Shown here piece after piece: positions 1 through 64,000 of a DNA stretch of 64,000 nucleotides. The notes under the pieces were generated by a model. It did no database searches. It was not told the DNA's origin and saw only the letters and a list, made by a program, of their open reading frames with translations. This DNA is from a virus: the IMG/VR virus record IMGVR_UViG_3300027141_000003, positions 1 through 64,000 of that record, one strand, 5' to 3'. The stretch's first letter is position 1. Every line of letters begins with the position of its first letter. Made by a program: the position numbers and the translations under genes.

Positions 1-29
1 TTTGGATTTACTGGCTAGTAATGTGAAAA

Positions 30-51
30 TGTCAGTGGGTTCGTGTATAAT
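30..51 (+). promoter_or_regulatory. PafBC-type (RecA-NDp) promoter TGTCAG-N10-TATAAT
   Basis: TGTCAG TGGGTTCGTG TATAAT, followed by the AACGAAAG leader and ORF 87. Confidence 0.8.
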
Positions 52-86
52 TCCATACATAACAACAAACGAAAGAAGGTCTGCCA

Positions 87-293
87 ATGGCTACCAAACT
101 ATACACAATCGAAAGCCTACTTGTAGGAAAAAACTATCGCTCAAACTCTCGCCACTTTTCAGGCGAAATTGTTTCTGCTGAACACCGCCCAGAAATTTGG
201 TATGGTGAAAAAACTGAAGCCTATCTAATCGAAATTCGTGCTGGTGGCTTGCGAAATAAATTTGCAACAATCGCAGTAAAGGTTGGTGAATAA
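87..293 (+). CDS. hypothetical early protein
   Basis: ORF with promoter and GAAGG RBS. Confidence 0.75.
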   Translation: MATKLYTIESLLVGKNYRSNSRHFSGEIVSAEHRPEIWYGEKTEAYLIEIRAGGLRNKFATIAVKVGE

Positions 294-295
294 TA

Positions 296-421
296 ATGGG
301 ATACATCGAAATTTTCCGAATGGACAACGAGGGTGCTGGCTGGGTAGATTTATCCGAAGCAACACCCGATGAATTATTCAACATCGAATTAGGATTATTA
401 GAGGAAGGTGCGTTCGAATGA
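296..421 (+). CDS. small acidic hypothetical protein (41 aa)
   Basis: MGYIEIFRMDNEGAGWVDL..., closely packed with its neighbours; below the ORF-track cutoff. Confidence 0.6.
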   Translation: MGYIEIFRMDNEGAGWVDLSEATPDELFNIELGLLEEGAFE

Positions 422-543
422 ACTTAGACGAATTCAAAAAACACGTGTTAGAAACACGTCAGGCAAGCAAGGCGGAAGCCTTGTCAGTGCTATCTGCTAC
501 AATTACAACTTCAACAAACGAAAGGGAAAACCTAAATGGCTAA
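418..543 (+). CDS. small hypothetical protein whose 3' end encodes the next promoter
   Basis: MNLDEFKKHVLETRQASKAEALSVLSATI...; ATGA overlap. Confidence 0.55.
   Translation: MNLDEFKKHVLETRQASKAEALSVLSATITTSTNERENLNG
482..503 (+). promoter_or_regulatory. PafBC-type promoter
   Basis: TGTCAG-N10-TACAAT. Confidence 0.75.
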
Positions 544-679
544 AATGAAACAACTACTTGATGAAATTATAAATTGCGATTTATGTAATGGTAAAGGCTG
601 GCAATTTTTTGGCAACGCTACTGAATACGATGTAGAGGCTTGCGAATGTAATCCTAATGAATTAGAGGTAAATTACTAA
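536..679 (+). CDS. small Cys-rich (zinc-finger-like) protein
   Basis: CDLCNGKG...CEC; AACGAAAGGG RBS. Confidence 0.6.
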   Translation: MAKMKQLLDEIINCDLCNGKGWQFFGNATEYDVEACECNPNELEVNY

Positions 680-807
680 TGAGCGAAATTGCTGGAATGT
701 GGATTTGCGATAATTGCGATACTCTCGCCATTGTGTCAGTGGAAACTGATACAATACTTGTAACACAATGTAAATGCGTAACTAACGAAAGGGAAACTAA
801 TGTATAA
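679..807 (+). CDS. small Cys-rich protein containing an embedded promoter
   Basis: CDNC...CKC; TAATG overlap. Confidence 0.55.
   Translation: MSEIAGMWICDNCDTLAIVSVETDTILVTQCKCVTNERETNV
734..755 (+). promoter_or_regulatory. PafBC-type promoter
   Basis: TGTCAG-N10-TACAAT. Confidence 0.75.
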
Positions 808-1003
808 AATAACTTGCGCCTATGATAGCAACGCTCCACACTGGTCTGCCGAATACGAAAACGAATTCGGTGCGTGGGAAAGTTTTTTCCGTTTTACCGA
901 TTGGGGAATGGCTAACGATTACTCAACTGTAAATATATCAACGCCAACTGGCAAAATGTATACAAAGGTTTTTTATCGTAGCGGAATGGTGGCAGTAAGA
1001 TGA
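800..1003 (+). CDS. hypothetical early protein
   Basis: ORF with AACGAAAGGG RBS. Confidence 0.7.
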   Translation: MYKITCAYDSNAPHWSAEYENEFGAWESFFRFTDWGMANDYSTVNISTPTGKMYTKVFYRSGMVAVR

Positions 1004-1191
1004 TGACCCGTAAAGATTATGTTGCAACCGCAGAAATTCTAAAGTATGCAAGCAATAAAATTCACCCCGCTGTTTTTTCTAAAGTCGTAAATGATTTCGC
1101 TGAAATGTTTGCAATTGATAATGAAAGATTTGATGTAAAACGATTTCACGAAGCGAGTGGATATAATGTTCCTAACTTCACTTCAAGATAA
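1000..1191 (+). CDS. hypothetical phage protein (MTRKDY...NERFD..RF type)
   Basis: ATGA overlap; motif common in small phage proteins. Confidence 0.7.
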   Translation: MMTRKDYVATAEILKYASNKIHPAVFSKVVNDFAEMFAIDNERFDVKRFHEASGYNVPNFTSR

Positions 1192-1297
1192 AGTAAAACG
1201 CATTCAGGAATTGCGTCGCAGTAATGCGGCGCAACCTGTTCGCAATAAAAAAAAATACACACGCAAAATAAAACATAAAAATAAATTTGATCAATAA
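1166..1297 (+). CDS. small basic protein with ArfA-like KKKYTRKIKHK motif
   Basis: MFLTSLQDKVKRIQELRRSNAAQPVRNKKKYTRKIKHKNKFDQ, translated by hand. Confidence 0.5.
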   Translation: MFLTSLQDKVKRIQELRRSNAAQPVRNKKKYTRKIKHKNKFDQ

Positions 1298-1315
1298 AAT
1301 TAATTTGTCGACAAA

Positions 1316-1375
1316 GCCCGCAGAGCTACGGGGTCGGGCGTGTCGTTACGGGTGTGATCTAAAACACCCTGAAAT
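1316..1375 (+). repeat. early-region fixed-geometry repeat, copy 1 of 9 (GCCCGCAG...GGG-N13-TTACG-N16-CCCTGAAAT)
   Basis: Other copies have TTACG-like blocks at 2334, 4215, 5520, 7377, 9923, 11143, 11192 and 11360. Confidence 0.8.
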
Positions 1376-1395
1376 CCTGCGTGTCAATTAGATAA

Positions 1396-1417
1396 TGTCG
1401 GTCCATTCTGTTATACT
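1396..1417 (+). promoter_or_regulatory. PafBC-type promoter
   Basis: TGTCGG-N10-TATACT. Confidence 0.8.
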
Positions 1418-1445
1418 TACAACCTTACCAACGAAAGGCCAACTA

Positions 1446-2165
1446 ATGAAATTGAAACGCTCTAATGATAGAAAGGTGGCTAACCTTGTCACAAAAAATG
1501 GAAAGCAAGCCGCAATTGCGAACACGTTCGGCCTACCTGCAGGAAAAGACTTTTCTTGTCCTGGTGCAACGTCTATCTGTGAGACTGTTTGCTACGCAGG
1601 CAAATTGGAAAAACTATATAAGGCAGTAAAGGCTAATCTTTTACACAACTGGGAATTGTTACGCAATGCAGACAATGACACAATGGTGCGCCTATTAGAT
1701 GAGATGATTGTTGATTTTGTTGCTGATTGTGATAAGAAGAATGCGCCTAAGTTATTCCGTATCCACTGGGACGGAGATTTCTTCAATGATACTTATACTT
1801 ATGCCTGGAAGACTGTTATCGAAAATCATTCCGATATTCAATTTTGGGTTTATACACGTGTAAAGTCTGCAGCGCTTATTCTAAAGGATGTATCTAATCT
1901 ATCTCTTTACTATTCCACCGACGATGAGAATAAAGAAATCGGTCACGAACTAAAAGTAAACGAAGGTATTCGCCTTGCTTACTTAGGCAAAACATTCGCC
2001 GTAACCGAAAGCACAATGAAAGAATTGACGGGCAAGCCTGGTGCAAAATGTCCTGAGAATATGAAATCAATTCCACTAATTAGCAATGCAGGTTCTGCTT
2101 GTGTATCTTGTGGCTTGTGTGTTTATGGTAAAGCAGACATTCGATTTAGCGCAACTAAAAAATAA
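1446..2165 (+). CDS. GP88-like phage protein (Cys-cluster, radical-SAM-related fold)
   Basis: CPGATSICETVCYA, FRIHWDGDF and C-terminal CP...CxxCxxC; start moved to the ATG after the RBS. Confidence 0.75.
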   Translation: MKLKRSNDRKVANLVTKNGKQAAIANTFGLPAGKDFSCPGATSICETVCYAGKLEKLYKAVKANLLHNWELLRNADNDTMVRLLDEMIVDFVADCDKKNAPKLFRIHWDGDFFNDTYTYAWKTVIENHSDIQFWVYTRVKSAALILKDVSNLSLYYSTDDENKEIGHELKVNEGIRLAYLGKTFAVTESTMKELTGKPGAKCPENMKSIPLISNAGSACVSCGLCVYGKADIRFSATKK

Positions 2166-2177
2166 GGAGAAATAAAA

Positions 2178-2300
2178 ATGGCCGAATTAAAATATTTAAA
2201 TGCGTTGCTAGCATCTGTTGTTGGTACTCCTGATCAAGCAAAAGCTGCAAAAGAATATTTAGCAGAAGTAGATCCCGACATATGGGGCCAGGAGGAGTAA
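2178..2300 (+). CDS. small hypothetical protein (40 aa)
   Basis: AAGGAG RBS; MAELKYLNALL... Confidence 0.55.
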   Translation: MAELKYLNALLASVVGTPDQAKAAKEYLAEVDPDIWGQEE

Positions 2301-2383
2301 AAGGCCCGCAGTACTGCGGGGTCGGGCGTGTCGTTAAGGATGTGATAATAATCACCCTGGAATTTTGGGCGGGTTGCCTAAAA

Positions 2384-2405
2384 TGTCAGTAGGATGTGTT
2401 ATACT
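2384..2405 (+). promoter_or_regulatory. PafBC-type promoter
   Basis: TGTCAG-N10-TATACT. Confidence 0.8.
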
Positions 2406-2433
2406 TCCATTATCCAACAACGAAAGGCTACAA

Positions 2434-2658
2434 ATGTCTAATCAAATTAAAGTTCCACACTCCGTAGTATTCGAGGCCATTATTGACCTTGATAAAATAC
2501 CTGCTAACTTACTTCCTGCATTACTAAAACTAAATGAAACAGATTTACTTACTATGTGTAAGGAAGCAACACTACACGCTCTTACTCAATCTAATTTATT
2601 GCAAACCGCTAATGAGTTTAATACTTGGGCTGAAGTAACTATCAAGGAAGGGGAATAA
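2434..2658 (+). CDS. hypothetical early protein
   Basis: Start follows the AACGAAAGG RBS. Confidence 0.7.
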   Translation: MSNQIKVPHSVVFEAIIDLDKIPANLLPALLKLNETDLLTMCKEATLHALTQSNLLQTANEFNTWAEVTIKEGE

Positions 2659-2660
2659 TA

Positions 2661-2930
2661 ATGGGAAGCATAACTGCATTAGGTATTCAAGATAGCGTGT
2701 TAGATTTAGAAACACAATTAGCCTATCACTTACAGGGTAATCATTACCCACCCGTTCCACTTTCTATGGTGCAACCTTGCATAGATGCTATTGACGCATA
2801 CTATGATGAGGATTTTGATCGACAGATAAAGATGCCTGAAGGCGTATCTTATAAAGGATTAGATACAGCACCTGCCTCCGCAATTATTGACCAACACCAC
2901 CTAGAGTTTTGGCTACCTGAGTGTGATTAG
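2661..2930 (+). CDS. hypothetical protein (HLQGNHYPPVP motif)
   Basis: ORF with RBS. Confidence 0.75.
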   Translation: MGSITALGIQDSVLDLETQLAYHLQGNHYPPVPLSMVQPCIDAIDAYYDEDFDRQIKMPEGVSYKGLDTAPASAIIDQHHLEFWLPECD

Positions 2931-2937
2931 TATCACA
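2922..2937. promoter_or_regulatory. CRP/GlxR-like box TGTGA-N6-TCACA (perfect)
   Basis: TGTGATTAGTATCACA. Confidence 0.65.
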
Positions 2938-2974
2938 CAATAACTTTCTCAAATAATGAGATACGGATACTAAA

Positions 2975-2996
2975 TGTCGGTGGTATCCGCTATAAT
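2975..2996 (+). promoter_or_regulatory. PafBC-type promoter
   Basis: TGTCGG-N10-TATAAT. Confidence 0.8.
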
Positions 2997-3025
2997 ACTA
3001 CTACCAACCAAACGAAAGGAAACAA

Positions 3026-3184
3026 ATGACAAACGCAACACTAGAGGTAGGCAAGTCCTACACAACCACTCAAAGTGGTATCACAGGAATAATCAAGTCG
3101 GTAGATACTCTGCCTAACGGCACAAGTCGTATCCTGCTTGATGTAGAAGGCAAGGAACGCTGGACAAGCGCAACTGCCAACTAA
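3026..3184 (+). CDS. small beta-barrel (SH3/KOW-like) protein
   Basis: MTNATLEVGKSYTTTQSGITGIIKSV...; strong RBS. Confidence 0.65.
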   Translation: MTNATLEVGKSYTTTQSGITGIIKSVDTLPNGTSRILLDVEGKERWTSATAN

Positions 3185-3289
3185 GGAGGCACACACCACT
3201 AATCGGGTGCTAAGCCACGAAACAGGGACAGTTTTGAGAGTGTTCTAGTCCAATGTCGTAAGTAAGAACTCTCCACCTTCGGGTGGAAA

Positions 3290-3311
3290 TGTCAGACCCC
3301 CCTGCTATACT
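3290..3311 (+). promoter_or_regulatory. PafBC-type promoter
   Basis: TGTCAG-N10-TATACT, preceded by a C(TTCG)G hairpin. Confidence 0.75.
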
Positions 3312-3346
3312 ATCCATAACAACAACCAACGAAAGGTAATAAATAA

Positions 3347-3763
3347 ATGAGCAGACAAATCACAGTAAAGGTCGCAACGACCAAAGTAATCAAGGCACTA
3401 GAAACTCGTCTAGCAACGCTAGAAAAAGACTATGCTTCACAAGAAGCAAAAGAAGCAAAGTTTCAGAAATCAGTAGAAGCGTGGCGCAAGGAAATTGGTA
3501 AGTGGGCTATTGCCAACTTCTCAAAGGCTGAGAACCTTCGCACAAACTATCGTGCTTGGAACAACACTCTCAATGTTGATTTTGACATTATCACAAAGGA
3601 AGGCAACTTCCCTACTGAACCTCAAAAAGATTTTGAGCAAATCCATCAGCACAGTTATCGTGAGATGAAAGAGGACATTACAAATGCTCTCACAATTCTC
3701 AAAATGACAGATGAGGAATTAGTCAATGCTTCTACAATGAAGCAGATTGCTAAGTATCTCTAA
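3347..3763 (+). CDS. hypothetical coiled-coil early protein
   Basis: ORF with promoter and RBS. Confidence 0.8.
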   Translation: MSRQITVKVATTKVIKALETRLATLEKDYASQEAKEAKFQKSVEAWRKEIGKWAIANFSKAENLRTNYRAWNNTLNVDFDIITKEGNFPTEPQKDFEQIHQHSYREMKEDITNALTILKMTDEELVNASTMKQIAKYL

Positions 3764-3811
3764 ATAGGTTTTGGGGGGTTAGCACACAAAGTCTAGACAC
3801 CTAAACCCAAA

Positions 3812-3838
3812 CAACCTGAGTAAGTTGCCAAACTGCTC
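3812..3838 (+). ncRNA. candidate 27-nt H-type pseudoknot, copy 1
   Basis: CAAC-CT-GAGTA-A-GTTG-CCAAAC-TGCTC; covarying copies at 5367 and 28962(-). Confidence 0.55.
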
Positions 3839-3850
3839 ACCCTTTGGGGC

Positions 3851-3880
3851 TAGACAAACTCTAACTCCAAATGCTATAAT
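3851..3880 (+). promoter_or_regulatory. sigma-A-type promoter
   Basis: TAGACA-N18-TATAAT with TG extension. Confidence 0.6.
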
Positions 3881-3907
3881 TAAAATCCCTACTAACAAAG
3901 GAACAAA

Positions 3908-4150
3908 ATGAAAAATCGTTATCGTGTAGAAATTTATGACGAAAACAAGTTAAATGATTTAACTATCTATTCTGAGCAAGGTGTCGATAAGGAATACTTA
4001 ACTGAATTAGTATTTTCTAATCTCCGCCGTTTTAACGGAACAATTCGTGCTTACGTTTATGATAATCTAAAGAAAAAGAAAATCACAGCGCTATTTTTAC
4101 CAGAAGAATTTATTCCCAAGAAAACAAACTTAACTAATCTAGTTGGCTAA
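3908..4150 (+). CDS. hypothetical protein
   Basis: ORF with AAAGGA RBS. Confidence 0.7.
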   Translation: MKNRYRVEIYDENKLNDLTIYSEQGVDKEYLTELVFSNLRRFNGTIRAYVYDNLKKKKITALFLPEEFIPKKTNLTNLVG

Positions 4151-4202
4151 AAAGTTGCAGCGATCTTCTCTTTCGCTGCAGCTGGCCCGCAGAGCTGCGG
4201 GG

Positions 4203-4232
4203 TTATCCACAGGGTTACGAGAGTTATCCACA
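4203..4232 (+). promoter_or_regulatory. two perfect DnaA boxes (TTATCCACA), 21 bp apart
   Basis: 4203-4211 and 4224-4232. Confidence 0.65.
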
Positions 4233-4245
4233 ATCCCTGGAAATT

Positions 4246-4261
4246 TGTGATAATGATCACA
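4246..4261. promoter_or_regulatory. CRP/GlxR-like box (perfect)
   Basis: TGTGATAATGATCACA. Confidence 0.65.
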
Positions 4262-4292
4262 TCACCCAATTCGGACATATTGTATCTAATCC

Positions 4293-4321
4293 TAGACAAT
4301 GTCAGTGGCAGATGTTATACT
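4293..4321 (+). promoter_or_regulatory. dual promoter: TAGACA -35 plus PafBC-type TGTCAG-N10-TATACT
   Basis: TAGACAATGTCAGTGGCAGATGTTATACT. Confidence 0.8.
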
Positions 4322-4350
4322 GAATCTAACAACCAATCGAAAGGAATAAA

Positions 4351-5358
4351 ATGGCTCATAATCTAGAAATGGAAAACGGCGAAGTTGCTTTTGCTCTTCG
4401 TGGTGCTCCTGCTTGGCACAATCTAGCAAATCGCATCTTTACAAAAGATGAGGAAGTTACAACTAGTCTAATGCTTGAAGAGGCAAAATTGGCTAATTGG
4501 AATGTTCGCTTATCACCATTGACTGACCACATTTCAGAATCTTGGAATGATGTATCTCAGGCATCTCTCGTCATTCGTGACAACCCATTCAACAAGGGAA
4601 TCGATGTTCTCGCAACTGTCGGCAAGCGTTACAAGCCTGTTCAGAATGAAGAATTGTTTGCATTCGCTGATGCAATTCACGATGCCAATGCTGATTGCCG
4701 TTGGGAATCTGCTGGCTCACTAAAAAAGGGTAAAGTTGTTTTCGGAACTGTGGACATTCCCCGCACAATGGTTCTTGACCCACAAGGCGCTAACGATGAG
4801 ACAAAACTTTATCTTATCGTATGGACATCACACGATGGTTCTGTTGCTGTTCAAGCAGCCGTTACACCTGTTCGTGTAGTATGCCAAAACACGCTAAACC
4901 TTGCAATGAAGAATGCTAAGCAATCTTTCAAGATTCGCCACACGCAATCTGTTGAAGGTCGCATTCAAGTTGCTCGTGAAACTCTTGGGCTTGCTCTTGG
5001 ATACTTTGATGAATTCGAAGTTCAAGCAAAAGCGCTTTACTCACAAGCAATCACCGATGCTGAATTCTCTAAGTTGATTCAGACAATCTATCCTAAGCCA
5101 GATAAAGATGCAGCAAAAGTTGCTCTTACTAAGTGGGAGAATAAGGTTGTTCTAATTGATGACCTTTATCATAACTCACCAACTAACGCTACAATCAAGG
5201 GAACTAAGTGGGGTGCGTTCAATGCACTAACTGAGCGCCTTGATTATTATCGTTCAGGTCGTGGCAATTCTGAAACACTAATGGCTGGTGCTTCAGGCTT
5301 TGACCCAATTCTCACCGCAGAAAAAAATAAGTTGTATCGAATGGTTGCAACTTTCTAA
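4351..5358 (+). CDS. DUF932/DUF945-family phage/plasmid protein
   Basis: MAHN..., AWH, YKPVQN, SHDGS, RVVCQNTL and TKWGAFNALTE motifs. Confidence 0.85.
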   Translation: MAHNLEMENGEVAFALRGAPAWHNLANRIFTKDEEVTTSLMLEEAKLANWNVRLSPLTDHISESWNDVSQASLVIRDNPFNKGIDVLATVGKRYKPVQNEELFAFADAIHDANADCRWESAGSLKKGKVVFGTVDIPRTMVLDPQGANDETKLYLIVWTSHDGSVAVQAAVTPVRVVCQNTLNLAMKNAKQSFKIRHTQSVEGRIQVARETLGLALGYFDEFEVQAKALYSQAITDAEFSKLIQTIYPKPDKDAAKVALTKWENKVVLIDDLYHNSPTNATIKGTKWGAFNALTERLDYYRSGRGNSETLMAGASGFDPILTAEKNKLYRMVATF

Positions 5359-5366
5359 ATAATAAA

Positions 5367-5393
5367 AATCCTAGGCACGATTTAAAACTGCCC
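5367..5393 (+). ncRNA. candidate pseudoknot, copy 2 (immediately 5' of tRNA-Asp)
   Basis: AATC-CT-AGGCA-C-GATT-TAAAAC-TGCC. Confidence 0.5.
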
Positions 5394-5397
5394 GCAA

Positions 5398-5471
5398 GAT
5401 CTCTTAGCTCAGTTGGTTAGAGCGCTACCCTGTCACGGTAGAGGTCACGGGTTCAAGTCCCGTAGGGGTCG
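5398..5471 (+). tRNA. tRNA-Asp (GTC)
   Basis: Cloverleaf: acceptor GATCTCT/AGGGGTC, anticodon arm CTACC-CTGTCAC-GGTAG, TTCAAGT T-loop; CCA not encoded. Confidence 0.92.
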
Positions 5472-5559
5472 CATCTCAAGATATGAGACGCCCGCAGACC
5501 TGAAGGCCAAATGTCCGTTTTACGGCTTTTATAAAAAAACCCCTGAAAGCTATTGTATA

Positions 5560-5581
5560 TGTCAGTGGGGCCTGGTACAAT
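5560..5581 (+). promoter_or_regulatory. PafBC-type promoter (leaderless, ATG 7 nt downstream)
   Basis: TGTCAG-N10-TACAAT-7nt-ATG. Confidence 0.75.
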
Positions 5582-5588
5582 TCTCTTT

Positions 5589-6254
5589 ATGACCAACGAA
5601 CTAGTATCAACTAAATATACATTTGCCTGTGACCCAGACGAATGCGATGTACTAATAGAACTAACATCATCTGACGGATTCGGATTCCCGTCGGGTGTGA
5701 CTGAAATCACTTGTCCGTGTGGCCGTAAGCCAGTCTTATTGTCAGTGGTCAATGCTACAATTGCTTCAACAACCCAAACGAAAGAGGAAAAAATGGAAGA
5801 GACAACAACACCTGCAGTAACAGTTCCTGATACATATAACCCTAATCTATTGGTAACTTACAAAGTTATCCGTGGTTACTCAGATGCTGAATATGCAACT
5901 GACAAGGTCACATCAATTGAATGGGACCTACACAATGCACGTCAAGCACAGAAGCACAATAGTGTTTACCAAGGCAAGATTGACACAGTCAAAGATATTA
6001 TCACTGAAGCATATGCTGATTCAGATGACCAAGAAACACTTCGTGCAATTGCTGAAGCGCTTTCAATTGAACTAATCAGAGAATTTGAATTTACCGCATC
6101 TATCGAGGTTAGCGGAACATATTCATATAACATTCTTGAAAATGATTATGACTTAGACCTTGAGTCAGAAGTTACAGATGCCCTCTTTGCTGATTCACAG
6201 AACGGTAACATTGAAATTACCGACCAAGAAGTATGCAACGTTAGTGAGCGCTAA
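5589..6254 (+). CDS. acidic hypothetical protein with N-terminal Cys motif; second in-frame start at 5793
   Basis: CDPDEC...CPCG N-terminus; internal promoter 5740-5761 and RBS before ATG 5793. Confidence 0.7.
   Translation: MTNELVSTKYTFACDPDECDVLIELTSSDGFGFPSGVTEITCPCGRKPVLLSVVNATIASTTQTKEEKMEETTTPAVTVPDTYNPNLLVTYKVIRGYSDAEYATDKVTSIEWDLHNARQAQKHNSVYQGKIDTVKDIITEAYADSDDQETLRAIAEALSIELIREFEFTASIEVSGTYSYNILENDYDLDLESEVTDALFADSQNGNIEITDQEVCNVSER
5740..5761 (+). promoter_or_regulatory. PafBC-type promoter inside a CDS
   Basis: TGTCAG-N10-TACAAT. Confidence 0.75.
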
Positions 6255-6466
6255 TGTACTTTGAGTTGACTGCTCCCGATAGGCTATCTATGGAGATGGC
6301 TTATTGGGATGCACAAATGATTGGGCTGGACCCAACTGCATTATCACCGTTGACATTCAACATCGGAACTGGTAGTATTGAGAAGGTGAGTCGCATTCGT
6401 GATAAGTATAACTTAATTGAAAGTTATACATCAGACTACGAGCCAACAGGATACACAAGGAGATAA
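6254..6466 (+). CDS. hypothetical protein
   Basis: TAATG coupling. Confidence 0.7.
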   Translation: MYFELTAPDRLSMEMAYWDAQMIGLDPTALSPLTFNIGTGSIEKVSRIRDKYNLIESYTSDYEPTGYTRR

Positions 6467-6467
6467 G

Positions 6468-6614
6468 ATGTCAGATTACAAAGATGGTTTTGATGACGGG
6501 TATAAATTTGCTCGTGAAGAGATTATGGAAAAGTTATCAGAGATTGATATCGCAGACATAGACTCTTGGATCTTAGACCGTCTTTCAGAAATGATCGAAG
6601 GTGGGAAACTATGA
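6468..6614 (+). CDS. small acidic hypothetical protein
   Basis: AGGAG RBS; MSDYKDGFDDGY. Confidence 0.65.
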   Translation: MSDYKDGFDDGYKFAREEIMEKLSEIDIADIDSWILDRLSEMIEGGKL

Positions 6615-6805
6615 TGGCTGAATGGCTTAAGTGTGATCAATGTGCAGCTCAGGCTATGTGGGAAGCTAAAAAGGATACAGCATCCCTTTATTTCTGTGGC
6701 CACCACAAAAATAAACAGGGCGAGCCACTTGTGGACTGGGCCCAAGAAATGATACAATTGCTTAACTACGAGCAAGAACAACAACTAGAAAAGGCGGAAA
6801 AGTAA
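6611..6805 (+). CDS. small zinc-binding protein (CxxC...FCGHH)
   Basis: Motif typical of small actinobacterial/actinophage proteins. Confidence 0.7.
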   Translation: MMAEWLKCDQCAAQAMWEAKKDTASLYFCGHHKNKQGEPLVDWAQEMIQLLNYEQEQQLEKAEK

Positions 6806-7209
6806 TGGGAGATAGAGCAAACTTCGTATTCGTGCAGCCAAACGGTCAATCGATTGTTTTGTACGGACACTGGGCTGGACATCAAATGCTACAACGTTTA
6901 GCAGAATCAGCAGTTAAGGCACAGGGCCGTTGGTCGGACCCTTCATATGCAACACGCATTACAATCAGCAATATGATTGGCGAAGGCTGGGCAATGGAGA
7001 CAGGCTGGGGATTATCTGTAAATGAAATTGCAGACAACGAGCACAAGATTCCTGTAATTGATTTTCAGCAACAGACATTTAGTCTTCACGAAGAGGCGCC
7101 GTATTCAGATGAATCTAATAAGATTCGTGGGATGAAGAATGAGGCAATCTTTACACAGGACCTAAGTAACTTCTGTGAGAAGTACTCAGACCAATTGGTT
7201 CGAGTATAA
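6805..7209 (+). CDS. hypothetical protein (MGDRAN...LYGHWAG)
   Basis: Coupled ORF. Confidence 0.8.
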   Translation: MGDRANFVFVQPNGQSIVLYGHWAGHQMLQRLAESAVKAQGRWSDPSYATRITISNMIGEGWAMETGWGLSVNEIADNEHKIPVIDFQQQTFSLHEEAPYSDESNKIRGMKNEAIFTQDLSNFCEKYSDQLVRV

Positions 7210-7244
7210 CTAATTAATCTAAAGGTGCCTCTATAGTCTTCGCA

Positions 7245-7342
7245 GGCCAGGGGTTAACTAAAGCATCGGATTTTACTTTCGTTGGTTACCGATAGCAGCC
7301 TTAGTAAAGAACCCTGGATCATTAACGTGTCCAGGGCTTTTT
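7245..7342 (+). ncRNA. candidate antisense sRNA/attenuator with loop complementary to the early-gene leader, followed by an intrinsic terminator
   Basis: Stem ATCGG/CCGAT encloses CTTTCGTTGGTT (reverse complement of AACCAACGAAAG); terminator CCCTGGA/TCCAGGG-CTTTTT. Confidence 0.55.
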
Positions 7343-7470
7343 GCTGCCCGCAACAGCTGAGGGGAATAAAGTCTATTTACGGATAACATATATAAATCCT
7401 GGAAATTGGACATATTGGACATATATCTATCTGATCATAGCTTTTGTGGTGTGAATCACACGATATTGCA

Positions 7471-7500
7471 TAGACAAATGTCAGTGGTCCATTATATAAT
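7471..7500 (+). promoter_or_regulatory. PafBC-type promoter with TAGACA -35
   Basis: TAGACAAA TGTCAG-N10-TATAAT. Confidence 0.8.
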
Positions 7501-7527
7501 TAGAACCTATCAACGAAAGGATATAAA

Positions 7528-8319
7528 ATGCCAAATTGGTGTTACAACACATTAACTATCCAAGGACCTAAGTCTGAGGTAGATATGATTAAAGATAGAT
7601 TGAATGCTCCATTTACATTAGCACAAGAGACATATGGTATGGGTGATATTAGTCTTTCAGGATTCCCCACCAAAATTGAACAGGTAAGTTATTCTAATCC
7701 TGTCTTTGCTTTCTTTAATATCCACTCATATAAAGATGAGGGAATTACTGATGAGGAATATGCCTGCCAGCCTTCTCGTGGTAACTATGATATACAAAAT
7801 GACCCTGATTGGTTCCGCAAGTCTGTTGAGTTCGCTAAGACTCAGAAGGATTGGTATTCTTGGAATAATTCTAATTGGGGAACTAAATGGGATGTAGCCG
7901 TCCGTGACGGTGATGAATATCCTGAAACAGAATTGCTTGAATATAAATCAGAAGGTGATGACAACTGGGTTATCTATAAGTATGAGACTGCTTGGTCACC
8001 TGCTGTAACTATCTTAACTAAACTATCTAATCTTGTTCCTAACTGCCTGCTTACTTTAGAGTTTGAGGAAGAGACAGGTTGGGGTGGGGAATATGAGATT
8101 GTTCGTGGTGAAGTAAAAGAACTAGTTGAATATGAAAATCGTTGTAATGAATGTGATTCATATGACACATTGTCTTATTGTGAGAATGACTGCGGTGAAT
8201 TCTGTTCTGAATGCGAGCACGGCTCTTGGAGAGACGAAGAGGCTATGAAAGAATGTCAGACCCATATGCTAACATTACCTATTAAGACCTACACACAGGA
8301 AGAGGCACTAAATGGCTAG
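7528..8319 (+). CDS. DUF1281/YubB ferredoxin-like domain protein
   Basis: MPNWCYN, WGTKWD and TAWSP motifs; Cys-rich C-terminus. Confidence 0.8.
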   Translation: MPNWCYNTLTIQGPKSEVDMIKDRLNAPFTLAQETYGMGDISLSGFPTKIEQVSYSNPVFAFFNIHSYKDEGITDEEYACQPSRGNYDIQNDPDWFRKSVEFAKTQKDWYSWNNSNWGTKWDVAVRDGDEYPETELLEYKSEGDDNWVIYKYETAWSPAVTILTKLSNLVPNCLLTLEFEEETGWGGEYEIVRGEVKELVEYENRCNECDSYDTLSYCENDCGEFCSECEHGSWRDEEAMKECQTHMLTLPIKTYTQEEALNG

Positions 8320-8536
8320 TTTCTTAGAAGATGTAAATCAAATGGTAATTGACGCTTGCTATCAAGATATAGCAGAACAATTACTTGAAGATTGGATTAA
8401 TAATAATCTTGACGAAGGGCAATATTATGCAGATAAGCAATTTGCTGAAATGTCAGGAGATAAGTTTGTTCAATCTGAATTTAATAAGTTCTATGAACTT
8501 AAAGAGGGAGATGAGGGTTACATTGACATACTATAA
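8312..8536 (+). CDS. acidic hypothetical protein
   Basis: Overlapping ORF. Confidence 0.7.
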   Translation: MASFLEDVNQMVIDACYQDIAEQLLEDWINNNLDEGQYYADKQFAEMSGDKFVQSEFNKFYELKEGDEGYIDIL

Positions 8537-8693
8537 CTTTGTAATTAGATTACACGGTGCAGTTGGCGCTAATAGCGAACAAGAAGCAATTGAGAAAATC
8601 AATGGACACTTAGATGACCTAGGTGATGTTGAAAGTATTATTAAGTATGACTTAGGTTGGCCTGAGACATCTTGGGAATTGGAGGAAGCATAA
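8523..8693 (+). CDS. hypothetical protein
   Basis: Probable TTG start after GAGGG. Confidence 0.55.
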   Translation: MTYYNFVIRLHGAVGANSEQEAIEKINGHLDDLGDVESIIKYDLGWPETSWELEEA

Positions 8694-8875
8694 TGTTAGG
8701 ATATACGGAATCTGATCTAAATAGGATGATTAATGCTATACACGATTCAAAGCTTTTTTATCTTAGGACCCCGTCAGATTTAATGGACAAGGAGCCTTTG
8801 AGGAAAGACTTGGAAGACGCTGTTAGTTTCTTGCAAGGTTTGTGGGCGGAGGGTTACTTTGACTACACAAACTAA
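8693..8875 (+). CDS. hypothetical protein
   Basis: GGAGG RBS; TAATG coupling. Confidence 0.65.
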   Translation: MLGYTESDLNRMINAIHDSKLFYLRTPSDLMDKEPLRKDLEDAVSFLQGLWAEGYFDYTN

Positions 8876-9044
8876 ATCTAGTAAGTTCATAGAGTATATG
8901 AAGATACATCTAATTAGTCTTAACCAGGACTTAGAGGGTGATTATAATGTTCAATCTAAGATTAATATCCAGGGACAAATTATGGCAACCGAACATTTAT
9001 TGTCAGTGGCGACTGATATAATGAATGAAAACGAAAGGGTCTAA
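8859..9044 (+). CDS. hypothetical protein with embedded promoter
   Basis: Ends ...LSVATDIMNENERV. Confidence 0.6.
   Translation: MTTQTKSSKFIEYMKIHLISLNQDLEGDYNVQSKINIQGQIMATEHLLSVATDIMNENERV
9001..9022 (+). promoter_or_regulatory. PafBC-type promoter
   Basis: TGTCAG-N10-TATAAT. Confidence 0.75.
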
Positions 9045-9045
9045 T

Positions 9046-9324
9046 ATGGAAACTCTATATAAGGATGATGAACTTCCTTTGCACCTCCAGCGTTTAGTTG
9101 ACGCAGGTGTTAATGGATTAGATATAATGCACGGCGAACTAAAGAATCTAATGTTGATTGCCGAAGAGCAATTGGCTTGGGCTCAGGCAATTGAAGATGA
9201 GACCGAAGAGGCAATGGATTCAATGGCACGTACAGAGGCGGAAGGACGACTAGATACTCTAGTTGAACTATATAAACTAACATATGCTTTATCATTTGCG
9301 ATTGGAGCACGTAATGAAGCCTGA
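9046..9324 (+). CDS. hypothetical protein
   Basis: AACGAAAGGG RBS. Confidence 0.7.
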   Translation: METLYKDDELPLHLQRLVDAGVNGLDIMHGELKNLMLIAEEQLAWAQAIEDETEEAMDSMARTEAEGRLDTLVELYKLTYALSFAIGARNEA

Positions 9325-9634
9325 AGATAAAGATAAACTAAACGAATGTTTGGCTATTCTAGATAAGACGGACCTAGGTCTATCCTTAGTTTGGCTATGG
9401 ACTTGGTCTACCATTAACAACATATTTGAGGATGAGACGTACAGGCAGAACTGCACCATAGATGAGATGTGGGACCACCTCTGTGAGGCTGTAGAGGCGG
9501 GCCAGGGCTTCTCTCTGGAGTACGGGGCAGAACAGCACAATGATGACGTCCTTGACTGGATGTTAAGCCGTGACTACATTGTTGACTCAATGTTTGAAGA
9601 AGAGGAAGAGGAGGAAGAAGATGAAGATGAGTGA
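9314..9634 (+). CDS. acidic hypothetical protein with poly-Glu tail
   Basis: Overlapping ORF. Confidence 0.7.
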   Translation: MKPEDKDKLNECLAILDKTDLGLSLVWLWTWSTINNIFEDETYRQNCTIDEMWDHLCEAVEAGQGFSLEYGAEQHNDDVLDWMLSRDYIVDSMFEEEEEEEEDEDE

Positions 9635-9914
9635 CACCTACATCAATGATCAGTTAAGTAAGGCCCAAGCTTTGTTATGGTCTGGATCTCTACACGAGGT
9701 AGACGAAGCACATAACATTGTATCTAATCTAATACAAGATAGGTTGGGCAATGAGTAAATATAAAGTAAAGATAGAGATAGTAGGGGGAGTCCCATATGT
9801 TCTTGAATGCCCACCTGAAGTAGATGTTGAGATTAAACAGGTTAATCATTGGCAGAGGTGGCGTGAACAACAAAAACTAATTAAAGATAAGTTGGTAAAG
9901 GAAGGAGGGCAAAA

Positions 9915-10148
9915 ATGACTCATTATGAGCCGAGCTTAGAAATCCTGGAAGTTGAGTATTCTTGTAGTCCAGGAGGAATTGATCTATTTGAAGTCTATGA
10001 TAAATCTGATATACCTTTATCTGTCCCAATATATGAGACAGAGAACTTGACCGATGCGGTCCTATTCTGTTACAATTTAGGTAAAGACTTTACTGTCAGG
10101 ACATTAGCGGAATGGAATGAAAGGGAGTTGGAGTATGCCTCTATATAG
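9915..10148 (+). CDS. hypothetical protein
   Basis: AAGGAGG RBS. Confidence 0.7.
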   Translation: MTHYEPSLEILEVEYSCSPGGIDLFEVYDKSDIPLSVPIYETENLTDAVLFCYNLGKDFTVRTLAEWNERELEYASI

Positions 10149-10335
10149 AGTGTTTGGTACCAAGTATAAAAACTACTACACAATTGTTTCGGCTGCCGAC
10201 GAATATCAAGCAGCGGAGATTGCAAACCTGCGTCCAGAAACTGATTGGGACGCAATTGTTACGGATGACGTCATTGAGGCGACAGACGTATTCTTAGATG
10301 AAGATACCGAGATAGATTTAAATCTCAACATATAG
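10135..10335 (+). CDS. acidic hypothetical protein
   Basis: Overlapping ORF. Confidence 0.65.
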   Translation: MPLYRVFGTKYKNYYTIVSAADEYQAAEIANLRPETDWDAIVTDDVIEATDVFLDEDTEIDLNLNI

Positions 10336-10346
10336 GCGGAAAGCTA

Positions 10347-10375
10347 TTTACAATTTCGTAAATAGTTGATATAAT
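10347..10375 (+). promoter_or_regulatory. sigma-A-type promoter
   Basis: TTTACA-N17-TATAAT. Confidence 0.65.
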
Positions 10376-10407
10376 AAATATAAACATCTCTTGAAAGGGG
10401 ATCTAAA

Positions 10408-10554
10408 ATGGCAACAAAGCGTGAATATCTAAAGTCACAAGGAATTACAGTTGGCCTACGTGGGCGCTTCTCAGCTGCAGCAGTAAAAGCTCTATCAGAT
10501 GCACAGACCAAGGGCATCACATTCGAGGCGGAAACAAAGTCAGCAAAGAAGTAA
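10408..10554 (+). CDS. Lsr2-like DNA-binding domain protein (48 aa)
   Basis: REYLKSQGITVGLRGRFSAAAV matches the Lsr2 C-terminal RGR AT-hook pattern. Confidence 0.65.
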   Translation: MATKREYLKSQGITVGLRGRFSAAAVKALSDAQTKGITFEAETKSAKK

Positions 10555-10589
10555 CTAATCTATTGTACGATCACGAGGGGCTGGCTAAA

Positions 10590-10611
10590 TGTCAGTCCTT
10601 CGTGCTATAAT
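10590..10611 (+). promoter_or_regulatory. PafBC-type promoter
   Basis: TGTCAG-N10-TATAAT. Confidence 0.75.
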
Positions 10612-10637
10612 CAAAGGTCATAGAGAAGAGGCGGAAT

Positions 10638-11048
10638 ATGAAAACCAAAGAAGAGCAAATCGGAGAACTTCTAGCAAATTCAGTAGAAGACCATTTCTTC
10701 AACCCTGCCGCTTTAGGCAGGTATCTAGCAGACCAACCGACATACACCTTAGACCGTGTTATGGAGGTAGTAGCGTGGGTTATAGAGAAGCAGGCAAGAC
10801 GATATGACCGAGAACTGGAAACGGGTGGGGCGATATCAGAAGGTCTTGCTATTGCTTCTAAGTTAGACTTAGTTATAGATAAGATAAGTCGGGAGAATGA
10901 ACTAAAGAATGTCAAATTGCCTATGACTCCAAATCAAAGGCGGGCGTTCATAAAGAGTCTCCCTAAAGAACAAGAACAATCATATAGATACTCTTGGCTA
11001 CACGAAACAAATAATCAATCTAATACATTTGTAAACCAGGGAATGTAA
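10638..11048 (+). CDS. hypothetical protein, last gene of the + block
   Basis: ORF after promoter. Confidence 0.75.
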   Translation: MKTKEEQIGELLANSVEDHFFNPAALGRYLADQPTYTLDRVMEVVAWVIEKQARRYDRELETGGAISEGLAIASKLDLVIDKISRENELKNVKLPMTPNQRRAFIKSLPKEQEQSYRYSWLHETNNQSNTFVNQGM

Positions 11049-11076
11049 ATCTAAATAGATCTAATATAGCCCAGAA

Positions 11077-11113
11077 TTATCCACAGGTTTATCCACAGCC
11101 TGTGGATTTTTTT
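11077..11113 (+). terminator. intrinsic terminator built from DnaA boxes
   Basis: ATCCACAGG/CCTGTGGAT stem plus T-run; TTATCCACA at 11077 and 11089. Confidence 0.65.
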
Positions 11114-11123
11114 GTGAAAAAAA

Positions 11124-11390
11124 TGTGGGCCGAATTTTCCATTTACGACACATGAAAAAAAGTCCCTGAAATTGTGGGCCATATATTCCATTTACGACGA
11201 GCTATAAAAAATCCCTCAAATTCTAGGAAAAAGTATATCTAATCTAATATAATGTATATGGAATCATAGAGAACATATAATGAATCTGGCATAATATACC
11301 CAGAATTGGTCAAAATTTTTCTATAGAAATCTATTGACAATGTGGGCCAAATATGCTATTTACGAGGCTATTGACAGGATCCCTGAAATA
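11124..11390 (+). repeat. three copies of TGTGGGCC...TTACG-N16-CCCTGAAAT in the non-coding junction
   Basis: Copies starting about 11124, 11173 and 11341. Confidence 0.8.
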
Positions 11391-11720
11391 TGATAGGCAT
11401 ATGGGGTCTATGTGGAGCAAAATGGATTAAAATGGGGGCTTATGGAGCCCTGCCCAATTACACATATAACTAAATAGATATAATATAATAGTAATTGCTA
11501 TAGAATTAGTAGTAATTATTCTGGTAGATCATCTCTAGAATATGCCAAATAAGGCTCTAGGAGGCTATATGAGAGGTGTTTAAATGCGGGGGGGATATAG
11601 GAGTGCTCTACTTGCAGATACTGCAATTCCTTGAGCGATATAGCTCCACTAGTGAGGATACTATGGCAATGGCTGATATACCTAACATTAGATAGATCCA
11701 GTATACGTACCAGATAGCCA

Positions 11721-11909
11721 TTATTTACACAACATACAGTAGAAAGGATTTCTCATATGATCTTTATGGATCACAAGGGTCTGAGCACATTTAGAGCATA
11801 CAGCATCTATATAATCTGTCTCTCTTTTGGGTATATTGACCTTTGGGTTTCTTGTATAGTATAGCTTGGTTATATACCATGTAATGGCTATTAGTAGTAG
11901 TTCTATCAT
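11721..11909 (-). CDS. membrane-anchored zinc-finger protein
   Basis: N-terminal hydrophobic segment; CxxC...CxxC. Confidence 0.6.
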   Translation of the reverse strand: MIELLLIAITWYITKLYYTRNPKVNIPKRETDYIDAVCSKCAQTLVIHKDHMRNPFYCMLCK

Positions 11910-11921
11910 CGGTTCCCGCCC

Positions 11922-12143
11922 TTATCTATTTGGTCCCATAAATGGGGTTATTCTACTTTTACGACTACCCTTATAGCCGTCATCAAAATCTTTTAGTTCA
12001 TCATACCCATATCCTGCATTATTTAGATCTGGTTGGGGATTGGGCATATCATCGCCCATAGCACCACAATTAAAGCATGTAATTTGACCATCAAGGTCTA
12101 GTTGATAGTCACATCCATATTTAGTACAAATGGCATCGCTCAT
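11922..12143 (-). CDS. Cys-rich hypothetical protein
   Basis: ORF track. Confidence 0.6.
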   Translation of the reverse strand: MSDAICTKYGCDYQLDLDGQITCFNCGAMGDDMPNPQPDLNNAGYGYDELKDFDDGYKGSRKSRITPFMGPNR

Positions 12144-12353
12144 TTAATACCCTCCCATACATTCATTACGAGTATGATATAGCCTGATCTTATTCATAAT
12201 CTTCTTACTAGGAGCATATAGCTCTTCCCCACAGCAAGCAGTTTTTAGATGCCATTCTCTGGCAAAGAAGTCATACTTCATGCCCTTGAATTTGGCATAC
12301 TTGATTGCTACAAATGTAGCAAATGGATCAGGTATCTCTAGGTTCTGAATCAT
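12144..12353 (-). CDS. hypothetical protein (leaderless)
   Basis: TATAAT 6 nt before ATG. Confidence 0.65.
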   Translation of the reverse strand: MIQNLEIPDPFATFVAIKYAKFKGMKYDFFAREWHLKTACCGEELYAPSKKIMNKIRLYHTRNECMGGY

Positions 12354-12827
12354 ATAGTAATTATACTATATCTGTCAGGTACTGACAAGGGGGTTCTTAC
12401 CGCCGCACTTTTTCACTATTCGGGCCTATATAGTACTATTTAACTACTTAAATCTTGAATATAGTGGCATTGGCATACCCCTATGACTGCGTAGCCTTGT
12501 TTAGCTATTTCAGCCACATCTGTATACTTGGCCTTATTTGTGCAGTAATGGCATTTCTCGTCCTTTGGATCAATATCCATATAGGCTTCAAGGTTGTCTA
12601 GTATTCCCATTATCGTTCCCCTTTATTACATTAGATATCTATTGTAGCATTTATTTATTCGTGGAGATCTGGACTCATCCATAGATCACCTATGATAATG
12701 GTATATCTTAATTTCAGTTGAGTAGAACTACATTTAAGACATTTAGGTATGTAGCTTATTTCGTGTGATAATTCTAAATACAACTCGGCTTTACATTTAC
12801 ATATAAAGGAATAAGTATAGTCTCCTG

Positions 12828-13073
12828 CTACCATAGCTCATCTGGATTGAATTCGGATCTATCCTTTACCCGCTTCCATTTACCATAAAGATTAGGTTCT
12901 TCTGATCCTATATACTCCTGACCCGTCTCTAAATCAATTAGAAGCCATTTACTTGGAGCCTTGGTATGTATTGTTAGGTCTACTGCTTTATCGGTTTCTG
13001 GAACTTCTGTTCCGTTTAAAAGCTTTCTCACACTGCTGGTTGCCTTGGTATGGTAACTAAACAATAAAGGCAT
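12828..13073 (-). CDS. conserved hypothetical protein (TKAPSKWLLIDLETG)
   Basis: ORF track; true start probably internal. Confidence 0.55.
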   Translation of the reverse strand: MPLLFSYHTKATSSVRKLLNGTEVPETDKAVDLTIHTKAPSKWLLIDLETGQEYIGSEEPNLYGKWKRVKDRSEFNPDELW

Positions 13074-13164
13074 ACATCATAGTCTGAGCCAGTATAAGGG
13101 CAAGACCCTATGTGCTTTAGTCTATGGCCCTTAAATCGGCATACAATAGATTTAAGTCTATTAA

Positions 13165-13422
13165 TCACTCAAAGTCCCTTTGGTTTTCCAATAGTTTATT
13201 TATGTCTAACTTTTTATCGTTAGACCAATGTATGTAAGATCTAATATAGACTATGGCATAGGCTATAGCTGAGAATATGAATCCATATTGATCAGTAATT
13301 AAAGCATATGCAATCCATAATACTTCATTGAATAGAAGCACAAACCATCCCCATATTGTCTTTCGACCAACAAAGTATATGCCTGCTACGCCAATAACGG
13401 CTAATACATATGACCACATCAT
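13165..13422 (-). CDS. small PnuC-like membrane protein
   Basis: Three hydrophobic segments with the WGW...LWIAYA...YG pattern. Confidence 0.55.
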   Translation of the reverse strand: MMWSYVLAVIGVAGIYFVGRKTIWGWFVLLFNEVLWIAYALITDQYGFIFSAIAYAIVYIRSYIHWSNDKKLDINKLLENQRDFE

Positions 13423-13694
13423 TTAGGTTCAGCCTCTTCTCTTGCCCACTGGTCTTCCCATAATCCCATCAATGATTCGTTTCCAATATCGTCAAAGTAA
13501 TAACGCTTGGCGTTACTGTTGTATGTCCAGCCATACCATCTATCGCCTTCCGCCCAAGTTAGATTAGTTGGTCCTTCTTCTTCGTGTTGTTTAAGGATGC
13601 GTAGCAATTCATCATTGTCATGAACAACCGCCTCAATTGCATCTCTGAGGCGCTTAGGACGCATAAGGTATTTTTCTACAAAATTAACTAACAT
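13419..13694 (-). CDS. hypothetical protein
   Basis: ORF track. Confidence 0.6.
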   Translation of the reverse strand: MLVNFVEKYLMRPKRLRDAIEAVVHDNDELLRILKQHEEEGPTNLTWAEGDRWYGWTYNSNAKRYYFDDIGNESLMGLWEDQWAREEAEPK

Positions 13695-14041
13695 TTTCTA
13701 TCTTCCCGCCGCACTTTTCTATTCACTATTCTAGGTCAATATCTTCTTCTATATCGAATAAATTATAATCGATATTCCTTAATTGATTAAAGCTAATATA
13801 TGCTAGATATCCCACAATAGCAATACCTGCTGCAAATGCCAAAAGGCTAATTGTTTTGTTATTCATTGTGACAGTCTTCTTCCTGTAGTATTCTATTATA
13901 TAACACTGTCTAGGACATTGTCAATAGCATCGTCTATTGTTTTGTCGTGCTCTTTTGAGCAATTACCGCATTCTTTACACATAAAACTCCAATAAAGATC
14001 CCCACCAGCCCTGCGTTTGCAGGGCAGTGGGGAATACTTAA

Positions 14042-14260
14042 TTAAACTTTCTTCGGCCTACCAGATTTCTTTTGACCAAGTACGGTTTCTCTTCTGATAC
14101 CGTGCTTATTTGTATCAACCTTGGTTGGTGGTCTTGGACCAGAAAACCCAGATTTAAATTTACCCTGTGTAGGCTTTTTTCTTTCTACTTCTTGAGATGT
14201 TACTGCGCCAGATGGTTGATTATTTGGCGGAGTAGCCATACCTGTGCCGTTTTCACTCAT
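14042..14260 (-). CDS. basic disordered hypothetical protein
   Basis: ORF followed by a hairpin terminator at about 13995-14035. Confidence 0.6.
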   Translation of the reverse strand: MSENGTGMATPPNNQPSGAVTSQEVERKKPTQGKFKSGFSGPRPPTKVDTNKHGIRRETVLGQKKSGRPKKV

Positions 14261-14644
14261 TAATGAATTGTCTTGTCTGCTCAGGTGTTGAAGTCATGTT
14301 TAATGTTAAACCTGATTCACCATCTCTTGAAACATCATTGATAGTTACTGGAACAATACCAGTTTCGCTACCCAATGCTTCGCAACCACATTCAACGCAC
14401 ACTATTACTTACCGTTGTTTCCAAGTCCTGCGCCATCTTGTGATGACTTGTCTGTTGCTGGGAAAGCTGATGCTGGTGCCTGTCCTGTTGGATTTAGATC
14501 CAAGTTGTTTGTCGCTCCTGGCTTTGTTTCGTTAAAGCCTGTTAAGTTAATTCCGTCTGACATGTTATTCTCCTATAGGTTTATTATTTAGATGGGTCTA
14601 GAAATCCATCTATATGACTATTATAGCATTTATTTTTTAATAGA

Positions 14645-15262
14645 CTAAGTCCTAATTGAGTAGAATGTTATTAGATTTATTCTATTGCCAGAGGTAATTT
14701 CTGTTACCTGATGGGGTAGGGTATCGTCTCCCACAAAACAGATAAAAGTACCCTTTTTAGGCTTTATTGAAATGTTGTGTTGTGGGAACTCTAGGAGCCC
14801 GCCTTCATATTCATCGCTTAAATACAAAAGCCCAGAATGGTCATTAGCCTGATCTTCTAGCCAATTGTCGTGGTGCAAAGCATTGGCTGCCCCAGTTTCC
14901 ATAAAACAATACATCATATGCTTCATATATATATTTTTTTTAAATATATCAGACACTGCTTTTTCTTGTAAAAGCGCTACGCCAGTCAAGAGATCTTTTG
15001 CCAGATCATTATCTCCATCATAAGGTAGTATTTTATTATTTGCGGAAAGCTCTTCTTTCCGATAAGAATGTGCGTATGCTGGCCCCGCAGACATTCCTTT
15101 TTTCCAAAAATCTTTACTAGATCCAGCTCCATAGTCGCCATTTCCTTCTTCCCAGCTAGGACTATTTACTAAGTTTTTAGAAAAACTTTCTGCTAAAAAA
15201 TCACATGTTTGTTCTGATAAAAAATTTTCTAAAACAAAAACTTTATCAGATAGTATTTGCAT
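14645..15262 (-). CDS. 2OG-Fe(II) oxygenase (prolyl-4-hydroxylase-like)
   Basis: HHDN...LYLSDEYEGGLLEF...HQV...GNR. Confidence 0.88.
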   Translation of the reverse strand: MQILSDKVFVLENFLSEQTCDFLAESFSKNLVNSPSWEEGNGDYGAGSSKDFWKKGMSAGPAYAHSYRKEELSANNKILPYDGDNDLAKDLLTGVALLQEKAVSDIFKKNIYMKHMMYCFMETGAANALHHDNWLEDQANDHSGLLYLSDEYEGGLLEFPQHNISIKPKKGTFICFVGDDTLPHQVTEITSGNRINLITFYSIRT

Positions 15263-15787
15263 TTATCCGATTACAGACAATCTTATTCTAGTTGGCCAAA
15301 AAAATCCAACAAAGGCATTTCTGCTGCCAGACTTAACAACTTTTACTTCGTGCATCAATGATTCTTCTCCTCTAAAAAATATAAAGGTTCCCTTTTTAGG
15401 CTTTATCAATAAATCTTGATCTGGAAAATTAAGCTCTCCGCCTTCATATTCTTCGTTAATATAAAACAAGCTTGACACATCTTCTTGCCCATTTTCAATA
15501 TAGTTGTCCCAATGCAATGGGTTTACTGCTCCAGGAACCATTACGCTATGAAATAATGTTTTAAGCTCCATTGGCTCCCCATAGTGATCCGATATCTCTT
15601 TGCCCATTCGTTTAACAATTTGCAAGAGGAGTGTATCCTTTTCATAAAACTCTTTAATTTCTTTTTCAGATATCCCGAATCCAGTTTTTACAAAAGGGTC
15701 TGCTGCGTCCCATATTTTCTTGTTGTAATGGTCAAAAAGATCATCACACTCTTGGGTAGATACAAAATTTTCTAAGACATTTATCAT
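15263..15787 (-). CDS. 2OG-Fe(II) oxygenase (prolyl-4-hydroxylase-like)
   Basis: HWDN...YINEEYEGGELNF...HEV...GSR. Confidence 0.88.
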   Translation of the reverse strand: MINVLENFVSTQECDDLFDHYNKKIWDAADPFVKTGFGISEKEIKEFYEKDTLLLQIVKRMGKEISDHYGEPMELKTLFHSVMVPGAVNPLHWDNYIENGQEDVSSLFYINEEYEGGELNFPDQDLLIKPKKGTFIFFRGEESLMHEVKVVKSGSRNAFVGFFWPTRIRLSVIG

Positions 15788-15905
15788 TTTCTATACTTTT
15801 CATGCCAACAATCTTCACAGATCATAATGTATTTACTTTCTGTGTTTGTTATTCGGGATGCAGTGTTGCTGCACCCCGCTATCTCACAAATTTGTTCTTT
15901 AGACA

Positions 15906-16061
15906 TTACTTCTTTTTAGTAGTATTTTTGACTGCAGTTTTCTTTGCTGTAGCCTTTTTCTTTACTGGGGCTTTCTTCTTGGCTGGCGCCTTCTTAGGCT
16001 CTTCTCCAAGCATTGCCTTTACTTGTTGCTCTAGCAACCATAATCTTAGCTTATTAAACAT
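15906..16061 (-). CDS. Lys/Ala-rich histone-tail-like small protein
   Basis: ...PKKAPAKKKAPVKKKATAKK..., translated by hand. Confidence 0.55.
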   Translation of the reverse strand: MFNKLRLWLLEQQVKAMLGEEPKKAPAKKKAPVKKKATAKKTAVKNTTKKK

Positions 16062-16281
16062 TTAATCCCTATCTATTTTGTAAGTAATATAGTCTATTAC
16101 TTGTTTTGGTGTCCAGTCATCTGGAAACTCAAAGTTATTTATTTGATCTACTATTGATTTAGTATATTTTTTTTGAAAATATTCTTCTAGTTTGTAGGTC
16201 TCATTTTCTGCCATATCTTATTTTAGCATTTATACGTTAAAGGGGCAAGACCCTTGGGCCCCGCCCCTTTAATTAAGTTAT

Positions 16282-17316
16282 TTACTTCTTTAGTGCAACC
16301 TTTAGCTTAGGGAACTTCTTGTTCCACTTTGTTGCCAAGGCATTGTATTCCGCCTTGTATGTAGCCTTAGCAAGATCTGCTGCTGCTTTTGCTGTTACTG
16401 CATCGGCTGCTGCTTTTGATGTTGCTGTAGCAGAATCTAATGCACGTCCAGCTTTTTCTGCTGCTAGAGCATCTTGTGCTGCTTTGAGTGCTGCATTAGC
16501 TGTTGCTAATTCTGCATTCTTTGCTGCTAGTTCTGCTAGAACATCACGCACTACAATTGTAGCACTTACAGAACCGACTGGCGCTGCTAAACCTGTTACG
16601 GCTGTTGCTACTGTTGCATACGCAACTACTGTTACTGAACCAGTTGCAGGTACTGTTACTGTCTGCTCTTTTGTTCCAACAGTTGCTACTGCTGTGTCAG
16701 TTGTTAGCGCTGTTGCCAGTGCTGCTCCAGAACTTGAAACCAAAGTATTAATTGTGGCTCCACCCTTTGCATTACCGAACACGTCAAATCCAGATACCTT
16801 AAGCACCTGTGATGTACCTGCTGCTGCTGATGCAGGAGCGGTTAGTGTAATTGAGTTCAAAGCACCTGCGGTACCTTGTACATAATAAACTGTTGTAGTT
16901 CCAGCACGAGTAATCGATACTGATCCTACTGCTGTACTTTTAGTATATACATAAAAGTCTGCTGATGTTCCAGTTCCTGTTGCAATTGATAGCGTTGAGG
17001 TTCCAGATGATGCTGTTACTGCTGCACCAGTTGCTGCTAGAGCAGGAACAAGTGTTGCATTTACTGCAACTGCTGTTACTGCTGTTCCAGTGTCTACGCC
17101 TGTTACGGCAATCTTCAATGCATCTGCTGCATCTACACTGTTATCTGCTGGTACTGGTAGTGATACAGGAGTTGTTACTACTGTTCCACCTGTTGCTGCA
17201 GTTCCCGCCACCGTTAGGGTGACAGTTCCAGCATTAGCCTGAGCTGCTGGCGATACAAGCATTGTGCTAGTCAGGGCTGCAGCGATGATTAGCGATACTT
17301 TCTTAAATGAGTTCAT
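16282..17316 (-). CDS. secreted Ala/Thr-rich surface protein (Ig-like domains plus coiled coil)
   Basis: Signal peptide ending AQA; AAGGAG RBS; terminator downstream at about 16238-16272. Confidence 0.75.
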   Translation of the reverse strand: MNSFKKVSLIIAAALTSTMLVSPAAQANAGTVTLTVAGTAATGGTVVTTPVSLPVPADNSVDAADALKIAVTGVDTGTAVTAVAVNATLVPALAATGAAVTASSGTSTLSIATGTGTSADFYVYTKSTAVGSVSITRAGTTTVYYVQGTAGALNSITLTAPASAAAGTSQVLKVSGFDVFGNAKGGATINTLVSSSGAALATALTTDTAVATVGTKEQTVTVPATGSVTVVAYATVATAVTGLAAPVGSVSATIVVRDVLAELAAKNAELATANAALKAAQDALAAEKAGRALDSATATSKAAADAVTAKAAADLAKATYKAEYNALATKWNKKFPKLKVALKK

Positions 17317-17361
17317 TTAATTTGTTCTCCTTCTTACTCTAATTCTTTCTGAATTAGAATT

Positions 17362-17598
17362 CTAGTTTATGTATGAGTTCCGCCATTGTGACGGAGAGTG
17401 ATACTCTTCTATTTCTTTTTTCATTTCAATGCCATCATACATTCGAACAACGTGGATACATGGATCTTGACCTTCGTTAAATTCCGTATCTTCTTGCTCT
17501 GACATTGGTAGTCCATCGTGTGTGGTGCATACAGGAGGTCCGCACCAACCTTTATTAACCCCGTATGACATCCATTCATCAAACTCTAGTTCAGCCAT
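17362..17598 (-). CDS. hypothetical actinophage protein (GWCGPPVCxTHDG)
   Basis: ORF track. Confidence 0.7.
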   Translation of the reverse strand: MAELEFDEWMSYGVNKGWCGPPVCTTHDGLPMSEQEDTEFNEGQDPCIHVVRMYDGIEMKKEIEEYHSPSQWRNSYIN

Positions 17599-17891
17599 TC
17601 TTCAAACTCCTTTAAAAGTTTATGCTTGGGCATTGCGCCTTGCACTTTGTGGACTGGCTTTCCATTCTTAAATAGTACCATAGTTGGAATTGATTGTACA
17701 GAGTATTCCTGTGTTTTTTCAGGATTCTCATCAACATTTAACTTTCCGACCCATAGACCACGCTCACTCGATATCTCGTCTAAGATTGGCGATACCATTT
17801 TGCATGGACCACACCATTCAGCCCAAAAATCAATAAGAACTAGCTTATGATTTTGTAGTACAGAATCAAAGGATTCATCTGTTACTATCAA
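17586..17891 (-). CDS. trxA: thioredoxin
   Basis: DFWAEWCGPCK; SIPT cis-Pro loop. Confidence 0.95.
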   Translation of the reverse strand: MIVTDESFDSVLQNHKLVLIDFWAEWCGPCKMVSPILDEISSERGLWVGKLNVDENPEKTQEYSVQSIPTMVLFKNGKPVHKVQGAMPKHKLLKEFEEWLN

Positions 17892-18100
17892 TTTTTGTCC
17901 TTAAGGTCATCTGCTGCTTCGTTGAACTTATCCATAAACATTTTAACTACAAAATAAGAAGTTTCTGTAGCATTTTTATTTAGGTTAGCAATGCTTTCTT
18001 CCGACTGCTGATCTTGAGGCATAGCGTTAAACCACTTCTGGAATAACGCTGTGCCTACGTCCTGAATAATTGATTCAAGGACTGTCATTCTCTTATCCAT
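17888..18100 (-). CDS. hypothetical protein
   Basis: Coupled ORF. Confidence 0.65.
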   Translation of the reverse strand: MDKRMTVLESIIQDVGTALFQKWFNAMPQDQQSEESIANLNKNATETSYFVVKMFMDKFNEAADDLKDKN

Positions 18101-19028
18101 TAATCGCCTTTGTTAAATCAAACAAGTTTCCAAAGGAAGCTGGAAACTTTTTACCTCTATTAATTTTTGTAGATGTTGAGTGTATTAAATCAGTTAACTG
18201 TTTAACTGTATATCCTGGCTTAGACTGCTTCAACGCAATCCATTGGGATGCAGCAATTTGAGCAGATACAGAAGTTCCAGCAGCATTTTTAATTACATTG
18301 CCTGGATATATAGCTTTAGTGTTGCCTAAAGAATAAAAATCTGTTAACAATTGATCAGAGTTACTGATTAAGTCTATGCCATTCTTAGAACCAGACCCAA
18401 TTGCAAATGATTCTGGGATACAAGAAGGCCAATCAATTCTATTGTAATTACGACCATTTCCTGTTGGGAAAAAAGATGGAATGCCAGAAGACAGCAGGTT
18501 ATTAATTGATTTTTGTGTATTTGGGGTAGATGGGCAGTAATGTCCTGCACCTGAAATATTGCTGTCGCCTAAAGACATAGAAACTGCTTGGATATTGAAT
18601 CTATCCTTGTTGGCATAAACCCAATCTAAAGCAGAGTATACTGTTTTTTCACCAGTAATTTGTCGATCAAGATTGATGTTCTGTCCGATAACTCTAACAA
18701 AAACAATATTCATGTTAGGGTTTGCAGCAATTGCTACTGAAGCCATTTGAGTTCCGTGATCAAATCCATTTTTTGTAATAGATGCCAGTGGAAGCGTTGA
18801 GGATCCTGGACCTTCCATAAAAGATTGTCCGTTTGGGCAAGTTGTCCACTCTAATATACAAACTTCGTATATGAGTTTTTCTTTAATAGATGGGATAGAT
18901 GTATCCAAAGCTGTGTCAAGAATTGCAAGAGTAGGGGTTGTAACAGTCCTATTCTTTATGTTAGCGTGTGATGTTGCTGGTACGGTTAATGCTAGGGCTA
19001 ATATGCCCACTACTATTTTTTTATTCAT
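18093..19028 (-). CDS. secreted subtilisin-like (S8) serine protease
   Basis: Signal peptide; AILDT, HGTQMAS, GNG and GTSVSA triad motifs. Confidence 0.85.
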   Translation of the reverse strand: MNKKIVVGILALALTVPATSHANIKNRTVTTPTLAILDTALDTSIPSIKEKLIYEVCILEWTTCPNGQSFMEGPGSSTLPLASITKNGFDHGTQMASVAIAANPNMNIVFVRVIGQNINLDRQITGEKTVYSALDWVYANKDRFNIQAVSMSLGDSNISGAGHYCPSTPNTQKSINNLLSSGIPSFFPTGNGRNYNRIDWPSCIPESFAIGSGSKNGIDLISNSDQLLTDFYSLGNTKAIYPGNVIKNAAGTSVSAQIAASQWIALKQSKPGYTVKQLTDLIHSTSTKINRGKKFPASFGNLFDLTKAING

Positions 19029-19235
19029 ATGTACATAATACTAAATATGTTAAATCCTGTCAAGGGGTCTACTTGTCTTTATTTAGTTTAGAGTTGTACC
19101 ATTTACCAGCGTCCATATCTGGGCCAGCCAGATTATTTTTATCTAATAATAATCCAATTGCTGCGTTTAAGTATTCAATCTGGAATTGCATTCTAAGCAT
19201 TTCCATTTCAAGGAGCCTGATTCTTTCAGATTTTC

Positions 19236-19595
19236 TCATTCTTCCATTCCATTTATATCTATAGGGGTAGGGGCTGTTGCTAAACTACCGCAGTTTGCAC
19301 ATTCCATATCTAAAAAATAAGTTGCAATCTCTCCGTCTTTAAAAATTGCTTTTAGGTCCCAAACAATACTTCCGCAAGGACACACGTGGGTTGGTGTGCC
19401 ACGAAGATCCATTGCATTATGATAATCGTTAGGTCTTAAACTATTTATATCTTTAGGGCCGTTTTCTTCACAATCTTCATCGTGTTCATCTTCATCGTTA
19501 ACAACAAGGATTCTGTTTCTTTCAAGCAAATCTTTGATTACTCCTAAAGTAAGTAATCCAAACATGAGGGCAGAGAAGCGGGAAAACCATTTCAT
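19236..19595 (-). CDS. membrane-anchored zinc-ribbon protein
   Basis: DLRGTPTHVCPCG...CANCG; TATAAT 6 nt before ATG 19595. Confidence 0.7.
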   Translation of the reverse strand: MKWFSRFSALMFGLLTLGVIKDLLERNRILVVNDEDEHDEDCEENGPKDINSLRPNDYHNAMDLRGTPTHVCPCGSIVWDLKAIFKDGEIATYFLDMECANCGSLATAPTPIDINGMEE

Positions 19596-19609
19596 AAATC
19601 TATTATACA

Positions 19610-20167
19610 CTAAACTTGAATATATGTATAGGGAGCAGACACGCTCATATTGAACTCAGTTGCTGCTTCTAATGCAGCTTTAAGTCTAAGTCTAGGGTTT
19701 CTTTGCTTCTTTGTTGCATGCAGTGCTCCTAGCGCTAGCATTCCACCACTGCCTTCCGCCATATAGTTAACTATGTTTTCTCCAACATGAAAGTCTTCGT
19801 CTACTGTAAAAAGCCTACCGCACACTCCAACAATAAAAATTCCACCTGTATCTTCTTCTGATGCCGAACCAACGCTTCCATAACCATGATCTTTAAATGC
19901 AACCTTGACAGAATCAATAAACTTGGTTCTCATAAACTTATCTAAGCCAGAGTTTGTTTTAGTTGGTGTATATTTTGGAGGAGTCCACATGTATTGAAGG
20001 ATTTGTCCCATACGGAATGAGTCTGTAAATGCAATTCCGTATTGACCATTCTTAAACACCTTGGGTTCTTTTCTTGCAAGAATCCAGCCAGTCTTGTCAT
20101 CCGAAGCGGCATGGTCGGACCCCATATAAACGACACCATTCTGGGCTATTGCTACTATACAGGTCAT
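19610..20167 (-). CDS. HslV/proteasome-beta-like Ntn-hydrolase
   Basis: N-terminal M-T-C-I-V, GSD, K, and GSGG...ALGAL. Confidence 0.8.
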   Translation of the reverse strand: MTCIVAIAQNGVVYMGSDHAASDDKTGWILARKEPKVFKNGQYGIAFTDSFRMGQILQYMWTPPKYTPTKTNSGLDKFMRTKFIDSVKVAFKDHGYGSVGSASEEDTGGIFIVGVCGRLFTVDEDFHVGENIVNYMAEGSGGMLALGALHATKKQRNPRLRLKAALEAATEFNMSVSAPYTYIQV

Positions 20168-20185
20168 GCCTCTAGTATACTAAAT

Positions 20186-20500
20186 TTAAAATTCCGTGTC
20201 CAGTTCGTCTAAATGATGCTCTGCATGGCTTACTCTAATTAAAGCATCTTCAAGCTCAGCCTTTACGGATATAAGCTCCTGAATGGTATTATAATATTTA
20301 TCTTTCCATTCAGTCAATTCTTTTTCAATTTTATACAATTCAATTTTAAGGTCTTTTAAATCTAATTTAAGGTGATCCTGCTCACGCTCATGACGCCTAT
20401 TTTTTTCTTTAACATTATCCCTGATTCCAGCAATAAAGGAGGTTGCTGCACCGCTTAATATAGCAGCAGAAATAGCAATAATAGCGGTAGTATAATCCAT
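20186..20500 (-). CDS. membrane-anchored coiled-coil protein
   Basis: N-terminal TM segment plus heptad repeats. Confidence 0.7.
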   Translation of the reverse strand: MDYTTAIIAISAAILSGAATSFIAGIRDNVKEKNRRHEREQDHLKLDLKDLKIELYKIEKELTEWKDKYYNTIQELISVKAELEDALIRVSHAEHHLDELDTEF

Positions 20501-20529
20501 AATAAACTAATTATACCCTAAAATTAATT

Positions 20530-20766
20530 TTAAACTAATAGCTCTGATGCAGATATTTCATTGCCAATATATCGGCGTTTAATAATAAATTCCTTAACAT
20601 AATCTGACCCATTAGATCTCCCAGCCAATATAACTACCCATCTAGGCTCAAGCTTAGACGATATGCAGGTTTCGCATATCAATAGATTAATTGGTAGTAA
20701 GGCCGACTTCTTTGCCTCTAGTTTATTCTTGGATTTATTACAGCTATAACACAATATCTTTTCCAT
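20530..20766 (-). CDS. zinc-finger hypothetical protein
   Basis: CxxC...CxxC. Confidence 0.7.
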   Translation of the reverse strand: MEKILCYSCNKSKNKLEAKKSALLPINLLICETCISSKLEPRWVVILAGRSNGSDYVKEFIIKRRYIGNEISASELLV

Positions 20767-20963
20767 TAGTTTGAGTCCTCAATATGCGTAAATACTATTT
20801 CATCTACAATTGTAAAATCTTCATTTTCCATAAGTTCGTTATACTCTATTCCGTTTTTGTTATAATTAACAATTGATGCGTATGCACCAAGTTTCTCAAC
20901 TGTTCCATGAAGATCTTCTGCGTGAATAAAAACAACATGGGTGATATCATAGTACTCTTTCAC
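20766..20963 (-). CDS. hypothetical protein
   Basis: Coupled ORF. Confidence 0.6.
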   Translation of the reverse strand: MKEYYDITHVVFIHAEDLHGTVEKLGAYASIVNYNKNGIEYNELMENEDFTIVDEIVFTHIEDSN

Positions 20964-21273
20964 TAGGCTTGCCCTCCAGCTCGCATCTTACTCCATATGA
21001 CTCAAGCAGTCGCTTGACCTTTGTTACATAATCAATAACCATTTCTTTCTTGGTTCCCTCAAACTGTAAAAAATTGTCTTCATATAGTCGTAGTGCTAAA
21101 AACTGTGGATACATTACTATGTCCATTAAGAGCATAGAAGGCTTCTTTATTTGATGAACAGCCTTTTTCATCTCTGGGGTATAGAATACTGGCTTATTTG
21201 GTTCGCCAGTCCATTCGTTGACTCCGTATTTAAAATGCTCTTTTAGCCTGTCCTGGCTCTTATCAATAAACAT
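20947..21273 (-). CDS. hypothetical protein
   Basis: Coupled ORF. Confidence 0.7.
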   Translation of the reverse strand: MFIDKSQDRLKEHFKYGVNEWTGEPNKPVFYTPEMKKAVHQIKKPSMLLMDIVMYPQFLALRLYEDNFLQFEGTKKEMVIDYVTKVKRLLESYGVRCELEGKPSERVL

Positions 21274-21616
21274 TTTTCTTCTTTAACTTCTTCCATAGGT
21301 CTTGATCTTTATGCAGATTCTTAGACTTATCAATTGATCCAGATGTCAAGTATACACCACCCCATACACCGTATTCATTTCCTTCAACTCCAGATTCATA
21401 GCACATGCTAATCACTGGACAACTTAAACACATCTCGTCTATGTTCTTTGCTATGTTAGAATCGGATTCATACTTCTCATAAAACAAATCAGTATTCATT
21501 CCTCTGCATATAGCAAGATGAAACCAATCTAAAGAATCTTGATCTATTCCTAAACTACTTAAAATGTCTGACATACTTTGTGGGCAGCTTCCATATTCCA
21601 TTGTTGGCAACTGCAA
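21263..21616 (-). CDS. whiB: WhiB-family Fe-S transcription regulator
   Basis: AIC...FY...CLSCPVISMC...YGVWGG. Confidence 0.9.
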   Translation of the reverse strand: MQLPTMEYGSCPQSMSDILSSLGIDQDSLDWFHLAICRGMNTDLFYEKYESDSNIAKNIDEMCLSCPVISMCYESGVEGNEYGVWGGVYLTSGSIDKSKNLHKDQDLWKKLKKKNVY

Positions 21617-21782
21617 TTCGTTCTGCTGTTCCCCAGGTGTTCTCTTTGAACATTCCTCTTATGCTGGTAAACCCGCCACTATCTTTCTTCCAAATGATAA
21701 GATCGTAATTGTCCCAGTACGGGGTTACACTCTTAGCCTTTTTAATAAAGACTTCGACACCTAGTTCTGTTAGATTTAACAT
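21555..21782 (-). CDS. hypothetical protein
   Basis: GAGGG RBS; sigma-A promoter upstream. Confidence 0.65.
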   Translation of the reverse strand: MLNLTELGVEVFIKKAKSVTPYWDNYDLIIWKKDSGGFTSIRGMFKENTWGTAERIAVANNGIWKLPTKYVRHFK

Positions 21783-21854
21783 TGTCCCTCAAACATAAAC
21801 CGCAGCATCCCACTGATATATATTATACAGTAGAAACTGCGGCTCTGTCAATGA

Positions 21855-22619
21855 CTATTTAAGAAAAGCTCCACCCCATATGGACTTATTTACTTCTTTT
21901 TCTGCTTCGTTAATTGGATCTTCATCTGCAGACTTTTTAATAGGAACACAGTTAGGGACTTTGCGTCCACCCTTGTCTTTCATTCCTTGCTGCTCATATC
22001 CTGACCAACAAGCTTTTTCCATATTATTCCATTTGTCTTCGTCTTCATTATCTGACTCATAGGACTTGCTCATTTCTTCTGAGCATTTAGGGCAATCTTC
22101 GCATTTTGTTCCGTTTGCTTTGCATTCTTCACAGTCACAGTCTTCAGATTTTTCCATTTCATCTTCTGGCTTAGGATCTATTGATTTTGCTAAATCATCC
22201 TCTGTAATTTCAACCACTGCCTCTATTGGATTTACTACATCTTCTAAGATGCCTTTAATTTCTTCTACCATTTCCTGCATTTCTAAATTCTTTTTCATGT
22301 TTTTCTCCCTTGTTACTATTTTTCTAGACCATGAGAACCCTGCGTCCCCACCCCAAGCCAACCACATAATTTTGCCATTAGATGGGTTTTCTGCATTATT
22401 AAAGTCTTTTCCTTTTTTATCTACCTCATGGCGTGAAAAAAAAGAATACATTCTTTTAACTGTTGATAAACTTAAAGTCTCTCCTCTTGCTAGCTGTCCT
22501 GCACGAGTCCAGCCTACTGCCGTTCCCGCACCCTTAGCCTTGCCTTCTTCTTTTAATTTAATTGCACGGCGGGCTGCAGATTGCATTCCTGAAGTTGGTT
22601 TGTATCCTTCAGTTGCCAT
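21855..22619 (-). CDS. conserved phage protein (possible head-associated), with CWxGY...VPNCVP motif
   Basis: N-terminal domain TVKRMYSFFSRH...WGGDAG seen in phage head modules. Confidence 0.6.
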   Translation of the reverse strand: MATEGYKPTSGMQSAARRAIKLKEEGKAKGAGTAVGWTRAGQLARGETLSLSTVKRMYSFFSRHEVDKKGKDFNNAENPSNGKIMWLAWGGDAGFSWSRKIVTREKNMKKNLEMQEMVEEIKGILEDVVNPIEAVVEITEDDLAKSIDPKPEDEMEKSEDCDCEECKANGTKCEDCPKCSEEMSKSYESDNEDEDKWNNMEKACWSGYEQQGMKDKGGRKVPNCVPIKKSADEDPINEAEKEVNKSIWGGAFLK

Positions 22620-22762
22620 TATTTCTCCTTAACGCTAACTACTTTAACGTTTTTAATTTCATCGTCTACGCCAAATATATCATTAGCATAATCTAGAGCA
22701 TCGCTTTCATCAAAGGCTTCTACTTCTGCCGTTACTTCAAGCTTAACTTTGTATGTGTTCAT

Positions 22763-23347
22763 TTACTTACCGCAGGTTGGGCATACTTTTGTTTTAGCTT
22801 TAGCAGGCTTTTGTTCTGCAATTGGTGCTGCTGCTTTAAACTTTGGACGACCAAATCCAACAATAGATATTAAAACTCCTGCTTTGTTTTTCTTGTAGGC
22901 ACGGAGTTGTTTGCAAACTTCTCCGCCATTTCTTTGGCTCCCAGACTTCTTTGAAGATGTGTTTCCTTCAATACACCAAACGGTTCCGTCTTCATTGTCT
23001 TTAACAACAATACCTACGTGAGAAACCCTATCGACGCCATCTGAAGGGAAATCAAAATAGGCTATATCTCCTGGTTCTGGATCTGCAATATCTCCATCAA
23101 TCCATGCGTTAGCTTTTTTAAATGCTGTTACTCCTGCTGGAGTATAAACTGTATTAGGAATCTTTACGCCAGATTCGTTCCCGCACCAATTTACGAAACT
23201 TCCGCACCATGGTTGGAAATTAGCTTTAGTGTAAGCACCATACTTTGTTTCGTTATCCTTTGGACCTTCAATAGTCCCAATCTCTGCTGTAGCAACTTCG
23301 ATTAAACGTGCTGCTGTGCCTTGGTCTGCCATTATTCTTTGTCCCAA
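22763..23347 (-). CDS. endolysin, CHAP domain
   Basis: PWCGSFVNWC, HVGIV and IEGNT. Confidence 0.88.
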   Translation of the reverse strand: MGQRIMADQGTAARLIEVATAEIGTIEGPKDNETKYGAYTKANFQPWCGSFVNWCGNESGVKIPNTVYTPAGVTAFKKANAWIDGDIADPEPGDIAYFDFPSDGVDRVSHVGIVVKDNEDGTVWCIEGNTSSKKSGSQRNGGEVCKQLRAYKKNKAGVLISIVGFGRPKFKAAAPIAEQKPAKAKTKVCPTCGK

Positions 23348-23742
23348 TCTGTATCAACTGGTTGTTCTGCTGGCATCTCTCCGTCTGGCTTTGCCGCTAA
23401 ACGTGCTGCAGTTGCATCAATTTCTGCTTCAAGCTTCTTGTCTGCCTGTGTATTCTTTGCATCTACTTCTTTATTTTGTATTTGGGCCGCCATAATATCC
23501 TTGGCACCTGAATTGCCAATCAAAATTCCTGCAAGTGTGCCTGTAATAAATGTTGCAATACTACCTAGAACATTAAAGAACATCTTGTCATTTTCTGACT
23601 GAGCTCCTATGGGCTGTGTTACAAACAATAGTCCGTAAATAATTCCGACTGCTGTTAGAAACAGGATGCTTCCAAGAGTTATTCCTAGAATAAACTTTAA
23701 ACGAGCATCTAAGTCTGCTGGGGTTAGCTTTTGTTTAGCCAT
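23332..23742 (-). CDS. two-TM membrane protein, putative holin
   Basis: Two hydrophobic helices; adjacent to the endolysin. Confidence 0.6.
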   Translation of the reverse strand: MAKQKLTPADLDARLKFILGITLGSILFLTAVGIIYGLLFVTQPIGAQSENDKMFFNVLGSIATFITGTLAGILIGNSGAKDIMAAQIQNKEVDAKNTQADKKLEAEIDATAARLAAKPDGEMPAEQPVDTDWDKE

Positions 23743-23950
23743 TTGTTATTTCCTGTTCTGGTGTTGTAGGTGTAATTTTTATTACATCATTTGTGCAAGT
23801 CTGTGAAGCTTCACATACTGGAGGATTACATTCTGCAATTTCCCAATTTTTAGGATCTTGACATGGGTATCTATAGAATCCACTATAGCCACATGAACTC
23901 AATGATACCATTAATAGTCCAGCTAAAGCAATAGCAGTTATTTTCTTCAT
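23735..23950 (-). CDS. lipoprotein
   Basis: Lipobox LSSC; Cys/Pro-rich. Confidence 0.75.
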   Translation of the reverse strand: MKKITAIALAGLLMVSLSSCGYSGFYRYPCQDPKNWEIAECNPPVCEASQTCTNDVIKITPTTPEQEITNG

Positions 23951-23964
23951 ACTACTATTATACC

Positions 23965-24147
23965 CTATTCTGAGTTTCTATTTCTGATAGGACTAGTTAC
24001 TATCCATAGAGCAGTAGTAGCTATAATGCCATAACCGACTATATCTTTAGCACTTCCGTCCAAAACAACCCAAGCAATAAACATACCAAGAAGGGTCCAT
24101 GCTTGGTCTACCATATCTTTTAGGATATTCTTTATTATTCTTACCAT
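23965..24147 (-). CDS. small two-TM membrane protein
   Basis: WTLLGMFIAWVVLDG. Confidence 0.65.
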   Translation of the reverse strand: MVRIIKNILKDMVDQAWTLLGMFIAWVVLDGSAKDIVGYGIIATTALWIVTSPIRNRNSE

Positions 24148-26906
24148 TTTCTTCTTCCTCCTCGACCTGGTGAATTAGCTCCTGAGCCTCCACCAGAATT
24201 TCCTCCGCCTCCTGTGCTACCCCCTGTGGCTCCTCCTGTTGCAACTGCTGCTGCGTTAATTGCTGCACCTGCTGCTACAACTGTTGCTACAACCATTTCA
24301 GTTGCCTCTTCTCTTTCGCCTTCTGTCATATCTGCACCTATGCTTCCCAAGGCCTGTAGGGCTGCTCCTGGGTCATTAAATAACTCTTGTGCAAATGCCG
24401 CTGGGTCAGATATTAATTCTACTTGTACTGCAACTTCTGCAGTAATTACAACCGAGTCACCATTTTCAGATGTTCTAACATCAACTGGTGTGCTTGCTGG
24501 CAAATCTGATAACTTAATTCCAGCTTCCGCTACCTGTTCTTTAGTAAGATTTTCACCTTCTGGAACAGATTGAATTAATGCATCGGCAACAATATCTTTT
24601 TCTGCTTCAGATAATTTACCATCTGAGTTAGCTAATTCAACAATGGCTGCAACATCCTCTTTTGAAACTTCGCCGTCTGACGCAAGTGCTTCCAGAACTG
24701 CTTCTTGATCTGCTACAGAAACTTTTCCATCTTCTGCCAATGCTTCAATTAACTGATTAGTTTCTTCTGCATCAATTTCACCATCTGCAGACATAGCTTC
24801 TGCAATTGCTTCAACTTCTGTACTATCAATTTTACCATCTTCCAATGCATCATCAACTGTATTTGTTACATCTTCTTCTGATCCCGTCACAGGCTCTGTA
24901 TCAACTGGTTCTGTTTCCACAGGTGTGGTATCAACTGGTTCTGTTTCCACAGGCTCTGTGTCTACTGGTTCTGTTTCCACAGGTGTGGTATCAACTGGTT
25001 CTGTTTCCACAGGTGTGGTATCAACTGGTTCTGTTTCCACAGGCTCTGTGTCTACTGGTTCTGTTTCCACAGGCTCTGTGTCTACTGGTTCTGTTTCCAC
25101 AGGCTCTGTGTCTACTGGTTCTGTTTCCACAGGTGTGGTATCAACTGGTGTGGTAGTTACTGGTGTAGTGTCTACAGGTGGCACGACTACGGGTGTAGTG
25201 TCTACAGGTGGCACGACTACGGGTGTAGTGTCTACAGGTGGCACGACTACGGGTGTAGTGTCTACAGGTGGCACGACTACGGGTGGTTCAACTGGTGCAG
25301 GTGGAGCAGGGGCTGGCAAGGGCGCTGGTGCAGGAACTGCATCAATTACTGTTTGAGCTGCTGCCACTATTGTAGGTGCTGTAGTTACTTTTTCTACGGC
25401 TGTAGAAACAATTGCAAGGTCTGCCACCTTTTCAGTCAATGTTGTGCTTGCTGTTGATAATGCCGTTACAGTATTTTGTGAAACAGTTGCAATTGGTGCA
25501 ATAACTGTATTTGTATTTGCTGTATTTGTTGCAACAATAGCAGTAACTGCTGAGTTTAATGTAGCAATTTGTGCATTTGCTGTATCAATTGCTGCCAAGA
25601 CTGTTGAATTGTCTGGATCAGGGGTGGGAGTAAATGCAGCGCCTTGACTAATTGTTCCAGTAAATCCCGTAGTAGTGCTTGTATTACTAATATTTGTTAC
25701 GGGACCATTTGTAGTTTCTCTTACGTTAAATCTAGCACCATTTGGGATTGGTCCAGTCACGCTTACATCTGCCTGCCAGGCACCATCTGAAGGATTAACA
25801 TCCGCATTAAATCTAACTTGAGTCATTTGTGTTTCTGCTGTTTGCAAAGGATAAACTCTAAGATCCCAAGCAACGCTAAGTGTATTGGTAGTTGTTGAGT
25901 ATGTAATTCCAGATCCATTACTCCAAGTAGTCCAGTCATACCCTGCTATAGAAATGGAAGGTGCATTAGGTGTAGAATAATAATTTGCACCCTCATTTAC
26001 TCCAAAGGTGATTGTCGCATTAGATCCTACAAAAACATTATTATATGTGACTCCGCCCATCTGTAAATTAAATGGAAGATTCATGCGAACACCAGCATCA
26101 TCTACATTAGATAAAACATTTGTGGTTGTACCAATAGTTGCAGCAAGGGCATTGACTGCATCTTGAGCATTATTAATTGCTACGTTTGCTTGAGTTAATT
26201 GTGTTTGAGCCTCTGTCCGTGCAGGAGTTACTGCTGCTACAGCCGTAGTTGCTGTTGCTACTGTGGCCGTTGCGGTATCTATTGCCGCCTGAGCTACCTG
26301 TATTGCAGTAGAAGCTGTTGCAGCCTGTGCTACTTCTGTTGTAATTGCGGTTGCTACTTGAGTAACTGTAGTGGGGGTTTCAGGCATTAAAGGGGATGCT
26401 GTTGCTATAACCGTTGCAGTTGCAGATTCAATAACGGGAACCGCTGCTGTAACAGCTACTTGTGCTGTAGCAACTTCTGGTGTTTGAGTTGTAGCACTTA
26501 CTGGAATTGCTGCTACCGCTTGTGTAACGGATGCTACCGTTGAAGTAATTGTTTGAACAACCGCTGTCGCTGTTTCTACGGCTGTGGACACATTAGACAC
26601 TTCCGCCACTGCTGTAGTTGCTGCAGTCACAGCCGTTGTTGCGGCAGTTACTGCGGCATTAGATGCTGTTACTGCCTGTACAGCTGTTGCTGTTGTGACA
26701 GTGGACGTATCTGATGCTGCTATGGCCTGTGCAACTTCTGTAGTTGCGGTTGCAATGGCTGTATTTACTGCCTGCTGTGCAGGGCTTACAACAACTTGCT
26801 CTGAGGGGGCTGGTGGCTCATTAGCATTAGCAAAGTTAGGACTAAAAAGGAAAAGCCAGCCGATTATAAAAAGGCTGGTTAAAAAATACTTTAACTTTCT
26901 AGTCAA
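24141..26906 (-). CDS. large secreted/membrane-anchored Ala/Thr/Pro-rich protein with tandem repeats
   Basis: Signal peptide, beta-rich central domain, PVDTEPVETE repeats, DG[KE][IVL][DS] repeats, hydrophobic C-terminus plus basic tail. Confidence 0.75.
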   Translation of the reverse strand: MTRKLKYFLTSLFIIGWLFLFSPNFANANEPPAPSEQVVVSPAQQAVNTAIATATTEVAQAIAASDTSTVTTATAVQAVTASNAAVTAATTAVTAATTAVAEVSNVSTAVETATAVVQTITSTVASVTQAVAAIPVSATTQTPEVATAQVAVTAAVPVIESATATVIATASPLMPETPTTVTQVATAITTEVAQAATASTAIQVAQAAIDTATATVATATTAVAAVTPARTEAQTQLTQANVAINNAQDAVNALAATIGTTTNVLSNVDDAGVRMNLPFNLQMGGVTYNNVFVGSNATITFGVNEGANYYSTPNAPSISIAGYDWTTWSNGSGITYSTTTNTLSVAWDLRVYPLQTAETQMTQVRFNADVNPSDGAWQADVSVTGPIPNGARFNVRETTNGPVTNISNTSTTTGFTGTISQGAAFTPTPDPDNSTVLAAIDTANAQIATLNSAVTAIVATNTANTNTVIAPIATVSQNTVTALSTASTTLTEKVADLAIVSTAVEKVTTAPTIVAAAQTVIDAVPAPAPLPAPAPPAPVEPPVVVPPVDTTPVVVPPVDTTPVVVPPVDTTPVVVPPVDTTPVTTTPVDTTPVETEPVDTEPVETEPVDTEPVETEPVDTEPVETEPVDTTPVETEPVDTTPVETEPVDTEPVETEPVDTTPVETEPVDTEPVTGSEEDVTNTVDDALEDGKIDSTEVEAIAEAMSADGEIDAEETNQLIEALAEDGKVSVADQEAVLEALASDGEVSKEDVAAIVELANSDGKLSEAEKDIVADALIQSVPEGENLTKEQVAEAGIKLSDLPASTPVDVRTSENGDSVVITAEVAVQVELISDPAAFAQELFNDPGAALQALGSIGADMTEGEREEATEMVVATVVAAGAAINAAAVATGGATGGSTGGGGNSGGGSGANSPGRGGRRKW
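24890..25285 (-). repeat. coding 30-bp tandem repeats (PVDTEPVETE and PVVVPPVDTT units)
   Basis: ACTGGTTCTGTTTCCACAGG... and GGGTGTAGTGTCTACAGGTGGCACGACTAC arrays. Confidence 0.9.
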
Positions 26907-26964
26907 CTAGGTATCTCCTAAGTAATGCAATATCTTTGCTTACTTAGTTAATTATACCATGTTG

Positions 26965-27150
26965 TTATTTAATATTATCTGTTTTGTAGAAGCCATTGCC
27001 TTTAAACTGTATACCAAAAGAACCGTAATGTCTCTGCATTTTTTTACCACATAGGTTACACAAGTAGTTTGGCTCAACAGAATTTATAGATCTTTCTTTT
27101 GATACAATATCTTCTGGAGAACATTCGCATTTGTATTCATAGATTGGCAT
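26965..27150 (-). CDS. FmdB-family zinc-ribbon protein
   Basis: MPIYEYKC...CNLCG...FKGNGFYKTD. Confidence 0.85.
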   Translation of the reverse strand: MPIYEYKCECSPEDIVSKERSINSVEPNYLCNLCGKKMQRHYGSFGIQFKGNGFYKTDNIK

Positions 27151-27741
27151 CTATTCCCGCACCTCTTTATATCTGAATGCTATAGCTGCTCTTGAAACAT
27201 GTGGGTTTAATCCATGGAATACTCCCCTGGGAACAACGATTATATCTCCTGGTTCCACTGTTACTGTCTGTATTGGTTCTATCCCTCTACCCTGATCATC
27301 TTTGTTTAAAAATACTTGCCAAATTGTTGATCCTTGACATTGCCAAAACACGCTGTCTACATCATCTACATGCGTTGGAACCATCATGCCGTTGCCAACT
27401 ATATTCAAGAATGTTCCACCTCCGTTAGTTTTTTCGTCATACACTTCGTTGAAAAAATTAACCACATCTTTACATTCTGGGAAAAAAGTAAACTCACCCT
27501 TTGATGTTGCTTCTCTGACATGGAAATAATAACCAGTTTTAGCAACAGTCCCATTATGTATTGTGTGCCATTCATCAGACTCTTCTTGAGGGCCTTCTGG
27601 CGTAGTGTTAAAATGATAATCTAAATGATTAATGAATTGATCCCACTTTGGCACATTAATAAACATCGATTTTATCTGCAGGATCTTCTTGTCAGACCTG
27701 GCCTGCTCAATCATTTGACTTACTTCATCTTTAGATATCAT
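27151..27741 (-). CDS. JmjC/cupin-domain oxygenase
   Basis: HVDDVD, WQCQG and PGDIIVVPRGVFH. Confidence 0.8.
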   Translation of the reverse strand: MISKDEVSQMIEQARSDKKILQIKSMFINVPKWDQFINHLDYHFNTTPEGPQEESDEWHTIHNGTVAKTGYYFHVREATSKGEFTFFPECKDVVNFFNEVYDEKTNGGGTFLNIVGNGMMVPTHVDDVDSVFWQCQGSTIWQVFLNKDDQGRGIEPIQTVTVEPGDIIVVPRGVFHGLNPHVSRAAIAFRYKEVRE

Positions 27742-28537
27742 TTATTTTTTTTACCATTCTGTGTATTCGATAGTGCTCATCATCCATCTGAGCTCTGCTT
27801 GCTAAAATATCCGTTATTCCTTCTTTTCCCATATTTTTTATCTGTTCTATTATCTCATTTTCTGTACCAAAAAGGCAAGACCCTTTAATCATATTGTTTG
27901 GCAATTGATTATATATATCCTCTGCCTCTTCTTTAGTATCACGTATTATTATTGGCCCAGAGACTATTTTTTTGTTTGTTTTAATTAAATCTTTTAACCC
28001 ATCTTTATAGCTAGAGTACATAGATAGGTGTGCATCGGCATAATTATTGGCATTTACAATAGTTTCTTTAGATGTTCCGCTTATAACTATTTCTGGTTTA
28101 TTTTTTAGCAAGGTCAGGTTTGTAAATTTTTCTAACCACTCAGAAGTATATTTTACCCTATCCTCATGCGTTGTTAAAAGATTTGATATTGCAACAACAT
28201 CAGATACGCTAGTTTCGTCAGACTGTATATCTCCAGCAGCAATATTTAATATCAGCCTGTTGGGGGACAGCTCATTAAACGCTTCACACATCATTGCACA
28301 GTATTCTGGGCTTATTGCATATGTTCTCATTGCAATCATATACTTTAATTTATGGTCTGGATTAATTATATTGGCTATCTTGATCCAATAGTCAGGAATT
28401 TGTGAGTGATATACGGTTAAAGTAGAGTAATATCCAGCAAACTCTAGTACGTTAGATAAAGTTTTGAGTTCTTCTGGGCTACCCCCATCAAACCTCTGCA
28501 TCCAATGAATATTTGGCTTGCCATTTACAGCCATCAC
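27731..28537 (-). CDS. luciferase-like (LLM) flavin monooxygenase
   Basis: Resembles SsuD-like TIM barrels (LKYMIAMR, RLILNIAAG). Confidence 0.7.
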   Translation of the reverse strand: MMAVNGKPNIHWMQRFDGGSPEELKTLSNVLEFAGYYSTLTVYHSQIPDYWIKIANIINPDHKLKYMIAMRTYAISPEYCAMMCEAFNELSPNRLILNIAAGDIQSDETSVSDVVAISNLLTTHEDRVKYTSEWLEKFTNLTLLKNKPEIVISGTSKETIVNANNYADAHLSMYSSYKDGLKDLIKTNKKIVSGPIIIRDTKEEAEDIYNQLPNNMIKGSCLFGTENEIIEQIKNMGKEGITDILASRAQMDDEHYRIHRMVKKINDI

Positions 28538-28941
28538 TTACCGCTCTTTTTTCTCTTCTCTGCTAAGGCTACAAAATCTTTAACCTTAGTTTCGCCCATG
28601 TATCCCCAAGCGTATCCATCTTCAATCATCTGTTCGTTAATAGACTTTGTGTTGCCGTCTATGTAAATCCAGCCAAGTATGCGACCATACTTTTCTGTGC
28701 TGTCTGGCTTTTCTGTTTTTACAACAATAACATTTGCGTCTTTAAACTTAGACTTAAGATATTCTTTTGATTCGAGACCTAATGTCTTTTCAAGTTTATC
28801 GGTAGTTCTAGACTCTGGGGTATCAATTCCTGCCAGTCTAAGTCTTTGAGCATATGAAATGCTAAATCCTAAATCTATGTCGACATCTACTGTGTCTCCA
28901 TCTACAATTTTTGTTACTTGCTTAATTCTGTACTCAAACAT
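28534..28941 (-). CDS. thermonuclease (SNase family)
   Basis: IVDGDT, RLAGIDTPE and KYGRILG. Confidence 0.9.
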   Translation of the reverse strand: MFEYRIKQVTKIVDGDTVDVDIDLGFSISYAQRLRLAGIDTPESRTTDKLEKTLGLESKEYLKSKFKDANVIVVKTEKPDSTEKYGRILGWIYIDGNTKSINEQMIEDGYAWGYMGETKVKDFVALAEKRKKSGK

Positions 28942-28961
28942 TATTCTCCTAAAATATTAAA

Positions 28962-29047
28962 GAGCAGTTTGCGGACGTGCTCAGGTCCATCTTTCGGGTA
29001 GCGACCCGAATAGTCTGCGACTCCCCAGTGACGGGGTGCAGATCTCC
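28962..29047 (-). ncRNA. structured leader/sRNA ending in pseudoknot copy 3
   Basis: TATAAT at 29048-29053; stems TCTGC/GCAGA, CCCC/GGGG and TTCGGGT/ACCCGAA, then GGAC-CT-GAGCA-C-GTCC-GCAAAC-TGCTC. Confidence 0.55.
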
Positions 29048-29056
29048 ATTATACTA

Positions 29057-29476
29057 TTATTTAATTTTTATGGTCTTTGGCTTCTTGTCTTCTGGGACTA
29101 AGCGGCTAATACTGATATTAAGCATGCCGTCCTTTAGAGAAGCGCTAGATACTTCCATGTACTCTCCGAGGGCAAAAGACCTTGTAAATTTACGTGCAGC
29201 AATTCCTTTATGTAAAACTTCTGCATCTGTAACTTCAGTAATTTCTCCAGAAATAACTAATGTACCGTTATCTACAGATAGATTAATGTCTTCTTTTGTG
29301 AATCCTGCCACTGCAAGAGATACTAAGAATGTATCCTCATCTAGCTTTAATACATCGTATGGTGGATATGACTGACGAGATGCAGCACTGTGCACGTTAG
29401 ACATTCTTTCAAGTTCACGATTAAAGCCAATAAAAAAAGGATCCTTGAAAAGATCCCATGTATATGTTGTTACCAT
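29057..29476 (-). CDS. small heat shock protein Hsp20/IbpA-like
   Basis: YPPYD, AVAGF, LHKGIAARKFTRSF and DGML. Confidence 0.92.
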   Translation of the reverse strand: MVTTYTWDLFKDPFFIGFNRELERMSNVHSAASRQSYPPYDVLKLDEDTFLVSLAVAGFTKEDINLSVDNGTLVISGEITEVTDAEVLHKGIAARKFTRSFALGEYMEVSSASLKDGMLNISISRLVPEDKKPKTIKIK

Positions 29477-29548
29477 TTTATTCCTCCTTCAAGCGAATAA
29501 GTTAATTTATAGGCCCCTATTGGCGACCTAGTGTAATTATACCATATT

Positions 29549-29896
29549 CTAGTCGTTTGGAATATCTTTATTAAATTCCATTTCGATTAAACCTTTTTCT
29601 TTAGCTATTTTTTGACCTTCTGGACTAATATGAAAAGTTGCCTCTAGGTTCTCATCGTATTCAACTTCAACCAAGCCCTGCTCATACAGTTCAATCAAAG
29701 ACCTATCTACATATTCAGTATGAGATTGCCACAATTCTGGAGCTAAAGTCTCTGCGTCTTCGCTAATAGAATAAATAAGCTCTCCGCTTTCATCTACGCC
29801 CTCTAAACTAACGGCACCTATTTCTATATAATACGCCAGTCTATCTGAGTCATGCTGATCTTCTTCTTCTGTCATATTGCCTCCCCTGTGCAACAA
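29549..29896 (-). CDS. acidic winged-helix-like hypothetical protein
   Basis: ORF track; true start probably MTEEE, since the annotated start overlaps the tRNA. Confidence 0.65.
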   Translation of the reverse strand: MLHRGGNMTEEEDQHDSDRLAYYIEIGAVSLEGVDESGELIYSISEDAETLAPELWQSHTEYVDRSLIELYEQGLVEVEYDENLEATFHISPEGQKIAKEKGLIEMEFNKDIPND

Positions 29897-29962
29897 GTAG
29901 GACTTGAACCTACGATTACCGAATTATGAGTTCGGGGCTTTAACCAACTAAGCTATTGTTGC
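29889..29962 (-). tRNA. tRNA with CAT anticodon (elongator Met or Ile2)
   Basis: GCAACAA/TTGTTGC acceptor, CCGAA-CTCATAA-TTCGG, GTAGG-TTCAAGT-CCTAC; own TATAAT upstream. Confidence 0.9.
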
Positions 29963-29971
29963 CTAGTTTTA

Positions 29972-30220
29972 TTATAACTGAACGTTTTCAGTTTTGTCAA
30001 TAGTGTTCTCTACTACTTGCTGAACATAATCAGAAAAATGTTTTCTTATGCTTCCGCTTGGTCGGCCACCAATAGATTTCCAAATTCTTTTATATTCAAG
30101 AACATTTGCAAAGCTTGTTGGGCACAAAATAACCCCCTGATACTCTTTTAATGTGGTTGGTAGAGGAACGTGCTTACCACAGCACTTACACTCTTTAGCT
30201 TGCTCTTGATATATACTCAT
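29972..30220 (-). CDS. hypothetical protein (CKCCG)
   Basis: Coupled to TerL. Confidence 0.65.
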   Translation of the reverse strand: MSIYQEQAKECKCCGKHVPLPTTLKEYQGVILCPTSFANVLEYKRIWKSIGGRPSGSIRKHFSDYVQQVVENTIDKTENVQL

Positions 30221-32022
30221 ATTATTTCCATTCCTTCTAGTGCATTTGATAAGTTTTGAGGCATTCTTGGTGCTCTTATCATATTTAAAACAGTTGTGTC
30301 GTCTTCATCCTGCCTATCCCATTTCAAGGAACTGTAGGTGTGAATATCTATTTCTTCATTGTTGTCGGGCCTACTTCTTTTAATTGCATTAAATATAGAT
30401 CCGCATACAGCGTCAGCTAAGTCTTTAGATCCTTTTCTAGGGTGATCAACTCTATCTCTCATAATTTTAAGTTGAAGCAATTCATCTATAAGCAGAGGAA
30501 TGTGTGGGCCATCCAGCCTATCTTCTGCCACAACCATTGCCATATCGTCGTAATGTTTTTTGGCAACAGATAGCGTTTCTGTATTAATTCCATACTGCTT
30601 TAGTTGCTGCATCATATCGTGTGAGTTCCACCTGTCAAATGTACAAACTTTTACCTTAAACCCTTTAGACCTTAAAGACAATATGTAATCTTTTACTTCT
30701 GTAAAATCTACAGACTTATCTGGAGTTGGTGTCCAATATCTTACAACGTCTACTTCAACAATAGGTGCTGGCTGAGAATATGTATCTGTCACCTTAACAT
30801 TAACCCACTTTTTTACGTGTGACATTGCTACTGCACAATGGTCATGCTTTTGTGCAAGGTCGACGTGTATAAAATATTCTTTATCTGGGTCTGGTGCAAA
30901 CCAGTCTTCAAATCTTCCAAAGTTATCCACAGCTAAGGCTGTGTTCTTAAATGCATTCTCAATTTTTTCTCTGGATTTAAAAAATGCATCTACTGCATCT
31001 GTTGGCATGCAGGCAAATCTTCCCAAGGCATCTGGTGCATTCTTGTAGAACGCAACCTTAAAGTCTTCAATCTTTCTTACTGGATTTACTTCCCATGTGG
31101 GTCTTTTAAGCGCATACATTTTAGGATACTTGTACGAGATGATGTGGTCTTCTTCCCACTCAATATCAAATTCGTTACCTTCTGTTCCATCTGGAAGATC
31201 ATCGTCTAGCTTAAAATGATGAGTTCTAGTTACAACTTCTTTTTCCGCCACAACATCATTATATCTTTGCTGAATATAATCATTTTTATATCTAGGAAAT
31301 GACAGAAGAATAACTTTACCAAAGTCTGGAAAACGTGAGTCTACCGATGCTCTATACATATCATATATAGCTCCACCAGTTTTAGCTTGCTCATGACCAG
31401 TTGTATTCTCTGTAGCAAAGCCTGAAATTTCATCGAGAATGATTACGATAACGTTATAACCTTCCCACGCTTCACGCTCTGAGTGTCCTGAGTGTACTGT
31501 TATGGCCTTATCAAACTTCATTTCAGAAGCTTTTGCTTCGTATTTTCCAGTAAACCATGGAGACTTATCTATTCGTGTTTTAAATCCCTTAAAGAAAACA
31601 TTGTTTGCTTGCTGAGAGTTAATAGCAATATTAATAATATCAATTGAGTCCCCAGGAGGCTTGCCATAATAGGTTGCTGGATCTTTAAGGCACAACAGTA
31701 AATATACTATATACGCTACTGATATTGTAGAGCAGTAATCTTTTCCAGAACCCTTGCCAAGCTGGGCAACAACTTCGTTAGCTGTTTGCTTAAACATTCT
31801 GACGCCTTCATCTTCACCAAAAAGCTTAATCAGTGTAGACTCTTTATAAATCTGTGAACTTTTTTCAATGAGGGTATGCTGATATTCAGACAATGGTGGG
31901 AGACCTAAATATTCTGGACTCTGCACAAAAGTTCTTAGGTCTACTGGTCTTTCTTCAAACTCTTCTCCATCTAATATATCAATTAGATTGCTAAAATCAA
32001 ATTCCATGGTACTCCAATACAT
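30217..32022 (-). CDS. terL: terminase large subunit
   Basis: Walker A GKGSGKD, Walker B IILDE, nuclease HVDLA...FDRW...KDLADA; start probably 32007. Confidence 0.88.
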   Translation of the reverse strand: MYWSTMEFDFSNLIDILDGEEFEERPVDLRTFVQSPEYLGLPPLSEYQHTLIEKSSQIYKESTLIKLFGEDEGVRMFKQTANEVVAQLGKGSGKDYCSTISVAYIVYLLLCLKDPATYYGKPPGDSIDIINIAINSQQANNVFFKGFKTRIDKSPWFTGKYEAKASEMKFDKAITVHSGHSEREAWEGYNVIVIILDEISGFATENTTGHEQAKTGGAIYDMYRASVDSRFPDFGKVILLSFPRYKNDYIQQRYNDVVAEKEVVTRTHHFKLDDDLPDGTEGNEFDIEWEEDHIISYKYPKMYALKRPTWEVNPVRKIEDFKVAFYKNAPDALGRFACMPTDAVDAFFKSREKIENAFKNTALAVDNFGRFEDWFAPDPDKEYFIHVDLAQKHDHCAVAMSHVKKWVNVKVTDTYSQPAPIVEVDVVRYWTPTPDKSVDFTEVKDYILSLRSKGFKVKVCTFDRWNSHDMMQQLKQYGINTETLSVAKKHYDDMAMVVAEDRLDGPHIPLLIDELLQLKIMRDRVDHPRKGSKDLADAVCGSIFNAIKRSRPDNNEEIDIHTYSSLKWDRQDEDDTTVLNMIRAPRMPQNLSNALEGMEII

Positions 32023-33139
32023 ACTTTGTCATAGCCTCAGATACACTTCCATCAATAATTTCTGGTAACAATACATTATCAACTTCTATTCCATTGTTTG
32101 TTAAAATAACATTATAGTAGCTTAGAAGATCATTTTCTTTTTTAGTTGCCAGGACTGTTACCTTTGTATTTGGTTTACCATAATACAGATTAACTATAGA
32201 TGATCCTACATGACAGGCTATATCAGTGCACTCCCTGACAAGCTTTATTTGTTCTATCGGATTCATATCTTCCATGCATACCGACTGATAACCTTTAGAC
32301 AAAAAATGACTTTCTATTTCTTTTTCATTAGGGTGAACCCTTGAGTAATTTTTTCTAGATATGTATATTTTTTTGTCAGCATCAGAAACTATGGACTTTG
32401 ACTCTACCTGTTTAGTTATATACGGACGCACCCAGTCAACTGTTTTCCCGTCTATATCTGAACTGCCTCTATCTAAAGTAATTGAAACAAAATATTCTTT
32501 CCCGTCCACCTGCACGGGCGAGCCATTAAGCATTACTGAATCATATGCATCGCTACCACTTCTCTGTTTCATAAAGGAATTTTCGTAAAAAACATATGCG
32601 TATTCAAAATCTAAATTCATAGATTCTAAATCTTTTAAATTAAAGCACACATAGTCAATCTCTAGTAAATCAAGCCAAAATTTAAATGAAGATCCATCTT
32701 CTTCCCTGCCGTGCTCTGCATTTCCCTTTAACCCTAAAAATATTCCATCTGTATCTTTATCTTCGTTAGAAAAAAGAAGTAACTTAAAGTTTGGGTCTTT
32801 TTCTTTTAAGAAAAATATTTTAGGCAGATGCTCTAGCATGAAATGAAAAAATCTAGGAGTATAAGCAATTAAATATACTGATCTTCCATCAAAAGATTTT
32901 TTAGGATTGTCGTGTATTTTGTCGACAATTGGATTGATCATGGGGGAAGTTGGGCAAAGTGGATCTTTAATACTTTCAGGCAAACTCATTGCTTTATTTG
33001 CTTTGTCCCACCTGGTAGGAGAATTAGGCCTCCTGTGCATTAATTCATAAAACTTAAACGACGGGTTTTTATACTTTAAACAAACTTCGTCGTCATTCAT
33101 TTTGTATACGTCAACTACGCCCTTAAGGTTCACATTCAT
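31997..33139 (-). CDS. glycosyltransferase family 61 (DUF563-like)
   Basis: FFHFMLEHLPK...IYISR...NE...EDM...EQI...GS..VN. Confidence 0.75.
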   Translation of the reverse strand: MNVNLKGVVDVYKMNDDEVCLKYKNPSFKFYELMHRRPNSPTRWDKANKAMSLPESIKDPLCPTSPMINPIVDKIHDNPKKSFDGRSVYLIAYTPRFFHFMLEHLPKIFFLKEKDPNFKLLLFSNEDKDTDGIFLGLKGNAEHGREEDGSSFKFWLDLLEIDYVCFNLKDLESMNLDFEYAYVFYENSFMKQRSGSDAYDSVMLNGSPVQVDGKEYFVSITLDRGSSDIDGKTVDWVRPYITKQVESKSIVSDADKKIYISRKNYSRVHPNEKEIESHFLSKGYQSVCMEDMNPIEQIKLVRECTDIACHVGSSIVNLYYGKPNTKVTVLATKKENDLLSYYNVILTNNGIEVDNVLLPEIIDGSVSEAMTKYVLEYHGI

Positions 33140-33140
33140 T

Positions 33141-35693
33141 TTATTCCTGCAACAATTTCGATAAAGTTGGGTTAGTATGCCTGTACTCCATATCTGCAGG
33201 AATATTTAATAATTTAATCTTTATGTGATCTCCAAACTGTCTACTTTCCGATGTAATCAGATCTGAATAGTGGTTATACATTTGTTCAACAAATCCTGCT
33301 TGGTTAGGATCATCTAAAGCTAATACTGTAATGTTAACTTCACGATCATCTAGTGGGTCCAAATAATACAAATTAACCATTCCTGATCCTACATAACAAA
33401 CTATGTCTGATGCTGATCTGCAGATATTTATCTGTTCTTCTGGAGTAAAATCTTCCATGCATATAGCCTCAAAACCCTTCCTGCGATAAAAATTTTCAAT
33501 AGCTACTTCGCTAGGGTGTACTCTTTCGTAGTTTTTCCTAGAGAAATATATTTTTTTTCTTATATTTTTTTTATTTTTAAAAAATAACTCTATTTCATTT
33601 CTTGTATAAGTTATTGCATCTATTTCAGGTGCGCCAGTGCTTCTATGATAAATCCAAGTAGGAATATATTCTATTGAATTTAATTTAATGCTGGGGTTTA
33701 ACCATTTTTCACAATATGCTTTTTTAGAATCTAGAATTGTTTTGTCTAGTTCTAAAGTCGGAGCTACTGTTTCCATTTTTTCATAGAACACATATGACTT
33801 TTCAAATGTTAAATTGGTTCCTGCAAAACTTTTCTTGTCAAGGCATTCAAATTCTATGTCTAAAGCATCAAGCCAGAACTTTAAAGAGGCACACTCTTCT
33901 TCTCTGCTTGGAAGTATATTTAAATTTTTAAGGTCCATCCCAATAAAATTTTTATTTTTGTCAAGTTTGTGGTCTCCTAAAAGAATTACTTTAAAATCAG
34001 GGTCTATTTTTTTTAAGAAAAATAGTTTTGGAAGAACTTCTAAGTATATGTGATAAAATCTTGTAGTATAAACTATTAAAAAAACAGATTTTTCATTTTC
34101 TTTTTTAACGTAATCGTTGTCTATTGAAGTGATTACTGGGTTAAAAGAAGGATGCCTGTAGCCTTTTATTAAATTTAAGGCGTTGACAAATTTGCCCTCT
34201 TCATCCTGATCAAAAACTTCGTATTTAGCATTTTTGTAAGATATACAAATTTCTGAAGGAGTCATCCTAAATATATTTTCAACATAGGAGTCATTGTTTT
34301 TTGGCAAATTATCTGAGTTGTTAAAAAAATATTTATTTTTATCTTCAGGTTTAAATGATGGAAGGCTGCCCAGGACAAACTTTTCTAGATCCTCTGGGGT
34401 TCCAAGGCCACGCATCTCTTTTACCCTTGAATAAGATATAATCTTACCATCTCCTATTGCTTGGTTATAAACTGGAGCTACATAAAATTCATTATTAGTT
34501 TTTATTCCTTTTTCAATCATCATTTCAGCGTACTTTACAAAATCAGATCCAGACTTCCAGTAATATATGCCGCAAGTTGCTTCTTGGCCAACTACTATTT
34601 TTTCATGAACCTGCTTAACAAAATAATCTTTTATTTCTGCATATGACCATTTATTTTCATTAGATAAAAAGGTTAGTACGGATCCATCTATCCCTGATTG
34701 AATCCAGGAGTCCAATTCTTTTTTAGAATTCCATCTAACATACTGATCTGAATTAGCAATTATTAAATGGGAATCATTATTAATAAGATCTTTTGCCAAA
34801 AGAGATGATAGTGCAGCTCCATCCAACTTGTTATCCTGTGGAATAATAGTAAAATCTTTACAGAATTCGCTTATATGTTTTTGTAAATTAAATTCTTCTA
34901 TATGCTCTGATTTTGCAATAAAAATATAATGGGCGTCTAAATCTATAGAGTCGTAAACTAAATTAATCATTGATTTCCCATGAATTTCAATCAAGGGCTT
35001 CGGTATAGCATATCCCGCTTCAGTAAATCTAGAGCCTTCACCAGCCATTGGGATAAGAACATTTATTTTTTTTCTTTTTGGGTTTAAATATTCTAAAACA
35101 AGTTTAGATGTCAAATCAATTCTGCTGTTAATACTTGCTAATGTAGCACCACTTGCTAAGGCTGCAGTGCGCCCAATCAAGCTGTCCTCAAAAATAACAG
35201 TGCTCCATTTATCACTACCTAATTCATCCATACACCTCAAATATATTTCTGGACTAGGCTTTGGGTAAGCAACATCTTGATTTCCTAAATAAAAATTTAC
35301 TTCATTGTAAATGCCTAAAGATTTAAGGCAGGTCTCAACCGTGTCTCTAATACAGTTACTTGCTACGGCAATATCTACACCGTAGGATTTAATCATTTTA
35401 AATATTTGAATTAGTTCATCGTCTTCAGGCAAATCTTGAAAAAACTGAATTGATTTTTTTTGTTTTAGACCCCATATTTTTTCATGATCTTCTTCTGGTA
35501 GACCACGAGTTTCGCTTAATATTTTTAGTTTTTGATTTGTACTTAATCCTTCAAAAATTTGTGCATGATCTTCTTCTGATATAACATATTTTTCATCTAT
35601 CTCTTTTAGGGCAAGGTTTAATGAATCAAAATGTATTTGTTTGCTGTCTACAAGAACGCCATCTAAATCAAATACGAAAAGCCTGTTGCTCAT
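33141..35693 (-). CDS. fusion: HAD phosphatase + sugar nucleotidyltransferase-like + GT61 glycosyltransferase
   Basis: FDLDGVL...KPSP...FEDS; IPMAGEGSRF...PKP...LGTPEDL; YHIYLEVLPK...IYFSR...EQI...GSGMVN. Confidence 0.8.
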   Translation of the reverse strand: MSNRLFVFDLDGVLVDSKQIHFDSLNLALKEIDEKYVISEEDHAQIFEGLSTNQKLKILSETRGLPEEDHEKIWGLKQKKSIQFFQDLPEDDELIQIFKMIKSYGVDIAVASNCIRDTVETCLKSLGIYNEVNFYLGNQDVAYPKPSPEIYLRCMDELGSDKWSTVIFEDSLIGRTAALASGATLASINSRIDLTSKLVLEYLNPKRKKINVLIPMAGEGSRFTEAGYAIPKPLIEIHGKSMINLVYDSIDLDAHYIFIAKSEHIEEFNLQKHISEFCKDFTIIPQDNKLDGAALSSLLAKDLINNDSHLIIANSDQYVRWNSKKELDSWIQSGIDGSVLTFLSNENKWSYAEIKDYFVKQVHEKIVVGQEATCGIYYWKSGSDFVKYAEMMIEKGIKTNNEFYVAPVYNQAIGDGKIISYSRVKEMRGLGTPEDLEKFVLGSLPSFKPEDKNKYFFNNSDNLPKNNDSYVENIFRMTPSEICISYKNAKYEVFDQDEEGKFVNALNLIKGYRHPSFNPVITSIDNDYVKKENEKSVFLIVYTTRFYHIYLEVLPKLFFLKKIDPDFKVILLGDHKLDKNKNFIGMDLKNLNILPSREEECASLKFWLDALDIEFECLDKKSFAGTNLTFEKSYVFYEKMETVAPTLELDKTILDSKKAYCEKWLNPSIKLNSIEYIPTWIYHRSTGAPEIDAITYTRNEIELFFKNKKNIRKKIYFSRKNYERVHPSEVAIENFYRRKGFEAICMEDFTPEEQINICRSASDIVCYVGSGMVNLYYLDPLDDREVNITVLALDDPNQAGFVEQMYNHYSDLITSESRQFGDHIKIKLLNIPADMEYRHTNPTLSKLLQE

Positions 35694-36238
35694 GACACTT
35701 CCGTTTCTATGACATCCGCCTCTATAAATACTGGCTCTACTATGCCAGTAACCTGAGACAATCTTTTTGCTACATCCATTTTACATTTTGAGCAGCTTGC
35801 GGTAACCTCTTTTAGTATTTTGACAAGTATGTCTTGCTTTCTTTCTGTCTCTGCAATCTGGTTAGCTAGCTCAGCGTTATCCAGCAATCCTATTTCTTGC
35901 AGCATGCCGATTCTTTTTCCTTCAATATCTGCAATAAGCTTTAATGCTGTTGATTTAACATTTAGTTGTCCTTGTGCGTCTGCATCTTCTACTGTTTTCC
36001 AGGCTTCTTTAATAAGCATTGCGTAATGACGGTCTGCCCCAGAGATAGCCTCTTTTGCCCTGTCACGGGCCGCTGTGTCGTTGTGGACAACACTCTTCCA
36101 CTCTTCTACTAGCTCAACTACTTCGGCTCTTTTAAAGCCTGTAATGGTTGCTATTTGGGTGGGGTTGTTTCCTTTAAGTAATTCTGATACAACGGTATTC
36201 ATACGGTCAAAATGATTAGTTAACTCTATCTCAGACAT
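35690..36238 (-). CDS. putative terminase small subunit (HTH plus helical domain)
   Basis: N-terminal HTH; position upstream of TerL. Confidence 0.55.
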   Translation of the reverse strand: MSEIELTNHFDRMNTVVSELLKGNNPTQIATITGFKRAEVVELVEEWKSVVHNDTAARDRAKEAISGADRHYAMLIKEAWKTVEDADAQGQLNVKSTALKLIADIEGKRIGMLQEIGLLDNAELANQIAETERKQDILVKILKEVTASCSKCKMDVAKRLSQVTGIVEPVFIEADVIETEVS

Positions 36239-36254
36239 ATACTAGAGTATACTC

Positions 36255-36596
36255 TCAGTCGACTGAAAGTGCAACTTTGTTGGCTATTTTAAGCAATATT
36301 AGGTAGCCAATTAAATCATCAATATCATTGTCTCCTGGAAATGCCTGATCATTTTGAATCCTATTTAGCTTATCATCAATTCTTACACGGATCTGCTCTG
36401 TTGAATCCGCCTTTGAAAATATACGGATTGGCTCTAGCGCAGAGTTTCCGTATGATATATTCTTTTCAATTAACATTCCTGCTATTTCAAGGCACTCTGT
36501 AATAATCTTTTGACCAGATGGTGCCTTTGTTGCTATTAGCTGTAAGTCTGTAACCCACATCTGATAGCCTTTATCTTTTTCTGGATATCCCGCCAT
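36255..36596 (-). CDS. nucleotide-modification-associated domain (DUF1599/Nmad1-like) protein
   Basis: EKNISYGNS...RIDDKLNRI...DLIGY. Confidence 0.7.
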   Translation of the reverse strand: MAGYPEKDKGYQMWVTDLQLIATKAPSGQKIITECLEIAGMLIEKNISYGNSALEPIRIFSKADSTEQIRVRIDDKLNRIQNDQAFPGDNDIDDLIGYLILLKIANKVALSVD

Positions 36597-36601
36597 TATG
36601 T

Positions 36602-37147
36602 TTACCTCTTATTTAGTGTTGCAATAAAATGATCATCAATAGGGCTATTGGGATCTCTTGAATATTCTATCGTATCAATTATAAAATATTTTTCTACAAT
36701 TGGCAATACCTGTGAAGCTGAATGATCAATCCATGTTCTGCTATGAAGAACTAATCTGTCCACTATCTGAGACAAGTCATTTAGGTATGAATCTAACTCT
36801 GAATCTTCAATATGCTGAAATACAAGACTTGCCAGTACTATATCAAATTTAAATTCTTTAACATACTCCCAGTCTGTTGTATATGATATGTTACTTAGTT
36901 TATTTTCTTGTGGAACTAAATCAATCATGCTGGGAAGATCAAAGGATATTACCTTGCCGTATGTCTCTGCAAGTGCTACCGAGTTTCTTCCAACACCACA
37001 ACCAAAGTCTAGAGCAATAGATCCGTTTCCAAATAAAGACTTAACTTCATTGTACACTGGCATGTCTTTAAACGGACCAACATATCCAGTAAGAATAAGG
37101 TCTCCAGCAGTTTCTTCGTTAGCCTCTAACCATATGTCCTTGCTCAT
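36602..37147 (-). CDS. class I SAM-dependent methyltransferase
   Basis: LDFGCGVGR; FDIVLASLVFQHI. Confidence 0.85.
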   Translation of the reverse strand: MSKDIWLEANEETAGDLILTGYVGPFKDMPVYNEVKSLFGNGSIALDFGCGVGRNSVALAETYGKVISFDLPSMIDLVPQENKLSNISYTTDWEYVKEFKFDIVLASLVFQHIEDSELDSYLNDLSQIVDRLVLHSRTWIDHSASQVLPIVEKYFIIDTIEYSRDPNSPIDDHFIATLNKR

Positions 37148-37290
37148 CGTTTTTTAACCAACCCAAACTTGTCTAATGCTCTCTGTATAGTCATAGCAGA
37201 AACCTTACACTCTTCGGCAATTTCAGTTACCGTTTTCTTTTGAACAACATATCTTCTATACATCCAGGTCTGGCTTTGATATAGTTTCAT
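37144..37290 (-). CDS. small HTH DNA-binding protein
   Basis: KTVTEIAEECKVSAMTIQRAL, translated by hand. Confidence 0.65.
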   Translation of the reverse strand: MKLYQSQTWMYRRYVVQKKTVTEIAEECKVSAMTIQRALDKFGLVKKR

Positions 37291-37853
37291 CGTTCTGTCA
37301 ACACCTTATTGGCATAGTGAGCAATTCCAAATGAATCTGCCACATCAAAATCGTTTACCACAATATTATACTTATCATTAAAATAATTTGCAGTTCTTTG
37401 TTTACGCATATTGCGTAGTTGATTTTTATACCAGGAGTCTGCATATCCTGGGTTTGCTAATCTTATTGCAGACTTTTCATCCTTTGTCGGATTTTTGTTG
37501 CCAATGTACGCCTGCCACGAGGATGGACTAATAGTAATAACCTTAGCACCAGTAGACATAAGCTCAGCAATAACAACTCCATAGACATAAGACAATTTTA
37601 TCACAGCATCGGGGGATCTGACAAGTATGGCACCCTCTACTGCTATATAGTCACTCTCCAATTCATTTAGCATAGCATGCATTTTAACCTTAGCATCATA
37701 TATTTTTTCATAAATGTCGGCACCGCTAAGTTCTATTTTGCCCCATTTAATCGGGACATTATTCTCCATGAGGCAAAAAGCTATCGAGTTTGTTGAGGCA
37801 TCTATACCTAAAACCCTATTAGCTTTAGTTTTTATTAGCTCAGCTAATTTCAT
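37287..37853 (-). CDS. ruvC: RuvC-like Holliday junction resolvase
   Basis: VLGIDAS, IAVE and DVADSFGIA. Confidence 0.82.
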   Translation of the reverse strand: MKLAELIKTKANRVLGIDASTNSIAFCLMENNVPIKWGKIELSGADIYEKIYDAKVKMHAMLNELESDYIAVEGAILVRSPDAVIKLSYVYGVVIAELMSTGAKVITISPSSWQAYIGNKNPTKDEKSAIRLANPGYADSWYKNQLRNMRKQRTANYFNDKYNIVVNDFDVADSFGIAHYANKVLTER

Positions 37854-38118
37854 TTATTCTATCCAATATGCTAGATCTTTTGCCGACATCTGTCTTTTTT
37901 TGACATGAAGCACACAAAAGAGTGTCATTGTATCTGCTTAGCTGAAAACCACATTTTTTACAACCACGGTCCGCACCTTGCCTAATAGCTTTTTTCTCAT
38001 AATACTTTTCCATAATGCGTCTGTTTGTAGCAACTCTGCAGCATTCATCGTTATGATACTTTTGGTTATGTGTTTTAGGCTCAAACTCTATGCCGCATTC
38101 TTTATTAGAGCATATCAT
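37840..38118 (-). CDS. Cys-rich zinc-finger protein
   Basis: Multiple CxxC motifs. Confidence 0.7.
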   Translation of the reverse strand: MICSNKECGIEFEPKTHNQKYHNDECCRVATNRRIMEKYYEKKAIRQGADRGCKKCGFQLSRYNDTLLCASCQKKTDVGKRSSILDRINEIS

Positions 38119-38906
38119 TATTTTGGTATCTCAAACAATTCTATTTGAACTGTTCCTGTTGGAGTTTCTTTTGAGTAGCACTCTTTCTTTACTGGACAGT
38201 ATGTGCAGGGAAGTTTGTACTTAGACGCTCCCGCTGGCTTCATTGGAAGATCTCCGTCTTTAAAGTTGTCCCACACTTCCATCATCCAAGTAAATGTGTC
38301 TTCAATTATCTTAGTATTTTTTTCGTTCATTGAAATTGGAATAACTATAATCTCTTGAGTATTTTTATTCTCGTATAAAAAGAATCCTTCTTTTGCTTTT
38401 TTTAATTTCATATAAGTTAAAAGCTGAAGCATATGATTTGGTGTTGGCTTCATCTCAGATTGACGAACATCCCAAACTTCTTGTTTAGCAGTTTTAATTT
38501 CACCAATTACTGTTTCACCATCGTATTCCATAATTAGATCTATAAAGCCACGAATAGGAGGGTATTCATTAACAATTTCCTCTTCCTCTGCTTTCCATTC
38601 TGGCATAGTTTTAATTAAATTTTGTAATCTCTCGTGAGCCTGTGTTCCTTGTGCCATATTAGCAACCGCAACGGCATCGTTGTCATCAATAAACATTGCC
38701 CCGCTAAATGCCATATACCAATATCTAGGGCAAGTTCCATGGCCATACCCTAAAGAGCTAGGACTAAATGACTTCTTGGTCATGTCTCCATCAGGACGCT
38801 TTGTATTTCTGTATGCTTCATCAAGCAGTGTGGCAAACTTTTCTGGATCAAAAAACTTTCCTGTATGCTTTTTAAATTTAAGATTCTTTACTATGTCTCT
38901 GCCCAT
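38118..38906 (-). CDS. Cas4-like PD-(D/E)XK exonuclease
   Basis: CPRYW, GTQAH, IDL...EIKT, QLLTY and CTYCPVKKEC. Confidence 0.85.
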   Translation of the reverse strand: MGRDIVKNLKFKKHTGKFFDPEKFATLLDEAYRNTKRPDGDMTKKSFSPSSLGYGHGTCPRYWYMAFSGAMFIDDNDAVAVANMAQGTQAHERLQNLIKTMPEWKAEEEEIVNEYPPIRGFIDLIMEYDGETVIGEIKTAKQEVWDVRQSEMKPTPNHMLQLLTYMKLKKAKEGFFLYENKNTQEIIVIPISMNEKNTKIIEDTFTWMMEVWDNFKDGDLPMKPAGASKYKLPCTYCPVKKECYSKETPTGTVQIELFEIPK

Positions 38907-39244
38907 TATGAATTATACCTAACGACATACTTAAGTGCATCTACAAGTTTGTCTATGGACTCCTTTAGTGAGTAATAAACATTCTTTTTATTGTTATTTG
39001 TGGTTCCAGCTTTATCTTTTGCAATGGTTGAATAGTACGAAGCCATAACAGCAAACTTTGTTGACATTGCCTGTAACTCCATAATAAGCATAGGGGATTT
39101 AGCGGACGGAACATCTGGATTTAATAATAGCTTTACTACAATAGCCAAGGCCTTATCTAGGTGTTCATCCTTCATAAACTCGTGTAGATCATTAAACTCT
39201 GTGATCTGACTTATTAATTCAAGGGTGTTTTTATCTTCCGCCAT
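38906..39244 (-). CDS. hypothetical helical protein
   Basis: Coupled ORF. Confidence 0.7.
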   Translation of the reverse strand: MAEDKNTLELISQITEFNDLHEFMKDEHLDKALAIVVKLLLNPDVPSAKSPMLIMELQAMSTKFAVMASYYSTIAKDKAGTTNNNKKNVYYSLKESIDKLVDALKYVVRYNS

Positions 39245-39443
39245 TTTTAATCTTCCTATCCCATCTATCTATAAACAGGCCTAGCCCGTAACCAATTACA
39301 AAACAAACTAATGAGCTTAGTAGAATAGCGGTCACTTTTTTACCTGCTTGTGTTTTGGTGTGTATGGACCAACTACTGATTTTATTGTGCCGTCTTTGCG
39401 AATCTTTATAATCATACCGTTTTTAATAATAGTATCATTAAAC

Positions 39444-39761
39444 CTACGCTTGTTCGCCATTGTTATCCTCCCAAAACTGGATCAGCTCTTCTAAAACTGC
39501 CCATTCAATAATTCCAAGTCGTACCTTAGAATCTTTTCCTATAATAATTTTTAATGCTGGGTGCATATCTCTATTTACTTTAAATGTGTCTGTGCAAATT
39601 TTTGCCCAGTTATCTTTATTTAAATTAAATGATGACCCTGCTTCTTTATAATCAACAAGAAACTGTTTCCATTGAGCATCACCCTTTTGATAGTCTCCAC
39701 GTCCGCTATTCTTTTGGGCCCTAGCCCTGTCTCTTTTTACTTCTGATCTTTCAGACATCAA
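39444..39761 (-). CDS. PD-(D/E)XK endonuclease (resolvase-like)
   Basis: NSGRG..KGD...VDYK. Confidence 0.65.
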   Translation of the reverse strand: MMSERSEVKRDRARAQKNSGRGDYQKGDAQWKQFLVDYKEAGSSFNLNKDNWAKICTDTFKVNRDMHPALKIIIGKDSKVRLGIIEWAVLEELIQFWEDNNGEQA

Positions 39762-39929
39762 TTAACCTTGAATGAATTCTTGTGCCCATCTGGACACTCC
39801 CAAGTCATTGTCAATAAAGATGCATTCCAAAAATATTCGTCTGCATCTTTATCGCACTGGGAGCAAGGCTTCTTCCCACCAATCTTTTCCAGTTCTGGAG
39901 GATAAATTTTTTCTGAGTATATAAACTCA

Positions 39930-40934
39930 TTAAGATTTGGCATTAATTGCCTCACGAAGTTCATCCACAACCTTCGGATTGTCTTTAAGATATTGAACTG
40001 CTTTAGCTCTACCTTGAAGTCTTTCTCCATTTACTGTATACCATGCTCCACCCTTTTCTACAACACCACACATTTCTGCAACGTCTAGAGTTTCGCCTAC
40101 ACCATCTACACCAAGAGTTTCCCCTTGGTAATAAAAGTCGTACTGTCCCGATAGATTTGGGGGACCGAGTTTGTTGTAATCAATAATCCAGTTAACTGGC
40201 CTGCCAACTCTTTGTTCAATGATCTTGTCGCCAACTTTAACGCCAGCCTTAATAGCATTCGCCTCAGCCTCAGACGACCAGAGCTTAATGACCGTGGAAG
40301 AAAAGAACTTGACTGCCATGCCACCTGTGGGGATGTGACTAGCATGCATAGATCCAAACTGATTTCGCTGTTGTGAGATGAGTACAAGTAGTGTGTTTTT
40401 GTTTGCATAGTTTAACATCTTGACTGCGTGGGTCATATCCTTTGCTTCAGCGCCGATCTGCTTAGTGTCTTGCAGATCTTTCATTTCATTTCCATCTTTT
40501 TCAAAATAAATTCCTGGCAATAATGCAGATATAGAATCGACAACGATCATATCTACTCCAGCCTCCATAAGTTTTACTCCAACATCAACCATATCGTTAA
40601 CTGTTTTTGCCGAAGAATAAATTAACTTAGATGAGTCTACGCCTAAAGACTCTGCCCATGCCTGATCGTAAGAAGCTTCAGAATCAATCCATGCACAAGT
40701 TTTGCCTTCTTTCTGGGCAATTGCTATCATCTGCAAACAAAAAGAAGATTTCCCAGCAGACTTATTACCCCATACAAGGACCTGTCTGCCATAACCTAGG
40801 CCCCCACGAAGAGCCATGTTTAATCCAATGCTTGGGGTCTTTTGTTTTTCAACAACAACATTTTGTGCTGACTGAACTCTTGCTCTTGTTTTTGGATCTA
40901 GTTTTGCTAGTATATCGTCTAGTGAAATTTTCAT
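39930..40934 (-). CDS. recA: RecA recombinase
   Basis: GNKSAGKS, IDSE, VVDSIS, ISQQR, TGGMAVKF and KGGAWY. Confidence 0.93.
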   Translation of the reverse strand: MKISLDDILAKLDPKTRARVQSAQNVVVEKQKTPSIGLNMALRGGLGYGRQVLVWGNKSAGKSSFCLQMIAIAQKEGKTCAWIDSEASYDQAWAESLGVDSSKLIYSSAKTVNDMVDVGVKLMEAGVDMIVVDSISALLPGIYFEKDGNEMKDLQDTKQIGAEAKDMTHAVKMLNYANKNTLLVLISQQRNQFGSMHASHIPTGGMAVKFFSSTVIKLWSSEAEANAIKAGVKVGDKIIEQRVGRPVNWIIDYNKLGPPNLSGQYDFYYQGETLGVDGVGETLDVAEMCGVVEKGGAWYTVNGERLQGRAKAVQYLKDNPKVVDELREAINAKS

Positions 40935-41170
40935 TATTGCTCTATTCTCTCTTCATCTATTGTAGCATTTAAATTAGTTTTTGTCTCTCTTAAACTAAAT
41001 GTAAATGATGGGTCCTTTTCATCATAGTCAATAACTAATTCTTTTTCTGAATTTCCCGCATCTAAAAATCTTAAAGTAGGAACTGTTAATTTGCCGTACT
41101 CTTCTAGAATGGCAACCAAAACCTGATTGATACTTATAGATGTTACTAGACCTTCGATATCGTCTGTCAC
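40934..41170 (-). CDS. hypothetical protein
   Basis: Coupled ORF. Confidence 0.6.
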   Translation of the reverse strand: MTDDIEGLVTSISINQVLVAILEEYGKLTVPTLRFLDAGNSEKELVIDYDEKDPSFTFSLRETKTNLNATIDEERIEQ

Positions 41171-44100
41171 TTTATCTCCTTTACCATTAAAGTACCGTCG
41201 TCTAGTTTAGATAAAACTACCTGACATACCATACCCTCACGCATTTTTGCTAGGGCAATTTTATACATACTAGAGAAAACAATAGCTCTAGTTAAATTCT
41301 TATCTTTATCTGACATTACTATATGAGCCATAGTCTTCCCAGCCTTTGTCTTATATGGAGTAAAGTCTACTACGAAGTATTGATTCTCTTCAAGGTCGTA
41401 TTCTTTTCGATACAGGAAGTCTACAAAAGAATCTTTAGACTGCGGATTAATATCTTGAACCTTTACATATCTTGCAATTCTATTATCTCCTACTAATATA
41501 AAATACATTTGATTAGTTTCAATTGGAGTCTGCTCATTATGAAATAGACCAATAGATCCTGTCTCATCTACCAATTCAATTCTTGCCCATCCATTTCCTC
41601 TTTTAATTGACTTTGCCATTCCAAACATTACAAAGGAACCTAAATCATCAAACTCTTCAATTGGTTTTGCTTGCGCTTTAATCCTTGGCGGTATTCCTTC
41701 AAGGTTAAACGTAGGGATACCCAAGTATTCATAGTAAGATTCTTTTTCTTTACCGCTACGTGGATTGTCTTCAAATGCCGCTCCGCCAATTGAATTTAAT
41801 GCAGCAACTGCCCGACTATTAATCCCGCTTCCCTTTGCAGAAGCTTTCTGTATAAAATCGGTGTAACTATCATAAGGCCTTTTGCTTATAATTTTATTTG
41901 CAATGCTATCTGAAATAAACTTTATCTCTGCTAATCCAAACTGAATCCTATCTTCCTTTAAAGAAAAATACAATTCAGACTCATTAATGTGAGGAAGAGA
42001 TACTCTCAGACCCAGTCTTTTTGCTTCAATTAAATATCCCGTTCTAGCATCTTTGTCGTTTTCGTTTTTAAGGATGGAGAACATGAATTCCAGTGGGTAA
42101 TAAGTTTTGAGCCAAGCAGTATAATAAGAAAGCATAGAGTAAGCAACAGCGTGGGAACGATTGAACGAATACCCAGCATGCGCCTCAAATGTGTGCCAAA
42201 GTGTTTCTGCTTGCTTCTTAGAAATATGTTTTGAAGCACCTTCAATAAACCTATCTTTAAACTCATCAAATTCTTTTGCATCCTTTTTCTTTCCAATAAT
42301 TTTACGAACTTTATCAGCTTCTGACCAAGTCATACCTCCCAAGTGTACGCAAGCCTGCATAACCTGTTCCTGATAAATAATAACCCCATATGTATTTTCT
42401 GTAAAAGGCTTCATAATTGGGTGAATAAATTGAACTGCTTCATCTCCGTGCTTACGTTTAATATAAGAGGCGCCTACAGTATTCATGGCTCCAGGTCGAA
42501 CCAATGCGTTAGATGCAGCCAAGTCTTCAAACTTATCTACACCCATCTTAATTAAAAGATTAGTGTAAGGGGTTGCTTCTGCTTGGAATACACCTTTTGT
42601 ATATCCCTCGCTTAAAGTTTTATAAACAGACGGGTCATCTAAAGTAAGCTTTGCAAGATCTATATCTTTACCGTGACGATCTTTAATAGACTTTACAGTA
42701 TCAGAAATTACAGACAAAGTTTTTAATCCCAAAGCATCTAGCTTAATAAGACCAATGTCCGCAATTGTATCCATATCGTATGCCACAACTGGAATTCTTC
42801 CAGAAACCTCATCGTTTGCGTCTGCTCTAGATTCAACTGGAGCATATTTTCTTAAATCATCTTTAGCAACAACTACACCAGCAGCATGCACTCCAACTGA
42901 CCGAATCTTGCCACGTAATCTATCAGCCAACCAAAATACCTCTGGATACTTTGTTCTAAATTCTTTTGTGTTGGGAGAACTTACAAAGTCCTCGAACGTG
43001 TCGATTGATTTTAATGCACGGTTTACTTCTGAAAGTGGAACCATAAACACACGAGCAGCATCTCTAATTCCACCCTTATCTTTGAAATAAGTGTATGTAG
43101 AAATAGAAGCAACAAACTTAAACTTCTTCTTTAAATAATCTTTAACCTCTTTACGACGACGATCTTCAAAGTCGGTATCAATATCTGGGAAGTCATTGCG
43201 CTCAGGGTTAATAAATCGGAAGAAGAGCAAGTCATATTTAATTGGGTCTACGCTTGTAATCCCTAACGAATAGCATACCAGGGAGCCAGCTGCCGAGCCT
43301 CGGCCTGGGCCAACCATAATATTATTTTCTTTTGCCCAGTTAACCATATCGGCTACAACCAAGAAATATGAGGCAAAAGACTTATCTTTAATTATAGATA
43401 ACTCTTCCTGAATTCTGTCATAATAGACCTTGTCTTCTAGCAGACCTAGCCTTTTAAGGCCTTCTAGGGCCATCTCAGACAGTTTCTGGTCGGCATTGGT
43501 CTTAGGGACTGGCAGGAGGTCTAGACCCCTGTTAAAGTCGTATTCCTCAATTTTTTTGGATATATCCATAGTATTTTCATAAATATCTTTTCTAGAAATA
43601 CCAACCAGATTAAAATCATTTTCTATTTCTTCTCTGGATTGAACCCACAAATTCTGTCCCTCAAAGGTCATTTTCCTATCAGGATATAAATAATTTAATC
43701 TTTCTTTTATGTCTTTAATTTCTTTAGACATTTCAAAATCTGCATCCTTGCTAGATTTAGGAGAGGTGGATAAGACTAACATTGCTTCTACAAGAACTTT
43801 GTCTTCTTCGTGGGCAAAGTGGCAGTCCCCAGTTGCTGCTGGTTTAATATTTAATTTATCTGCTAACTCTAATAGTTTTGCATTTAGCTCTGGTGGATTA
43901 TGAGCTTGAACTTCTATATAAAAATCATTGCCAAAAACTTCTTTAAACTTTGTAAATACAGATTCTGCTTCTTCAAAATTATTTTTTTCAATTAGCTTAG
44001 ACATTAATCCGTTCATGCACCCAGACAAGGCTATCACGCCTTCGCTATATTTAAATAAAATCTCTCTATCAATTCTAGGCTTGTGGTAAAACCCTTCGTT

Positions 44101-44436
44101 CCAAGCCAACTCTTGAAGTATTCCAATATTCTCTAAGCCCTTTTTATTTTTGGCTAGTAAAGTAATGTGGTTATAGTTTTGAATTGTTTTATCTGTTTTA
44201 GAGGATCTATCAAATCTGTCTGTTGGAGAAATGTAAGCTTCTACTCCAAGGATCGGTTTGATTCCATTTTCTTTGCAGGCAACTTGAAATTCTCTATGTG
44301 AGGATAAGGTTCCGTGGTCCGTGATTGCCATTGCAACCTGCCCAGATTTTTTTGCTGCTGCCACTAGGTCGGCAGGAGAATTAAGGCCATCCATTAATGA
44401 ATAGTATGAATGCACATGAAGATGTGTGAATGACAT
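41167..44436 (-). CDS. dnaE: DNA polymerase III alpha subunit (family C)
   Basis: PHP HLHVHS/TDHG, GRGSAAGS, PDIDTDF, HAAG, KLDALGL and YSFNRSH. Confidence 0.96.
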   Translation of the reverse strand: MSFTHLHVHSYYSLMDGLNSPADLVAAAKKSGQVAMAITDHGTLSSHREFQVACKENGIKPILGVEAYISPTDRFDRSSKTDKTIQNYNHITLLAKNKKGLENIGILQELAWNEGFYHKPRIDREILFKYSEGVIALSGCMNGLMSKLIEKNNFEEAESVFTKFKEVFGNDFYIEVQAHNPPELNAKLLELADKLNIKPAATGDCHFAHEEDKVLVEAMLVLSTSPKSSKDADFEMSKEIKDIKERLNYLYPDRKMTFEGQNLWVQSREEIENDFNLVGISRKDIYENTMDISKKIEEYDFNRGLDLLPVPKTNADQKLSEMALEGLKRLGLLEDKVYYDRIQEELSIIKDKSFASYFLVVADMVNWAKENNIMVGPGRGSAAGSLVCYSLGITSVDPIKYDLLFFRFINPERNDFPDIDTDFEDRRRKEVKDYLKKKFKFVASISTYTYFKDKGGIRDAARVFMVPLSEVNRALKSIDTFEDFVSSPNTKEFRTKYPEVFWLADRLRGKIRSVGVHAAGVVVAKDDLRKYAPVESRADANDEVSGRIPVVAYDMDTIADIGLIKLDALGLKTLSVISDTVKSIKDRHGKDIDLAKLTLDDPSVYKTLSEGYTKGVFQAEATPYTNLLIKMGVDKFEDLAASNALVRPGAMNTVGASYIKRKHGDEAVQFIHPIMKPFTENTYGVIIYQEQVMQACVHLGGMTWSEADKVRKIIGKKKDAKEFDEFKDRFIEGASKHISKKQAETLWHTFEAHAGYSFNRSHAVAYSMLSYYTAWLKTYYPLEFMFSILKNENDKDARTGYLIEAKRLGLRVSLPHINESELYFSLKEDRIQFGLAEIKFISDSIANKIISKRPYDSYTDFIQKASAKGSGINSRAVAALNSIGGAAFEDNPRSGKEKESYYEYLGIPTFNLEGIPPRIKAQAKPIEEFDDLGSFVMFGMAKSIKRGNGWARIELVDETGSIGLFHNEQTPIETNQMYFILVGDNRIARYVKVQDINPQSKDSFVDFLYRKEYDLEENQYFVVDFTPYKTKAGKTMAHIVMSDKDKNLTRAIVFSSMYKIALAKMREGMVCQVVLSKLDDGTLMVKEIK

Positions 44437-44460
44437 TAATTCTCCGCCTTTAACCTTGTG

Positions 44461-45132
44461 TTACCAGTCTACGCTGCTACTTGAAGCAGAAGACTCTTCT
44501 TGCTGTCCACCTTCGCCCATATAGAAGCCTTCTTGTTCCGCATATGTAACGTGACGCACTGCTGTTTTTTCTAGGTCATACAATTCTAGCGAAGTGAAAT
44601 CAAATGGGGTTTCGTCTTTTGCTAATGGAATAATTGTATAACTTGTGTCTGTCTTTGAACCATTGCGCTTAATTCTCCACATCAGGTTAGTGATGCTTCC
44701 CATCTCGCCAGCGTATTCAATTAGGGTAGGAGTAATTGTTTTACCGCTAGTACCTTGTGAAAGAATTGCAACATATGGCTCTTCTTTACCATCGTCTACT
44801 AAGACGTTGATATATAGGCGGGTCCTGGCTTTCCAGCCAGCCTTTGGATCCTTGCGATGCTGTTCATTAGCCCAGTCACGTCCTTCTGTTTCCATTGTGT
44901 CTAGAGCCTTGCGACGATAATCTTTTGGATTCGTGTGCTCTAACGCAATAAAACCGCAACCTAGCTTGTCGTTGTATGTTGGTGAATCTGGATCAAGTTC
45001 TTGCAAGAACCTAATCTTTACGCTTTCGCCGTCTTCAATCTTTAGCCAACGGCCTTTGTTTTCGTCCCCACCACTGTAGGTAGGCTTATCTAGTGCCTTG
45101 TTTAGGTCTTTTAGACCCTTTACTATACTCAT
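44461..45132 (-). CDS. single-stranded DNA-binding protein
   Basis: gp32-like pattern (KIRFL, YINVLV, IKRNG..T.Y); acidic tail. Confidence 0.75.
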   Translation of the reverse strand: MSIVKGLKDLNKALDKPTYSGGDENKGRWLKIEDGESVKIRFLQELDPDSPTYNDKLGCGFIALEHTNPKDYRRKALDTMETEGRDWANEQHRKDPKAGWKARTRLYINVLVDDGKEEPYVAILSQGTSGKTITPTLIEYAGEMGSITNLMWRIKRNGSKTDTSYTIIPLAKDETPFDFTSLELYDLEKTAVRHVTYAEQEGFYMGEGGQQEESSASSSSVDW

Positions 45133-45183
45133 ATATTTCTCCTTTATAGTTGATGGTATAAATCCATCTGTATTTTTATTATA

Positions 45184-46233
45184 TCACGAGTTCCAAGATC
45201 TGTATTCCATATCGGGTACAGAATTTTTAATGCATGCCTTAATTTCTTCGTCCGTTAAATCACCAGCATCTTTTGCATCATGTGGATATATCTTACCATA
45301 TTCACACGAAGCCCACAAGAGGTCCTTGAACTTTAATTTAGTAACAATACTTTTGCCTAGGTCTCTTCCAGCCTGATCGGCATCAGTCATAACAGTTATC
45401 TTGTTAAAGTGTCTGTTTAGTAGGCTGTGCTGTTCCTTAGAAAGAAATCCTCCTAGGGTAGCCACTACATTAGGAAACCCAGCTTGATGGACACGAATTG
45501 CATCAAAGCTAGACTCTACCACTATTACGTGGTCACCAATTTTCTTGGCACGATGAATGTTGAATAACGTCTTGCTCTTAGGTAAGTTTGTACTGTTCTT
45601 AAAAGACTTACCCTCAATTGATCTTCCAACTATTCCTATTGCCATTCCGTCAGGGCTATGTACTGGAACAGTAACCATATTCATATTACTAGAATATCCA
45701 AGACCGAAATCAATTATTGATTGTTGATTTATTCCCCTAGAAAGAAAGTATTCTTTACCAGGGCTTGTTGTAATTAAATCAGTATATAGTTTTTTTAAAG
45801 TCTCTTCTGAAAACTCTTTAAACAATGGCTTGTCTTCCATTGCTTCTGAAAGCATTTCATCAAAGTTTTCTAGTGACTCTGCCTCTTTTGAAGATATAAA
45901 CCTCATAGCCTGAAAATCATTTTTGTTTAGTACTCGCTTAACAAGTTCTTGTAGGGTTCCAGCTTCCCCGCAAGATGGGTTAAAGCATATGAATGCACCC
46001 TTCTCACGGCTAACGCTAAAGCTTGAAGTATGTCTGTTAGAGTGAAATGGGCAGTAGCATAGAAAGTCATTACCAGTTTCGCCAACTAACTCAAGACCTA
46101 TAGATCTTAGGATAGATTTAATATGGTTTGGCGTGTAGTGCGTGGTATCGACTTCCCTTGCGTTATACCCTCTGATTGCCATGCCTTCTTCTTTCCCACA
46201 TATACTCCGTGAATGCTCATTAAGAACTTCCAC
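45184..46233 (-). CDS. DNA primase (CHC2 zinc finger plus TOPRIM)
   Basis: CPFH...CF..SC, VESSFD and DADQAG; start probably 46182. Confidence 0.9.
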   Translation of the reverse strand: MEVLNEHSRSICGKEEGMAIRGYNAREVDTTHYTPNHIKSILRSIGLELVGETGNDFLCYCPFHSNRHTSSFSVSREKGAFICFNPSCGEAGTLQELVKRVLNKNDFQAMRFISSKEAESLENFDEMLSEAMEDKPLFKEFSEETLKKLYTDLITTSPGKEYFLSRGINQQSIIDFGLGYSSNMNMVTVPVHSPDGMAIGIVGRSIEGKSFKNSTNLPKSKTLFNIHRAKKIGDHVIVVESSFDAIRVHQAGFPNVVATLGGFLSKEQHSLLNRHFNKITVMTDADQAGRDLGKSIVTKLKFKDLLWASCEYGKIYPHDAKDAGDLTDEEIKACIKNSVPDMEYRSWNS

Positions 46234-46415
46234 GTCTCGCCAGTAAATTCTACCGAAAATGCTGGATCTATGTCAAGCACTCTTACGTATCCTTTACCCC
46301 TCATATCCTGAACCAAAAGGTTTTCGTACTGAGGCCTTAAACTTATTAGCTGAGAGTTGTCATGAAACTCTACATCTATTTGAAATCTTTTAATTCTTCG
46401 ATGCGTCATTTGCAA
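46107..46415 (-). CDS. hypothetical protein
   Basis: Lies between helicase and primase. Confidence 0.6.
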   Translation of the reverse strand: MQMTHRRIKRFQIDVEFHDNSQLISLRPQYENLLVQDMRGKGYVRVLDIDPAFSVEFTGETWKFLMSIHGVYVGKKKAWQSEGITQGKSIPRTTRQTILNLS

Positions 46416-47634
46416 ATGGGTTCTCGTAAATTTCTTTGATAATACCTCTGTTAATTTCCCAATCTAAAAAGACATTGAAATCCATTCCGTGACGATTCTT
46501 TCTGCTAACAACCTCAATCATATTGGTATCAGTGTACTTGTGAATAGCAATAGCCATATCTGCATCATACTCAATAGCCTTAGACCAAGCAACTTGGCTA
46601 AGCATAGGTGGTGCATCTTGGTCTGTAATATCATCCATAGTTGCTGCAGTGATATCAATAACTGGAATATTGTTTGTCATAGCAAGCATTTTAAATTCAC
46701 GAGATACGTTCATGTTACGCTCTGTTGCACCTGAACTCCGCTTATTATCAGAAAACAATTGGTGATAATCTAAAATAACTAAGTCTGGTTTATGCTGATC
46801 TATCTTAGACTGAATAGTATTAGCGTTAACTTCTCCCATACCTTCATTAGATACCAGAATGAATCCGTTTTTATTCTCAAATCTCTTCTGACCCCATGAA
46901 CGGAATGTGTCTACATTTACGTCACCTCTTGCAAAGTCTGAAGCACGAAATAATCCTGAGCCCATCATTGTATAAATACGATCACGCATATTTTCTGGAG
47001 ACATTTCAAGGGATACAATCATAGGCTTAAAGCCCTGCTCCCACGCCTTACAAGCAAGGTAGGATGTAAACCATGTCTTACCACGTCCTGGCCAGCCAAT
47101 AGCCACTATGAGGTGCCCTGGAGCCATACCAGTAGGATACGCTTTGTCTATAGCATCAAAGCCTGTAAGAATTCCTGGAGCCCCTCCCATAATTACTGAG
47201 CGCTCCTTGACTGCTAGGAAATGTTTTTCTGCTAACTCAATGTCTGTTACGTCTACGTCACGAACATGATTTGTAAACTTAGAAAGCTGAGACAACTTAG
47301 CCTGAAGATCTCCCAATACTCTAGAGGCTGCATCTTCTTTTAAAGCAGAGCCACTCTGAATAATAATATTTTTTAGTCTGCCAGTTAGGTATTCATTCTT
47401 TAGTTTATCTAAATAATAGCCAGTCTCTGCTTTTGTTTCTACTGGCTCAAAGTCCTTGAATCTTTCCATAAGGATTCCAGCTTCTGGAACTGCCTTGAAC
47501 TTATAATAATAAGACTTTAATGAATCCCAGATATCTTTATGTGAAGTAAATATCTCATCTACATTGTCTGCAAGCAGGGTGCTGATGTCTTTATTCTTAC
47601 ATACTGCTGAGATTAACTCGGCTTCTGTATTCAT
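46390..47634 (-). CDS. dnaB: DnaB-like replicative helicase
   Basis: GWPGRGKT, SLEM, LDYHQL, IEYDAD and KNRHG. Confidence 0.92.
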   Translation of the reverse strand: MNTEAELISAVCKNKDISTLLADNVDEIFTSHKDIWDSLKSYYYKFKAVPEAGILMERFKDFEPVETKAETGYYLDKLKNEYLTGRLKNIIIQSGSALKEDAASRVLGDLQAKLSQLSKFTNHVRDVDVTDIELAEKHFLAVKERSVIMGGAPGILTGFDAIDKAYPTGMAPGHLIVAIGWPGRGKTWFTSYLACKAWEQGFKPMIVSLEMSPENMRDRIYTMMGSGLFRASDFARGDVNVDTFRSWGQKRFENKNGFILVSNEGMGEVNANTIQSKIDQHKPDLVILDYHQLFSDNKRSSGATERNMNVSREFKMLAMTNNIPVIDITAATMDDITDQDAPPMLSQVAWSKAIEYDADMAIAIHKYTDTNMIEVVSRKNRHGMDFNVFLDWEINRGIIKEIYENPFANDASKN

Positions 47635-47951
47635 TCATTCCCGCCTTCAACTAGTTCTTTCGTTGCCTGTAGTAGCAATTTACGATGCATTGCATCTTTT
47701 TCTCGTTCTGTTTTTAAATAGTCTAGCTTATCAAAGTTATAAAAGAAGAAACTAAGAGGGTGGCCTGACTTGGTTGTCTTGAAGTAGTATACCAAAAGTT
47801 CCTTTGCTTTGTCCATACCAACGCTATCTATAACATCTTGCATTGCCCACTTTTCACGAAATTTATTTATCCTAGGCTTTTTATTATATCTTTCAAGATA
47901 GAGGTTCTCGTATAGTCCAATTAGAACATATGGCAGTTTTTCATTTGCCAC
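47631..47951 (-). CDS. hypothetical protein (possible helicase loader/inhibitor)
   Basis: Position only. Confidence 0.6.
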   Translation of the reverse strand: MANEKLPYVLIGLYENLYLERYNKKPRINKFREKWAMQDVIDSVGMDKAKELLVYYFKTTKSGHPLSFFFYNFDKLDYLKTEREKDAMHRKLLLQATKELVEGGNE

Positions 47952-48162
47952 TGCTTAGCTCTTTCTCTACTTCACGAGTCTTCTCTATTAATTTATTTTC
48001 TACAAACGCATACACTCTCTCTGTAGCAGAGTCTACGTTCTCTCCACTACGGACATCATCTTCTACGCCTATGTTTATTCTAATGCTCTCGTAGTTTCCT
48101 AGATTGCGTGTGAATGACAAATCCACCTTTACTCTTGTTTCTGACATTACTCCGCCTTCCAT
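47941..48162 (-). CDS. hypothetical protein (NLGNYES motif)
   Basis: Conserved-looking phage motif. Confidence 0.65.
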   Translation of the reverse strand: MEGGVMSETRVKVDLSFTRNLGNYESIRINIGVEDDVRSGENVDSATERVYAFVENKLIEKTREVEKELSSGK

Positions 48163-48629
48163 ACAGGTACAAATTTTCCGTCTTCTGTCTTAGTATACAT
48201 TATTAAATTGTGTTTGAGAAGAGCCTGCAATTCTGATCTTGAAGGCAGGTCCCTAATATGACCTGCATCAATAATAAACTCATGAATGTCCAGAATGTCC
48301 GATTCGCTAAGCATATACTTAGACCAAGCACTTTCTGGATTACTAATTGGATATACTTTTTGGGGCTGCTTGATTTTGCCCTGCAAAATATATTCCTCTA
48401 TAGTCACCTTATGCCTTCCTAAAATTTTGCCAACTTCTGTTATGGTGTATGCCTTCTCCATATTTTTATCTACTTGAGAATAGGAATACATCATTCTTTT
48501 TTTATCTAAATAGGACCATGCTACAACTTCGTCTTTAGCCCTAGATAGCCTTAGCACCTTATGGATTTTACCATTTAAGAAGAAATAGACGAATCTTTTG
48601 CGTAGTCTTTGTCTGTTTTCTCTAGCCAT
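48147..48629 (-). CDS. HTH (MerR/excisionase-like) DNA-binding protein
   Basis: YTITEVGKILGRHKVTI. Confidence 0.7.
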   Translation of the reverse strand: MARENRQRLRKRFVYFFLNGKIHKVLRLSRAKDEVVAWSYLDKKRMMYSYSQVDKNMEKAYTITEVGKILGRHKVTIEEYILQGKIKQPQKVYPISNPESAWSKYMLSESDILDIHEFIIDAGHIRDLPSRSELQALLKHNLIMYTKTEDGKFVPVWKAE

Positions 48630-48793
48630 TTTCCGAAGGCACTCGTTTCTTTATTGATCATCCATCGCTTACCGCAAAGAATGCAAAACAACTCTGTGTG
48701 CAGCTTTTGAGAAAATACTCTATCTACAAAAACCCTACCTGAACATTTTTGGCATTTCATCATAGCGAGAATGTTTTTCCATCTACAACGCAT
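48575..48793 (-). CDS. zinc-ribbon protein
   Basis: CQKCSG...CILCG. Confidence 0.65.
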   Translation of the reverse strand: MRCRWKNILAMMKCQKCSGRVFVDRVFSQKLHTELFCILCGKRWMINKETSAFGKWLEKTDKDYAKDSSISS

Positions 48794-49560
48794 GAGTAGT
48801 CTGGAGCAATGTGGATCATTTGAATGTGTGGATAATCATTTACGATGTGAGCCACAGCAAAACCTTTTTGCCAGTCGTGGTGCTGAGTATATTTCATACC
48901 TGGCCCCTTTTCGTCACACATGTGACCAATCTCATATCCACGAAGGGTTTCTCCTTCGCCATCGTTTCTTAATTCATATGTTACCATATGTGAAGCAATT
49001 CTATGTGAGTGTCCTCTGATTAAAGATACTTGTAGGTCTTCCATATCTTTTCTGACTGACCCAGTTGCCGATATCGAAATTCCGTGGTGTACGTGCACAT
49101 CGCCAAAGCGACGTTTTGGTAAAGAGTCATAATAGATATAATCATAACCTAAAGAATCTAAACTCCATAGTGCCTCTGGTGTTACCTCAGAAATGTAATC
49201 TGGAAGCTTTGCATCAACGTAATTAAATACTCTAATGTCGTGGTTTCCTAGTGCTGAGAACAGCTGTGCATCTGGCAACATCTCTCTTGTTTTAGCATAA
49301 AAATCTCTTGCACCCTTTGCCTCGTGGCGCATCATCGGAACAATTAGATCTTTGCTATCATTTTTATGATAGTTTAAAAACTCAGCTGATCGTCCCTCAG
49401 TATATTTGCTGTAACATGCTTGATCGTCTGTATCGCCAAGGTAATCAACTACGTCTGGCTTAAACCATTTCATTACCTTAAACCACAGGGCAATCATCTT
49501 ATCGTCTTGATACGGAAATTGCTGATCAGATGACAGCATCCATTTTAAATCGTTTGTCAT
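48760..49560 (-). CDS. calcineurin-like metallophosphoesterase
   Basis: SD.Q, LGD..D, GNHD, HHG and GHSH. Confidence 0.85.
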   Translation of the reverse strand: MTNDLKWMLSSDQQFPYQDDKMIALWFKVMKWFKPDVVDYLGDTDDQACYSKYTEGRSAEFLNYHKNDSKDLIVPMMRHEAKGARDFYAKTREMLPDAQLFSALGNHDIRVFNYVDAKLPDYISEVTPEALWSLDSLGYDYIYYDSLPKRRFGDVHVHHGISISATGSVRKDMEDLQVSLIRGHSHRIASHMVTYELRNDGEGETLRGYEIGHMCDEKGPGMKYTQHHDWQKGFAVAHIVNDYPHIQMIHIAPDYSCVVDGKTFSL

Positions 49561-49646
49561 TAATGTCCCTGCGTAAAGATAGGGCCACAGAATTGTGGCC
49601 TTAATATTATCTAAATTGTAGCATATTGAGCTACGGTGTCAAGAGT

Positions 49647-50060
49647 TTAGCTATATACTGCTACGAAATAAACTCTTCCCTTGCCAGCCTTACCTGTAGC
49701 AGGACACTTCACTCTGCATTTAGCAGAGGTTGCATCCATAGATCTTACCTGTGGCATATAAATTAAAGCATCATTGCTGCTAGTGTACACTTGACCAAAG
49801 GCAATTGCTGTTGGCTTTACCCCAAGATTGTGTTCAATTGTAAAGTCAACATATGTCCCTGGTGTAAAAGTTATTTGATCAGAAGATCCTCCAAAAAACT
49901 TTGCAACTCTGGCATCTGCGCCTGTTTTTGGAGCAAGATTTATAGTTGAGCCAGCAGATGCACCTTGTAGGGCAATAGATTCAACCTTTGCAAGTCTCTC
50001 CAGCAACTGCTGTAGTGATGCTGCATCAATTGGGTCGCCGTCATTAAATGTACTAGCCAT
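49647..50060 (-). CDS. putative virion/tail-associated protein
   Basis: HNLGVKP motif; end of the tail operon. Confidence 0.55.
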   Translation of the reverse strand: MASTFNDGDPIDAASLQQLLERLAKVESIALQGASAGSTINLAPKTGADARVAKFFGGSSDQITFTPGTYVDFTIEHNLGVKPTAIAFGQVYTSSNDALIYMPQVRSMDATSAKCRVKCPATGKAGKGRVYFVAVYS

Positions 50061-50536
50061 TATAAATTTTCTCCTAAATCGTGTGCTGCAATTTCTTTAT
50101 CAGACACTTCTATTACCTTAGATCTATCTAAACCATACAGCCCAAACGAGTCTGGACTAACTATATGCCTTAACTTATTCTGTGATACTAAATACATTTT
50201 ACCATCTGCCAGGTTTTTTATCAAGGATCCATCTCTGAATCCAAGCTTTCCTACCAGCTTAATTCCTGATAATGCTGCTTCAGTTGCCAATACAGTAGTA
50301 AAGCTCCAAGACTCAGCGGCCCTATTAGAAATTAATTTATACCTTTTGCCGTCTTTGATCCAGTAGGTATCTTTGTCTGTTTTTACAGCAATACCTGAAG
50401 GGAAATTAGTCGGCTGTGATATCGTTAAGATGCTCTGAGTAGTCTTGAATAGCCGCACTCTTTGCCTCTTTCTCTTCCACAAGTTGGGTAATTTCTGCTC
50501 GAAAAACTGCAATCTGCGTTTCATAGTTAGAGACAA
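50060..50536 (-). CDS. hypothetical protein
   Basis: ORF track; start uncertain. Confidence 0.6.
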   Translation of the reverse strand: MSLTMKRRLQFFEQKLPNLWKRKRQRVRLFKTTQSILTISQPTNFPSGIAVKTDKDTYWIKDGKRYKLISNRAAESWSFTTVLATEAALSGIKLVGKLGFRDGSLIKNLADGKMYLVSQNKLRHIVSPDSFGLYGLDRSKVIEVSDKEIAAHDLGENL

Positions 50537-50591
50537 TTTCTCCTATACGTTGCTGTAATGCAGTGATAATTAGTTCTGCTTTTTCTGCCAC
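50406..50591 (-). CDS. small coiled-coil protein
   Basis: ORF track. Confidence 0.6.
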   Translation of the reverse strand: MAEKAELIITALQQRIGEIVSNYETQIAVFRAEITQLVEEKEAKSAAIQDYSEHLNDITAD

Positions 50592-50602
50592 TTATATTCC
50601 TA

Positions 50603-50815
50603 CTATTCTAGTGTTGCTGCTTCTGATTCCAGAGCAGTTCTTTTTGCCGTTAAAGCATTCATTCTAGTATTAAGCGTTGCAACAGAATCTGAATTTACTG
50701 GTGATTCAGCATTTGCTTCAATTAGATCTAGTTCTAGATTATATGCTTGATAATCAATACTCTTAATGTGTTGATCTATAAGGTTTAACTTATCTGCGTT
50801 TGTTAATAATGTCAT
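50603..50815 (-). CDS. small coiled-coil protein
   Basis: AAAGGAGG RBS. Confidence 0.7.
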   Translation of the reverse strand: MTLLTNADKLNLIDQHIKSIDYQAYNLELDLIEANAESPVNSDSVATLNTRMNALTAKRTALESEAATLE

Positions 50816-50996
50816 TTTATTCCTCCTTTCATATTATAGCATTTCAAGCATATTAGTCAATGCTTGAATTTTAGCCTGAAGGTCTTCTAAGGACTCTCCA
50901 GAATCTTCTTCCGTCCCTATTAAATTAATTCTTCCCTTTAAGGATTTAATTTTAGAATTAATTAGGTACTCCTTGTGTATTTTTTCTAGATTCATC

Positions 50997-53900
50997 TTAT
51001 AACCACGCCGAGTAAGCGCTATAGTATGTTGTTCCATTTGAACCCAGCATCTTAACCCTTCCTCTACCATATCTTGCGGAAGAGCTATATGTTATGTCTC
51101 CGTCAGTTGTACCCATTCTAAATGCCCAAATGGTTCCTCCAGCGCTGTACGGATATGATCCTGCTCCTGGATAGGATCTGGTTCCGCTTGCAAGAAGCGT
51201 TCCGCCTCCAGCAGTGGTTCTAATTTCAAACTCCATTCCAGTAATGGTACCATTACCTGATATTGAAGGATAATCACAATACCATTGCAAGTGTGTTGTG
51301 GCTGTTGTTTTTCTTGAAAACTGCATAGATGGTGCGGGAGATGTAGGGGCTACAAATACAACATTCCATATTGCTGTTGCTGTTGCATTTGCAGACCCGA
51401 ATGTGTAAGAGCCACCTGCAGAATATGTAGTGCCTCCAATAGTCCATCCTCCAAATGTATACCCAGATAGTGTTCCAGCACTTGAAGCTAAAGTTATTGA
51501 AGCCCCCTGAATACCATTTTGTGTAGATGGTGTAGATGATCCACCATTAGCAGAATATGTAAGGCTATATGTTGGAACTATATTAGATGTTCCAGATGCT
51601 GTGGCGAAAGCGTTGTTGTATCCAGAAACAGATTTAGTAACTATAACTGAAGTGGTAGTATTAGAAGCTAATCCTGTTGTCGTTACTGTTCCAGTTGAAG
51701 AATTTATTGTTCCAGTTCCCGAAGATATAGAGTACGTTGCTCCCGACTGGGCAGTAACTACAGTGGCTGACCAGCCACCAGATGCACCAACTCCTGGGTT
51801 ATATGAAAATGCAACGGCATCTGCGTTAGCTGAAGTAATCTGATTACTGTAGAAATAATACGTTGTTCCATTTATACCAACAACTGTGTCTCTTACTGCA
51901 AATACATAGGGGGTTCCTGCGGGATCGTTAGTTTGAATTACATATGGATTTGATGTTCGAGTTGAGGTGTTTGTATTTCCGCCTGGGGAAACAAGGTTTG
52001 CTGTATTTGTGCTAAGTGCATATAAAAGAACTGATGTTATAGATGCGGCATTAGTATAGCTACCAGTTGTCCAAGTTATGCTATCCAAATACTTGACAGT
52101 AGATGTAGAAAAAGTATTAGTTGCTCTAGTTGTTGGCGCACTGTTTTGTGAAACTGCAGTAGAGGTCATATTAAATGATACTCCAGCACTCCAAGCACTT
52201 GCTGTAGTTGATTCTCCTGCAGATGTATCACCTACGTTTGTAACCGATCTAACATACATGTATTGTGTTGCCGTAGATGATGGTCCAGTATTATCTGTTA
52301 ATGGGCTTAAAGAACCAGTTTGATCTGGAGTCACTTGGCCTGTTGGGGCTGTTGCTGATCCATACCAATACATTTGATAACTTGGTCCAGATCCTCCAGA
52401 AAAAGTAGCAGTAACTGGGCCACCTTGTGGACCTGGAGTCACCGTAACCGATGTTGGAGGAGTTAAACGCAAATTAGTTAGTCCAGATGTTCTAACATAA
52501 GGAGTCCATGTTGTTCCATTTGCAGATGCAGATACATAAAAATAATAACTACTTCCCAATGATGGGTTGTTATTATTTCTATCTGGATCTCCAGGACCCC
52601 ATGCCCAAGAACCAGCAGATGCAGTAATAGTACTTCCATCTACAACTTTTTGTTCATCATAACTTACTCCTGGATCTGTTGGTGCCGTGGGGCTACTACT
52701 CCAATAAATTCTATAATAAGCTGCATATGTTGCACCAGACCAAGATACGGTAATTGTATTTGAGCTACCATTATTTGATGCAGTAACTGAAGTAGGTGCA
52801 GTTGCTACTTGAGGTATTGTAACTTGAACTCTAGTTGTACTGTAAGAGCTTACATTTACATTAGATGTATTTGAAGTAGACTCTAATGCAGATCTGACCC
52901 AGAAATAATATGTTCCTCCAGGTGTTGGATTAAATCCAGGAGTGTAAGTTATTGTACTTGTGTTTTGTGTTGCAGACCCTGAATCATATCCAGTTCCATC
53001 TGATGGGTATGTAGTGTTGTCAACTCTATACCAACTCTGAAACCATGGGCCTGATCCACCTGTATAGGATATAACAAAAGATGTACCGTTCCACACAACT
53101 CCAGTTGGATTTGGTGCAGATAATGCTGGAGAAATTACAACGCTTGTAGAGCCATTTGAATAGTCTGGTATTGTTTGAAAGTATGGATAATATTCACCAG
53201 CATTAGAATACTGTTTTATATTTGTAAAGGATGGTTTATTTGTGCCATAGGACCATTCTCCTACTGGCAGCCATCCGCTATTATTTCCATCCCCGTAGAT
53301 AATTTTATATTGTCTTGGGTATGAGTTTCCTCCACCTAGAGCACCAATTGATCCAGAAAATGTTACATCTGTATTTACTTGAGCAGTAGTAGGAGATGCA
53401 CTAAGTAATAAATTTGCTGCTGGTCTAGAAATATACCAAAGAGCTCCTCCCACAAGATCTGCATAATATTTTCTTATTGAATTCTTTAAAACACTGACCT
53501 CTATATCAATACTCCATCTATCAGTACTTGTAGTACTGCCTGTTGGGGTATAAGTTGTTGATCCAAACAGAGATGAGCTTATTACTTCATTGTGGGTTAA
53601 TGTAGCGGTATTGCCAGAAATTGAAATTTCATTAATATATGTTCCGCCGTAGCCAAATTGTGTGCTTGAACCAGTGTAAGTAGTCCATGCACTAGAAGCA
53701 GATGCTCCATAATTTGTTCCAGCCATTGAATAGTAGCTACTGGTTTGCCAGTTATACATTCTATATCTAATTCTATATGTTGTACTTCCATCAACCCCTG
53801 TAACATTAGATCTAATTTTCATCAGACCGCCTACTGGTATATAGCCCCTGTTATCTGTACCCTCATTGCTATAGTAATCTAAAATATCTAATGAGGTAAC

Positions 53901-54932
53901 TTCAAGCGCCGAGCCTGGGGCTGTAGAATCTTCTGCAGTAAATGGGCTGTTTGGGGTAAAGCCAGATACAGGAATTACTGGAGATTGAGTATTTGAATTA
54001 TTTAAAGTAAGTCTGGCAGCATAAAATTTATTTGGCTGTATAGCATAATAGCTTGCTGTACCAGATTTTGTTGTTGTGCCAGTTACGGACAGGGTATATA
54101 GATCTTGAATCTCTACCCGATTGCTTGCTGTTAGCGTTTCGGAGGCAGAATCTACAGCAAACCATTCTATATAAGAATCATAGAGGTCTGGCTTTCTGTA
54201 CCACTCATCTTTATAGGTAAAGTTTGCATATAAAGTTTCTGGAACATCTACGTTAGTATTTGTTAAATCTATTGTTCCGCTAGGTCTTTGTCTTATAATG
54301 TATACAGGAGCACTTTCAGAAAAAACTGGTCCACCTGCTGAATTTGATGCTCCAACTCTGAATGTAAGAAAGTTTTTATCAAAGTAGTCTCCGTCGTCAT
54401 ACCCTAAATAACTTTCAGAGTTTGTCAACATATCTGCTCTTCCAGTTGAAGAAGTATTTCTTGAACTTGATGTGCCTGAAACATAGAATTGTGGATCAAA
54501 TATATTGTCGTTTGAATCACCAGTAGTATTATATAGCCATTGATAAATAAATGTTATGGTGCTTCCGTTACCAGAAGTCCATGTTCCATCATACCCCCAC
54601 AGATGATTACCTAAGCTGGTGCTTGGCCAACCTGTTGTAGGAGTTGTTGTGGGAGGGCCCATCTGCTGAACTGGAGGAGCTTCAACTACTGGGTTTACTG
54701 TTCCAGCAACAGAGCTATTAGTTCTAAATGTATTAAGTCTTATCTTTGGTATATCGGTACCAACAAATGGCCTATTGCTTGCGGTATCATATATCTTTTG
54801 CCAGGTATAAGTGCCAGTTTTTATATAAGCTTTTCTTATTGCCTGCCAAGTAATACCACCAGTTTTTAAATATACTTTTTTGACTCTTGACCAAGTATAT
54901 TCCCCAGTTTTAATATAAGTTTTACCAGCCAT
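50997..54932 (-). CDS. tail fibre/receptor-binding-like protein with FN3/PKD-like and InlB-B-like repeats
   Basis: Ser/Thr/Gly/Tyr-rich beta modules; YSANGG...GYTFGGW near the C-terminus. Confidence 0.7.
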   Translation of the reverse strand: MAGKTYIKTGEYTWSRVKKVYLKTGGITWQAIRKAYIKTGTYTWQKIYDTASNRPFVGTDIPKIRLNTFRTNSSVAGTVNPVVEAPPVQQMGPPTTTPTTGWPSTSLGNHLWGYDGTWTSGNGSTITFIYQWLYNTTGDSNDNIFDPQFYVSGTSSSRNTSSTGRADMLTNSESYLGYDDGDYFDKNFLTFRVGASNSAGGPVFSESAPVYIIRQRPSGTIDLTNTNVDVPETLYANFTYKDEWYRKPDLYDSYIEWFAVDSASETLTASNRVEIQDLYTLSVTGTTTKSGTASYYAIQPNKFYAARLTLNNSNTQSPVIPVSGFTPNSPFTAEDSTAPGSALEVTSLDILDYYSNEGTDNRGYIPVGGLMKIRSNVTGVDGSTTYRIRYRMYNWQTSSYYSMAGTNYGASASSAWTTYTGSSTQFGYGGTYINEISISGNTATLTHNEVISSSLFGSTTYTPTGSTTSTDRWSIDIEVSVLKNSIRKYYADLVGGALWYISRPAANLLLSASPTTAQVNTDVTFSGSIGALGGGNSYPRQYKIIYGDGNNSGWLPVGEWSYGTNKPSFTNIKQYSNAGEYYPYFQTIPDYSNGSTSVVISPALSAPNPTGVVWNGTSFVISYTGGSGPWFQSWYRVDNTTYPSDGTGYDSGSATQNTSTITYTPGFNPTPGGTYYFWVRSALESTSNTSNVNVSSYSTTRVQVTIPQVATAPTSVTASNNGSSNTITVSWSGATYAAYYRIYWSSSPTAPTDPGVSYDEQKVVDGSTITASAGSWAWGPGDPDRNNNNPSLGSSYYFYVSASANGTTWTPYVRTSGLTNLRLTPPTSVTVTPGPQGGPVTATFSGGSGPSYQMYWYGSATAPTGQVTPDQTGSLSPLTDNTGPSSTATQYMYVRSVTNVGDTSAGESTTASAWSAGVSFNMTSTAVSQNSAPTTRATNTFSTSTVKYLDSITWTTGSYTNAASITSVLLYALSTNTANLVSPGGNTNTSTRTSNPYVIQTNDPAGTPYVFAVRDTVVGINGTTYYFYSNQITSANADAVAFSYNPGVGASGGWSATVVTAQSGATYSISSGTGTINSSTGTVTTTGLASNTTTSVIVTKSVSGYNNAFATASGTSNIVPTYSLTYSANGGSSTPSTQNGIQGASITLASSAGTLSGYTFGGWTIGGTTYSAGGSYTFGSANATATAIWNVVFVAPTSPAPSMQFSRKTTATTHLQWYCDYPSISGNGTITGMEFEIRTTAGGGTLLASGTRSYPGAGSYPYSAGGTIWAFRMGTTDGDITYSSSARYGRGRVKMLGSNGTTYYSAYSAWL

Positions 54933-54934
54933 CT

Positions 54935-57856
54935 TTAATCCCTTGTGCTTAAGATTATGTCGCCAATTAAGCCCACGTTATAGAAGTTGCCGCCACTGGT
55001 TATAGCAGTTTCTGAGCTTCCAGATTTAAATATAGTTCTACCAACGGACACTGTGCCGTCACTTTTTATCATAAGCATTGCGGCTTTTTCATCTCCGTAA
55101 TAATTGTTGTGTGCTCGGCCTGACAAGTTTTTAAAAACATACGCACCAGCAGTTGCGGAATTTAAAACTATTCCAGTGCTTGTTGCTGAAATATAAGAAG
55201 ACCCAGCTCTTAAAAGTGCTGATATTGGATTTTGGCTTAAGGTTAAAGCCCCTCCAGATGTAACTCCAGCAGTTGCTTTTATGGAAATAGTTGATGATGT
55301 TGTTGATGCAGAAGCAGCTGATGAGCTGGCGTAAACAGAATTTGGATCGTCATCTTCATCAAGTGTACTTGCTGCTTTATTTTCAGTTGTAATTGTAGGT
55401 ATTGAAACTGTGTCTTGATCTATTTCATACCCTTGCTTAAATGTAATTGTTTGATCTGAAGAGTCAAGTATAAGTCCGCTAGAAGATAGAGATGTGTCAT
55501 CAATTGTCCATCCAGCAATTTTACTAATTCCACTTTTTGACAACTCAAATTTTGGCGTAGCTACTCCGCTTGTATATGCTGCAATTCCACCAGAGTTAAT
55601 TAAAATTCTATCTCCAGAACTAGCGCTTGCTCCTATAAAAAATGTTCCAGTAATATCTAAGTTGCCAGTAATGGTTCCAGAATTTGCTGTAATCTTTCCA
55701 GTAATTTCTGCATCTGTAGATATAAGTTTTCCAGTAGATGCTGCAATTGAAGATGCTCCTACTGTCAAAGAGCCTCCTGTAATTGTTATATCTGAAGCTG
55801 TAACTGCTCCAGCTGGAGTAACAGAAAATTTGGCTGATGAGTTTCCAGCAGATACTGGAGACCCTGCCCAAATTGCATACGTGCCAGATGAACTTATTCC
55901 AGTGTATGTACCAGTAGTTCCTCTTTCAAATTTAGATGAATCAATTGTCCACCCAGCAATTTGTCCATACTGTGCATAAATTCCACCATCTGAAGTATCA
56001 AGTCTTAATTGAACTGCGCCTTTTTTAATTGCAAGCCCGCCACTATTTAACAAAAATCCGTCGCTAGTTAAATTTCCAGACACATTTAATGTTCCTTGAA
56101 AAATAGAAGCCCCAGATGCTCCCATAGAAATATTGCCACCAATGGTTGTTCCGCCTGCAACTCCCAAATCTCCATCAATAGATAACTTAGTTCCATTCCA
56201 AGAAACAAAGTTGCTAGATGCTCCACCTATTTTAAATAATGCAGATTGAGCAGAATCAATGTACCAATAGTTATTTGGATTTAAAACAAGACCACGTTTG
56301 CCTGTGTCTACTCCGTATCCAAACTTAAATGTTCCAGTATCAGTTCCGCTTACTCCAGCTTCAAAGTATCCAGTGGTTGAAACATTTGTGCCAACAAATG
56401 GGGATCCGCTTACCGCAATGTTTGGAGAAAGAGCGGTATATGCAGAAGAAGTATTATTAAATTCATCATAAGAAGCAATGCCAACTTCGTAAGTAGTTCC
56501 TAAAGCTAATCCTGCAAGCCTATATGTTGTTGCATTACCTGGCGAGTCTACATAAGAATAATTTTCAAATGGCGCTGATGCTTTGTATGGCCTAAATCTA
56601 ATTCTATATCCACGAAGAGTTGAATCGGATACTCCAGTCCAAGAAATATTTACAACTCCATTGAATCCAATTGTTCCAGTGCTATCTGTTCCTGCTGTTG
56701 CAGATATTGTTGAAGGAGCAGCAGGTGCATTTACGTCTGCAGCGATTGCATCAATTGGAGTAACAGATTGCTCTGCTGACCACGAAGATGTAAATCCATC
56801 ATCTGTTATATATCTAATTTTAACATATCTAAGAGTGTATACGGTCTTCTTTATAATTGCTGGGCTTGCTCCGCTAAAAACTAAATCTAATTCTGTTGGA
56901 TTGCCAGCCCCCCAAGAACTTCCACTTTCGTAAACCTTAGCAAAGGAAGCTCCAGGTGGCAACGTCCAGGTTGCAGTGTATCCATTTGTAATTGCAGTTA
57001 ATGTAAATGTAGGAACTACTCCAAGCAAAACATTTGTTTTTTCAGATACAGTAAACGATACGCCAGAGTCACGATTATCTAATGAATCTGCTGAAACAAA
57101 TAAGCCAGTAAACGATGTAAAGTACTGTCCAAATGTGTTATATAGTTCTTGCTGAGTAATTAAAATTGATTGTGATGTTCCAGATGTGCTTGGAAATTTT
57201 GTAAAGAATCCATTGTTAGATCCGTTTGTTAATCTTATAACAAACTTTTTAGCGTCCGCAGATACTGTTGCTGTTATTAATATATTATTTCCAGACCAAG
57301 ATGCGGTGATTCCAGATGCTGGAGTAGGAGGAGTAACATCTAATGCTGCTGCTACTGGATCTACTGGTGTTACTGAAACTGGATCAGAGTATGCAGTATT
57401 TCCTGAAATCTTATCTATTAGCTTTATTCGAACCCATCTCTTTAAAACATCACCAACTGTTACTGTTGTTGGGTTAGTAGAAGTTACTTTAACCTCTGTC
57501 CATCCAGTAGTTGGAGCAGTATTAGAATTAGAAACAGATTCTTCAATAATTGCATGCTCAAAATTTTTGTCAGTTTGTTTAGTAAAAGAAACTATATACC
57601 CTAAAGATGATGGGGTTACTGTAATCGTTGGCTTTGTTAATTTTGTTGTATAGGAAGCTGTAGTTACTGTATAGCCATCTGACCACTTACTTCTAGTTCC
57701 GTCTGGGAAAACCCATTGAAAATTAAATGCATGTGGAGTGCCTGGTGTTAAATTTAAAATTGGTATAATAAAATAATCTTGTTCTGTGGTCTTTGAATTA
57801 TTTTTATCTAAGTCTTTAGGGAAATAGCTTAATCTTTCTTCGTATGCGCCAGCCAT
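54935..57856 (-). CDS. minor tail protein with FN3 domains and beta-helical repeats
   Basis: FN3-like W...GYRIR...L..GTTYEV; IAGWTID repeats. Confidence 0.75.
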   Translation of the reverse strand: MAGAYEERLSYFPKDLDKNNSKTTEQDYFIIPILNLTPGTPHAFNFQWVFPDGTRSKWSDGYTVTTASYTTKLTKPTITVTPSSLGYIVSFTKQTDKNFEHAIIEESVSNSNTAPTTGWTEVKVTSTNPTTVTVGDVLKRWVRIKLIDKISGNTAYSDPVSVTPVDPVAAALDVTPPTPASGITASWSGNNILITATVSADAKKFVIRLTNGSNNGFFTKFPSTSGTSQSILITQQELYNTFGQYFTSFTGLFVSADSLDNRDSGVSFTVSEKTNVLLGVVPTFTLTAITNGYTATWTLPPGASFAKVYESGSSWGAGNPTELDLVFSGASPAIIKKTVYTLRYVKIRYITDDGFTSSWSAEQSVTPIDAIAADVNAPAAPSTISATAGTDSTGTIGFNGVVNISWTGVSDSTLRGYRIRFRPYKASAPFENYSYVDSPGNATTYRLAGLALGTTYEVGIASYDEFNNTSSAYTALSPNIAVSGSPFVGTNVSTTGYFEAGVSGTDTGTFKFGYGVDTGKRGLVLNPNNYWYIDSAQSALFKIGGASSNFVSWNGTKLSIDGDLGVAGGTTIGGNISMGASGASIFQGTLNVSGNLTSDGFLLNSGGLAIKKGAVQLRLDTSDGGIYAQYGQIAGWTIDSSKFERGTTGTYTGISSSGTYAIWAGSPVSAGNSSAKFSVTPAGAVTASDITITGGSLTVGASSIAASTGKLISTDAEITGKITANSGTITGNLDITGTFFIGASASSGDRILINSGGIAAYTSGVATPKFELSKSGISKIAGWTIDDTSLSSSGLILDSSDQTITFKQGYEIDQDTVSIPTITTENKAASTLDEDDDPNSVYASSSAASASTTSSTISIKATAGVTSGGALTLSQNPISALLRAGSSYISATSTGIVLNSATAGAYVFKNLSGRAHNNYYGDEKAAMLMIKSDGTVSVGRTIFKSGSSETAITSGGNFYNVGLIGDIILSTRD

Positions 57857-58783
57857 TTAAAACTCCAGCAATAACTTGTATTCAATGTCTACGGGTCTTC
57901 CTGGCTTCTTTATTAACGGGGTAGACAATACGGATCTACTAATTATTCCATATCCTGGATCAAAGGTATCTTCATCATTAACTCTAATGCCATCAAAGTA
58001 GACTGTTGTGTTCCCGCCAGCTGCTGTTACGGCAACTCCTATTTTTGTAATAGATGCAGGATCTGGCAAGTTTGGAGAAGCAGTATAATTTGAAAAAAGG
58101 CTGTTCATTGACAGACTTTGTATTCTATCTCCTGAGCCAGTTGCGGGAGTAAAATCAACATAGTAGTATGCTGTTGGAGAACTATAAAACTTTACTCTAA
58201 TGTTAGATAAGTTATTGTCTGATTTTTTGTAAGCGATAGATATAGTATCATTAATGCTATAGCCTGAGATATCATAAGAATCTAAAGAGTTAGTGTATTC
58301 TTTTGTTGTACCAGAAGTTGCATCTACTCTAATCATGCTATCATCAATTTTTGATAAAAATGTGTAGTTCCCAGAAGCATCCTGGGTATTACTCTGAATA
58401 GTTGGATTGAGTATTCCGTCAAACCAATTAAAATTATTTGTAAAAGAAGAAATAAACTGACTATCATAGTTGTTGAAAGAAGATCTACCTCCAGGATAAA
58501 GACCTATTTCTGACACTACACCAGACACATCTTGTGGAATTGTTGAGGAATAAACAACATTATATTGAAATACTGGATTGTTGCTTCCATCTACCCCAGT
58601 TTGAATTACGTCAAAACTTGATAAGAGGACGGGCAATCTATAAAATTCAAACTCTAGTTTAGTATCATTCCCATTAGCATCGACAGGAGTAGAGCCTATT
58701 CCTAATGCTAGCTCTCTGCCAGAAGAAGAATTAACCCCTGCCAGTTGACCTGCTAAAAATCTTTTACCAAATTTAGTTATCAT
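57857..58783 (-). CDS. minor tail protein
   Basis: MITKFGKR...LEFEFYR...EIGLY; position in the tail operon. Confidence 0.7.
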   Translation of the reverse strand: MITKFGKRFLAGQLAGVNSSSGRELALGIGSTPVDANGNDTKLEFEFYRLPVLLSSFDVIQTGVDGSNNPVFQYNVVYSSTIPQDVSGVVSEIGLYPGGRSSFNNYDSQFISSFTNNFNWFDGILNPTIQSNTQDASGNYTFLSKIDDSMIRVDATSGTTKEYTNSLDSYDISGYSINDTISIAYKKSDNNLSNIRVKFYSSPTAYYYVDFTPATGSGDRIQSLSMNSLFSNYTASPNLPDPASITKIGVAVTAAGGNTTVYFDGIRVNDEDTFDPGYGIISRSVLSTPLIKKPGRPVDIEYKLLLEF

Positions 58784-59169
58784 TTTTTCTCTACTCTCAT
58801 ATCAATTGCTTTTAACATTTTACCACTGCTATTTTTTACTTTAAAAACTATTTTTGCAGAAGGTATTCCAGCCAAATCAAAAACCACTTCGTTAGAAACA
58901 ATTTCTATATCTGATAATTTGGGCCTGTCATTACCTTCAGGGGGATCTTCAGGTTCTTCTGGATCGTCTGGATCATCTGGGTCTTTTGGTTCTTCTGGGT
59001 CATCTAGCCCATCATTAGCCTGCTTACCACCAAATCTGGCTGCAGCAACATTTGGCTGTAAATATGCTAGATAGTTTGAGTTGGCAACAACGTCTATATC
59101 TGAACCAGCAACCGTAACAATTGGGGCTGTTACTGGAGAGGAGCTTGCAGACTTCTTGGAATTTTTCAT
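58780..59169 (-). CDS. tail-associated protein with PDD/PEE repeats
   Basis: Leaderless ATG 7 nt after TATAAT. Confidence 0.6.
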   Translation of the reverse strand: MKNSKKSASSSPVTAPIVTVAGSDIDVVANSNYLAYLQPNVAAARFGGKQANDGLDDPEEPKDPDDPDDPEEPEDPPEGNDRPKLSDIEIVSNEVVFDLAGIPSAKIVFKVKNSSGKMLKAIDMRVEKK

Positions 59170-59186
59170 CTTTTTTATTATACCAT

Positions 59187-62100
59187 TTACTGACTATAAA
59201 TAGATCTAGCAGTTATTTTAGTATTAAGCCCTCCCTCAAAGCTGTTATTTATATTAGATACTATAAACTTCTGTGTTCCGTCGAATCCATTTGCAGGATA
59301 GTTAATTGTAACAAGATCTCCCACAGAAATCAAGGGGTTGGAGAATACTTCTAGTTCGCAAACTGACTGCTTTTTAGACCATTGCTGTTTAATCCACTCA
59401 GATAAGCTCTTAGCATCCGACTCCCTTTGTATCCAGGCCGACTCGAAAGTTGCCTGCTCTGGAGTAGTAAATTCATTTATTGTTTTATCCAGATATTCAT
59501 TTTGGCCAGACTGAACAATAGTGTTTCCTAGGATAGTAAAAGAGGCAAACTGAGAGTCATCTAGCGGAACAAACGTACCCGCATTATTTACAACATAAAC
59601 TTCGGCTCCAAAAGACGTTAGCCTTGATCCTAAAACTTCTACATACTGGCTTAGCCCAACGCTTGCAAAAACTGGGAATGCGGGCCTAGAGTCAAATTTA
59701 ATATCTATCTTTTTTAGCTCTCTTGCAACTGTGCCAAATTCATCTACCGTTCCGCCAGAAACACCAGTGTTGTCAAAATTACTTGTAAGCTTGTCTCCAT
59801 AAAGAAAATCTAGTGTTGTACTTCCAAATCTTCCGTAATACTGATCTTTAAATAAACCCTTGTCATACTGATCTTTAGTTAAGGGGATTGCATATACGTA
59901 ATCAAAGAAGGTAGTTCCTGTTCTTGAGTATATAGCTATATTTGGAGTGGGAACAATAATATCGTCTGCGTCAGCTGCTGTAATCTTAAATCCATTAATA
60001 AATACGTCTATAGCAATAACCTCATTGACTGTATCATGCTTTACACGTATGTCAACCTTATAAGAAGTAGATCCTGATAAAAATGCTAATGTTTTATTTA
60101 TATCCGACTGCGAATCAGTAAGAGATGTCATAATGCCATCTTTAACTTTAAATACCCCTAATGACTTATCTGATCCGCTTTTTGCTAAATTAGCTGTTGT
60201 TTCTAAAGAGACATAATATCCATCATCTCCATTAGCACTTGTAAAGAATCCAATTCCCCCAGCCGCTGATACATCCTTGACGGTGCTTTTAAAAAACATT
60301 CCTGTTCCGAAAGTGTAGTAATCTCCAGAGTAATCTATGGCCATATTTTTTACAGCCACAGAGTATAGTTGCTTGTTGGTAGAATCAGATGTTATTTTAA
60401 ATAAAGACTTTTGAATTTCTTTAACCGACGAATTTGTTTCTGTTGGAACTGAATCTAAAGATGGTGGATTTGCTACAGATGCTAAAATATCAGATGACAC
60501 AGAGCTTGGTGCCAGAGGGTCTGAGTTGGCTTTAAATACATTATTGTATCCTGACCACCCAATTTTAGCGTTTGCCCCAGCAGCTGTATGCGCTGCTATA
60601 GCTGTGCCCAATGCGCCTCTAGTTTTAATTCTTATTCTTCCAGTTTGTCCTATAGATTTATTAGCAGCTTTTGTTGTTGTCATATCGTTTGCAATTTTTT
60701 GCAAGTCGCTCTGCTGCTTGATGTCAATCTTTTTTATAGTATCATTGGCGCTGTAATACTGATACTCAACTGCGTCATACTCTATAATTTCAGAATCAAT
60801 AACTAAATATCCAGAGTAGCTATAAATAATTTGTTTTTGTTCTTGATTAACTATGATAGGAGATAGGCTAATATACTCTCCTGCTCCTGCGGTTGCTGAC
60901 AATGCGGTATTAAGCGAGTATGCTCCTAGATATGCAGATCCTGACTTCCATAAAGGCTGGGCGCTACCAAGCAATTCGCTGGCTGTTACTGGATTCCATA
61001 ATACTTTTACTTGGTTAATTGCTGGTAAATCTATTTTATTTAAAGACATTATGTTAGGTAAAATGGTTCCGTCTTTTGCATACTTAAAGTTCCAGTGTGC
61101 AGTAGTTTGAGAAAATAAGTAGTCTCTTGTATAAAATTGAAGAACGTTGTTTTCATCAAAGGTCGCCACCATTTGCGAATCTCTACAGAGTTCCTGTATG
61201 GCATTCCAAACACTTTCACTGTCATCTGTCCACCAATATATAGGACTGAGTATAGATTCATCTTTTACTGTACCCACCGTTGGCTTGTAGTTTATATTAT
61301 AGTTGGTAAAGCCTACATTATCTAAAAGCCTTCTTATAATTCCTATTGCCGAAGTGTCCTTGCAAACCATTCCTGGAACGATTATGTCTTGCAAAGCTTT
61401 AGCACCATCTAAGGCTGTTAAATTAATATTGCCAAATTCAGATGTATTCCAGCTATCAATATAAAATGTTCCCTGCTTTACCCTTTGGTGTGTACCCTTT
61501 GAATCACTAAATGGCGCAGCTGAATAATAAACTTTTATATATGGCTTTAGCTCGGCACCCTTATACATATACAAATATGATGAATTGAATGCTGTTCCCT
61601 TTTCGTATGAAACAATTTTTCTTGGGGATTCATAAGAAAGCAAAGAGGCCGACATTGAGTTTGCTGAAACTTTTCCAACTGGCAATATATCATCAGCGCT
61701 AGTAGATGATTCTTGGGATGTAGAAAAACTTATCATGCTATCAGTTAGGTCTGCTACCCATCTAGGAGATAGCTCAATGACTCCAACATGTGCATTAGTT
61801 ACGCCTGCTGTTGTTAGCCTTAAAGATGTTATAGGCACAGGAGCTGATAATGTTGAAGGCTCCGTAGTTGTCCAAGATGTTCCGTTATAGTATAAAGTTA
61901 GAGTTCCTGCATCGTAATTTTTTGTTCCGCTAGTAGTGAATGGTTTGATTGCAGAACTTGACCCTGTTGCAAGTTGAACATTTCCTTCTTTAAATATTGT
62001 CCATGTGCCTGGAGTTGAATGTGATATCTCAAACCTAACAATAATTTTATTTGTTAATATTGTTTGTCCATTATATGTAATTGTTATATCTGCCCCTACT

Positions 62101-62480
62101 CCTTTTTGAGTAAGATGATATTTGTAGTACGTATCTATGCCAGGGTAATAGGTTCTGTAGTTTAGTCCGTAATCTACGTTCTTGGGATCCAGCCAAGTTT
62201 TGCTAGGAACGTCTCCAAAAACTCCATATTTAACTCCAGCTCCAACGGGCCTAAAAGCTTTTGTAACAGAAGACAATGGAAACAATTTCTTGTAAGGTTT
62301 TGACTGATCGCCTTTAGTGTACTCGGTACCTGTAACCGTAATATTATCTACCATTGAGTTCATATTATATTCAATGGTGCAGCCGACATTAGCTTCAATT
62401 GTAGTATTCTGTTCTATAATGTCTTTAACTGCTGGTAAATTAATCATTAAACTTCTTCCAGTGAAATAGATACGTCCCAA
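59187..62480 (-). CDS. large minor tail (baseplate hub-like) protein
   Basis: C-terminal NPLISVGD pattern; follows the distal tail gene. Confidence 0.75.
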   Translation of the reverse strand: MGRIYFTGRSLMINLPAVKDIIEQNTTIEANVGCTIEYNMNSMVDNITVTGTEYTKGDQSKPYKKLFPLSSVTKAFRPVGAGVKYGVFGDVPSKTWLDPKNVDYGLNYRTYYPGIDTYYKYHLTQKGVGADITITYNGQTILTNKIIVRFEISHSTPGTWTIFKEGNVQLATGSSSAIKPFTTSGTKNYDAGTLTLYYNGTSWTTTEPSTLSAPVPITSLRLTTAGVTNAHVGVIELSPRWVADLTDSMISFSTSQESSTSADDILPVGKVSANSMSASLLSYESPRKIVSYEKGTAFNSSYLYMYKGAELKPYIKVYYSAAPFSDSKGTHQRVKQGTFYIDSWNTSEFGNINLTALDGAKALQDIIVPGMVCKDTSAIGIIRRLLDNVGFTNYNINYKPTVGTVKDESILSPIYWWTDDSESVWNAIQELCRDSQMVATFDENNVLQFYTRDYLFSQTTAHWNFKYAKDGTILPNIMSLNKIDLPAINQVKVLWNPVTASELLGSAQPLWKSGSAYLGAYSLNTALSATAGAGEYISLSPIIVNQEQKQIIYSYSGYLVIDSEIIEYDAVEYQYYSANDTIKKIDIKQQSDLQKIANDMTTTKAANKSIGQTGRIRIKTRGALGTAIAAHTAAGANAKIGWSGYNNVFKANSDPLAPSSVSSDILASVANPPSLDSVPTETNSSVKEIQKSLFKITSDSTNKQLYSVAVKNMAIDYSGDYYTFGTGMFFKSTVKDVSAAGGIGFFTSANGDDGYYVSLETTANLAKSGSDKSLGVFKVKDGIMTSLTDSQSDINKTLAFLSGSTSYKVDIRVKHDTVNEVIAIDVFINGFKITAADADDIIVPTPNIAIYSRTGTTFFDYVYAIPLTKDQYDKGLFKDQYYGRFGSTTLDFLYGDKLTSNFDNTGVSGGTVDEFGTVARELKKIDIKFDSRPAFPVFASVGLSQYVEVLGSRLTSFGAEVYVVNNAGTFVPLDDSQFASFTILGNTIVQSGQNEYLDKTINEFTTPEQATFESAWIQRESDAKSLSEWIKQQWSKKQSVCELEVFSNPLISVGDLVTINYPANGFDGTQKFIVSNINNSFEGGLNTKITARSIYSQ

Positions 62481-62893
62481 AATGCTTGTGCTGTATCCGC
62501 CGCTTTTCCCTTTACATTTCTTTTGATCATATTAAATGAGCATGAAGTAAAGCTTGCAACAAAATCTTCAGTTCTAGCTGAGTTATAGGCTATTCTTACA
62601 TTAAATGTTCCTTGGCCTTTAGCGCTTAAATAAAACGTTTTTATATCTTCTGCTCCCCAGCCTGAATCTACAGTCATAGAAGAGTATGAAGGGATATTGT
62701 TCCAAGAGGTAGAAACATTCTTCTTGTCGGCTATAAATAGCTTTCTAAGGCTTCCATTAGACATTCTGGCTGTTTGCTCAATACGTTCTACGTTTATAGA
62801 TACTGGGGCTCTATTATGCTCAGTTAATTTTTGCCACGTACCAACGGCATCCTGTATAAATAATGCCGAACCTACTGGTAAAGTTATAGCCAT
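62447..62893 (-). CDS. distal-tail-like protein
   Basis: RMSNGSLR motif; directly after the tape measure gene. Confidence 0.65.
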   Translation of the reverse strand: MAITLPVGSALFIQDAVGTWQKLTEHNRAPVSINVERIEQTARMSNGSLRKLFIADKKNVSTSWNNIPSYSSMTVDSGWGAEDIKTFYLSAKGQGTFNVRIAYNSARTEDFVASFTSCSFNMIKRNVKGKAADTAQAFWDVSISLEEV

Positions 62894-64000
62894 TAAACAC
62901 TTCCTCCTATTCTTCTGCCGACTCCTTCTTTTGCATTAATCAAAGACAGCTCCTGCTTAAAGCTACGCATTACGTCATCTACTGTAACAGTTGTTCCATT
63001 TAATGCTATATCAATATTGTAAACATTATTGCTGCTTGGGCTATTACTAATATTAACCCCAGACATTTTAGTTCCAGAAGGTATATCATACCTTGGCATG
63101 GTAGCAGCATTTGGATAAATTATTCCTGAAAACTTAGGCTCAATAAGAATTCCTTCTTGTTGTGCACCCAATGGATTAATTCTATCATTGATCTCCATAA
63201 GTTGTCCAGCAGCAAATCGTCCGCCCAAAGAACTCTGCCTTACTGCTTCTTTAGGACCAATTCCAAATCTTTTTTGTACCTTGTACTTAACTCCATTAGG
63301 ATCTTCAATTATATCGCCAACTTCTAATTGATCTCCAGCAATTACTGCTTTTCTTGCATCATTCGTCAAGTATCCGTCCTTGCCATAAGGATTTTTAAGA
63401 GTGGCATCACTTGCGTTACCATCATACATTGCTGAATAAAGGTCTCCCGCAGTAGCATACTTACCCTTCATTCCGTCTTTTACCTGATCGGTATAAATTG
63501 TAACGTATGGGGCATTAATTCCATTTTTTAAAGCATTAAGAATTTCATCTACAACTCCAGTAGCTGGTTTTTCAATTCCAAGTTTCTTGCCCAGAGTTTC
63601 TAAAGCAGACATAGTCTCTGTAAACTCTTTAGTCATTTTAAACTTGTCGCCTTCAGTTTGAAGTTTATTAATTATGTTAGATAGGTTAGTGCTATATGTA
63701 GTCAAATCTTTATTAAGATTGTCTGCTTTTGTTTGAAGAACTCCTAATTTATCTCCAGCTAAAGCTGCCTTGTCTGCAAGCTTTGTGTTCTTGGCAGTAA
63801 GTGAATCTATTTGATCTTGTAAGGGTTTAATCTCAAGCTCTGCTTTGAGGGTAATTGCCTCTTCTGCTGATTTACGATTAGATTCATTTAGTATCTGCTC
63901 TATACTCATTTGCTCTTCTGCATAGGCTGTCATGTTGCCAGTTGCAAGAGCTTGCTGTGCTCTTAGTTGAGCCTTCTGAATTTCTAGCTGAGCGTTTTCT
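62893..64000 (-). CDS. tail tape measure protein, C-terminal part (truncated by window edge)
   Basis: Coiled coil open to the window end; typical C-terminal NNVYNIDI tail; upstream of the tail genes. Confidence 0.75.
   Translation of the reverse strand, partial: ENAQLEIQKAQLRAQQALATGNMTAYAEEQMSIEQILNESNRKSAEEAITLKAELEIKPLQDQIDSLTAKNTKLADKAALAGDKLGVLQTKADNLNKDLTTYSTNLSNIINKLQTEGDKFKMTKEFTETMSALETLGKKLGIEKPATGVVDEILNALKNGINAPYVTIYTDQVKDGMKGKYATAGDLYSAMYDGNASDATLKNPYGKDGYLTNDARKAVIAGDQLEVGDIIEDPNGVKYKVQKRFGIGPKEAVRQSSLGGRFAAGQLMEINDRINPLGAQQEGILIEPKFSGIIYPNAATMPRYDIPSGTKMSGVNISNSPSSNNVYNIDIALNGTTVTVDDVMRSFKQELSLINAKEGVGRRIGGSV

Follow-up and report, generated by a model that had tools for sequence, protein, structure and literature searches.

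A phage genome of 109,912 bp (~110 kb; 38% GC) carries a 27-nt sequence, repeated between its genes, that has the makings of an H-type pseudoknot, raising the question of what so compact an RNA does at gene boundaries. We addressed this question in a 64,000-nt stretch of the genome (the window), from which the motif had been described by a sequence-only reading, and in other phages and bacteria that carry the same motif.

Three copies in one phage genome

The window holds exactly three copies, all intergenic and on the sense strand, which follow the consensus NNNC-CU-GRGYA-N-GNNN-NNAAAC-UGCYC. Each of the three sequences lies at the position and on the strand first reported for it (3812-3838, plus; 5367-5393, plus; 28988-28962, minus), within the following set of features:

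3812..3838, plus strand: pseudoknot copy 1 (covariance model 37.7 bits, E 3e-9, the top match in the genome)
3812-3815 with 3824-3827, plus strand: stem 1 (P1) of copy 1, with loop 1 (L1, CU) at 3816-3817
3818-3822 with 3834-3838, plus strand: stem 2 (P2) of copy 1, with the junction base at 3823 and loop 3 (L3, CCAAAC) at 3828-3833
3840..3848, plus strand: small hairpin, CCC-UUU-GGG, one base 3' of copy 1 and similar to the second hairpin (hp2) of coremin RNAs (see below)
3851..3880, plus strand: promoter-like site, TAGACA, 18-nt spacer, TATAAT with TG (11/12 matches; a consensus match only)
4351..5358, plus strand: DUF932 gene (Pfam DUF932, E 1.1e-55), whose stop codon precedes copy 2
5367..5393, plus strand: pseudoknot copy 2 (33.9 bits)
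5398..5472, plus strand: tRNA-Asp(GUC) (ARAGORN and Rfam tRNA)
28534..28941, minus strand: staphylococcal-nuclease homologue (Pfam SNase, E 2.7e-17), downstream of copy 3
28962..28988, minus strand: pseudoknot copy 3 (36.6 bits), in the leader of the nuclease gene
28995..29036, minus strand: two hairpins outside the core motif, CCCC-GUCACU-GGGG (29036-29023) and CGGGU-CGCU-ACCCG (29008-28995), between the -10-like box and copy 3
29048..29056, minus strand: TAGTATAAT, an extended -10-like box directly 3' of the hsp20 stop codon
29057..29476, minus strand: Hsp20/alpha-crystallin gene (Pfam HSP20, E 1.1e-18), upstream of copy 3

The settings initially described for the three copies, behind an open reading frame, ahead of a tRNA gene and in a nuclease leader, likewise hold. 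Copy 1 begins 48 nt past the stop codon of ORF 3347-3763, and the promoter-like site that follows it stands 5' of ORF 3908-4150, indicating that copy 1 ends the upstream expression unit. The hairpin behind copy 1 is replaced at orthologous loci by different sequences that still pair at the same spot (ACACC/GGUGU at one locus, UCCC/GGGA at two and UCC/GGA at another). Copy 2 is fitted between the DUF932 stop codon, 8 nt upstream, and tRNA-Asp, 4 nt downstream. Copy 3 lies 20 nt 5' of the nuclease ATG and 68 nt past the hsp20 stop codon, a distance that shrinks to 5 nt between the homologous stop and the knot at two other loci; in its orthologue at locus L023, stem 1 is identical and loop 3 differs (GC to CG). 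The two hairpins upstream of copy 3 are kept at L023 and occur in altered versions at two further loci. The TAGTATAAT box, which a consensus promoter scan did not call because it has no -35 element, recurs behind hsp20 homologues at six other loci, with the knot 7-60 nt further on. At two of these (L119 and L120), and at copy 3, the knot comes right after the promoter-like -10 box, at the 5' end of a predicted transcript.

The window contains a 13-base skeleton of the motif, CCTNNGNANGNNNNNAAACTGC, exactly three times, and so does the whole 109,912-bp genome, where allowing one mismatch yields no additional copy; at two mismatches, a shuffled window gives 1.16 matches in total. A covariance-model search of the genome found no fourth copy, and weak model matches at 39485, 64128, 84875 and 99615 were set aside, since all that they have in common is AAACUGC(U/C)C.

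A covarying fold spread across phages and bacteria

The fold comprises a 4-bp stem 1 of free sequence with an invariant closing C-G pair, a 2-nt loop 1 (CU), a 5-bp, sequence-conserved stem 2 (GRGYA/UGCYC), a single bulged junction base and a 6-nt loop 3 that ends in an invariant AAAC. Stem 1 was originally noted to vary between copies while pairing every time, as it does in the window (CAAC/GUUG, AAUC/GAUU and GGAC/GUCC), and the proposed pairing of the loop with the downstream UGC(U/C)C is present in all three copies: GAGUA/UGCUC with one G-U pair, GGCA/UGCC over 4 bp with A7.C27 unpaired, and GAGCA/UGCUC. This compensatory change remains strong for both helices in a larger alignment of 145 distinct copies from other phages and bacteria. 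Pairing over all cells of this alignment reaches 96.6%, against 80.5% in shuffles (0/500 of which attain the observed value), and falls to 27-43% when the partners are slid. The stem-1 pairs 2-15 and 3-14 are formed in 100% of the copies with four pair types each; the stem-2 cells are 99.4% paired, with pair 8-26 occurring as A-U in 105 copies and as G-C in 39, and unpaired in one. Phage S-EIVl adds the compensatory variants A7-U27 and U10-A24. Both helices covary, and the fold is supported far beyond chance. Taken by itself each helix is marginally stable (+0.4 to -5.2 kcal/mol), yet the two are conserved jointly, which argues for a cooperative knot, and the analogous luteoviral and coremin pseudoknots suggest that the stem-1 minor groove probably accommodates loop 3. 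The invariance of AAACUGC is set by the search pattern itself, and the two leading spacer positions vary.

By pattern scan, the motif recurs in viral contigs (at least 120) and in bacterial contigs (at least 119). Its carriers include phages of cyanobacteria, alphaproteobacteria and firmicutes, crAss-like phages and the chromosomes of many bacterial phyla, and phages of at least five bacterial phyla possess it; cultured examples are Synechococcus phage S-EIVl, Mycobacterium phage Labelle, Roseobacter phage SIO1 and ParKuw1, which render the knot directly testable. The initial guess that the window derives from an actinophage is reasonable, in that the genome belongs to a distant relative of Streptomyces phages and its terminase is 62% identical to theirs, but the motif is not confined to actinophages, given its distribution over many phyla; both of the nearest cultured relatives, Streptomyces phages Jay2Jay and Francob, were checked and lack it.

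Despite its abundance, the motif has no matching family in Rfam 15, in keeping with the view that it could not be assigned to a known one: a scan of the whole window at gathering scores returned two tRNAs only, and the regions around copies 1 and 3 gave no match to the motif at E<=10. A string search of the literature for the conserved RNA and DNA words retrieved only primers and unrelated sequences, and literature searches on prokaryotic exonuclease-resistant RNAs (xrRNAs) turned up no description of it. Together with the covariation, this outcome supports the proposal of a compact functional RNA, put forward as an exonuclease block, a processing signal, a protein-binding site or an aptamer; at 27 nt it would rank among the smallest conserved structured RNAs known.

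The same compensatory changes bear on whether the motif might instead act as DNA. A promoter, a protein operator or a recombination linker between gene modules would account for a repeated, sequence-conserved element at gene boundaries, lying at a promoter-suitable distance upstream of tRNAs and start codons. Compensation in two interleaved helices, coupled with strict strand specificity, nonetheless indicates a single-stranded RNA, and sigma-70-like promoters stand separately beside several copies; we consider a DNA-level role scarcely credible. The interleaved, covarying helices also led us to reject a promoter for a phage polymerase or one of the N4 hairpin type, and no T7-like RNA polymerase was found by a search of the genome with Pfam PF00940, a search that was silent in control genomes too.

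A tiny aptamer or protein site is another way to read the conservation pattern. The free stem 1, set against invariant loops and stem 2, recalls small riboswitch aptamers such as preQ1-I (RF00522), with which the motif shares a minimal H-type knot, a short conserved stem 2 and an A-rich 3' loop ending in AC; the breadth of its phylogenetic distribution could suggest a universal partner, such as a widely conserved RNA-binding protein whose operator this would be, and copy 2 precedes tRNA-Asp, a queuosine-bearing tRNA. On the other hand, no riboswitch in Rfam matches, even at E<=10, and we rejected preQ1-I itself, which has no match at gathering scores either. Where the preQ1-I aptamer has a junction loop with a cytidine that reads the ligand, the knot has just one base, which may be any of the four (T 51%, A 36%, C 11%, G 3%), and this precludes a pocket of that type. 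Moreover, stem 2 is clear of Shine-Dalgarno sequence and terminator, leaving the knot with no expression platform; queuosine genes are not associated with it; the downstream genes belong to no consistent class; and a spot just past stop codons would be unusual for a sensor. We therefore view a sensor or operator as doubtful.

Position at gene ends and a proposed barrier to decay

Across copies, the knot is read as RNA in the sense orientation. An open reading frame on the same strand ends 0-19 nt upstream in 121/222 copies, compared with 21/222 in an antisense control. In 65/119 viral copies (55%) the stop codon ends 5-9 nt upstream of the knot, and in none at 0-4 nt, whereas the start codon of the following gene lies at widely varying distances (10-40 nt in 67/131 and longer in 41/131, with some copies 17-36 nt ahead of a start codon). 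The knot is hence anchored to the upstream gene. In 19-24 copies a tRNA begins 3-13 nt past the knot, always at an mRNA-to-tRNA boundary and on the same strand as the knot; the order gene, knot, tRNA-Asp of copy 2 is repeated at eleven other loci, and Asn, Arg, Gly, Ser and Val tRNAs are found in this place as well, while the downstream genes are unrelated to each other. Five type III hammerheads begin 0-6 nt past the knot, which puts self-cleavage 6-13 nt after it, and in bacteria a strong intrinsic terminator often follows.

These distances indicate that the knot is neither a terminator nor a promoter, because tRNAs and start codons stand too near downstream to have promoters of their own. 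An intrinsic terminator was rejected on the grounds that tRNAs only 3-13 nt away and start codons 17-36 nt away must be co-transcribed and that the sequence past the knot is only mildly enriched in T (40-46% at +3 to +10); no terminator was called at the three sites in the window. Copy 3 reads UGCUCUUUAA, resembling rrn boxA, but the bases past UGCUC are unconserved among copies, marking the likeness as chance.

Of the functions listed in the sequence-only reading, an exonuclease or decay block fits the genomic context best. We propose, with a probability of roughly 0.45, that the knot mechanically blocks 3'-to-5' decay and so protects the message upstream of it, the direction being drawn from geometry only. 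Each copy would be transcribed within a longer message and fold into the 27-nt pseudoknot, forming a protein-independent barrier at the end of the cistron. Once RNase P at a tRNA, a hammerhead or any endonuclease acting on the following cistron has cut the downstream RNA, 3'-to-5' exonucleases would degrade back only as far as the knot, and the upstream message would retain its stop codon and remain translatable. PNPase, RNase II and RNase R act poorly on 3' tails as short as those left by such cuts. At copy 2, the upstream RNA would end 4 nt past the knot once RNase P has cut at the 5' end of tRNA-Asp. Copies 1 and 2 may thus stabilize the messages of ORF 3347-3763 and the DUF932 gene, and copy 3 any read-through transcript from the hsp20 gene, with the knot typically set as near the stop codon as a terminating ribosome would permit without unwinding it. 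A mechanism that needs no partner fits the spread of the motif over phages of at least five phyla and many bacterial phyla, and it is favored by probable copies in Vibrio and Erwinia phages, whose hosts are not known to have a 5'-3' exonuclease such as RNase J.

Several observations sit less easily with a 3' barrier. Around half of the viral knots are followed at 10-40 nt by another gene with no recognizable cut site between, and for copies right behind a -10-like box, a cap at the 5' end would make more sense than one at the 3' end. The relatives characterized so far, described below, stop 5'-to-3' rather than 3'-to-5' enzymes. The terminator that often follows bacterial knots is already a 3' protection in its own right, and in one bacterial class the stop codon falls inside the knot, which ribosomes must unfold. 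The strong conservation of stem 2 and the loops could also mean a ligand or protein partner.

Alternatively, the knot could itself direct processing, as a minimal tRNA-like, RNase P or RNase E recognition element or as a tiny self-cleaving RNA, and in this way divide polycistronic transcripts. Its copies stand between cistrons and beside tRNAs and ribozymes, RNase P is able to cut pseudoknotted tRNA-like structures, and in some copies the stacked helices are followed by A and often CC, as in an acceptor-like end. This ACC tail is weakly conserved, however (A 64%, C 48%, C 38%), and we discarded a tRNA-like ACCA tail as a feature; nine stacked base pairs are fewer than a mimic of the tRNA acceptor/T-arm would have, and such a signal would be redundant beside a tRNA or hammerhead that already provides a cut. 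A processing role accordingly seems quite unlikely.

Relatives among viral RNAs

Judged by sequence and architecture, the closest described relative of the knot is coremin (xrRNA-C), the Xrn1-resistant RNA of beny-, cucumo- and many other eukaryotic RNA viruses (PMC6546385, PMC10520033). Both coremin and its Watson-Crick variant, close to the knot in architecture, have been shown to stop an exonuclease and ribosomes mechanically (PMC6546385, PMC10520033, PMC10321173), a point in favor of the barrier that we propose. The coremin 5' hairpin has a C-G-closed stem of 3-4 bp and a YGAD loop (or YGNNAD, with 7-8-nt loops tolerated; PMC6546385); the knot has a 4-bp stem with an invariant C4-G13 and an 8-nt loop, CUGRGYAN, with an extra U before the G. 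Both stems are short and often GUC/GAC, and in both a C opens the loop and precedes a G and an A; the loop of the knot ends in A-N, N rarely being C or G, and resembles the tolerated coremin heptaloop CGAGUAA, coremin accepting loops of 6-8 nt. The spacers, UUAAACUAC in coremin and NNAAACUGC in the knot, are nearly identical. In the 10-nt coremin spacer, G-UUAAACUAC, the first two U are replaceable and AAA, CU and AC are essential (PMC6546385); the knot shows the same tolerance, with two variable leading positions and AAACUGC kept (by the search pattern), and some natural copies (S-EIVl, Javan383) have the exact CUAC spacer. Like the knot, coremin sits just past open reading frames, in 3' UTRs or intergenic regions. 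The two differ in that the coremin loop is 4 nt and makes only a non-canonical contact with the spacer, whereas the knot forms a 5-bp Watson-Crick stem 2; in that coremin stalls Xrn1 only when a second hairpin follows it directly; and in their hosts, eukaryotic RNA viruses as opposed to DNA phages and bacteria.

The Watson-Crick variant, xrRNA-WCC, was selected in vitro and occurs naturally in Sanxia picorna-like virus 5 and in a chrysovirus (PMC10321173). It is a canonical H-type knot whose loop GAG pairs with CUC past an AAA-rich spacer, the loop-downstream pairing that the phage and bacterial knot also has, and it shares an unchangeable loop-1 base and predicted A-minor contacts of the spacer with stem 1. 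Its stem 2 is 3 bp and its loop 1 is 1 nt (G), in contrast to 5 bp and CU here; it is known from few eukaryotic viruses, and it stimulates frameshifting without a second hairpin (PMC10321173) but still requires one for exonuclease resistance.

This likeness raises the possibility that the knot is a prokaryotic xrRNA of the coremin type, stopping enzymes that travel 5' to 3' (RNase J, or an RNase E that scans from a 5' monophosphate) and guarding the RNA downstream, be it the next cistron, a tRNA precursor or the nuclease message. Some copies lie at the extreme 5' end of a predicted transcript or closely ahead of a start codon, and copy 1 and its orthologues possess a coremin-like second hairpin. 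Viral xrRNAs also halt bacterial RNase J1 in vitro (PMC5760640). Against this, the second hairpin is not a general feature: a hairpin of at least 4 bp begins 0-3 nt past the knot in 25/244 copies (10%), which is background (9-14% at control offsets). The knot is placed by the upstream stop codon and not by the downstream start, hammerheads and RNase P would sever it from the RNA supposedly protected, and in bacteria there is often nothing but a terminator downstream. The probable copies in phages whose hosts would have no RNase J again weigh against a 5' block, which we rate as distinctly less probable than not.

The luteoviral -1 frameshift pseudoknots of BWYV, PLRV and ScYLV (PMC10321173) are of the same size class (26-28 nt) and share a short, C-initial loop 1, a bulged junction base, an A-rich loop 3 ending in C/A and docked in the stem-1 minor groove, and a location 5-9 nt past the A-site codon. 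They reside in overlapping reading frames behind a slippery heptamer, however, where the prokaryotic knot has a stop codon (in 65/119 viral copies), and BWYV-type knots do not stall Xrn1 (PMC10321173). The shared spacing suggests that the knot could be a ribosome barrier, held at the mRNA entrance of a ribosome with the stop codon in its A site, which would keep read-through or sliding ribosomes from the next tRNA, ribozyme or ribosome-binding site and uncouple neighboring cistrons. The 5-9 nt between stop and knot, with a sharp minimum of 5, equal the established spacing of A-site codon and frameshift pseudoknot (PMC10321173), scanning ribosomes are halted by coremin, which also induces frameshifting (PMC10520033, PMC10321173), and the micro-ORF class described below has a knot that overlaps the stop codon. 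Yet a simple spacer would guard downstream folds equally well, a pile-up at the minimum distance is equally expected of any element that must stay folded and compact, inspection of flanking sequences by eye reveals no shared slippery heptamer 5-9 nt upstream, and copies 48-80 nt past a stop codon, such as copies 1 and 3 of the window, cannot act in this way. A ribosome barrier is consequently improbable in our estimate, somewhat more so than the 5' block.

The job that we propose for the knot, that of halting 3' exonucleases past a stop codon, is performed elsewhere by 3'-terminal stabilizer hairpins, among them the RNase III-processed intercistronic hairpins of T7, REP elements and terminator hairpins. 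These are plain hairpins of unrelated sequence, in contrast to a pseudoknot whose sequence is conserved across phyla. It is possible, though the odds are against it, that the motif represents the first prokaryotic xrRNA-like knot resistant to exoribonucleases or ribosomes: a universal, protein-independent boundary element with which phages and mobile elements of most bacterial phyla would divide polycistronic decay into gene-sized units, and that arrived at the coremin design by ancestry or convergence. If the knot blocks decay or ribosomes, phages and mobile elements would have a general, portable rule for setting the boundaries and lifetimes of messages without proteins, and the xrRNA concept would extend from eukaryotic RNA viruses to DNA phages and bacteria. 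Such an element might serve as a compact stabilizer or insulator in synthetic operons, and, in annotation, could mark where the genes of uncultured phages truly end and which way their transcripts run.

Within one bacterial class the knot encloses the stop codon of a conserved micro-ORF, at a fixed distance from the last conserved Cys codon; as part of the same tentative view, this version may be a translational sensor that works with a nascent peptide. Searches of Pfam and NCBIfam assigned the micro-ORF to no credible family (the sole row was a chance-level NCBIfam match, E 0.058), and comparison of the class with Rfam gave only a sub-threshold resemblance to the Leu leader. The genes next to the micro-ORF are heterogeneous, and free-living bacteria carry one copy of the knot per genome in the four such genomes searched whole.

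The pseudoknot in the phage genome

Inspection of the window verified the coordinates, strands and letters that the sequence-only reading had given for three copies of a 27-nt H-type pseudoknot (the knot), as well as the contexts claimed for them: after a gene, before tRNA-Asp and in a nuclease leader. Placement is, as proposed, intergenic and in the transcribed orientation for 3/3 copies, on the sense strand of their neighbors.

Knot copies in the window
3812-3838 (+): copy 1, 48 nt 3' of ORF 3347-3763 and just 5' of a strong promoter-like site (from ORF calls and promoter consensus)
5367-5393 (+): copy 2, 8 nt 3' of the DUF932 gene; tRNA-Asp begins 4 nt downstream
28988-28962 (-): copy 3, 68 nt 3' of the hsp20 gene and 20 nt 5' of the ATG of a staphylococcal-nuclease homologue

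A count of the shared skeleton, CCTNNGNANGNNNNNAAACTGC, gives exactly three, both for the window and for the complete genome (a virus record of 109,912 bp and 38% G+C, in which the 'direct terminal repeat' amounts to an exact overlap of 127 bp), with no extra copy at one mismatch in the whole genome; at two mismatches, window shuffles set the chance level at 1.16 matches. A covariance model, built later, recovers the same three copies from the genome at 34-38 bits, and the matches ranking below them are merely fragments sharing AAACUGC(U/C)C.

The -35-like word TAGACA lies on both sides of copy 1 (3794-3799 and 3851-3856, +), the second forming an 11/12 promoter match together with a TG-extended TATAAT. 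Directly behind the hsp20 stop is an extended -10-like box, (T/G)GTATAAT (29048-29056, -), this TAGTATAAT box standing upstream of copy 3. The order of hsp20, a (T/G)GTATAAT box right after its stop, the knot, about 20 nt, and a small zinc-ribbon (FmdB-like) or nuclease gene is kept at 29048-29056 (-) of the window and at L023, L037, L059, L095, L119 and L120 (L-numbers denote loci carrying the knot or a knot-like match); at L119 and L120 the predicted transcript +1 approximates the knot start. Two small hairpins (29036-28995, -) between the TAGTATAAT box and copy 3, found also at L023, L095 and L037, are conserved among related phages, some of the changes being compensatory, and might make up a longer structured leader of the nuclease or zinc-ribbon gene.

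The nearest cultured relatives of the window phage are Streptomyces phages (identity 62% for the terminase, about 50% for DUF932), which are about 130 kb in size; the knot is absent from the two such relatives searched. Because the genome has only 38% G+C yet its terminase and DUF932 protein resemble those of Streptomyces phages, a low-GC, perhaps freshwater, actinobacterial host is suggested.

Distribution, covariation and nearest known designs

An exact pattern with 14 fixed bases matches at least 120 viral loci in IMG/VR, several of which, among the matches listed, carry 2-4 copies each. A stricter pattern matches at least 119 contigs in a one-genome-per-species bacterial collection, the listed matches spanning Saccharibacteria, Omnitrophota, Desulfobacterota, Aminicenantes, Planctomycetota, Chloroflexota, Cyanobacteria, Firmicutes, Bacteroidota and Proteobacteria. 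The consensus is NNNC-CU-GRGYA-N-GNNN-NNAAAC-UGCYC, in which positions 1-4 and 13-16 form stem 1 and positions 7-11 and 23-27 form stem 2; no conservation extends into the flanks beyond these 27 (perhaps 28) bases.

The larger alignment supports both helices. Among the 145 distinct copies listed, stem-1 pairs 2-15 and 3-14 are formed in 145/145, with four pair types each, and the outer pair 1-16 in 72%, while stem-2 pair 8-26 is A-U in 105, G-C in 39 and unpaired in 1; C-G and U-G alternate at pair 10-24. Over all cells, 96.6% are paired as compared to 80.5% after shuffling, a level that 0/500 shuffles reach, and pairing drops to 27-43% when the partners are slid. Positions 8 and 26 of the viral set, left free by the search pattern, still correspond one-for-one; the pattern-free positions show the behavior expected of a pseudoknot. 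Either helix by itself is barely stable, indicating that the two must form together. Rfam 15 is negative both with gathering scores and with a cutoff of E<=10, and the literature searched yielded no paper describing the knot. The element is real, widespread and uncatalogued in Rfam 15 and in the literature searchable here, in agreement with the cautious initial reading of a compact functional RNA lacking an assigned family. A role as a ligand or protein site is improbable.

The knot resembles luteoviral frameshift knots and preQ1-I, but its nearest neighbors in design are coremin-type xrRNAs, the Xrn1-resistant RNAs of eukaryotic RNA viruses. Coremin (GUCCGAAGACGUUAAACUAC) combines a hairpin of 3-4 bp, whose loop is YGAD, with a spacer of 10 nt that tolerates replacement of its first two U but not of AAA, CU or AC, and a second hairpin is required for coremin to stall Xrn1 (PMC6546385). 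It tolerates loops of 6-8 nt and blocks scanning ribosomes (PMC10520033), and stimulates -1 frameshifting; in an in-vitro-selected Watson-Crick variant, stem 2 is GAG/CUC and the second hairpin is needed for Xrn1 resistance only (PMC10321173). Both RNAs have a stem closed by C-G (often GUC/GAC in each) and a C leading the loop; the GAG/CUC pairing is a further likeness, and eight or nine spacer positions match with the same pattern of freedom, certain knot copies reading UUAAACUAC. The knot differs in its 8-nt loop, its 5-bp stem 2 and, as a rule, its want of a second hairpin: one follows directly in 10% of the copies listed, the level at control offsets, although copy 1 and its orthologues do have such a hairpin, with covarying sequence. 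Given these shared and differing features, we set membership in the coremin family aside and treat the knot as a new variant of compact triplex-type pseudoknot, related to coremin in design. Triples of C5 in the major groove and of A19-A21 in the minor groove are predicted.

Cultured or named carriers were sought by BLAST, with a consensus 32-mer, and then by covariance model. Synechococcus phage S-EIVl (KJ410740.1) has seven copies on the minus strand between 25894 and 43013 (L269, L271-L276), all 5-11 nt after stop codons. Its natural variants, which map the positions that can change, include the exact coremin CUAC spacer, C22G, and a loop 1 of CC with an A7-U27 pair, the compensatory changes being A7-U27 and U10-A24. 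The knot also lies 6 nt 3' of gene 85 in Mycobacterium phage Labelle, 9 nt 3' of the ribonucleotide reductase gene in Roseobacter phage SIO1, and 4-5 nt before tRNA-Val in crAss-like phage cr124_1, and is present in Paracoccus phage ParKuw1 and Streptococcus phage Javan383. Vibrio phages, with CC as loop 1, and Erwinia phage Calisson, with a single mismatch in stem 1, carry slightly divergent forms. The Calisson match, conserved in nine Erwinia amylovora phages, lies in more than 1 kb devoid of any annotated feature (L277, OQ818696.1 24866-25895).

Stop codons lie close upstream of the knot, and RNA cleavage sites often close downstream

The knot is a strand-specific element: a same-strand ORF ends 0-19 nt upstream in 121/222 copies listed versus 21/222 in the antisense control, and a DNA element is scarcely credible. 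Among the 119 viral copies listed, the gap from stop codon to knot is never 0-4 nt, whereas gaps of 5, 6, 7, 8 and 9 nt occur in 26, 10, 6, 12 and 11 cases. A ribosome with a stop codon in its A site reaches about 5 nt; the minimum thus approximates ribosome reach, and the knot appears to lie as near the gene as possible without being unwound. That the knot serves as a barrier to ribosomes at stop codons is, in our estimate, quite unlikely.

Downstream, the next ORF starts within 10-40 nt in 67/131 copies listed, and a tRNA begins 3-13 nt after the knot in 19-24 of the matches listed. Adjacent tRNAs are always on the knot's strand, with the knot always at the mRNA-to-tRNA boundary, and copies lacking a near ORF or tRNA have longer downstream gaps. 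A complete type III hammerhead follows five of the matches listed by 0-6 nt, its stem III beginning beside the knot, such that self-cleavage would fall 6-13 nt downstream.

Knots followed by a hammerhead
L008, L012, L024: viral loci
L132, L167: bacterial metagenome-assembled genomes (MAGs)

A role for the knot itself as processing signal or ribozyme is highly improbable. Since tRNAs and start codons lie so near downstream, an efficient terminator or promoter is ruled out; the knot is an element situated inside polycistronic RNA.

From this placement we infer that the knot is a mechanical barrier, and favor, at a probability of roughly 45%, one that would halt 3'-to-5' decay and spare the upstream cistron. 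The upstream stop codon, rather than a downstream start, sets its position, and an RNase P or hammerhead cut would leave the knot as a 3'-terminal structure with a 3-13-nt tail, too short for a good grip by PNPase, RNase II or RNase R. To our knowledge 3' exonucleases are universal, which agrees with the host range. Three observations weigh against such a barrier: roughly half of the copies listed have no recognizable downstream cut site, some lie at predicted transcript 5' ends (such as copy 3 behind its TAGTATAAT box), and a terminator follows many of the bacterial matches listed. A coremin-like block to 5'-to-3' decay by RNase J or scanning RNase E draws on the finding that flaviviral xrRNAs stop RNase J1 (PMC5760640), but RNase P and hammerhead cuts would detach the knot from the downstream RNA it should protect, and we consider this alternative somewhat unlikely.

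A micro-ORF associated with bacterial copies

In 42/122 bacterial matches listed, a conserved micro-ORF of 16-27 codons, M(K/T)RFM(I/V)PR(V/T)AHCxxGC, has a stop codon that overlaps the knot or immediately precedes it; this ORF has no credible Pfam or NCBIfam family.

Loci with the micro-ORF
L126, L137, L139, L141, L155, L156, L166, L176, L188, L197, L204, L218
About 30 more bacterial loci; L256-L259

Its alignment displays the third-codon-position wobble expected for coding sequence, its reading frame keeps a constant register with the knot, and its stop is often the UGA within CCUGAG of the knot. The unit carries a promoter-like site and a Shine-Dalgarno sequence of its own; what comes next is often a terminator belonging to the unit or a gene for an Rrf2-family regulator, and each of four genomes searched whole has a single copy of the unit. 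When the last conserved Cys codon fills the A site, the knot would lie 7 nt further on, where the RNA enters the ribosome, hinting at a peptide-plus-knot translational device in bacteria. At L154 (an Anaerolineae MAG, 640-699), a tandem pair of knots 6 nt apart stands behind one micro-ORF, and at L203 the first copy is followed by a degenerate second (a CCCGGG variant).

Follow-up and report, generated by a model that had tools for sequence, protein, structure and literature searches.

The c4 antisense RNA of phages P1 and P7, ~77 nt in length, exposes loops that pair in trans with a leader carrying a ribosome-binding site and thereby block translation; it controls one operon (icd-ant) and is cut from the same transcript. 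The antisense RNAs sar of P22 and OOP of lambda are encoded in cis and have one target each, and none of the phage antisense RNAs c4, sar and OOP has been described as addressing a gene class via a shared leader. In Gram-positive bacteria lacking Hfq, 6C (RF01066) and other sRNAs use hairpin-loop seeds that pair with purine-rich ribosome-binding regions; in actinobacterial sRNAs such as 6C, the exposed loops are the seeds, and to our knowledge the actinobacterial phylum has no Hfq. Early-to-late switching is usually credited to proteins, such as repressors, sigma factors, RegA and RegB. In phage T4, RegB and RegA inactivate many early mRNAs post-transcriptionally via a short word in the translation-initiation regions (PMC3014915). 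OOP and other phage sRNAs have been reviewed (PMC12197685).

The start-associated sequence (SAS) of Cluster K mycobacteriophages is a 13-bp word that joins a Shine-Dalgarno core to bases unable to pair with the rRNA and stands before the start codons of 13-19 non-structural genes (PMC3203893); one further copy runs in the opposite orientation, away from any gene start (Pope et al., 2011; PMC3203893). Its role was still termed ill-defined in 2024 (PMC11373665). In the phage Adephagia, late transcription is reported to start in the gap between genes 92 and 93 (PMC11373665), and we found that this genome carries sixteen plus-strand SAS copies and one minus-strand copy, the latter in the 432-bp gene-free gap between the same two genes. 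On the transcribed strand, a long hairpin (z -6.5) within a strongly structured stretch carries the inverted copy as its apical loop, GCCUCCUAUC, and the region is kept in 182 Cluster K records with compensatory changes in the stem. The Cluster K phage Unicorn keeps the SAS as it is but has a diverged loop (4+4 bp complementary), and no covariation was found there; the Cluster K parallel is therefore one of layout and not a proof of mechanism.

The locus described here lies in a window of 64,000 nucleotides, taken from the start of a virus record of 109,912 bp (38% G+C). The ends of the record carry a 127-bp terminal repeat, probably an assembly overlap, and the genes from ~108.8 kb round to ~13 kb are on the plus strand and the remaining genes on the minus strand. 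The host clues are limited to a WhiB gene encoded by the phage and to PafBC-like promoters, of which a pattern scan identified 16 (TGTC(A/G)G-N10-TAnnnT) in the early block, and together they point to an actinobacterial host. BLAST searches of the 1.5-kb region, in both modes, gave no DNA-level match to a cultured phage among 50,697 phage records, and the related contigs are all viral contigs of IMG/VR. When bacterial MAG contigs were scanned with the RNA pattern, three true matches were obtained, each on a contig of ~3 kb and labelled Bacteroidia, Polynucleobacter and unclassified 'bacterium', respectively; these were rejected as a host assignment because such contigs are probably misbinned phage DNA. 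The same scan returned two further matches that were weak and pattern-driven.

The early genes of this phage share a leader word. AACGAAAG occurs 12 times in the window versus 1.75 expected (sd 1.28), a ~7-fold enrichment that 0 of 100 shuffles reached, and it is limited to promoter-proximal early leaders. The ~11 AACGAAAG(G)-type leaders listed in the earlier note were located where it had placed them, all on the plus strand. As candidate targets, copies of AACGAAAG lie at 68-75, 517-524, 784-791, 2419-2426, 3011-3018, 5777-5784 and 9030-9037, and CCAACGAAAG lies at 1430-1437; the leader AACCAACGAAAG at 3324-3335 includes AACGAAAG at 3328, the variant leader AATCGAAAG at 4335-4343 precedes gene 4351-5358 (DUF932), and the copy of AACGAAAG at 7512-7519 belongs to gene 7528-8319, downstream of the RNA. 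One more copy was found at genome position 108803. Ten plus-strand copies stand 6-13 nt upstream of an ATG and 7-16 nt past a -10 box, and this spacing identifies AACGAAAG as the Shine-Dalgarno region of very short leaders.

The complement of this word is displayed by a structured RNA. A putative small RNA gene of ~125 nt was delineated on the plus strand at ~7217/7222-7343, comprising a three-way junction of helices P0, P1 and P2 followed by a terminator, so that the extent of 7245-7342 given earlier proved too small. In the junction core, placed at 7222-7302 by the covariance model R1, P0 pairs 7222-7226 with 7298-7302, P1 pairs 7227-7232 with 7249-7254 and carries an apical hairpin (7233-7248), the junction strand J12 UAACUAAA spans 7255-7262, and P2 pairs 7263-7269 with 7289-7296, with A7294 bulged; A7297 is unpaired. 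The 19-nt apical loop of P2, ATTTTACTTTCGTTGGTTA (as RNA AUUUUACUUUCGUUGGUUA), lies at 7270-7288 and contains the anti-leader core CUUUCGUU, the complement of AACGAAAG, at 7276-7283. Reading of the sequence bore out three details of the earlier note: the stem ATCGG (7265-7269)/CCGAT (7289-7293) with its 19-nt loop is present, CTTTCGTTGGTT (7276-7287) is a perfect complement of AACCAACGAAAG at 3324-3335, and the minus-strand reading of the loop gives just ATG-CTT-TAG. The minimum-free-energy fold of the window sequence alone is the same three-way-junction structure, with a local fold z-score of just -2.1, and R1 scored the window element at 79.9 bits (E 9e-17), with one copy across the whole genome.

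Relatives of the element were collected in two ways. Through 220 IMG/VR relatives of the neighbouring 263-aa gene, 80 loci were fetched, with 12 more via the upstream gene, and a homologous element was present in ~85 of those 80 + 12 loci. A scaffold-only DNA pattern matched >118 stretches in IMG/VR, R1 confirmed 66 of 80 loci among the pattern matches listed, and a second DNA pattern added a distant clade. By the covariance model, the family comprises ~150 related phage and metagenome loci with at least 88 distinct sequences, and in both independent retrievals (85 + 66 loci) it occurs as one copy per genome, always in the orientation of the early genes. The first alignment, of 49-52 distinct copies, was the one in which the hairpin of the earlier note was recognised as one arm of a three-way junction; with the structure written by hand, 92.9% of its cells paired versus 25-46% when the structure was slid, and the covariation score was 0.41 versus 0.09. 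In the R1-based alignment of 58 distinct sequences, 94.3% of the cells of 19 pairs were paired versus 28-46% slid, the covariation score was 0.417 versus at most 0.09 (0 of 500 shuffles as high), and compensatory changes were counted in 186 cells versus 65 in shuffles, none of 500 reaching 186. The same three helices emerged independently from RNAalifold when 18 diverse copies were realigned with MAFFT. In the consensus, P0 pairs N4-GG-U with G-CC-N4, P1 pairs GCNNCU with AGNNGY and usually bears an apical hairpin, the junction reads UAA(A/G)UAAA, and P2 pairs GCAG... with ...CU(A)GC. Abundant G-U pairs, which are mismatches on the other strand, identify the plus strand as the RNA; no plus-strand ORF spans the conserved core, and conservation tracks RNA pairs, not codons. 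The covariance model across relatives that the earlier note had called for thus exists and reveals a strongly covarying structure, and the comparative data support its proposal of a non-coding, plus-strand, structured RNA with a loop antisense to the early leaders.

No described family accounted for this element. Nothing in Rfam 15 matched the window element at the gathering threshold, and a search of 7150-7550 with E up to 10 returned just two terminator-like chance matches (ohsC, 18 bits; NsiR1, 17 bits). In nine loci of relatives, Rfam detected tRNAs and one sub-threshold match but nothing else, the Rfam C4 and 6C models matched neither the window RNA nor the relatives' loci, and ARAGORN detected no tRNA or tmRNA at the element. 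On sequence comparison, this is a new and well supported structured RNA family with gene-like boundaries.

These boundaries are formed by promoters upstream and a terminator downstream. In the window, a putative -10 box read from the sequence, TATAAC at 7205-7210 on the plus strand, overlaps the stop codon of gene 6805-7209, and the transcript would start near 7217. This box is weak, and a simple promoter scan gave no call; the equivalent position is occupied by TGTATAAT in close relatives and by TGGTATAAT in many others. Most relatives have TGGTATAAT or TGATATAAT ahead of the RNA; of 104 distinct contexts, 82 show a -10-like box and 71 an extended -10, while the distant clade has a promoter TTGACG-17/18-TACAAT and another clade TTGACA-18-TAAAAT. 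The clear promoter before the RNA in most relatives argues for a stand-alone sRNA gene, and the 3'-UTR origin suggested in the earlier note is not supported. On the 3' side, folding indicated an intrinsic terminator at 7311-7343 on the plus strand, with the stem CCCUGGAUC/GUCCAGGG and a U run; CCCTGGA...TCCAGGG plus CTTTTT, as noted earlier, was found at 7312-7343, and a strict terminator scan missed it because its loop is long. Of the 104 distinct contexts, at least 73 have a terminator-like hairpin with a T run behind the RNA and ~14 have no terminator, and in the distant clade the U run directly follows helix P0. Past the terminator, a conserved box GCCCGCAA...GAGGG was considered as a phage-polymerase promoter and rejected, since the pattern used occurs once in the genome.

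By itself, the inverted copy of AACGAAAG at 7276-7283 is not significant, as chance alone would place ~0.9 minus-strand copies in 64 kb and the local fold z-score is low; it stands beyond chance because 80 distinct homologous RNAs hold the 8-mer unchanged in the loop of a hairpin that covaries. The loop is conserved in relatives, on which the earlier note had staked its reading: CUUUCGUU is found in the P2 loop of 80 of the 88 distinct RNAs, whose P2 stem and loop flanks vary. Other P2 tips were found in a few lineages. Clade X (L124, L133 and L300) has a tip with a 3-4-nt loop; L119 has the tip AGUGUGG, without the CUUUCGUU loop; CCUNGAAA forms the tip in a clade with mostly leaderless early genes, and CUGGGGGUGUU in L197, L299 and L304. 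For the CCUNGAAA and CUGGGGGUGUU loop classes, no complementary leader set was detected, with sense and antisense 7-mer matches both at chance.

The leaders were compared with the loop after being defined independently of the motif, as the 45-50 nt following a TGTC(A/G)G-N10-TAnnnT promoter. Among 409 distinct GAAAG leaders of loop-bearing genomes, position -1 is C in 80%, -2 is A in 83% and -3 is A in 92%. Among the 27 leaders of genomes without the loop or in which no RNA was seen, position -1 is A in 66% and C in 11%, and the A's at -2 and -3 are unchanged, so that -1 is the sole leader position separating the two groups. Orthologous leaders read AACGAAAG in the loop-bearing group and AAAGAAAG or AATGAAAG in the loop-less group, and the leader C at -1 is the base that pairs with the loop G. 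A tree of the neighbouring gene nests clade X inside the loop-bearing phages with 99% support and places L145/L146, in which no RNA was seen, elsewhere; L119, also elsewhere in the tree, is an exception in having a loop-less RNA and yet keeping the C in 10 of 15 leaders. With two concordant events and one discordant, the association of the loop with the leader C is suggestive and not a statistical proof. The co-variation of loop and leader that the earlier note proposed to look for found suggestive backing in one respect, the co-occurrence of the leader C with the loop, but not in another, since no loop variant with one or two changes was found and the loop is either CUUUCGUU or entirely different. 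In the flanks, UUCC-type loops accompany leaders continuing GA (35-67% versus at most 22%) and GG-tailed loops accompany a C at the base preceding the motif (38-53% versus 10-32%); this flank co-variation is partial and confounded by shared ancestry.

For 11 early leaders of the window, the predicted loop:leader duplexes of 8-12 nt have energies of -10 to -18 kcal/mol, and the duplexes of the leaders with the 16S tail -6 to -10 kcal/mol, the latter computed with a canonical tail taken from general knowledge that may not be the host's. With the same canonical tail, changing the leader C to A costs the sRNA pairing ~4.4 kcal/mol and gains the 16S tail 0.5. When 278 ORF starts were ranked by predicted loop duplex, early leaders filled most of the top ranks, with -11.5 to -18.4 kcal/mol versus a genome mean of -6.7 (sd 2.7); the leader at 3324-3335, a 12-nt perfect loop complement, gave the best predicted duplex of the genome (-18.4 kcal/mol), and those at 1430-1437 and 4335-4343 gave -16.9 and -14.3 kcal/mol, respectively. 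The element shares with trans-encoded base-pairing sRNA genes a lack of coding potential, a conserved structure with a conserved single-stranded seed, and the complementarity of this seed to translation-initiation regions.

The best explanation of these data would be an anti-leader sRNA that acts in trans, competing with 16S rRNA for the ribosome-binding sites of early genes, and we put the probability of this reading at roughly one half. As a stand-alone ~125-nt sRNA with its own promoter, a closed three-way junction and an intrinsic terminator, it would use CUUUCGUU in the P2 loop to pair with the AACGAAAG(G) Shine-Dalgarno segment before the first gene of about a dozen early transcription units. 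The loop resembles the 16S tail (CCUUUCU) save for one G, and the leaders have the matching C just 5' of GAAAGG, which is predicted to strengthen pairing with the sRNA and slightly weaken pairing with the ribosome. As the RNA accumulates, it would occupy the ribosome-binding sites and lower early-gene translation, and the pairing may also open the early mRNAs to decay. We infer that the RNA is made, that it pairs with the leaders in the cell and that the outcome is repressive; repression is favoured because 30S binding should be blocked once GAAAG is occupied. Several points speak against the anti-leader reading. The loop/leader association comes from few apparent independent events, with L119 discordant, and concerns a single leader position; a single-sequence fold predicts that part of the 8-mer can pair inside P2, through weak inner pairs (ACU/GGU) that leave a UUCGUU hexaloop; one sRNA gene must serve at least 11 strongly promoted mRNAs; the searches found no complementary leader set for the loops CCUNGAAA and CUGGGGGUGUU of distant clades; and, by analogy, Unicorn in Cluster K combines a diverged loop with an unchanged SAS.

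The junction persists, still covarying, in lineages without the loop, which implies a further role beyond the loop, probably the binding of a protein or another cell component such as the ribosome, or RNA stabilisation. The same persistence keeps alive a scaffold-centred alternative, which we consider unlikely, that the junction binds a protein or machinery as a decoy, cofactor or stabiliser, that the P2 loop is a peripheral recognition element and that its complementarity to the leaders is a mere anti-Shine-Dalgarno resemblance. It is consistent with the junction bases (GGU, GC..CU/AG..GY, UAARUAAA, GC...GCAGCC) being the most conserved and surviving in every clade, with P2 tips that differ between clades or shrink to a 3-4-nt loop on stems that still covary, and with the leaders of L119, which keep the C without the loop. 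The RNA also lies nearly always behind the same 134-aa gene of unknown fold. The protein it encodes has a confident predicted model (pLDDT 86.7), belongs to no Pfam family and only to an unannotated PHROG, and gave no Foldseek match at E <=0.001 and a best VIA-align Z of 3.7; lacking a recognisable fold, it offers no clue, neither for nor against RNA binding. A scaffold-centred role, however, leaves unexplained both the invariant GUU beyond the anti-Shine-Dalgarno-like CUUUC and the matching leader AAC, whose C at -1 is found only in loop-bearing genomes, and recognition of the loop by a protein would not extend to the loop's complement.

It is rather improbable that the loop pairs with the leaders to a positive or other effect, although all of the pairing evidence fits this equally. 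The RNA could keep 5'-end-dependent RNases off the early mRNAs by protecting their 5' ends, and the motif does lie within a few bases of the predicted transcript 5' end; the junction could dock the mRNAs on the ribosome or a phage factor for preferential translation, as the conservation of the scaffold independently of the loop suggests; or the abundant leaders could serve as a sponge, the sRNA being really directed at a host mRNA. The location of the RNA gene in the early region, where it would be made together with its targets, also suits a positive effect. However, the duplex would cover most of the Shine-Dalgarno sequence (GAAAG of GAAAGG), which normally blocks 30S binding, and the better match of the leaders of loop-less lineages to the 16S tail fits relief from a competitor at least equally.

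A cis element, namely a riboswitch, attenuator or put-like antiterminator controlling read-through of 7311-7343 into gene 7528-8319, is very unlikely. A closed junction with conserved bases followed by a terminator does resemble an aptamer with its expression platform, and the window sequence would allow an alternative helix between the terminator's 5' half and the 3' strand of P1. Such alternative pairings are nevertheless unconserved: the extensions ACTAAAGC/GCCTTAGT and CCAGGGGTT/AACCCTGG by which the earlier note had lengthened the stem exist in the window but are not kept in relatives, and for ACTAAAGC/GCCTTAGT, whose bases are part of the junction and of helix P0, 65.1% of cells pair versus 64.0% in shuffles, with no covariation. 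The gene downstream has its own promoter ~150 nt past the terminator, with operator-like repeats in between; in other lineages the RNA precedes other genes, each again with its own promoter, which argues against a cis-regulatory leader, ~14 contexts lack the terminator to be controlled, and the distant clade, with P0 running straight into the U tract, leaves no room for a switch. Neither the fixed 5' UTR position nor the conserved alternative pairings of riboswitches and cis leaders were found, and the attenuator of the earlier note is not supported, given the unconserved alternative stem and the varying, separately promoted downstream genes. Finally, it is scarcely credible that a phage or host regulator binds AACGAAAG/CTTTCGTT as a DNA site in either orientation and that the motif's position in the loop is incidental: the motif does lie near promoters and a double-stranded site reads alike both ways, but its distance from the -10 box varies over 7-16 nt while that from the start codon is as expected of a Shine-Dalgarno sequence, and the inverted copy occurs once per genome, only within the RNA gene, where it invariably caps a hairpin with stems that covary as RNA, G-U pairs included.

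If the anti-leader reading is true, this would be a compact, RNA-only means of timing a gene class, in which about a dozen separate early transcripts are reached via a shared leader tag, and the RNA would be a natural anti-Shine-Dalgarno mimic that draws its specificity from a single base. The RNA family is new and abundant in ~110-kb phages of freshwater actinobacteria, for which there are few isolates and hardly any regulatory data. A wider proposal, which we regard as tentative and rather doubtful, is that actinobacterial phages use a general two-part code, consisting of a Shine-Dalgarno-extension tag and a single anti-tag RNA that switches a gene class, with a reusable junction and an exchangeable tip and with the Cluster K SAS included. 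In such a code the tag would mark a temporal gene class and the RNA would compete with the 16S tail, while the junction would dock on a host or phage factor and P2 would present the guide CUUUCGUU, CCUNGAAA or CUGGGGGUGUU, or none. It would also explain the function of the Cluster K SAS, and the cultured Cluster K phages with the same layout would provide a tractable system (M. smegmatis, BRED mutagenesis).

Compared with the described systems, the locus is close in different ways to each. With SAS it shares an actinophage setting, a word that extends the Shine-Dalgarno sequence, stands a few bases before start codons and is limited to non-structural genes, and a single inverted copy away from gene starts. 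The two differ in host GC content and phage type and in the word itself, GGGATAGGAGCCC in SAS and AACGAAAG(G) in the window, which is not the SAS word; the window system would therefore work like SAS without being a member of it. The Cluster K RNA consists of two long hairpins, without a three-way junction and without homology to the window RNA, and the Adephagia hairpin lies where late transcription is reported to start, whereas the window RNA lies in the early region. Like 6C, the window RNA would direct a loop seed to ribosome-binding regions without Hfq; 6C differs in being host-encoded, with C-rich loops and many unrelated targets, and has no sequence or structure match to the window RNA. 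With c4 it shares the character of a phage-encoded structured RNA whose loop faces a leader with a ribosome-binding site; it differs from c4, sar and OOP in that it would address about a dozen transcription units via an 8-12-nt tag. In regulatory logic it resembles RegA and RegB, which are proteins, RegB cutting GGAG and RegA binding AU-rich sites; the effector proposed for the window is instead a base-pairing RNA, which would be their RNA counterpart.

The scaffold of the RNA, a three-way junction of the stems P0, P1 and P2, was also found in relatives in which the P2 tip, which in the window displays the loop complementary to the early-gene leaders, is truncated or different (L124:12251-12325, L133:12099-12174, L119:9712-9788, L254:5062-5142 on the minus strand, and L197:2740-2826). 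The stems of these variants still covary, as in AGAAU/AUUCU versus AGGAU/AUCCU, and the junction therefore probably has a role that does not depend on the anti-leader loop. In clade X, whose RNA carries a P2 loop of 3-4 nt, the slot held by the RNA in other phages is filled by a tRNA-Asp(GTC) gene, which precedes the 263-aa gene homologue by ~200-270 nt (L020, L032, L041, and L046), and the scaffold RNA lies ~2.2 kb further downstream. The tRNA-Asp of the window is at 5398-5472.

In a distant clade of 40-47% G+C (L254, L303, L305, L302, L245, and L306), most of the early genes seem to lack a leader, their ATG lying 6-7 nt past the −10 box, and the RNA has a full −35/−10 promoter and a U run immediately 3′ of P0. 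On the reverse strand of L254, the P2 loop GCCUAGAAAU (position 6402) and the leader/start GGCUAGAAAUG of a promoter-proximal gene (leader at position 40) have CUAGAAAU in common, in the same sense, which may reflect chance or mimicry. A further conserved leader, CCUAGAAAGGAG, is also present in this clade.

The gene directly 5′ of the RNA is almost always that of the 134-aa protein (phrog_31860; window 6805-7209, plus strand), which has >1,277 metagenome homologues and carries the conserved His/Asp/Glu-rich motifs GHWAGH, DNEH, and SLHEE. Its AlphaFold model is confident (pLDDT 86.7), and no match to it was found among known folds (best Z 3.7). On the other side, the interval from the RNA terminator to the next promoter holds operator-like inverted repeats at 7347-7364 and 7449-7461, comprising CCCGCA-N6-TGAGGG and the palindrome GTGTGAATCACAC, plus a TTTACGG block, all of which are retained across relatives. 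They are probably binding sites for a regulator of the gene at 7528-8319.

Elsewhere in the window, a second minus-strand AACGAAAG (47657-47664) lies 22 nt 5′ of the ATG of a 414-aa gene (46390-47634), and is either a chance copy or an early-type tag on a late gene. A WhiB-family gene at 21353-21526 on the minus strand (44.8 bits, exceeding the Pfam cut-off) supports an actinobacterial host for the phage.

In Mycobacterium phage Adephagia (JF704105), a long hairpin lies in the gap, devoid of genes, that separates genes 92 and 93 (L308:38600-38760, record positions 58599-58759), and its apical loop, GCCUCCUAUC, is formed by the single opposite-orientation copy of the start-associated sequence (SAS) of Cluster K. 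This region is kept, largely without annotation, in 182 Cluster K records. The loop is missing from Pixie and has diverged in Bryler and in Unicorn, the latter with its SAS unchanged. The early promoters of the window's phage and its relatives (window 30-10611; L094-L173) share TGTC(A/G)G-N10-TAnnnT without a −35 box, as exemplified by TGTCAGTG-N8-TATAAT at 7479-7500. This motif matches 16 times in the early block of the phage itself and 10-18 times in each relative, and it is similar to the PafBC (RecA-independent) promoter of mycobacteria.
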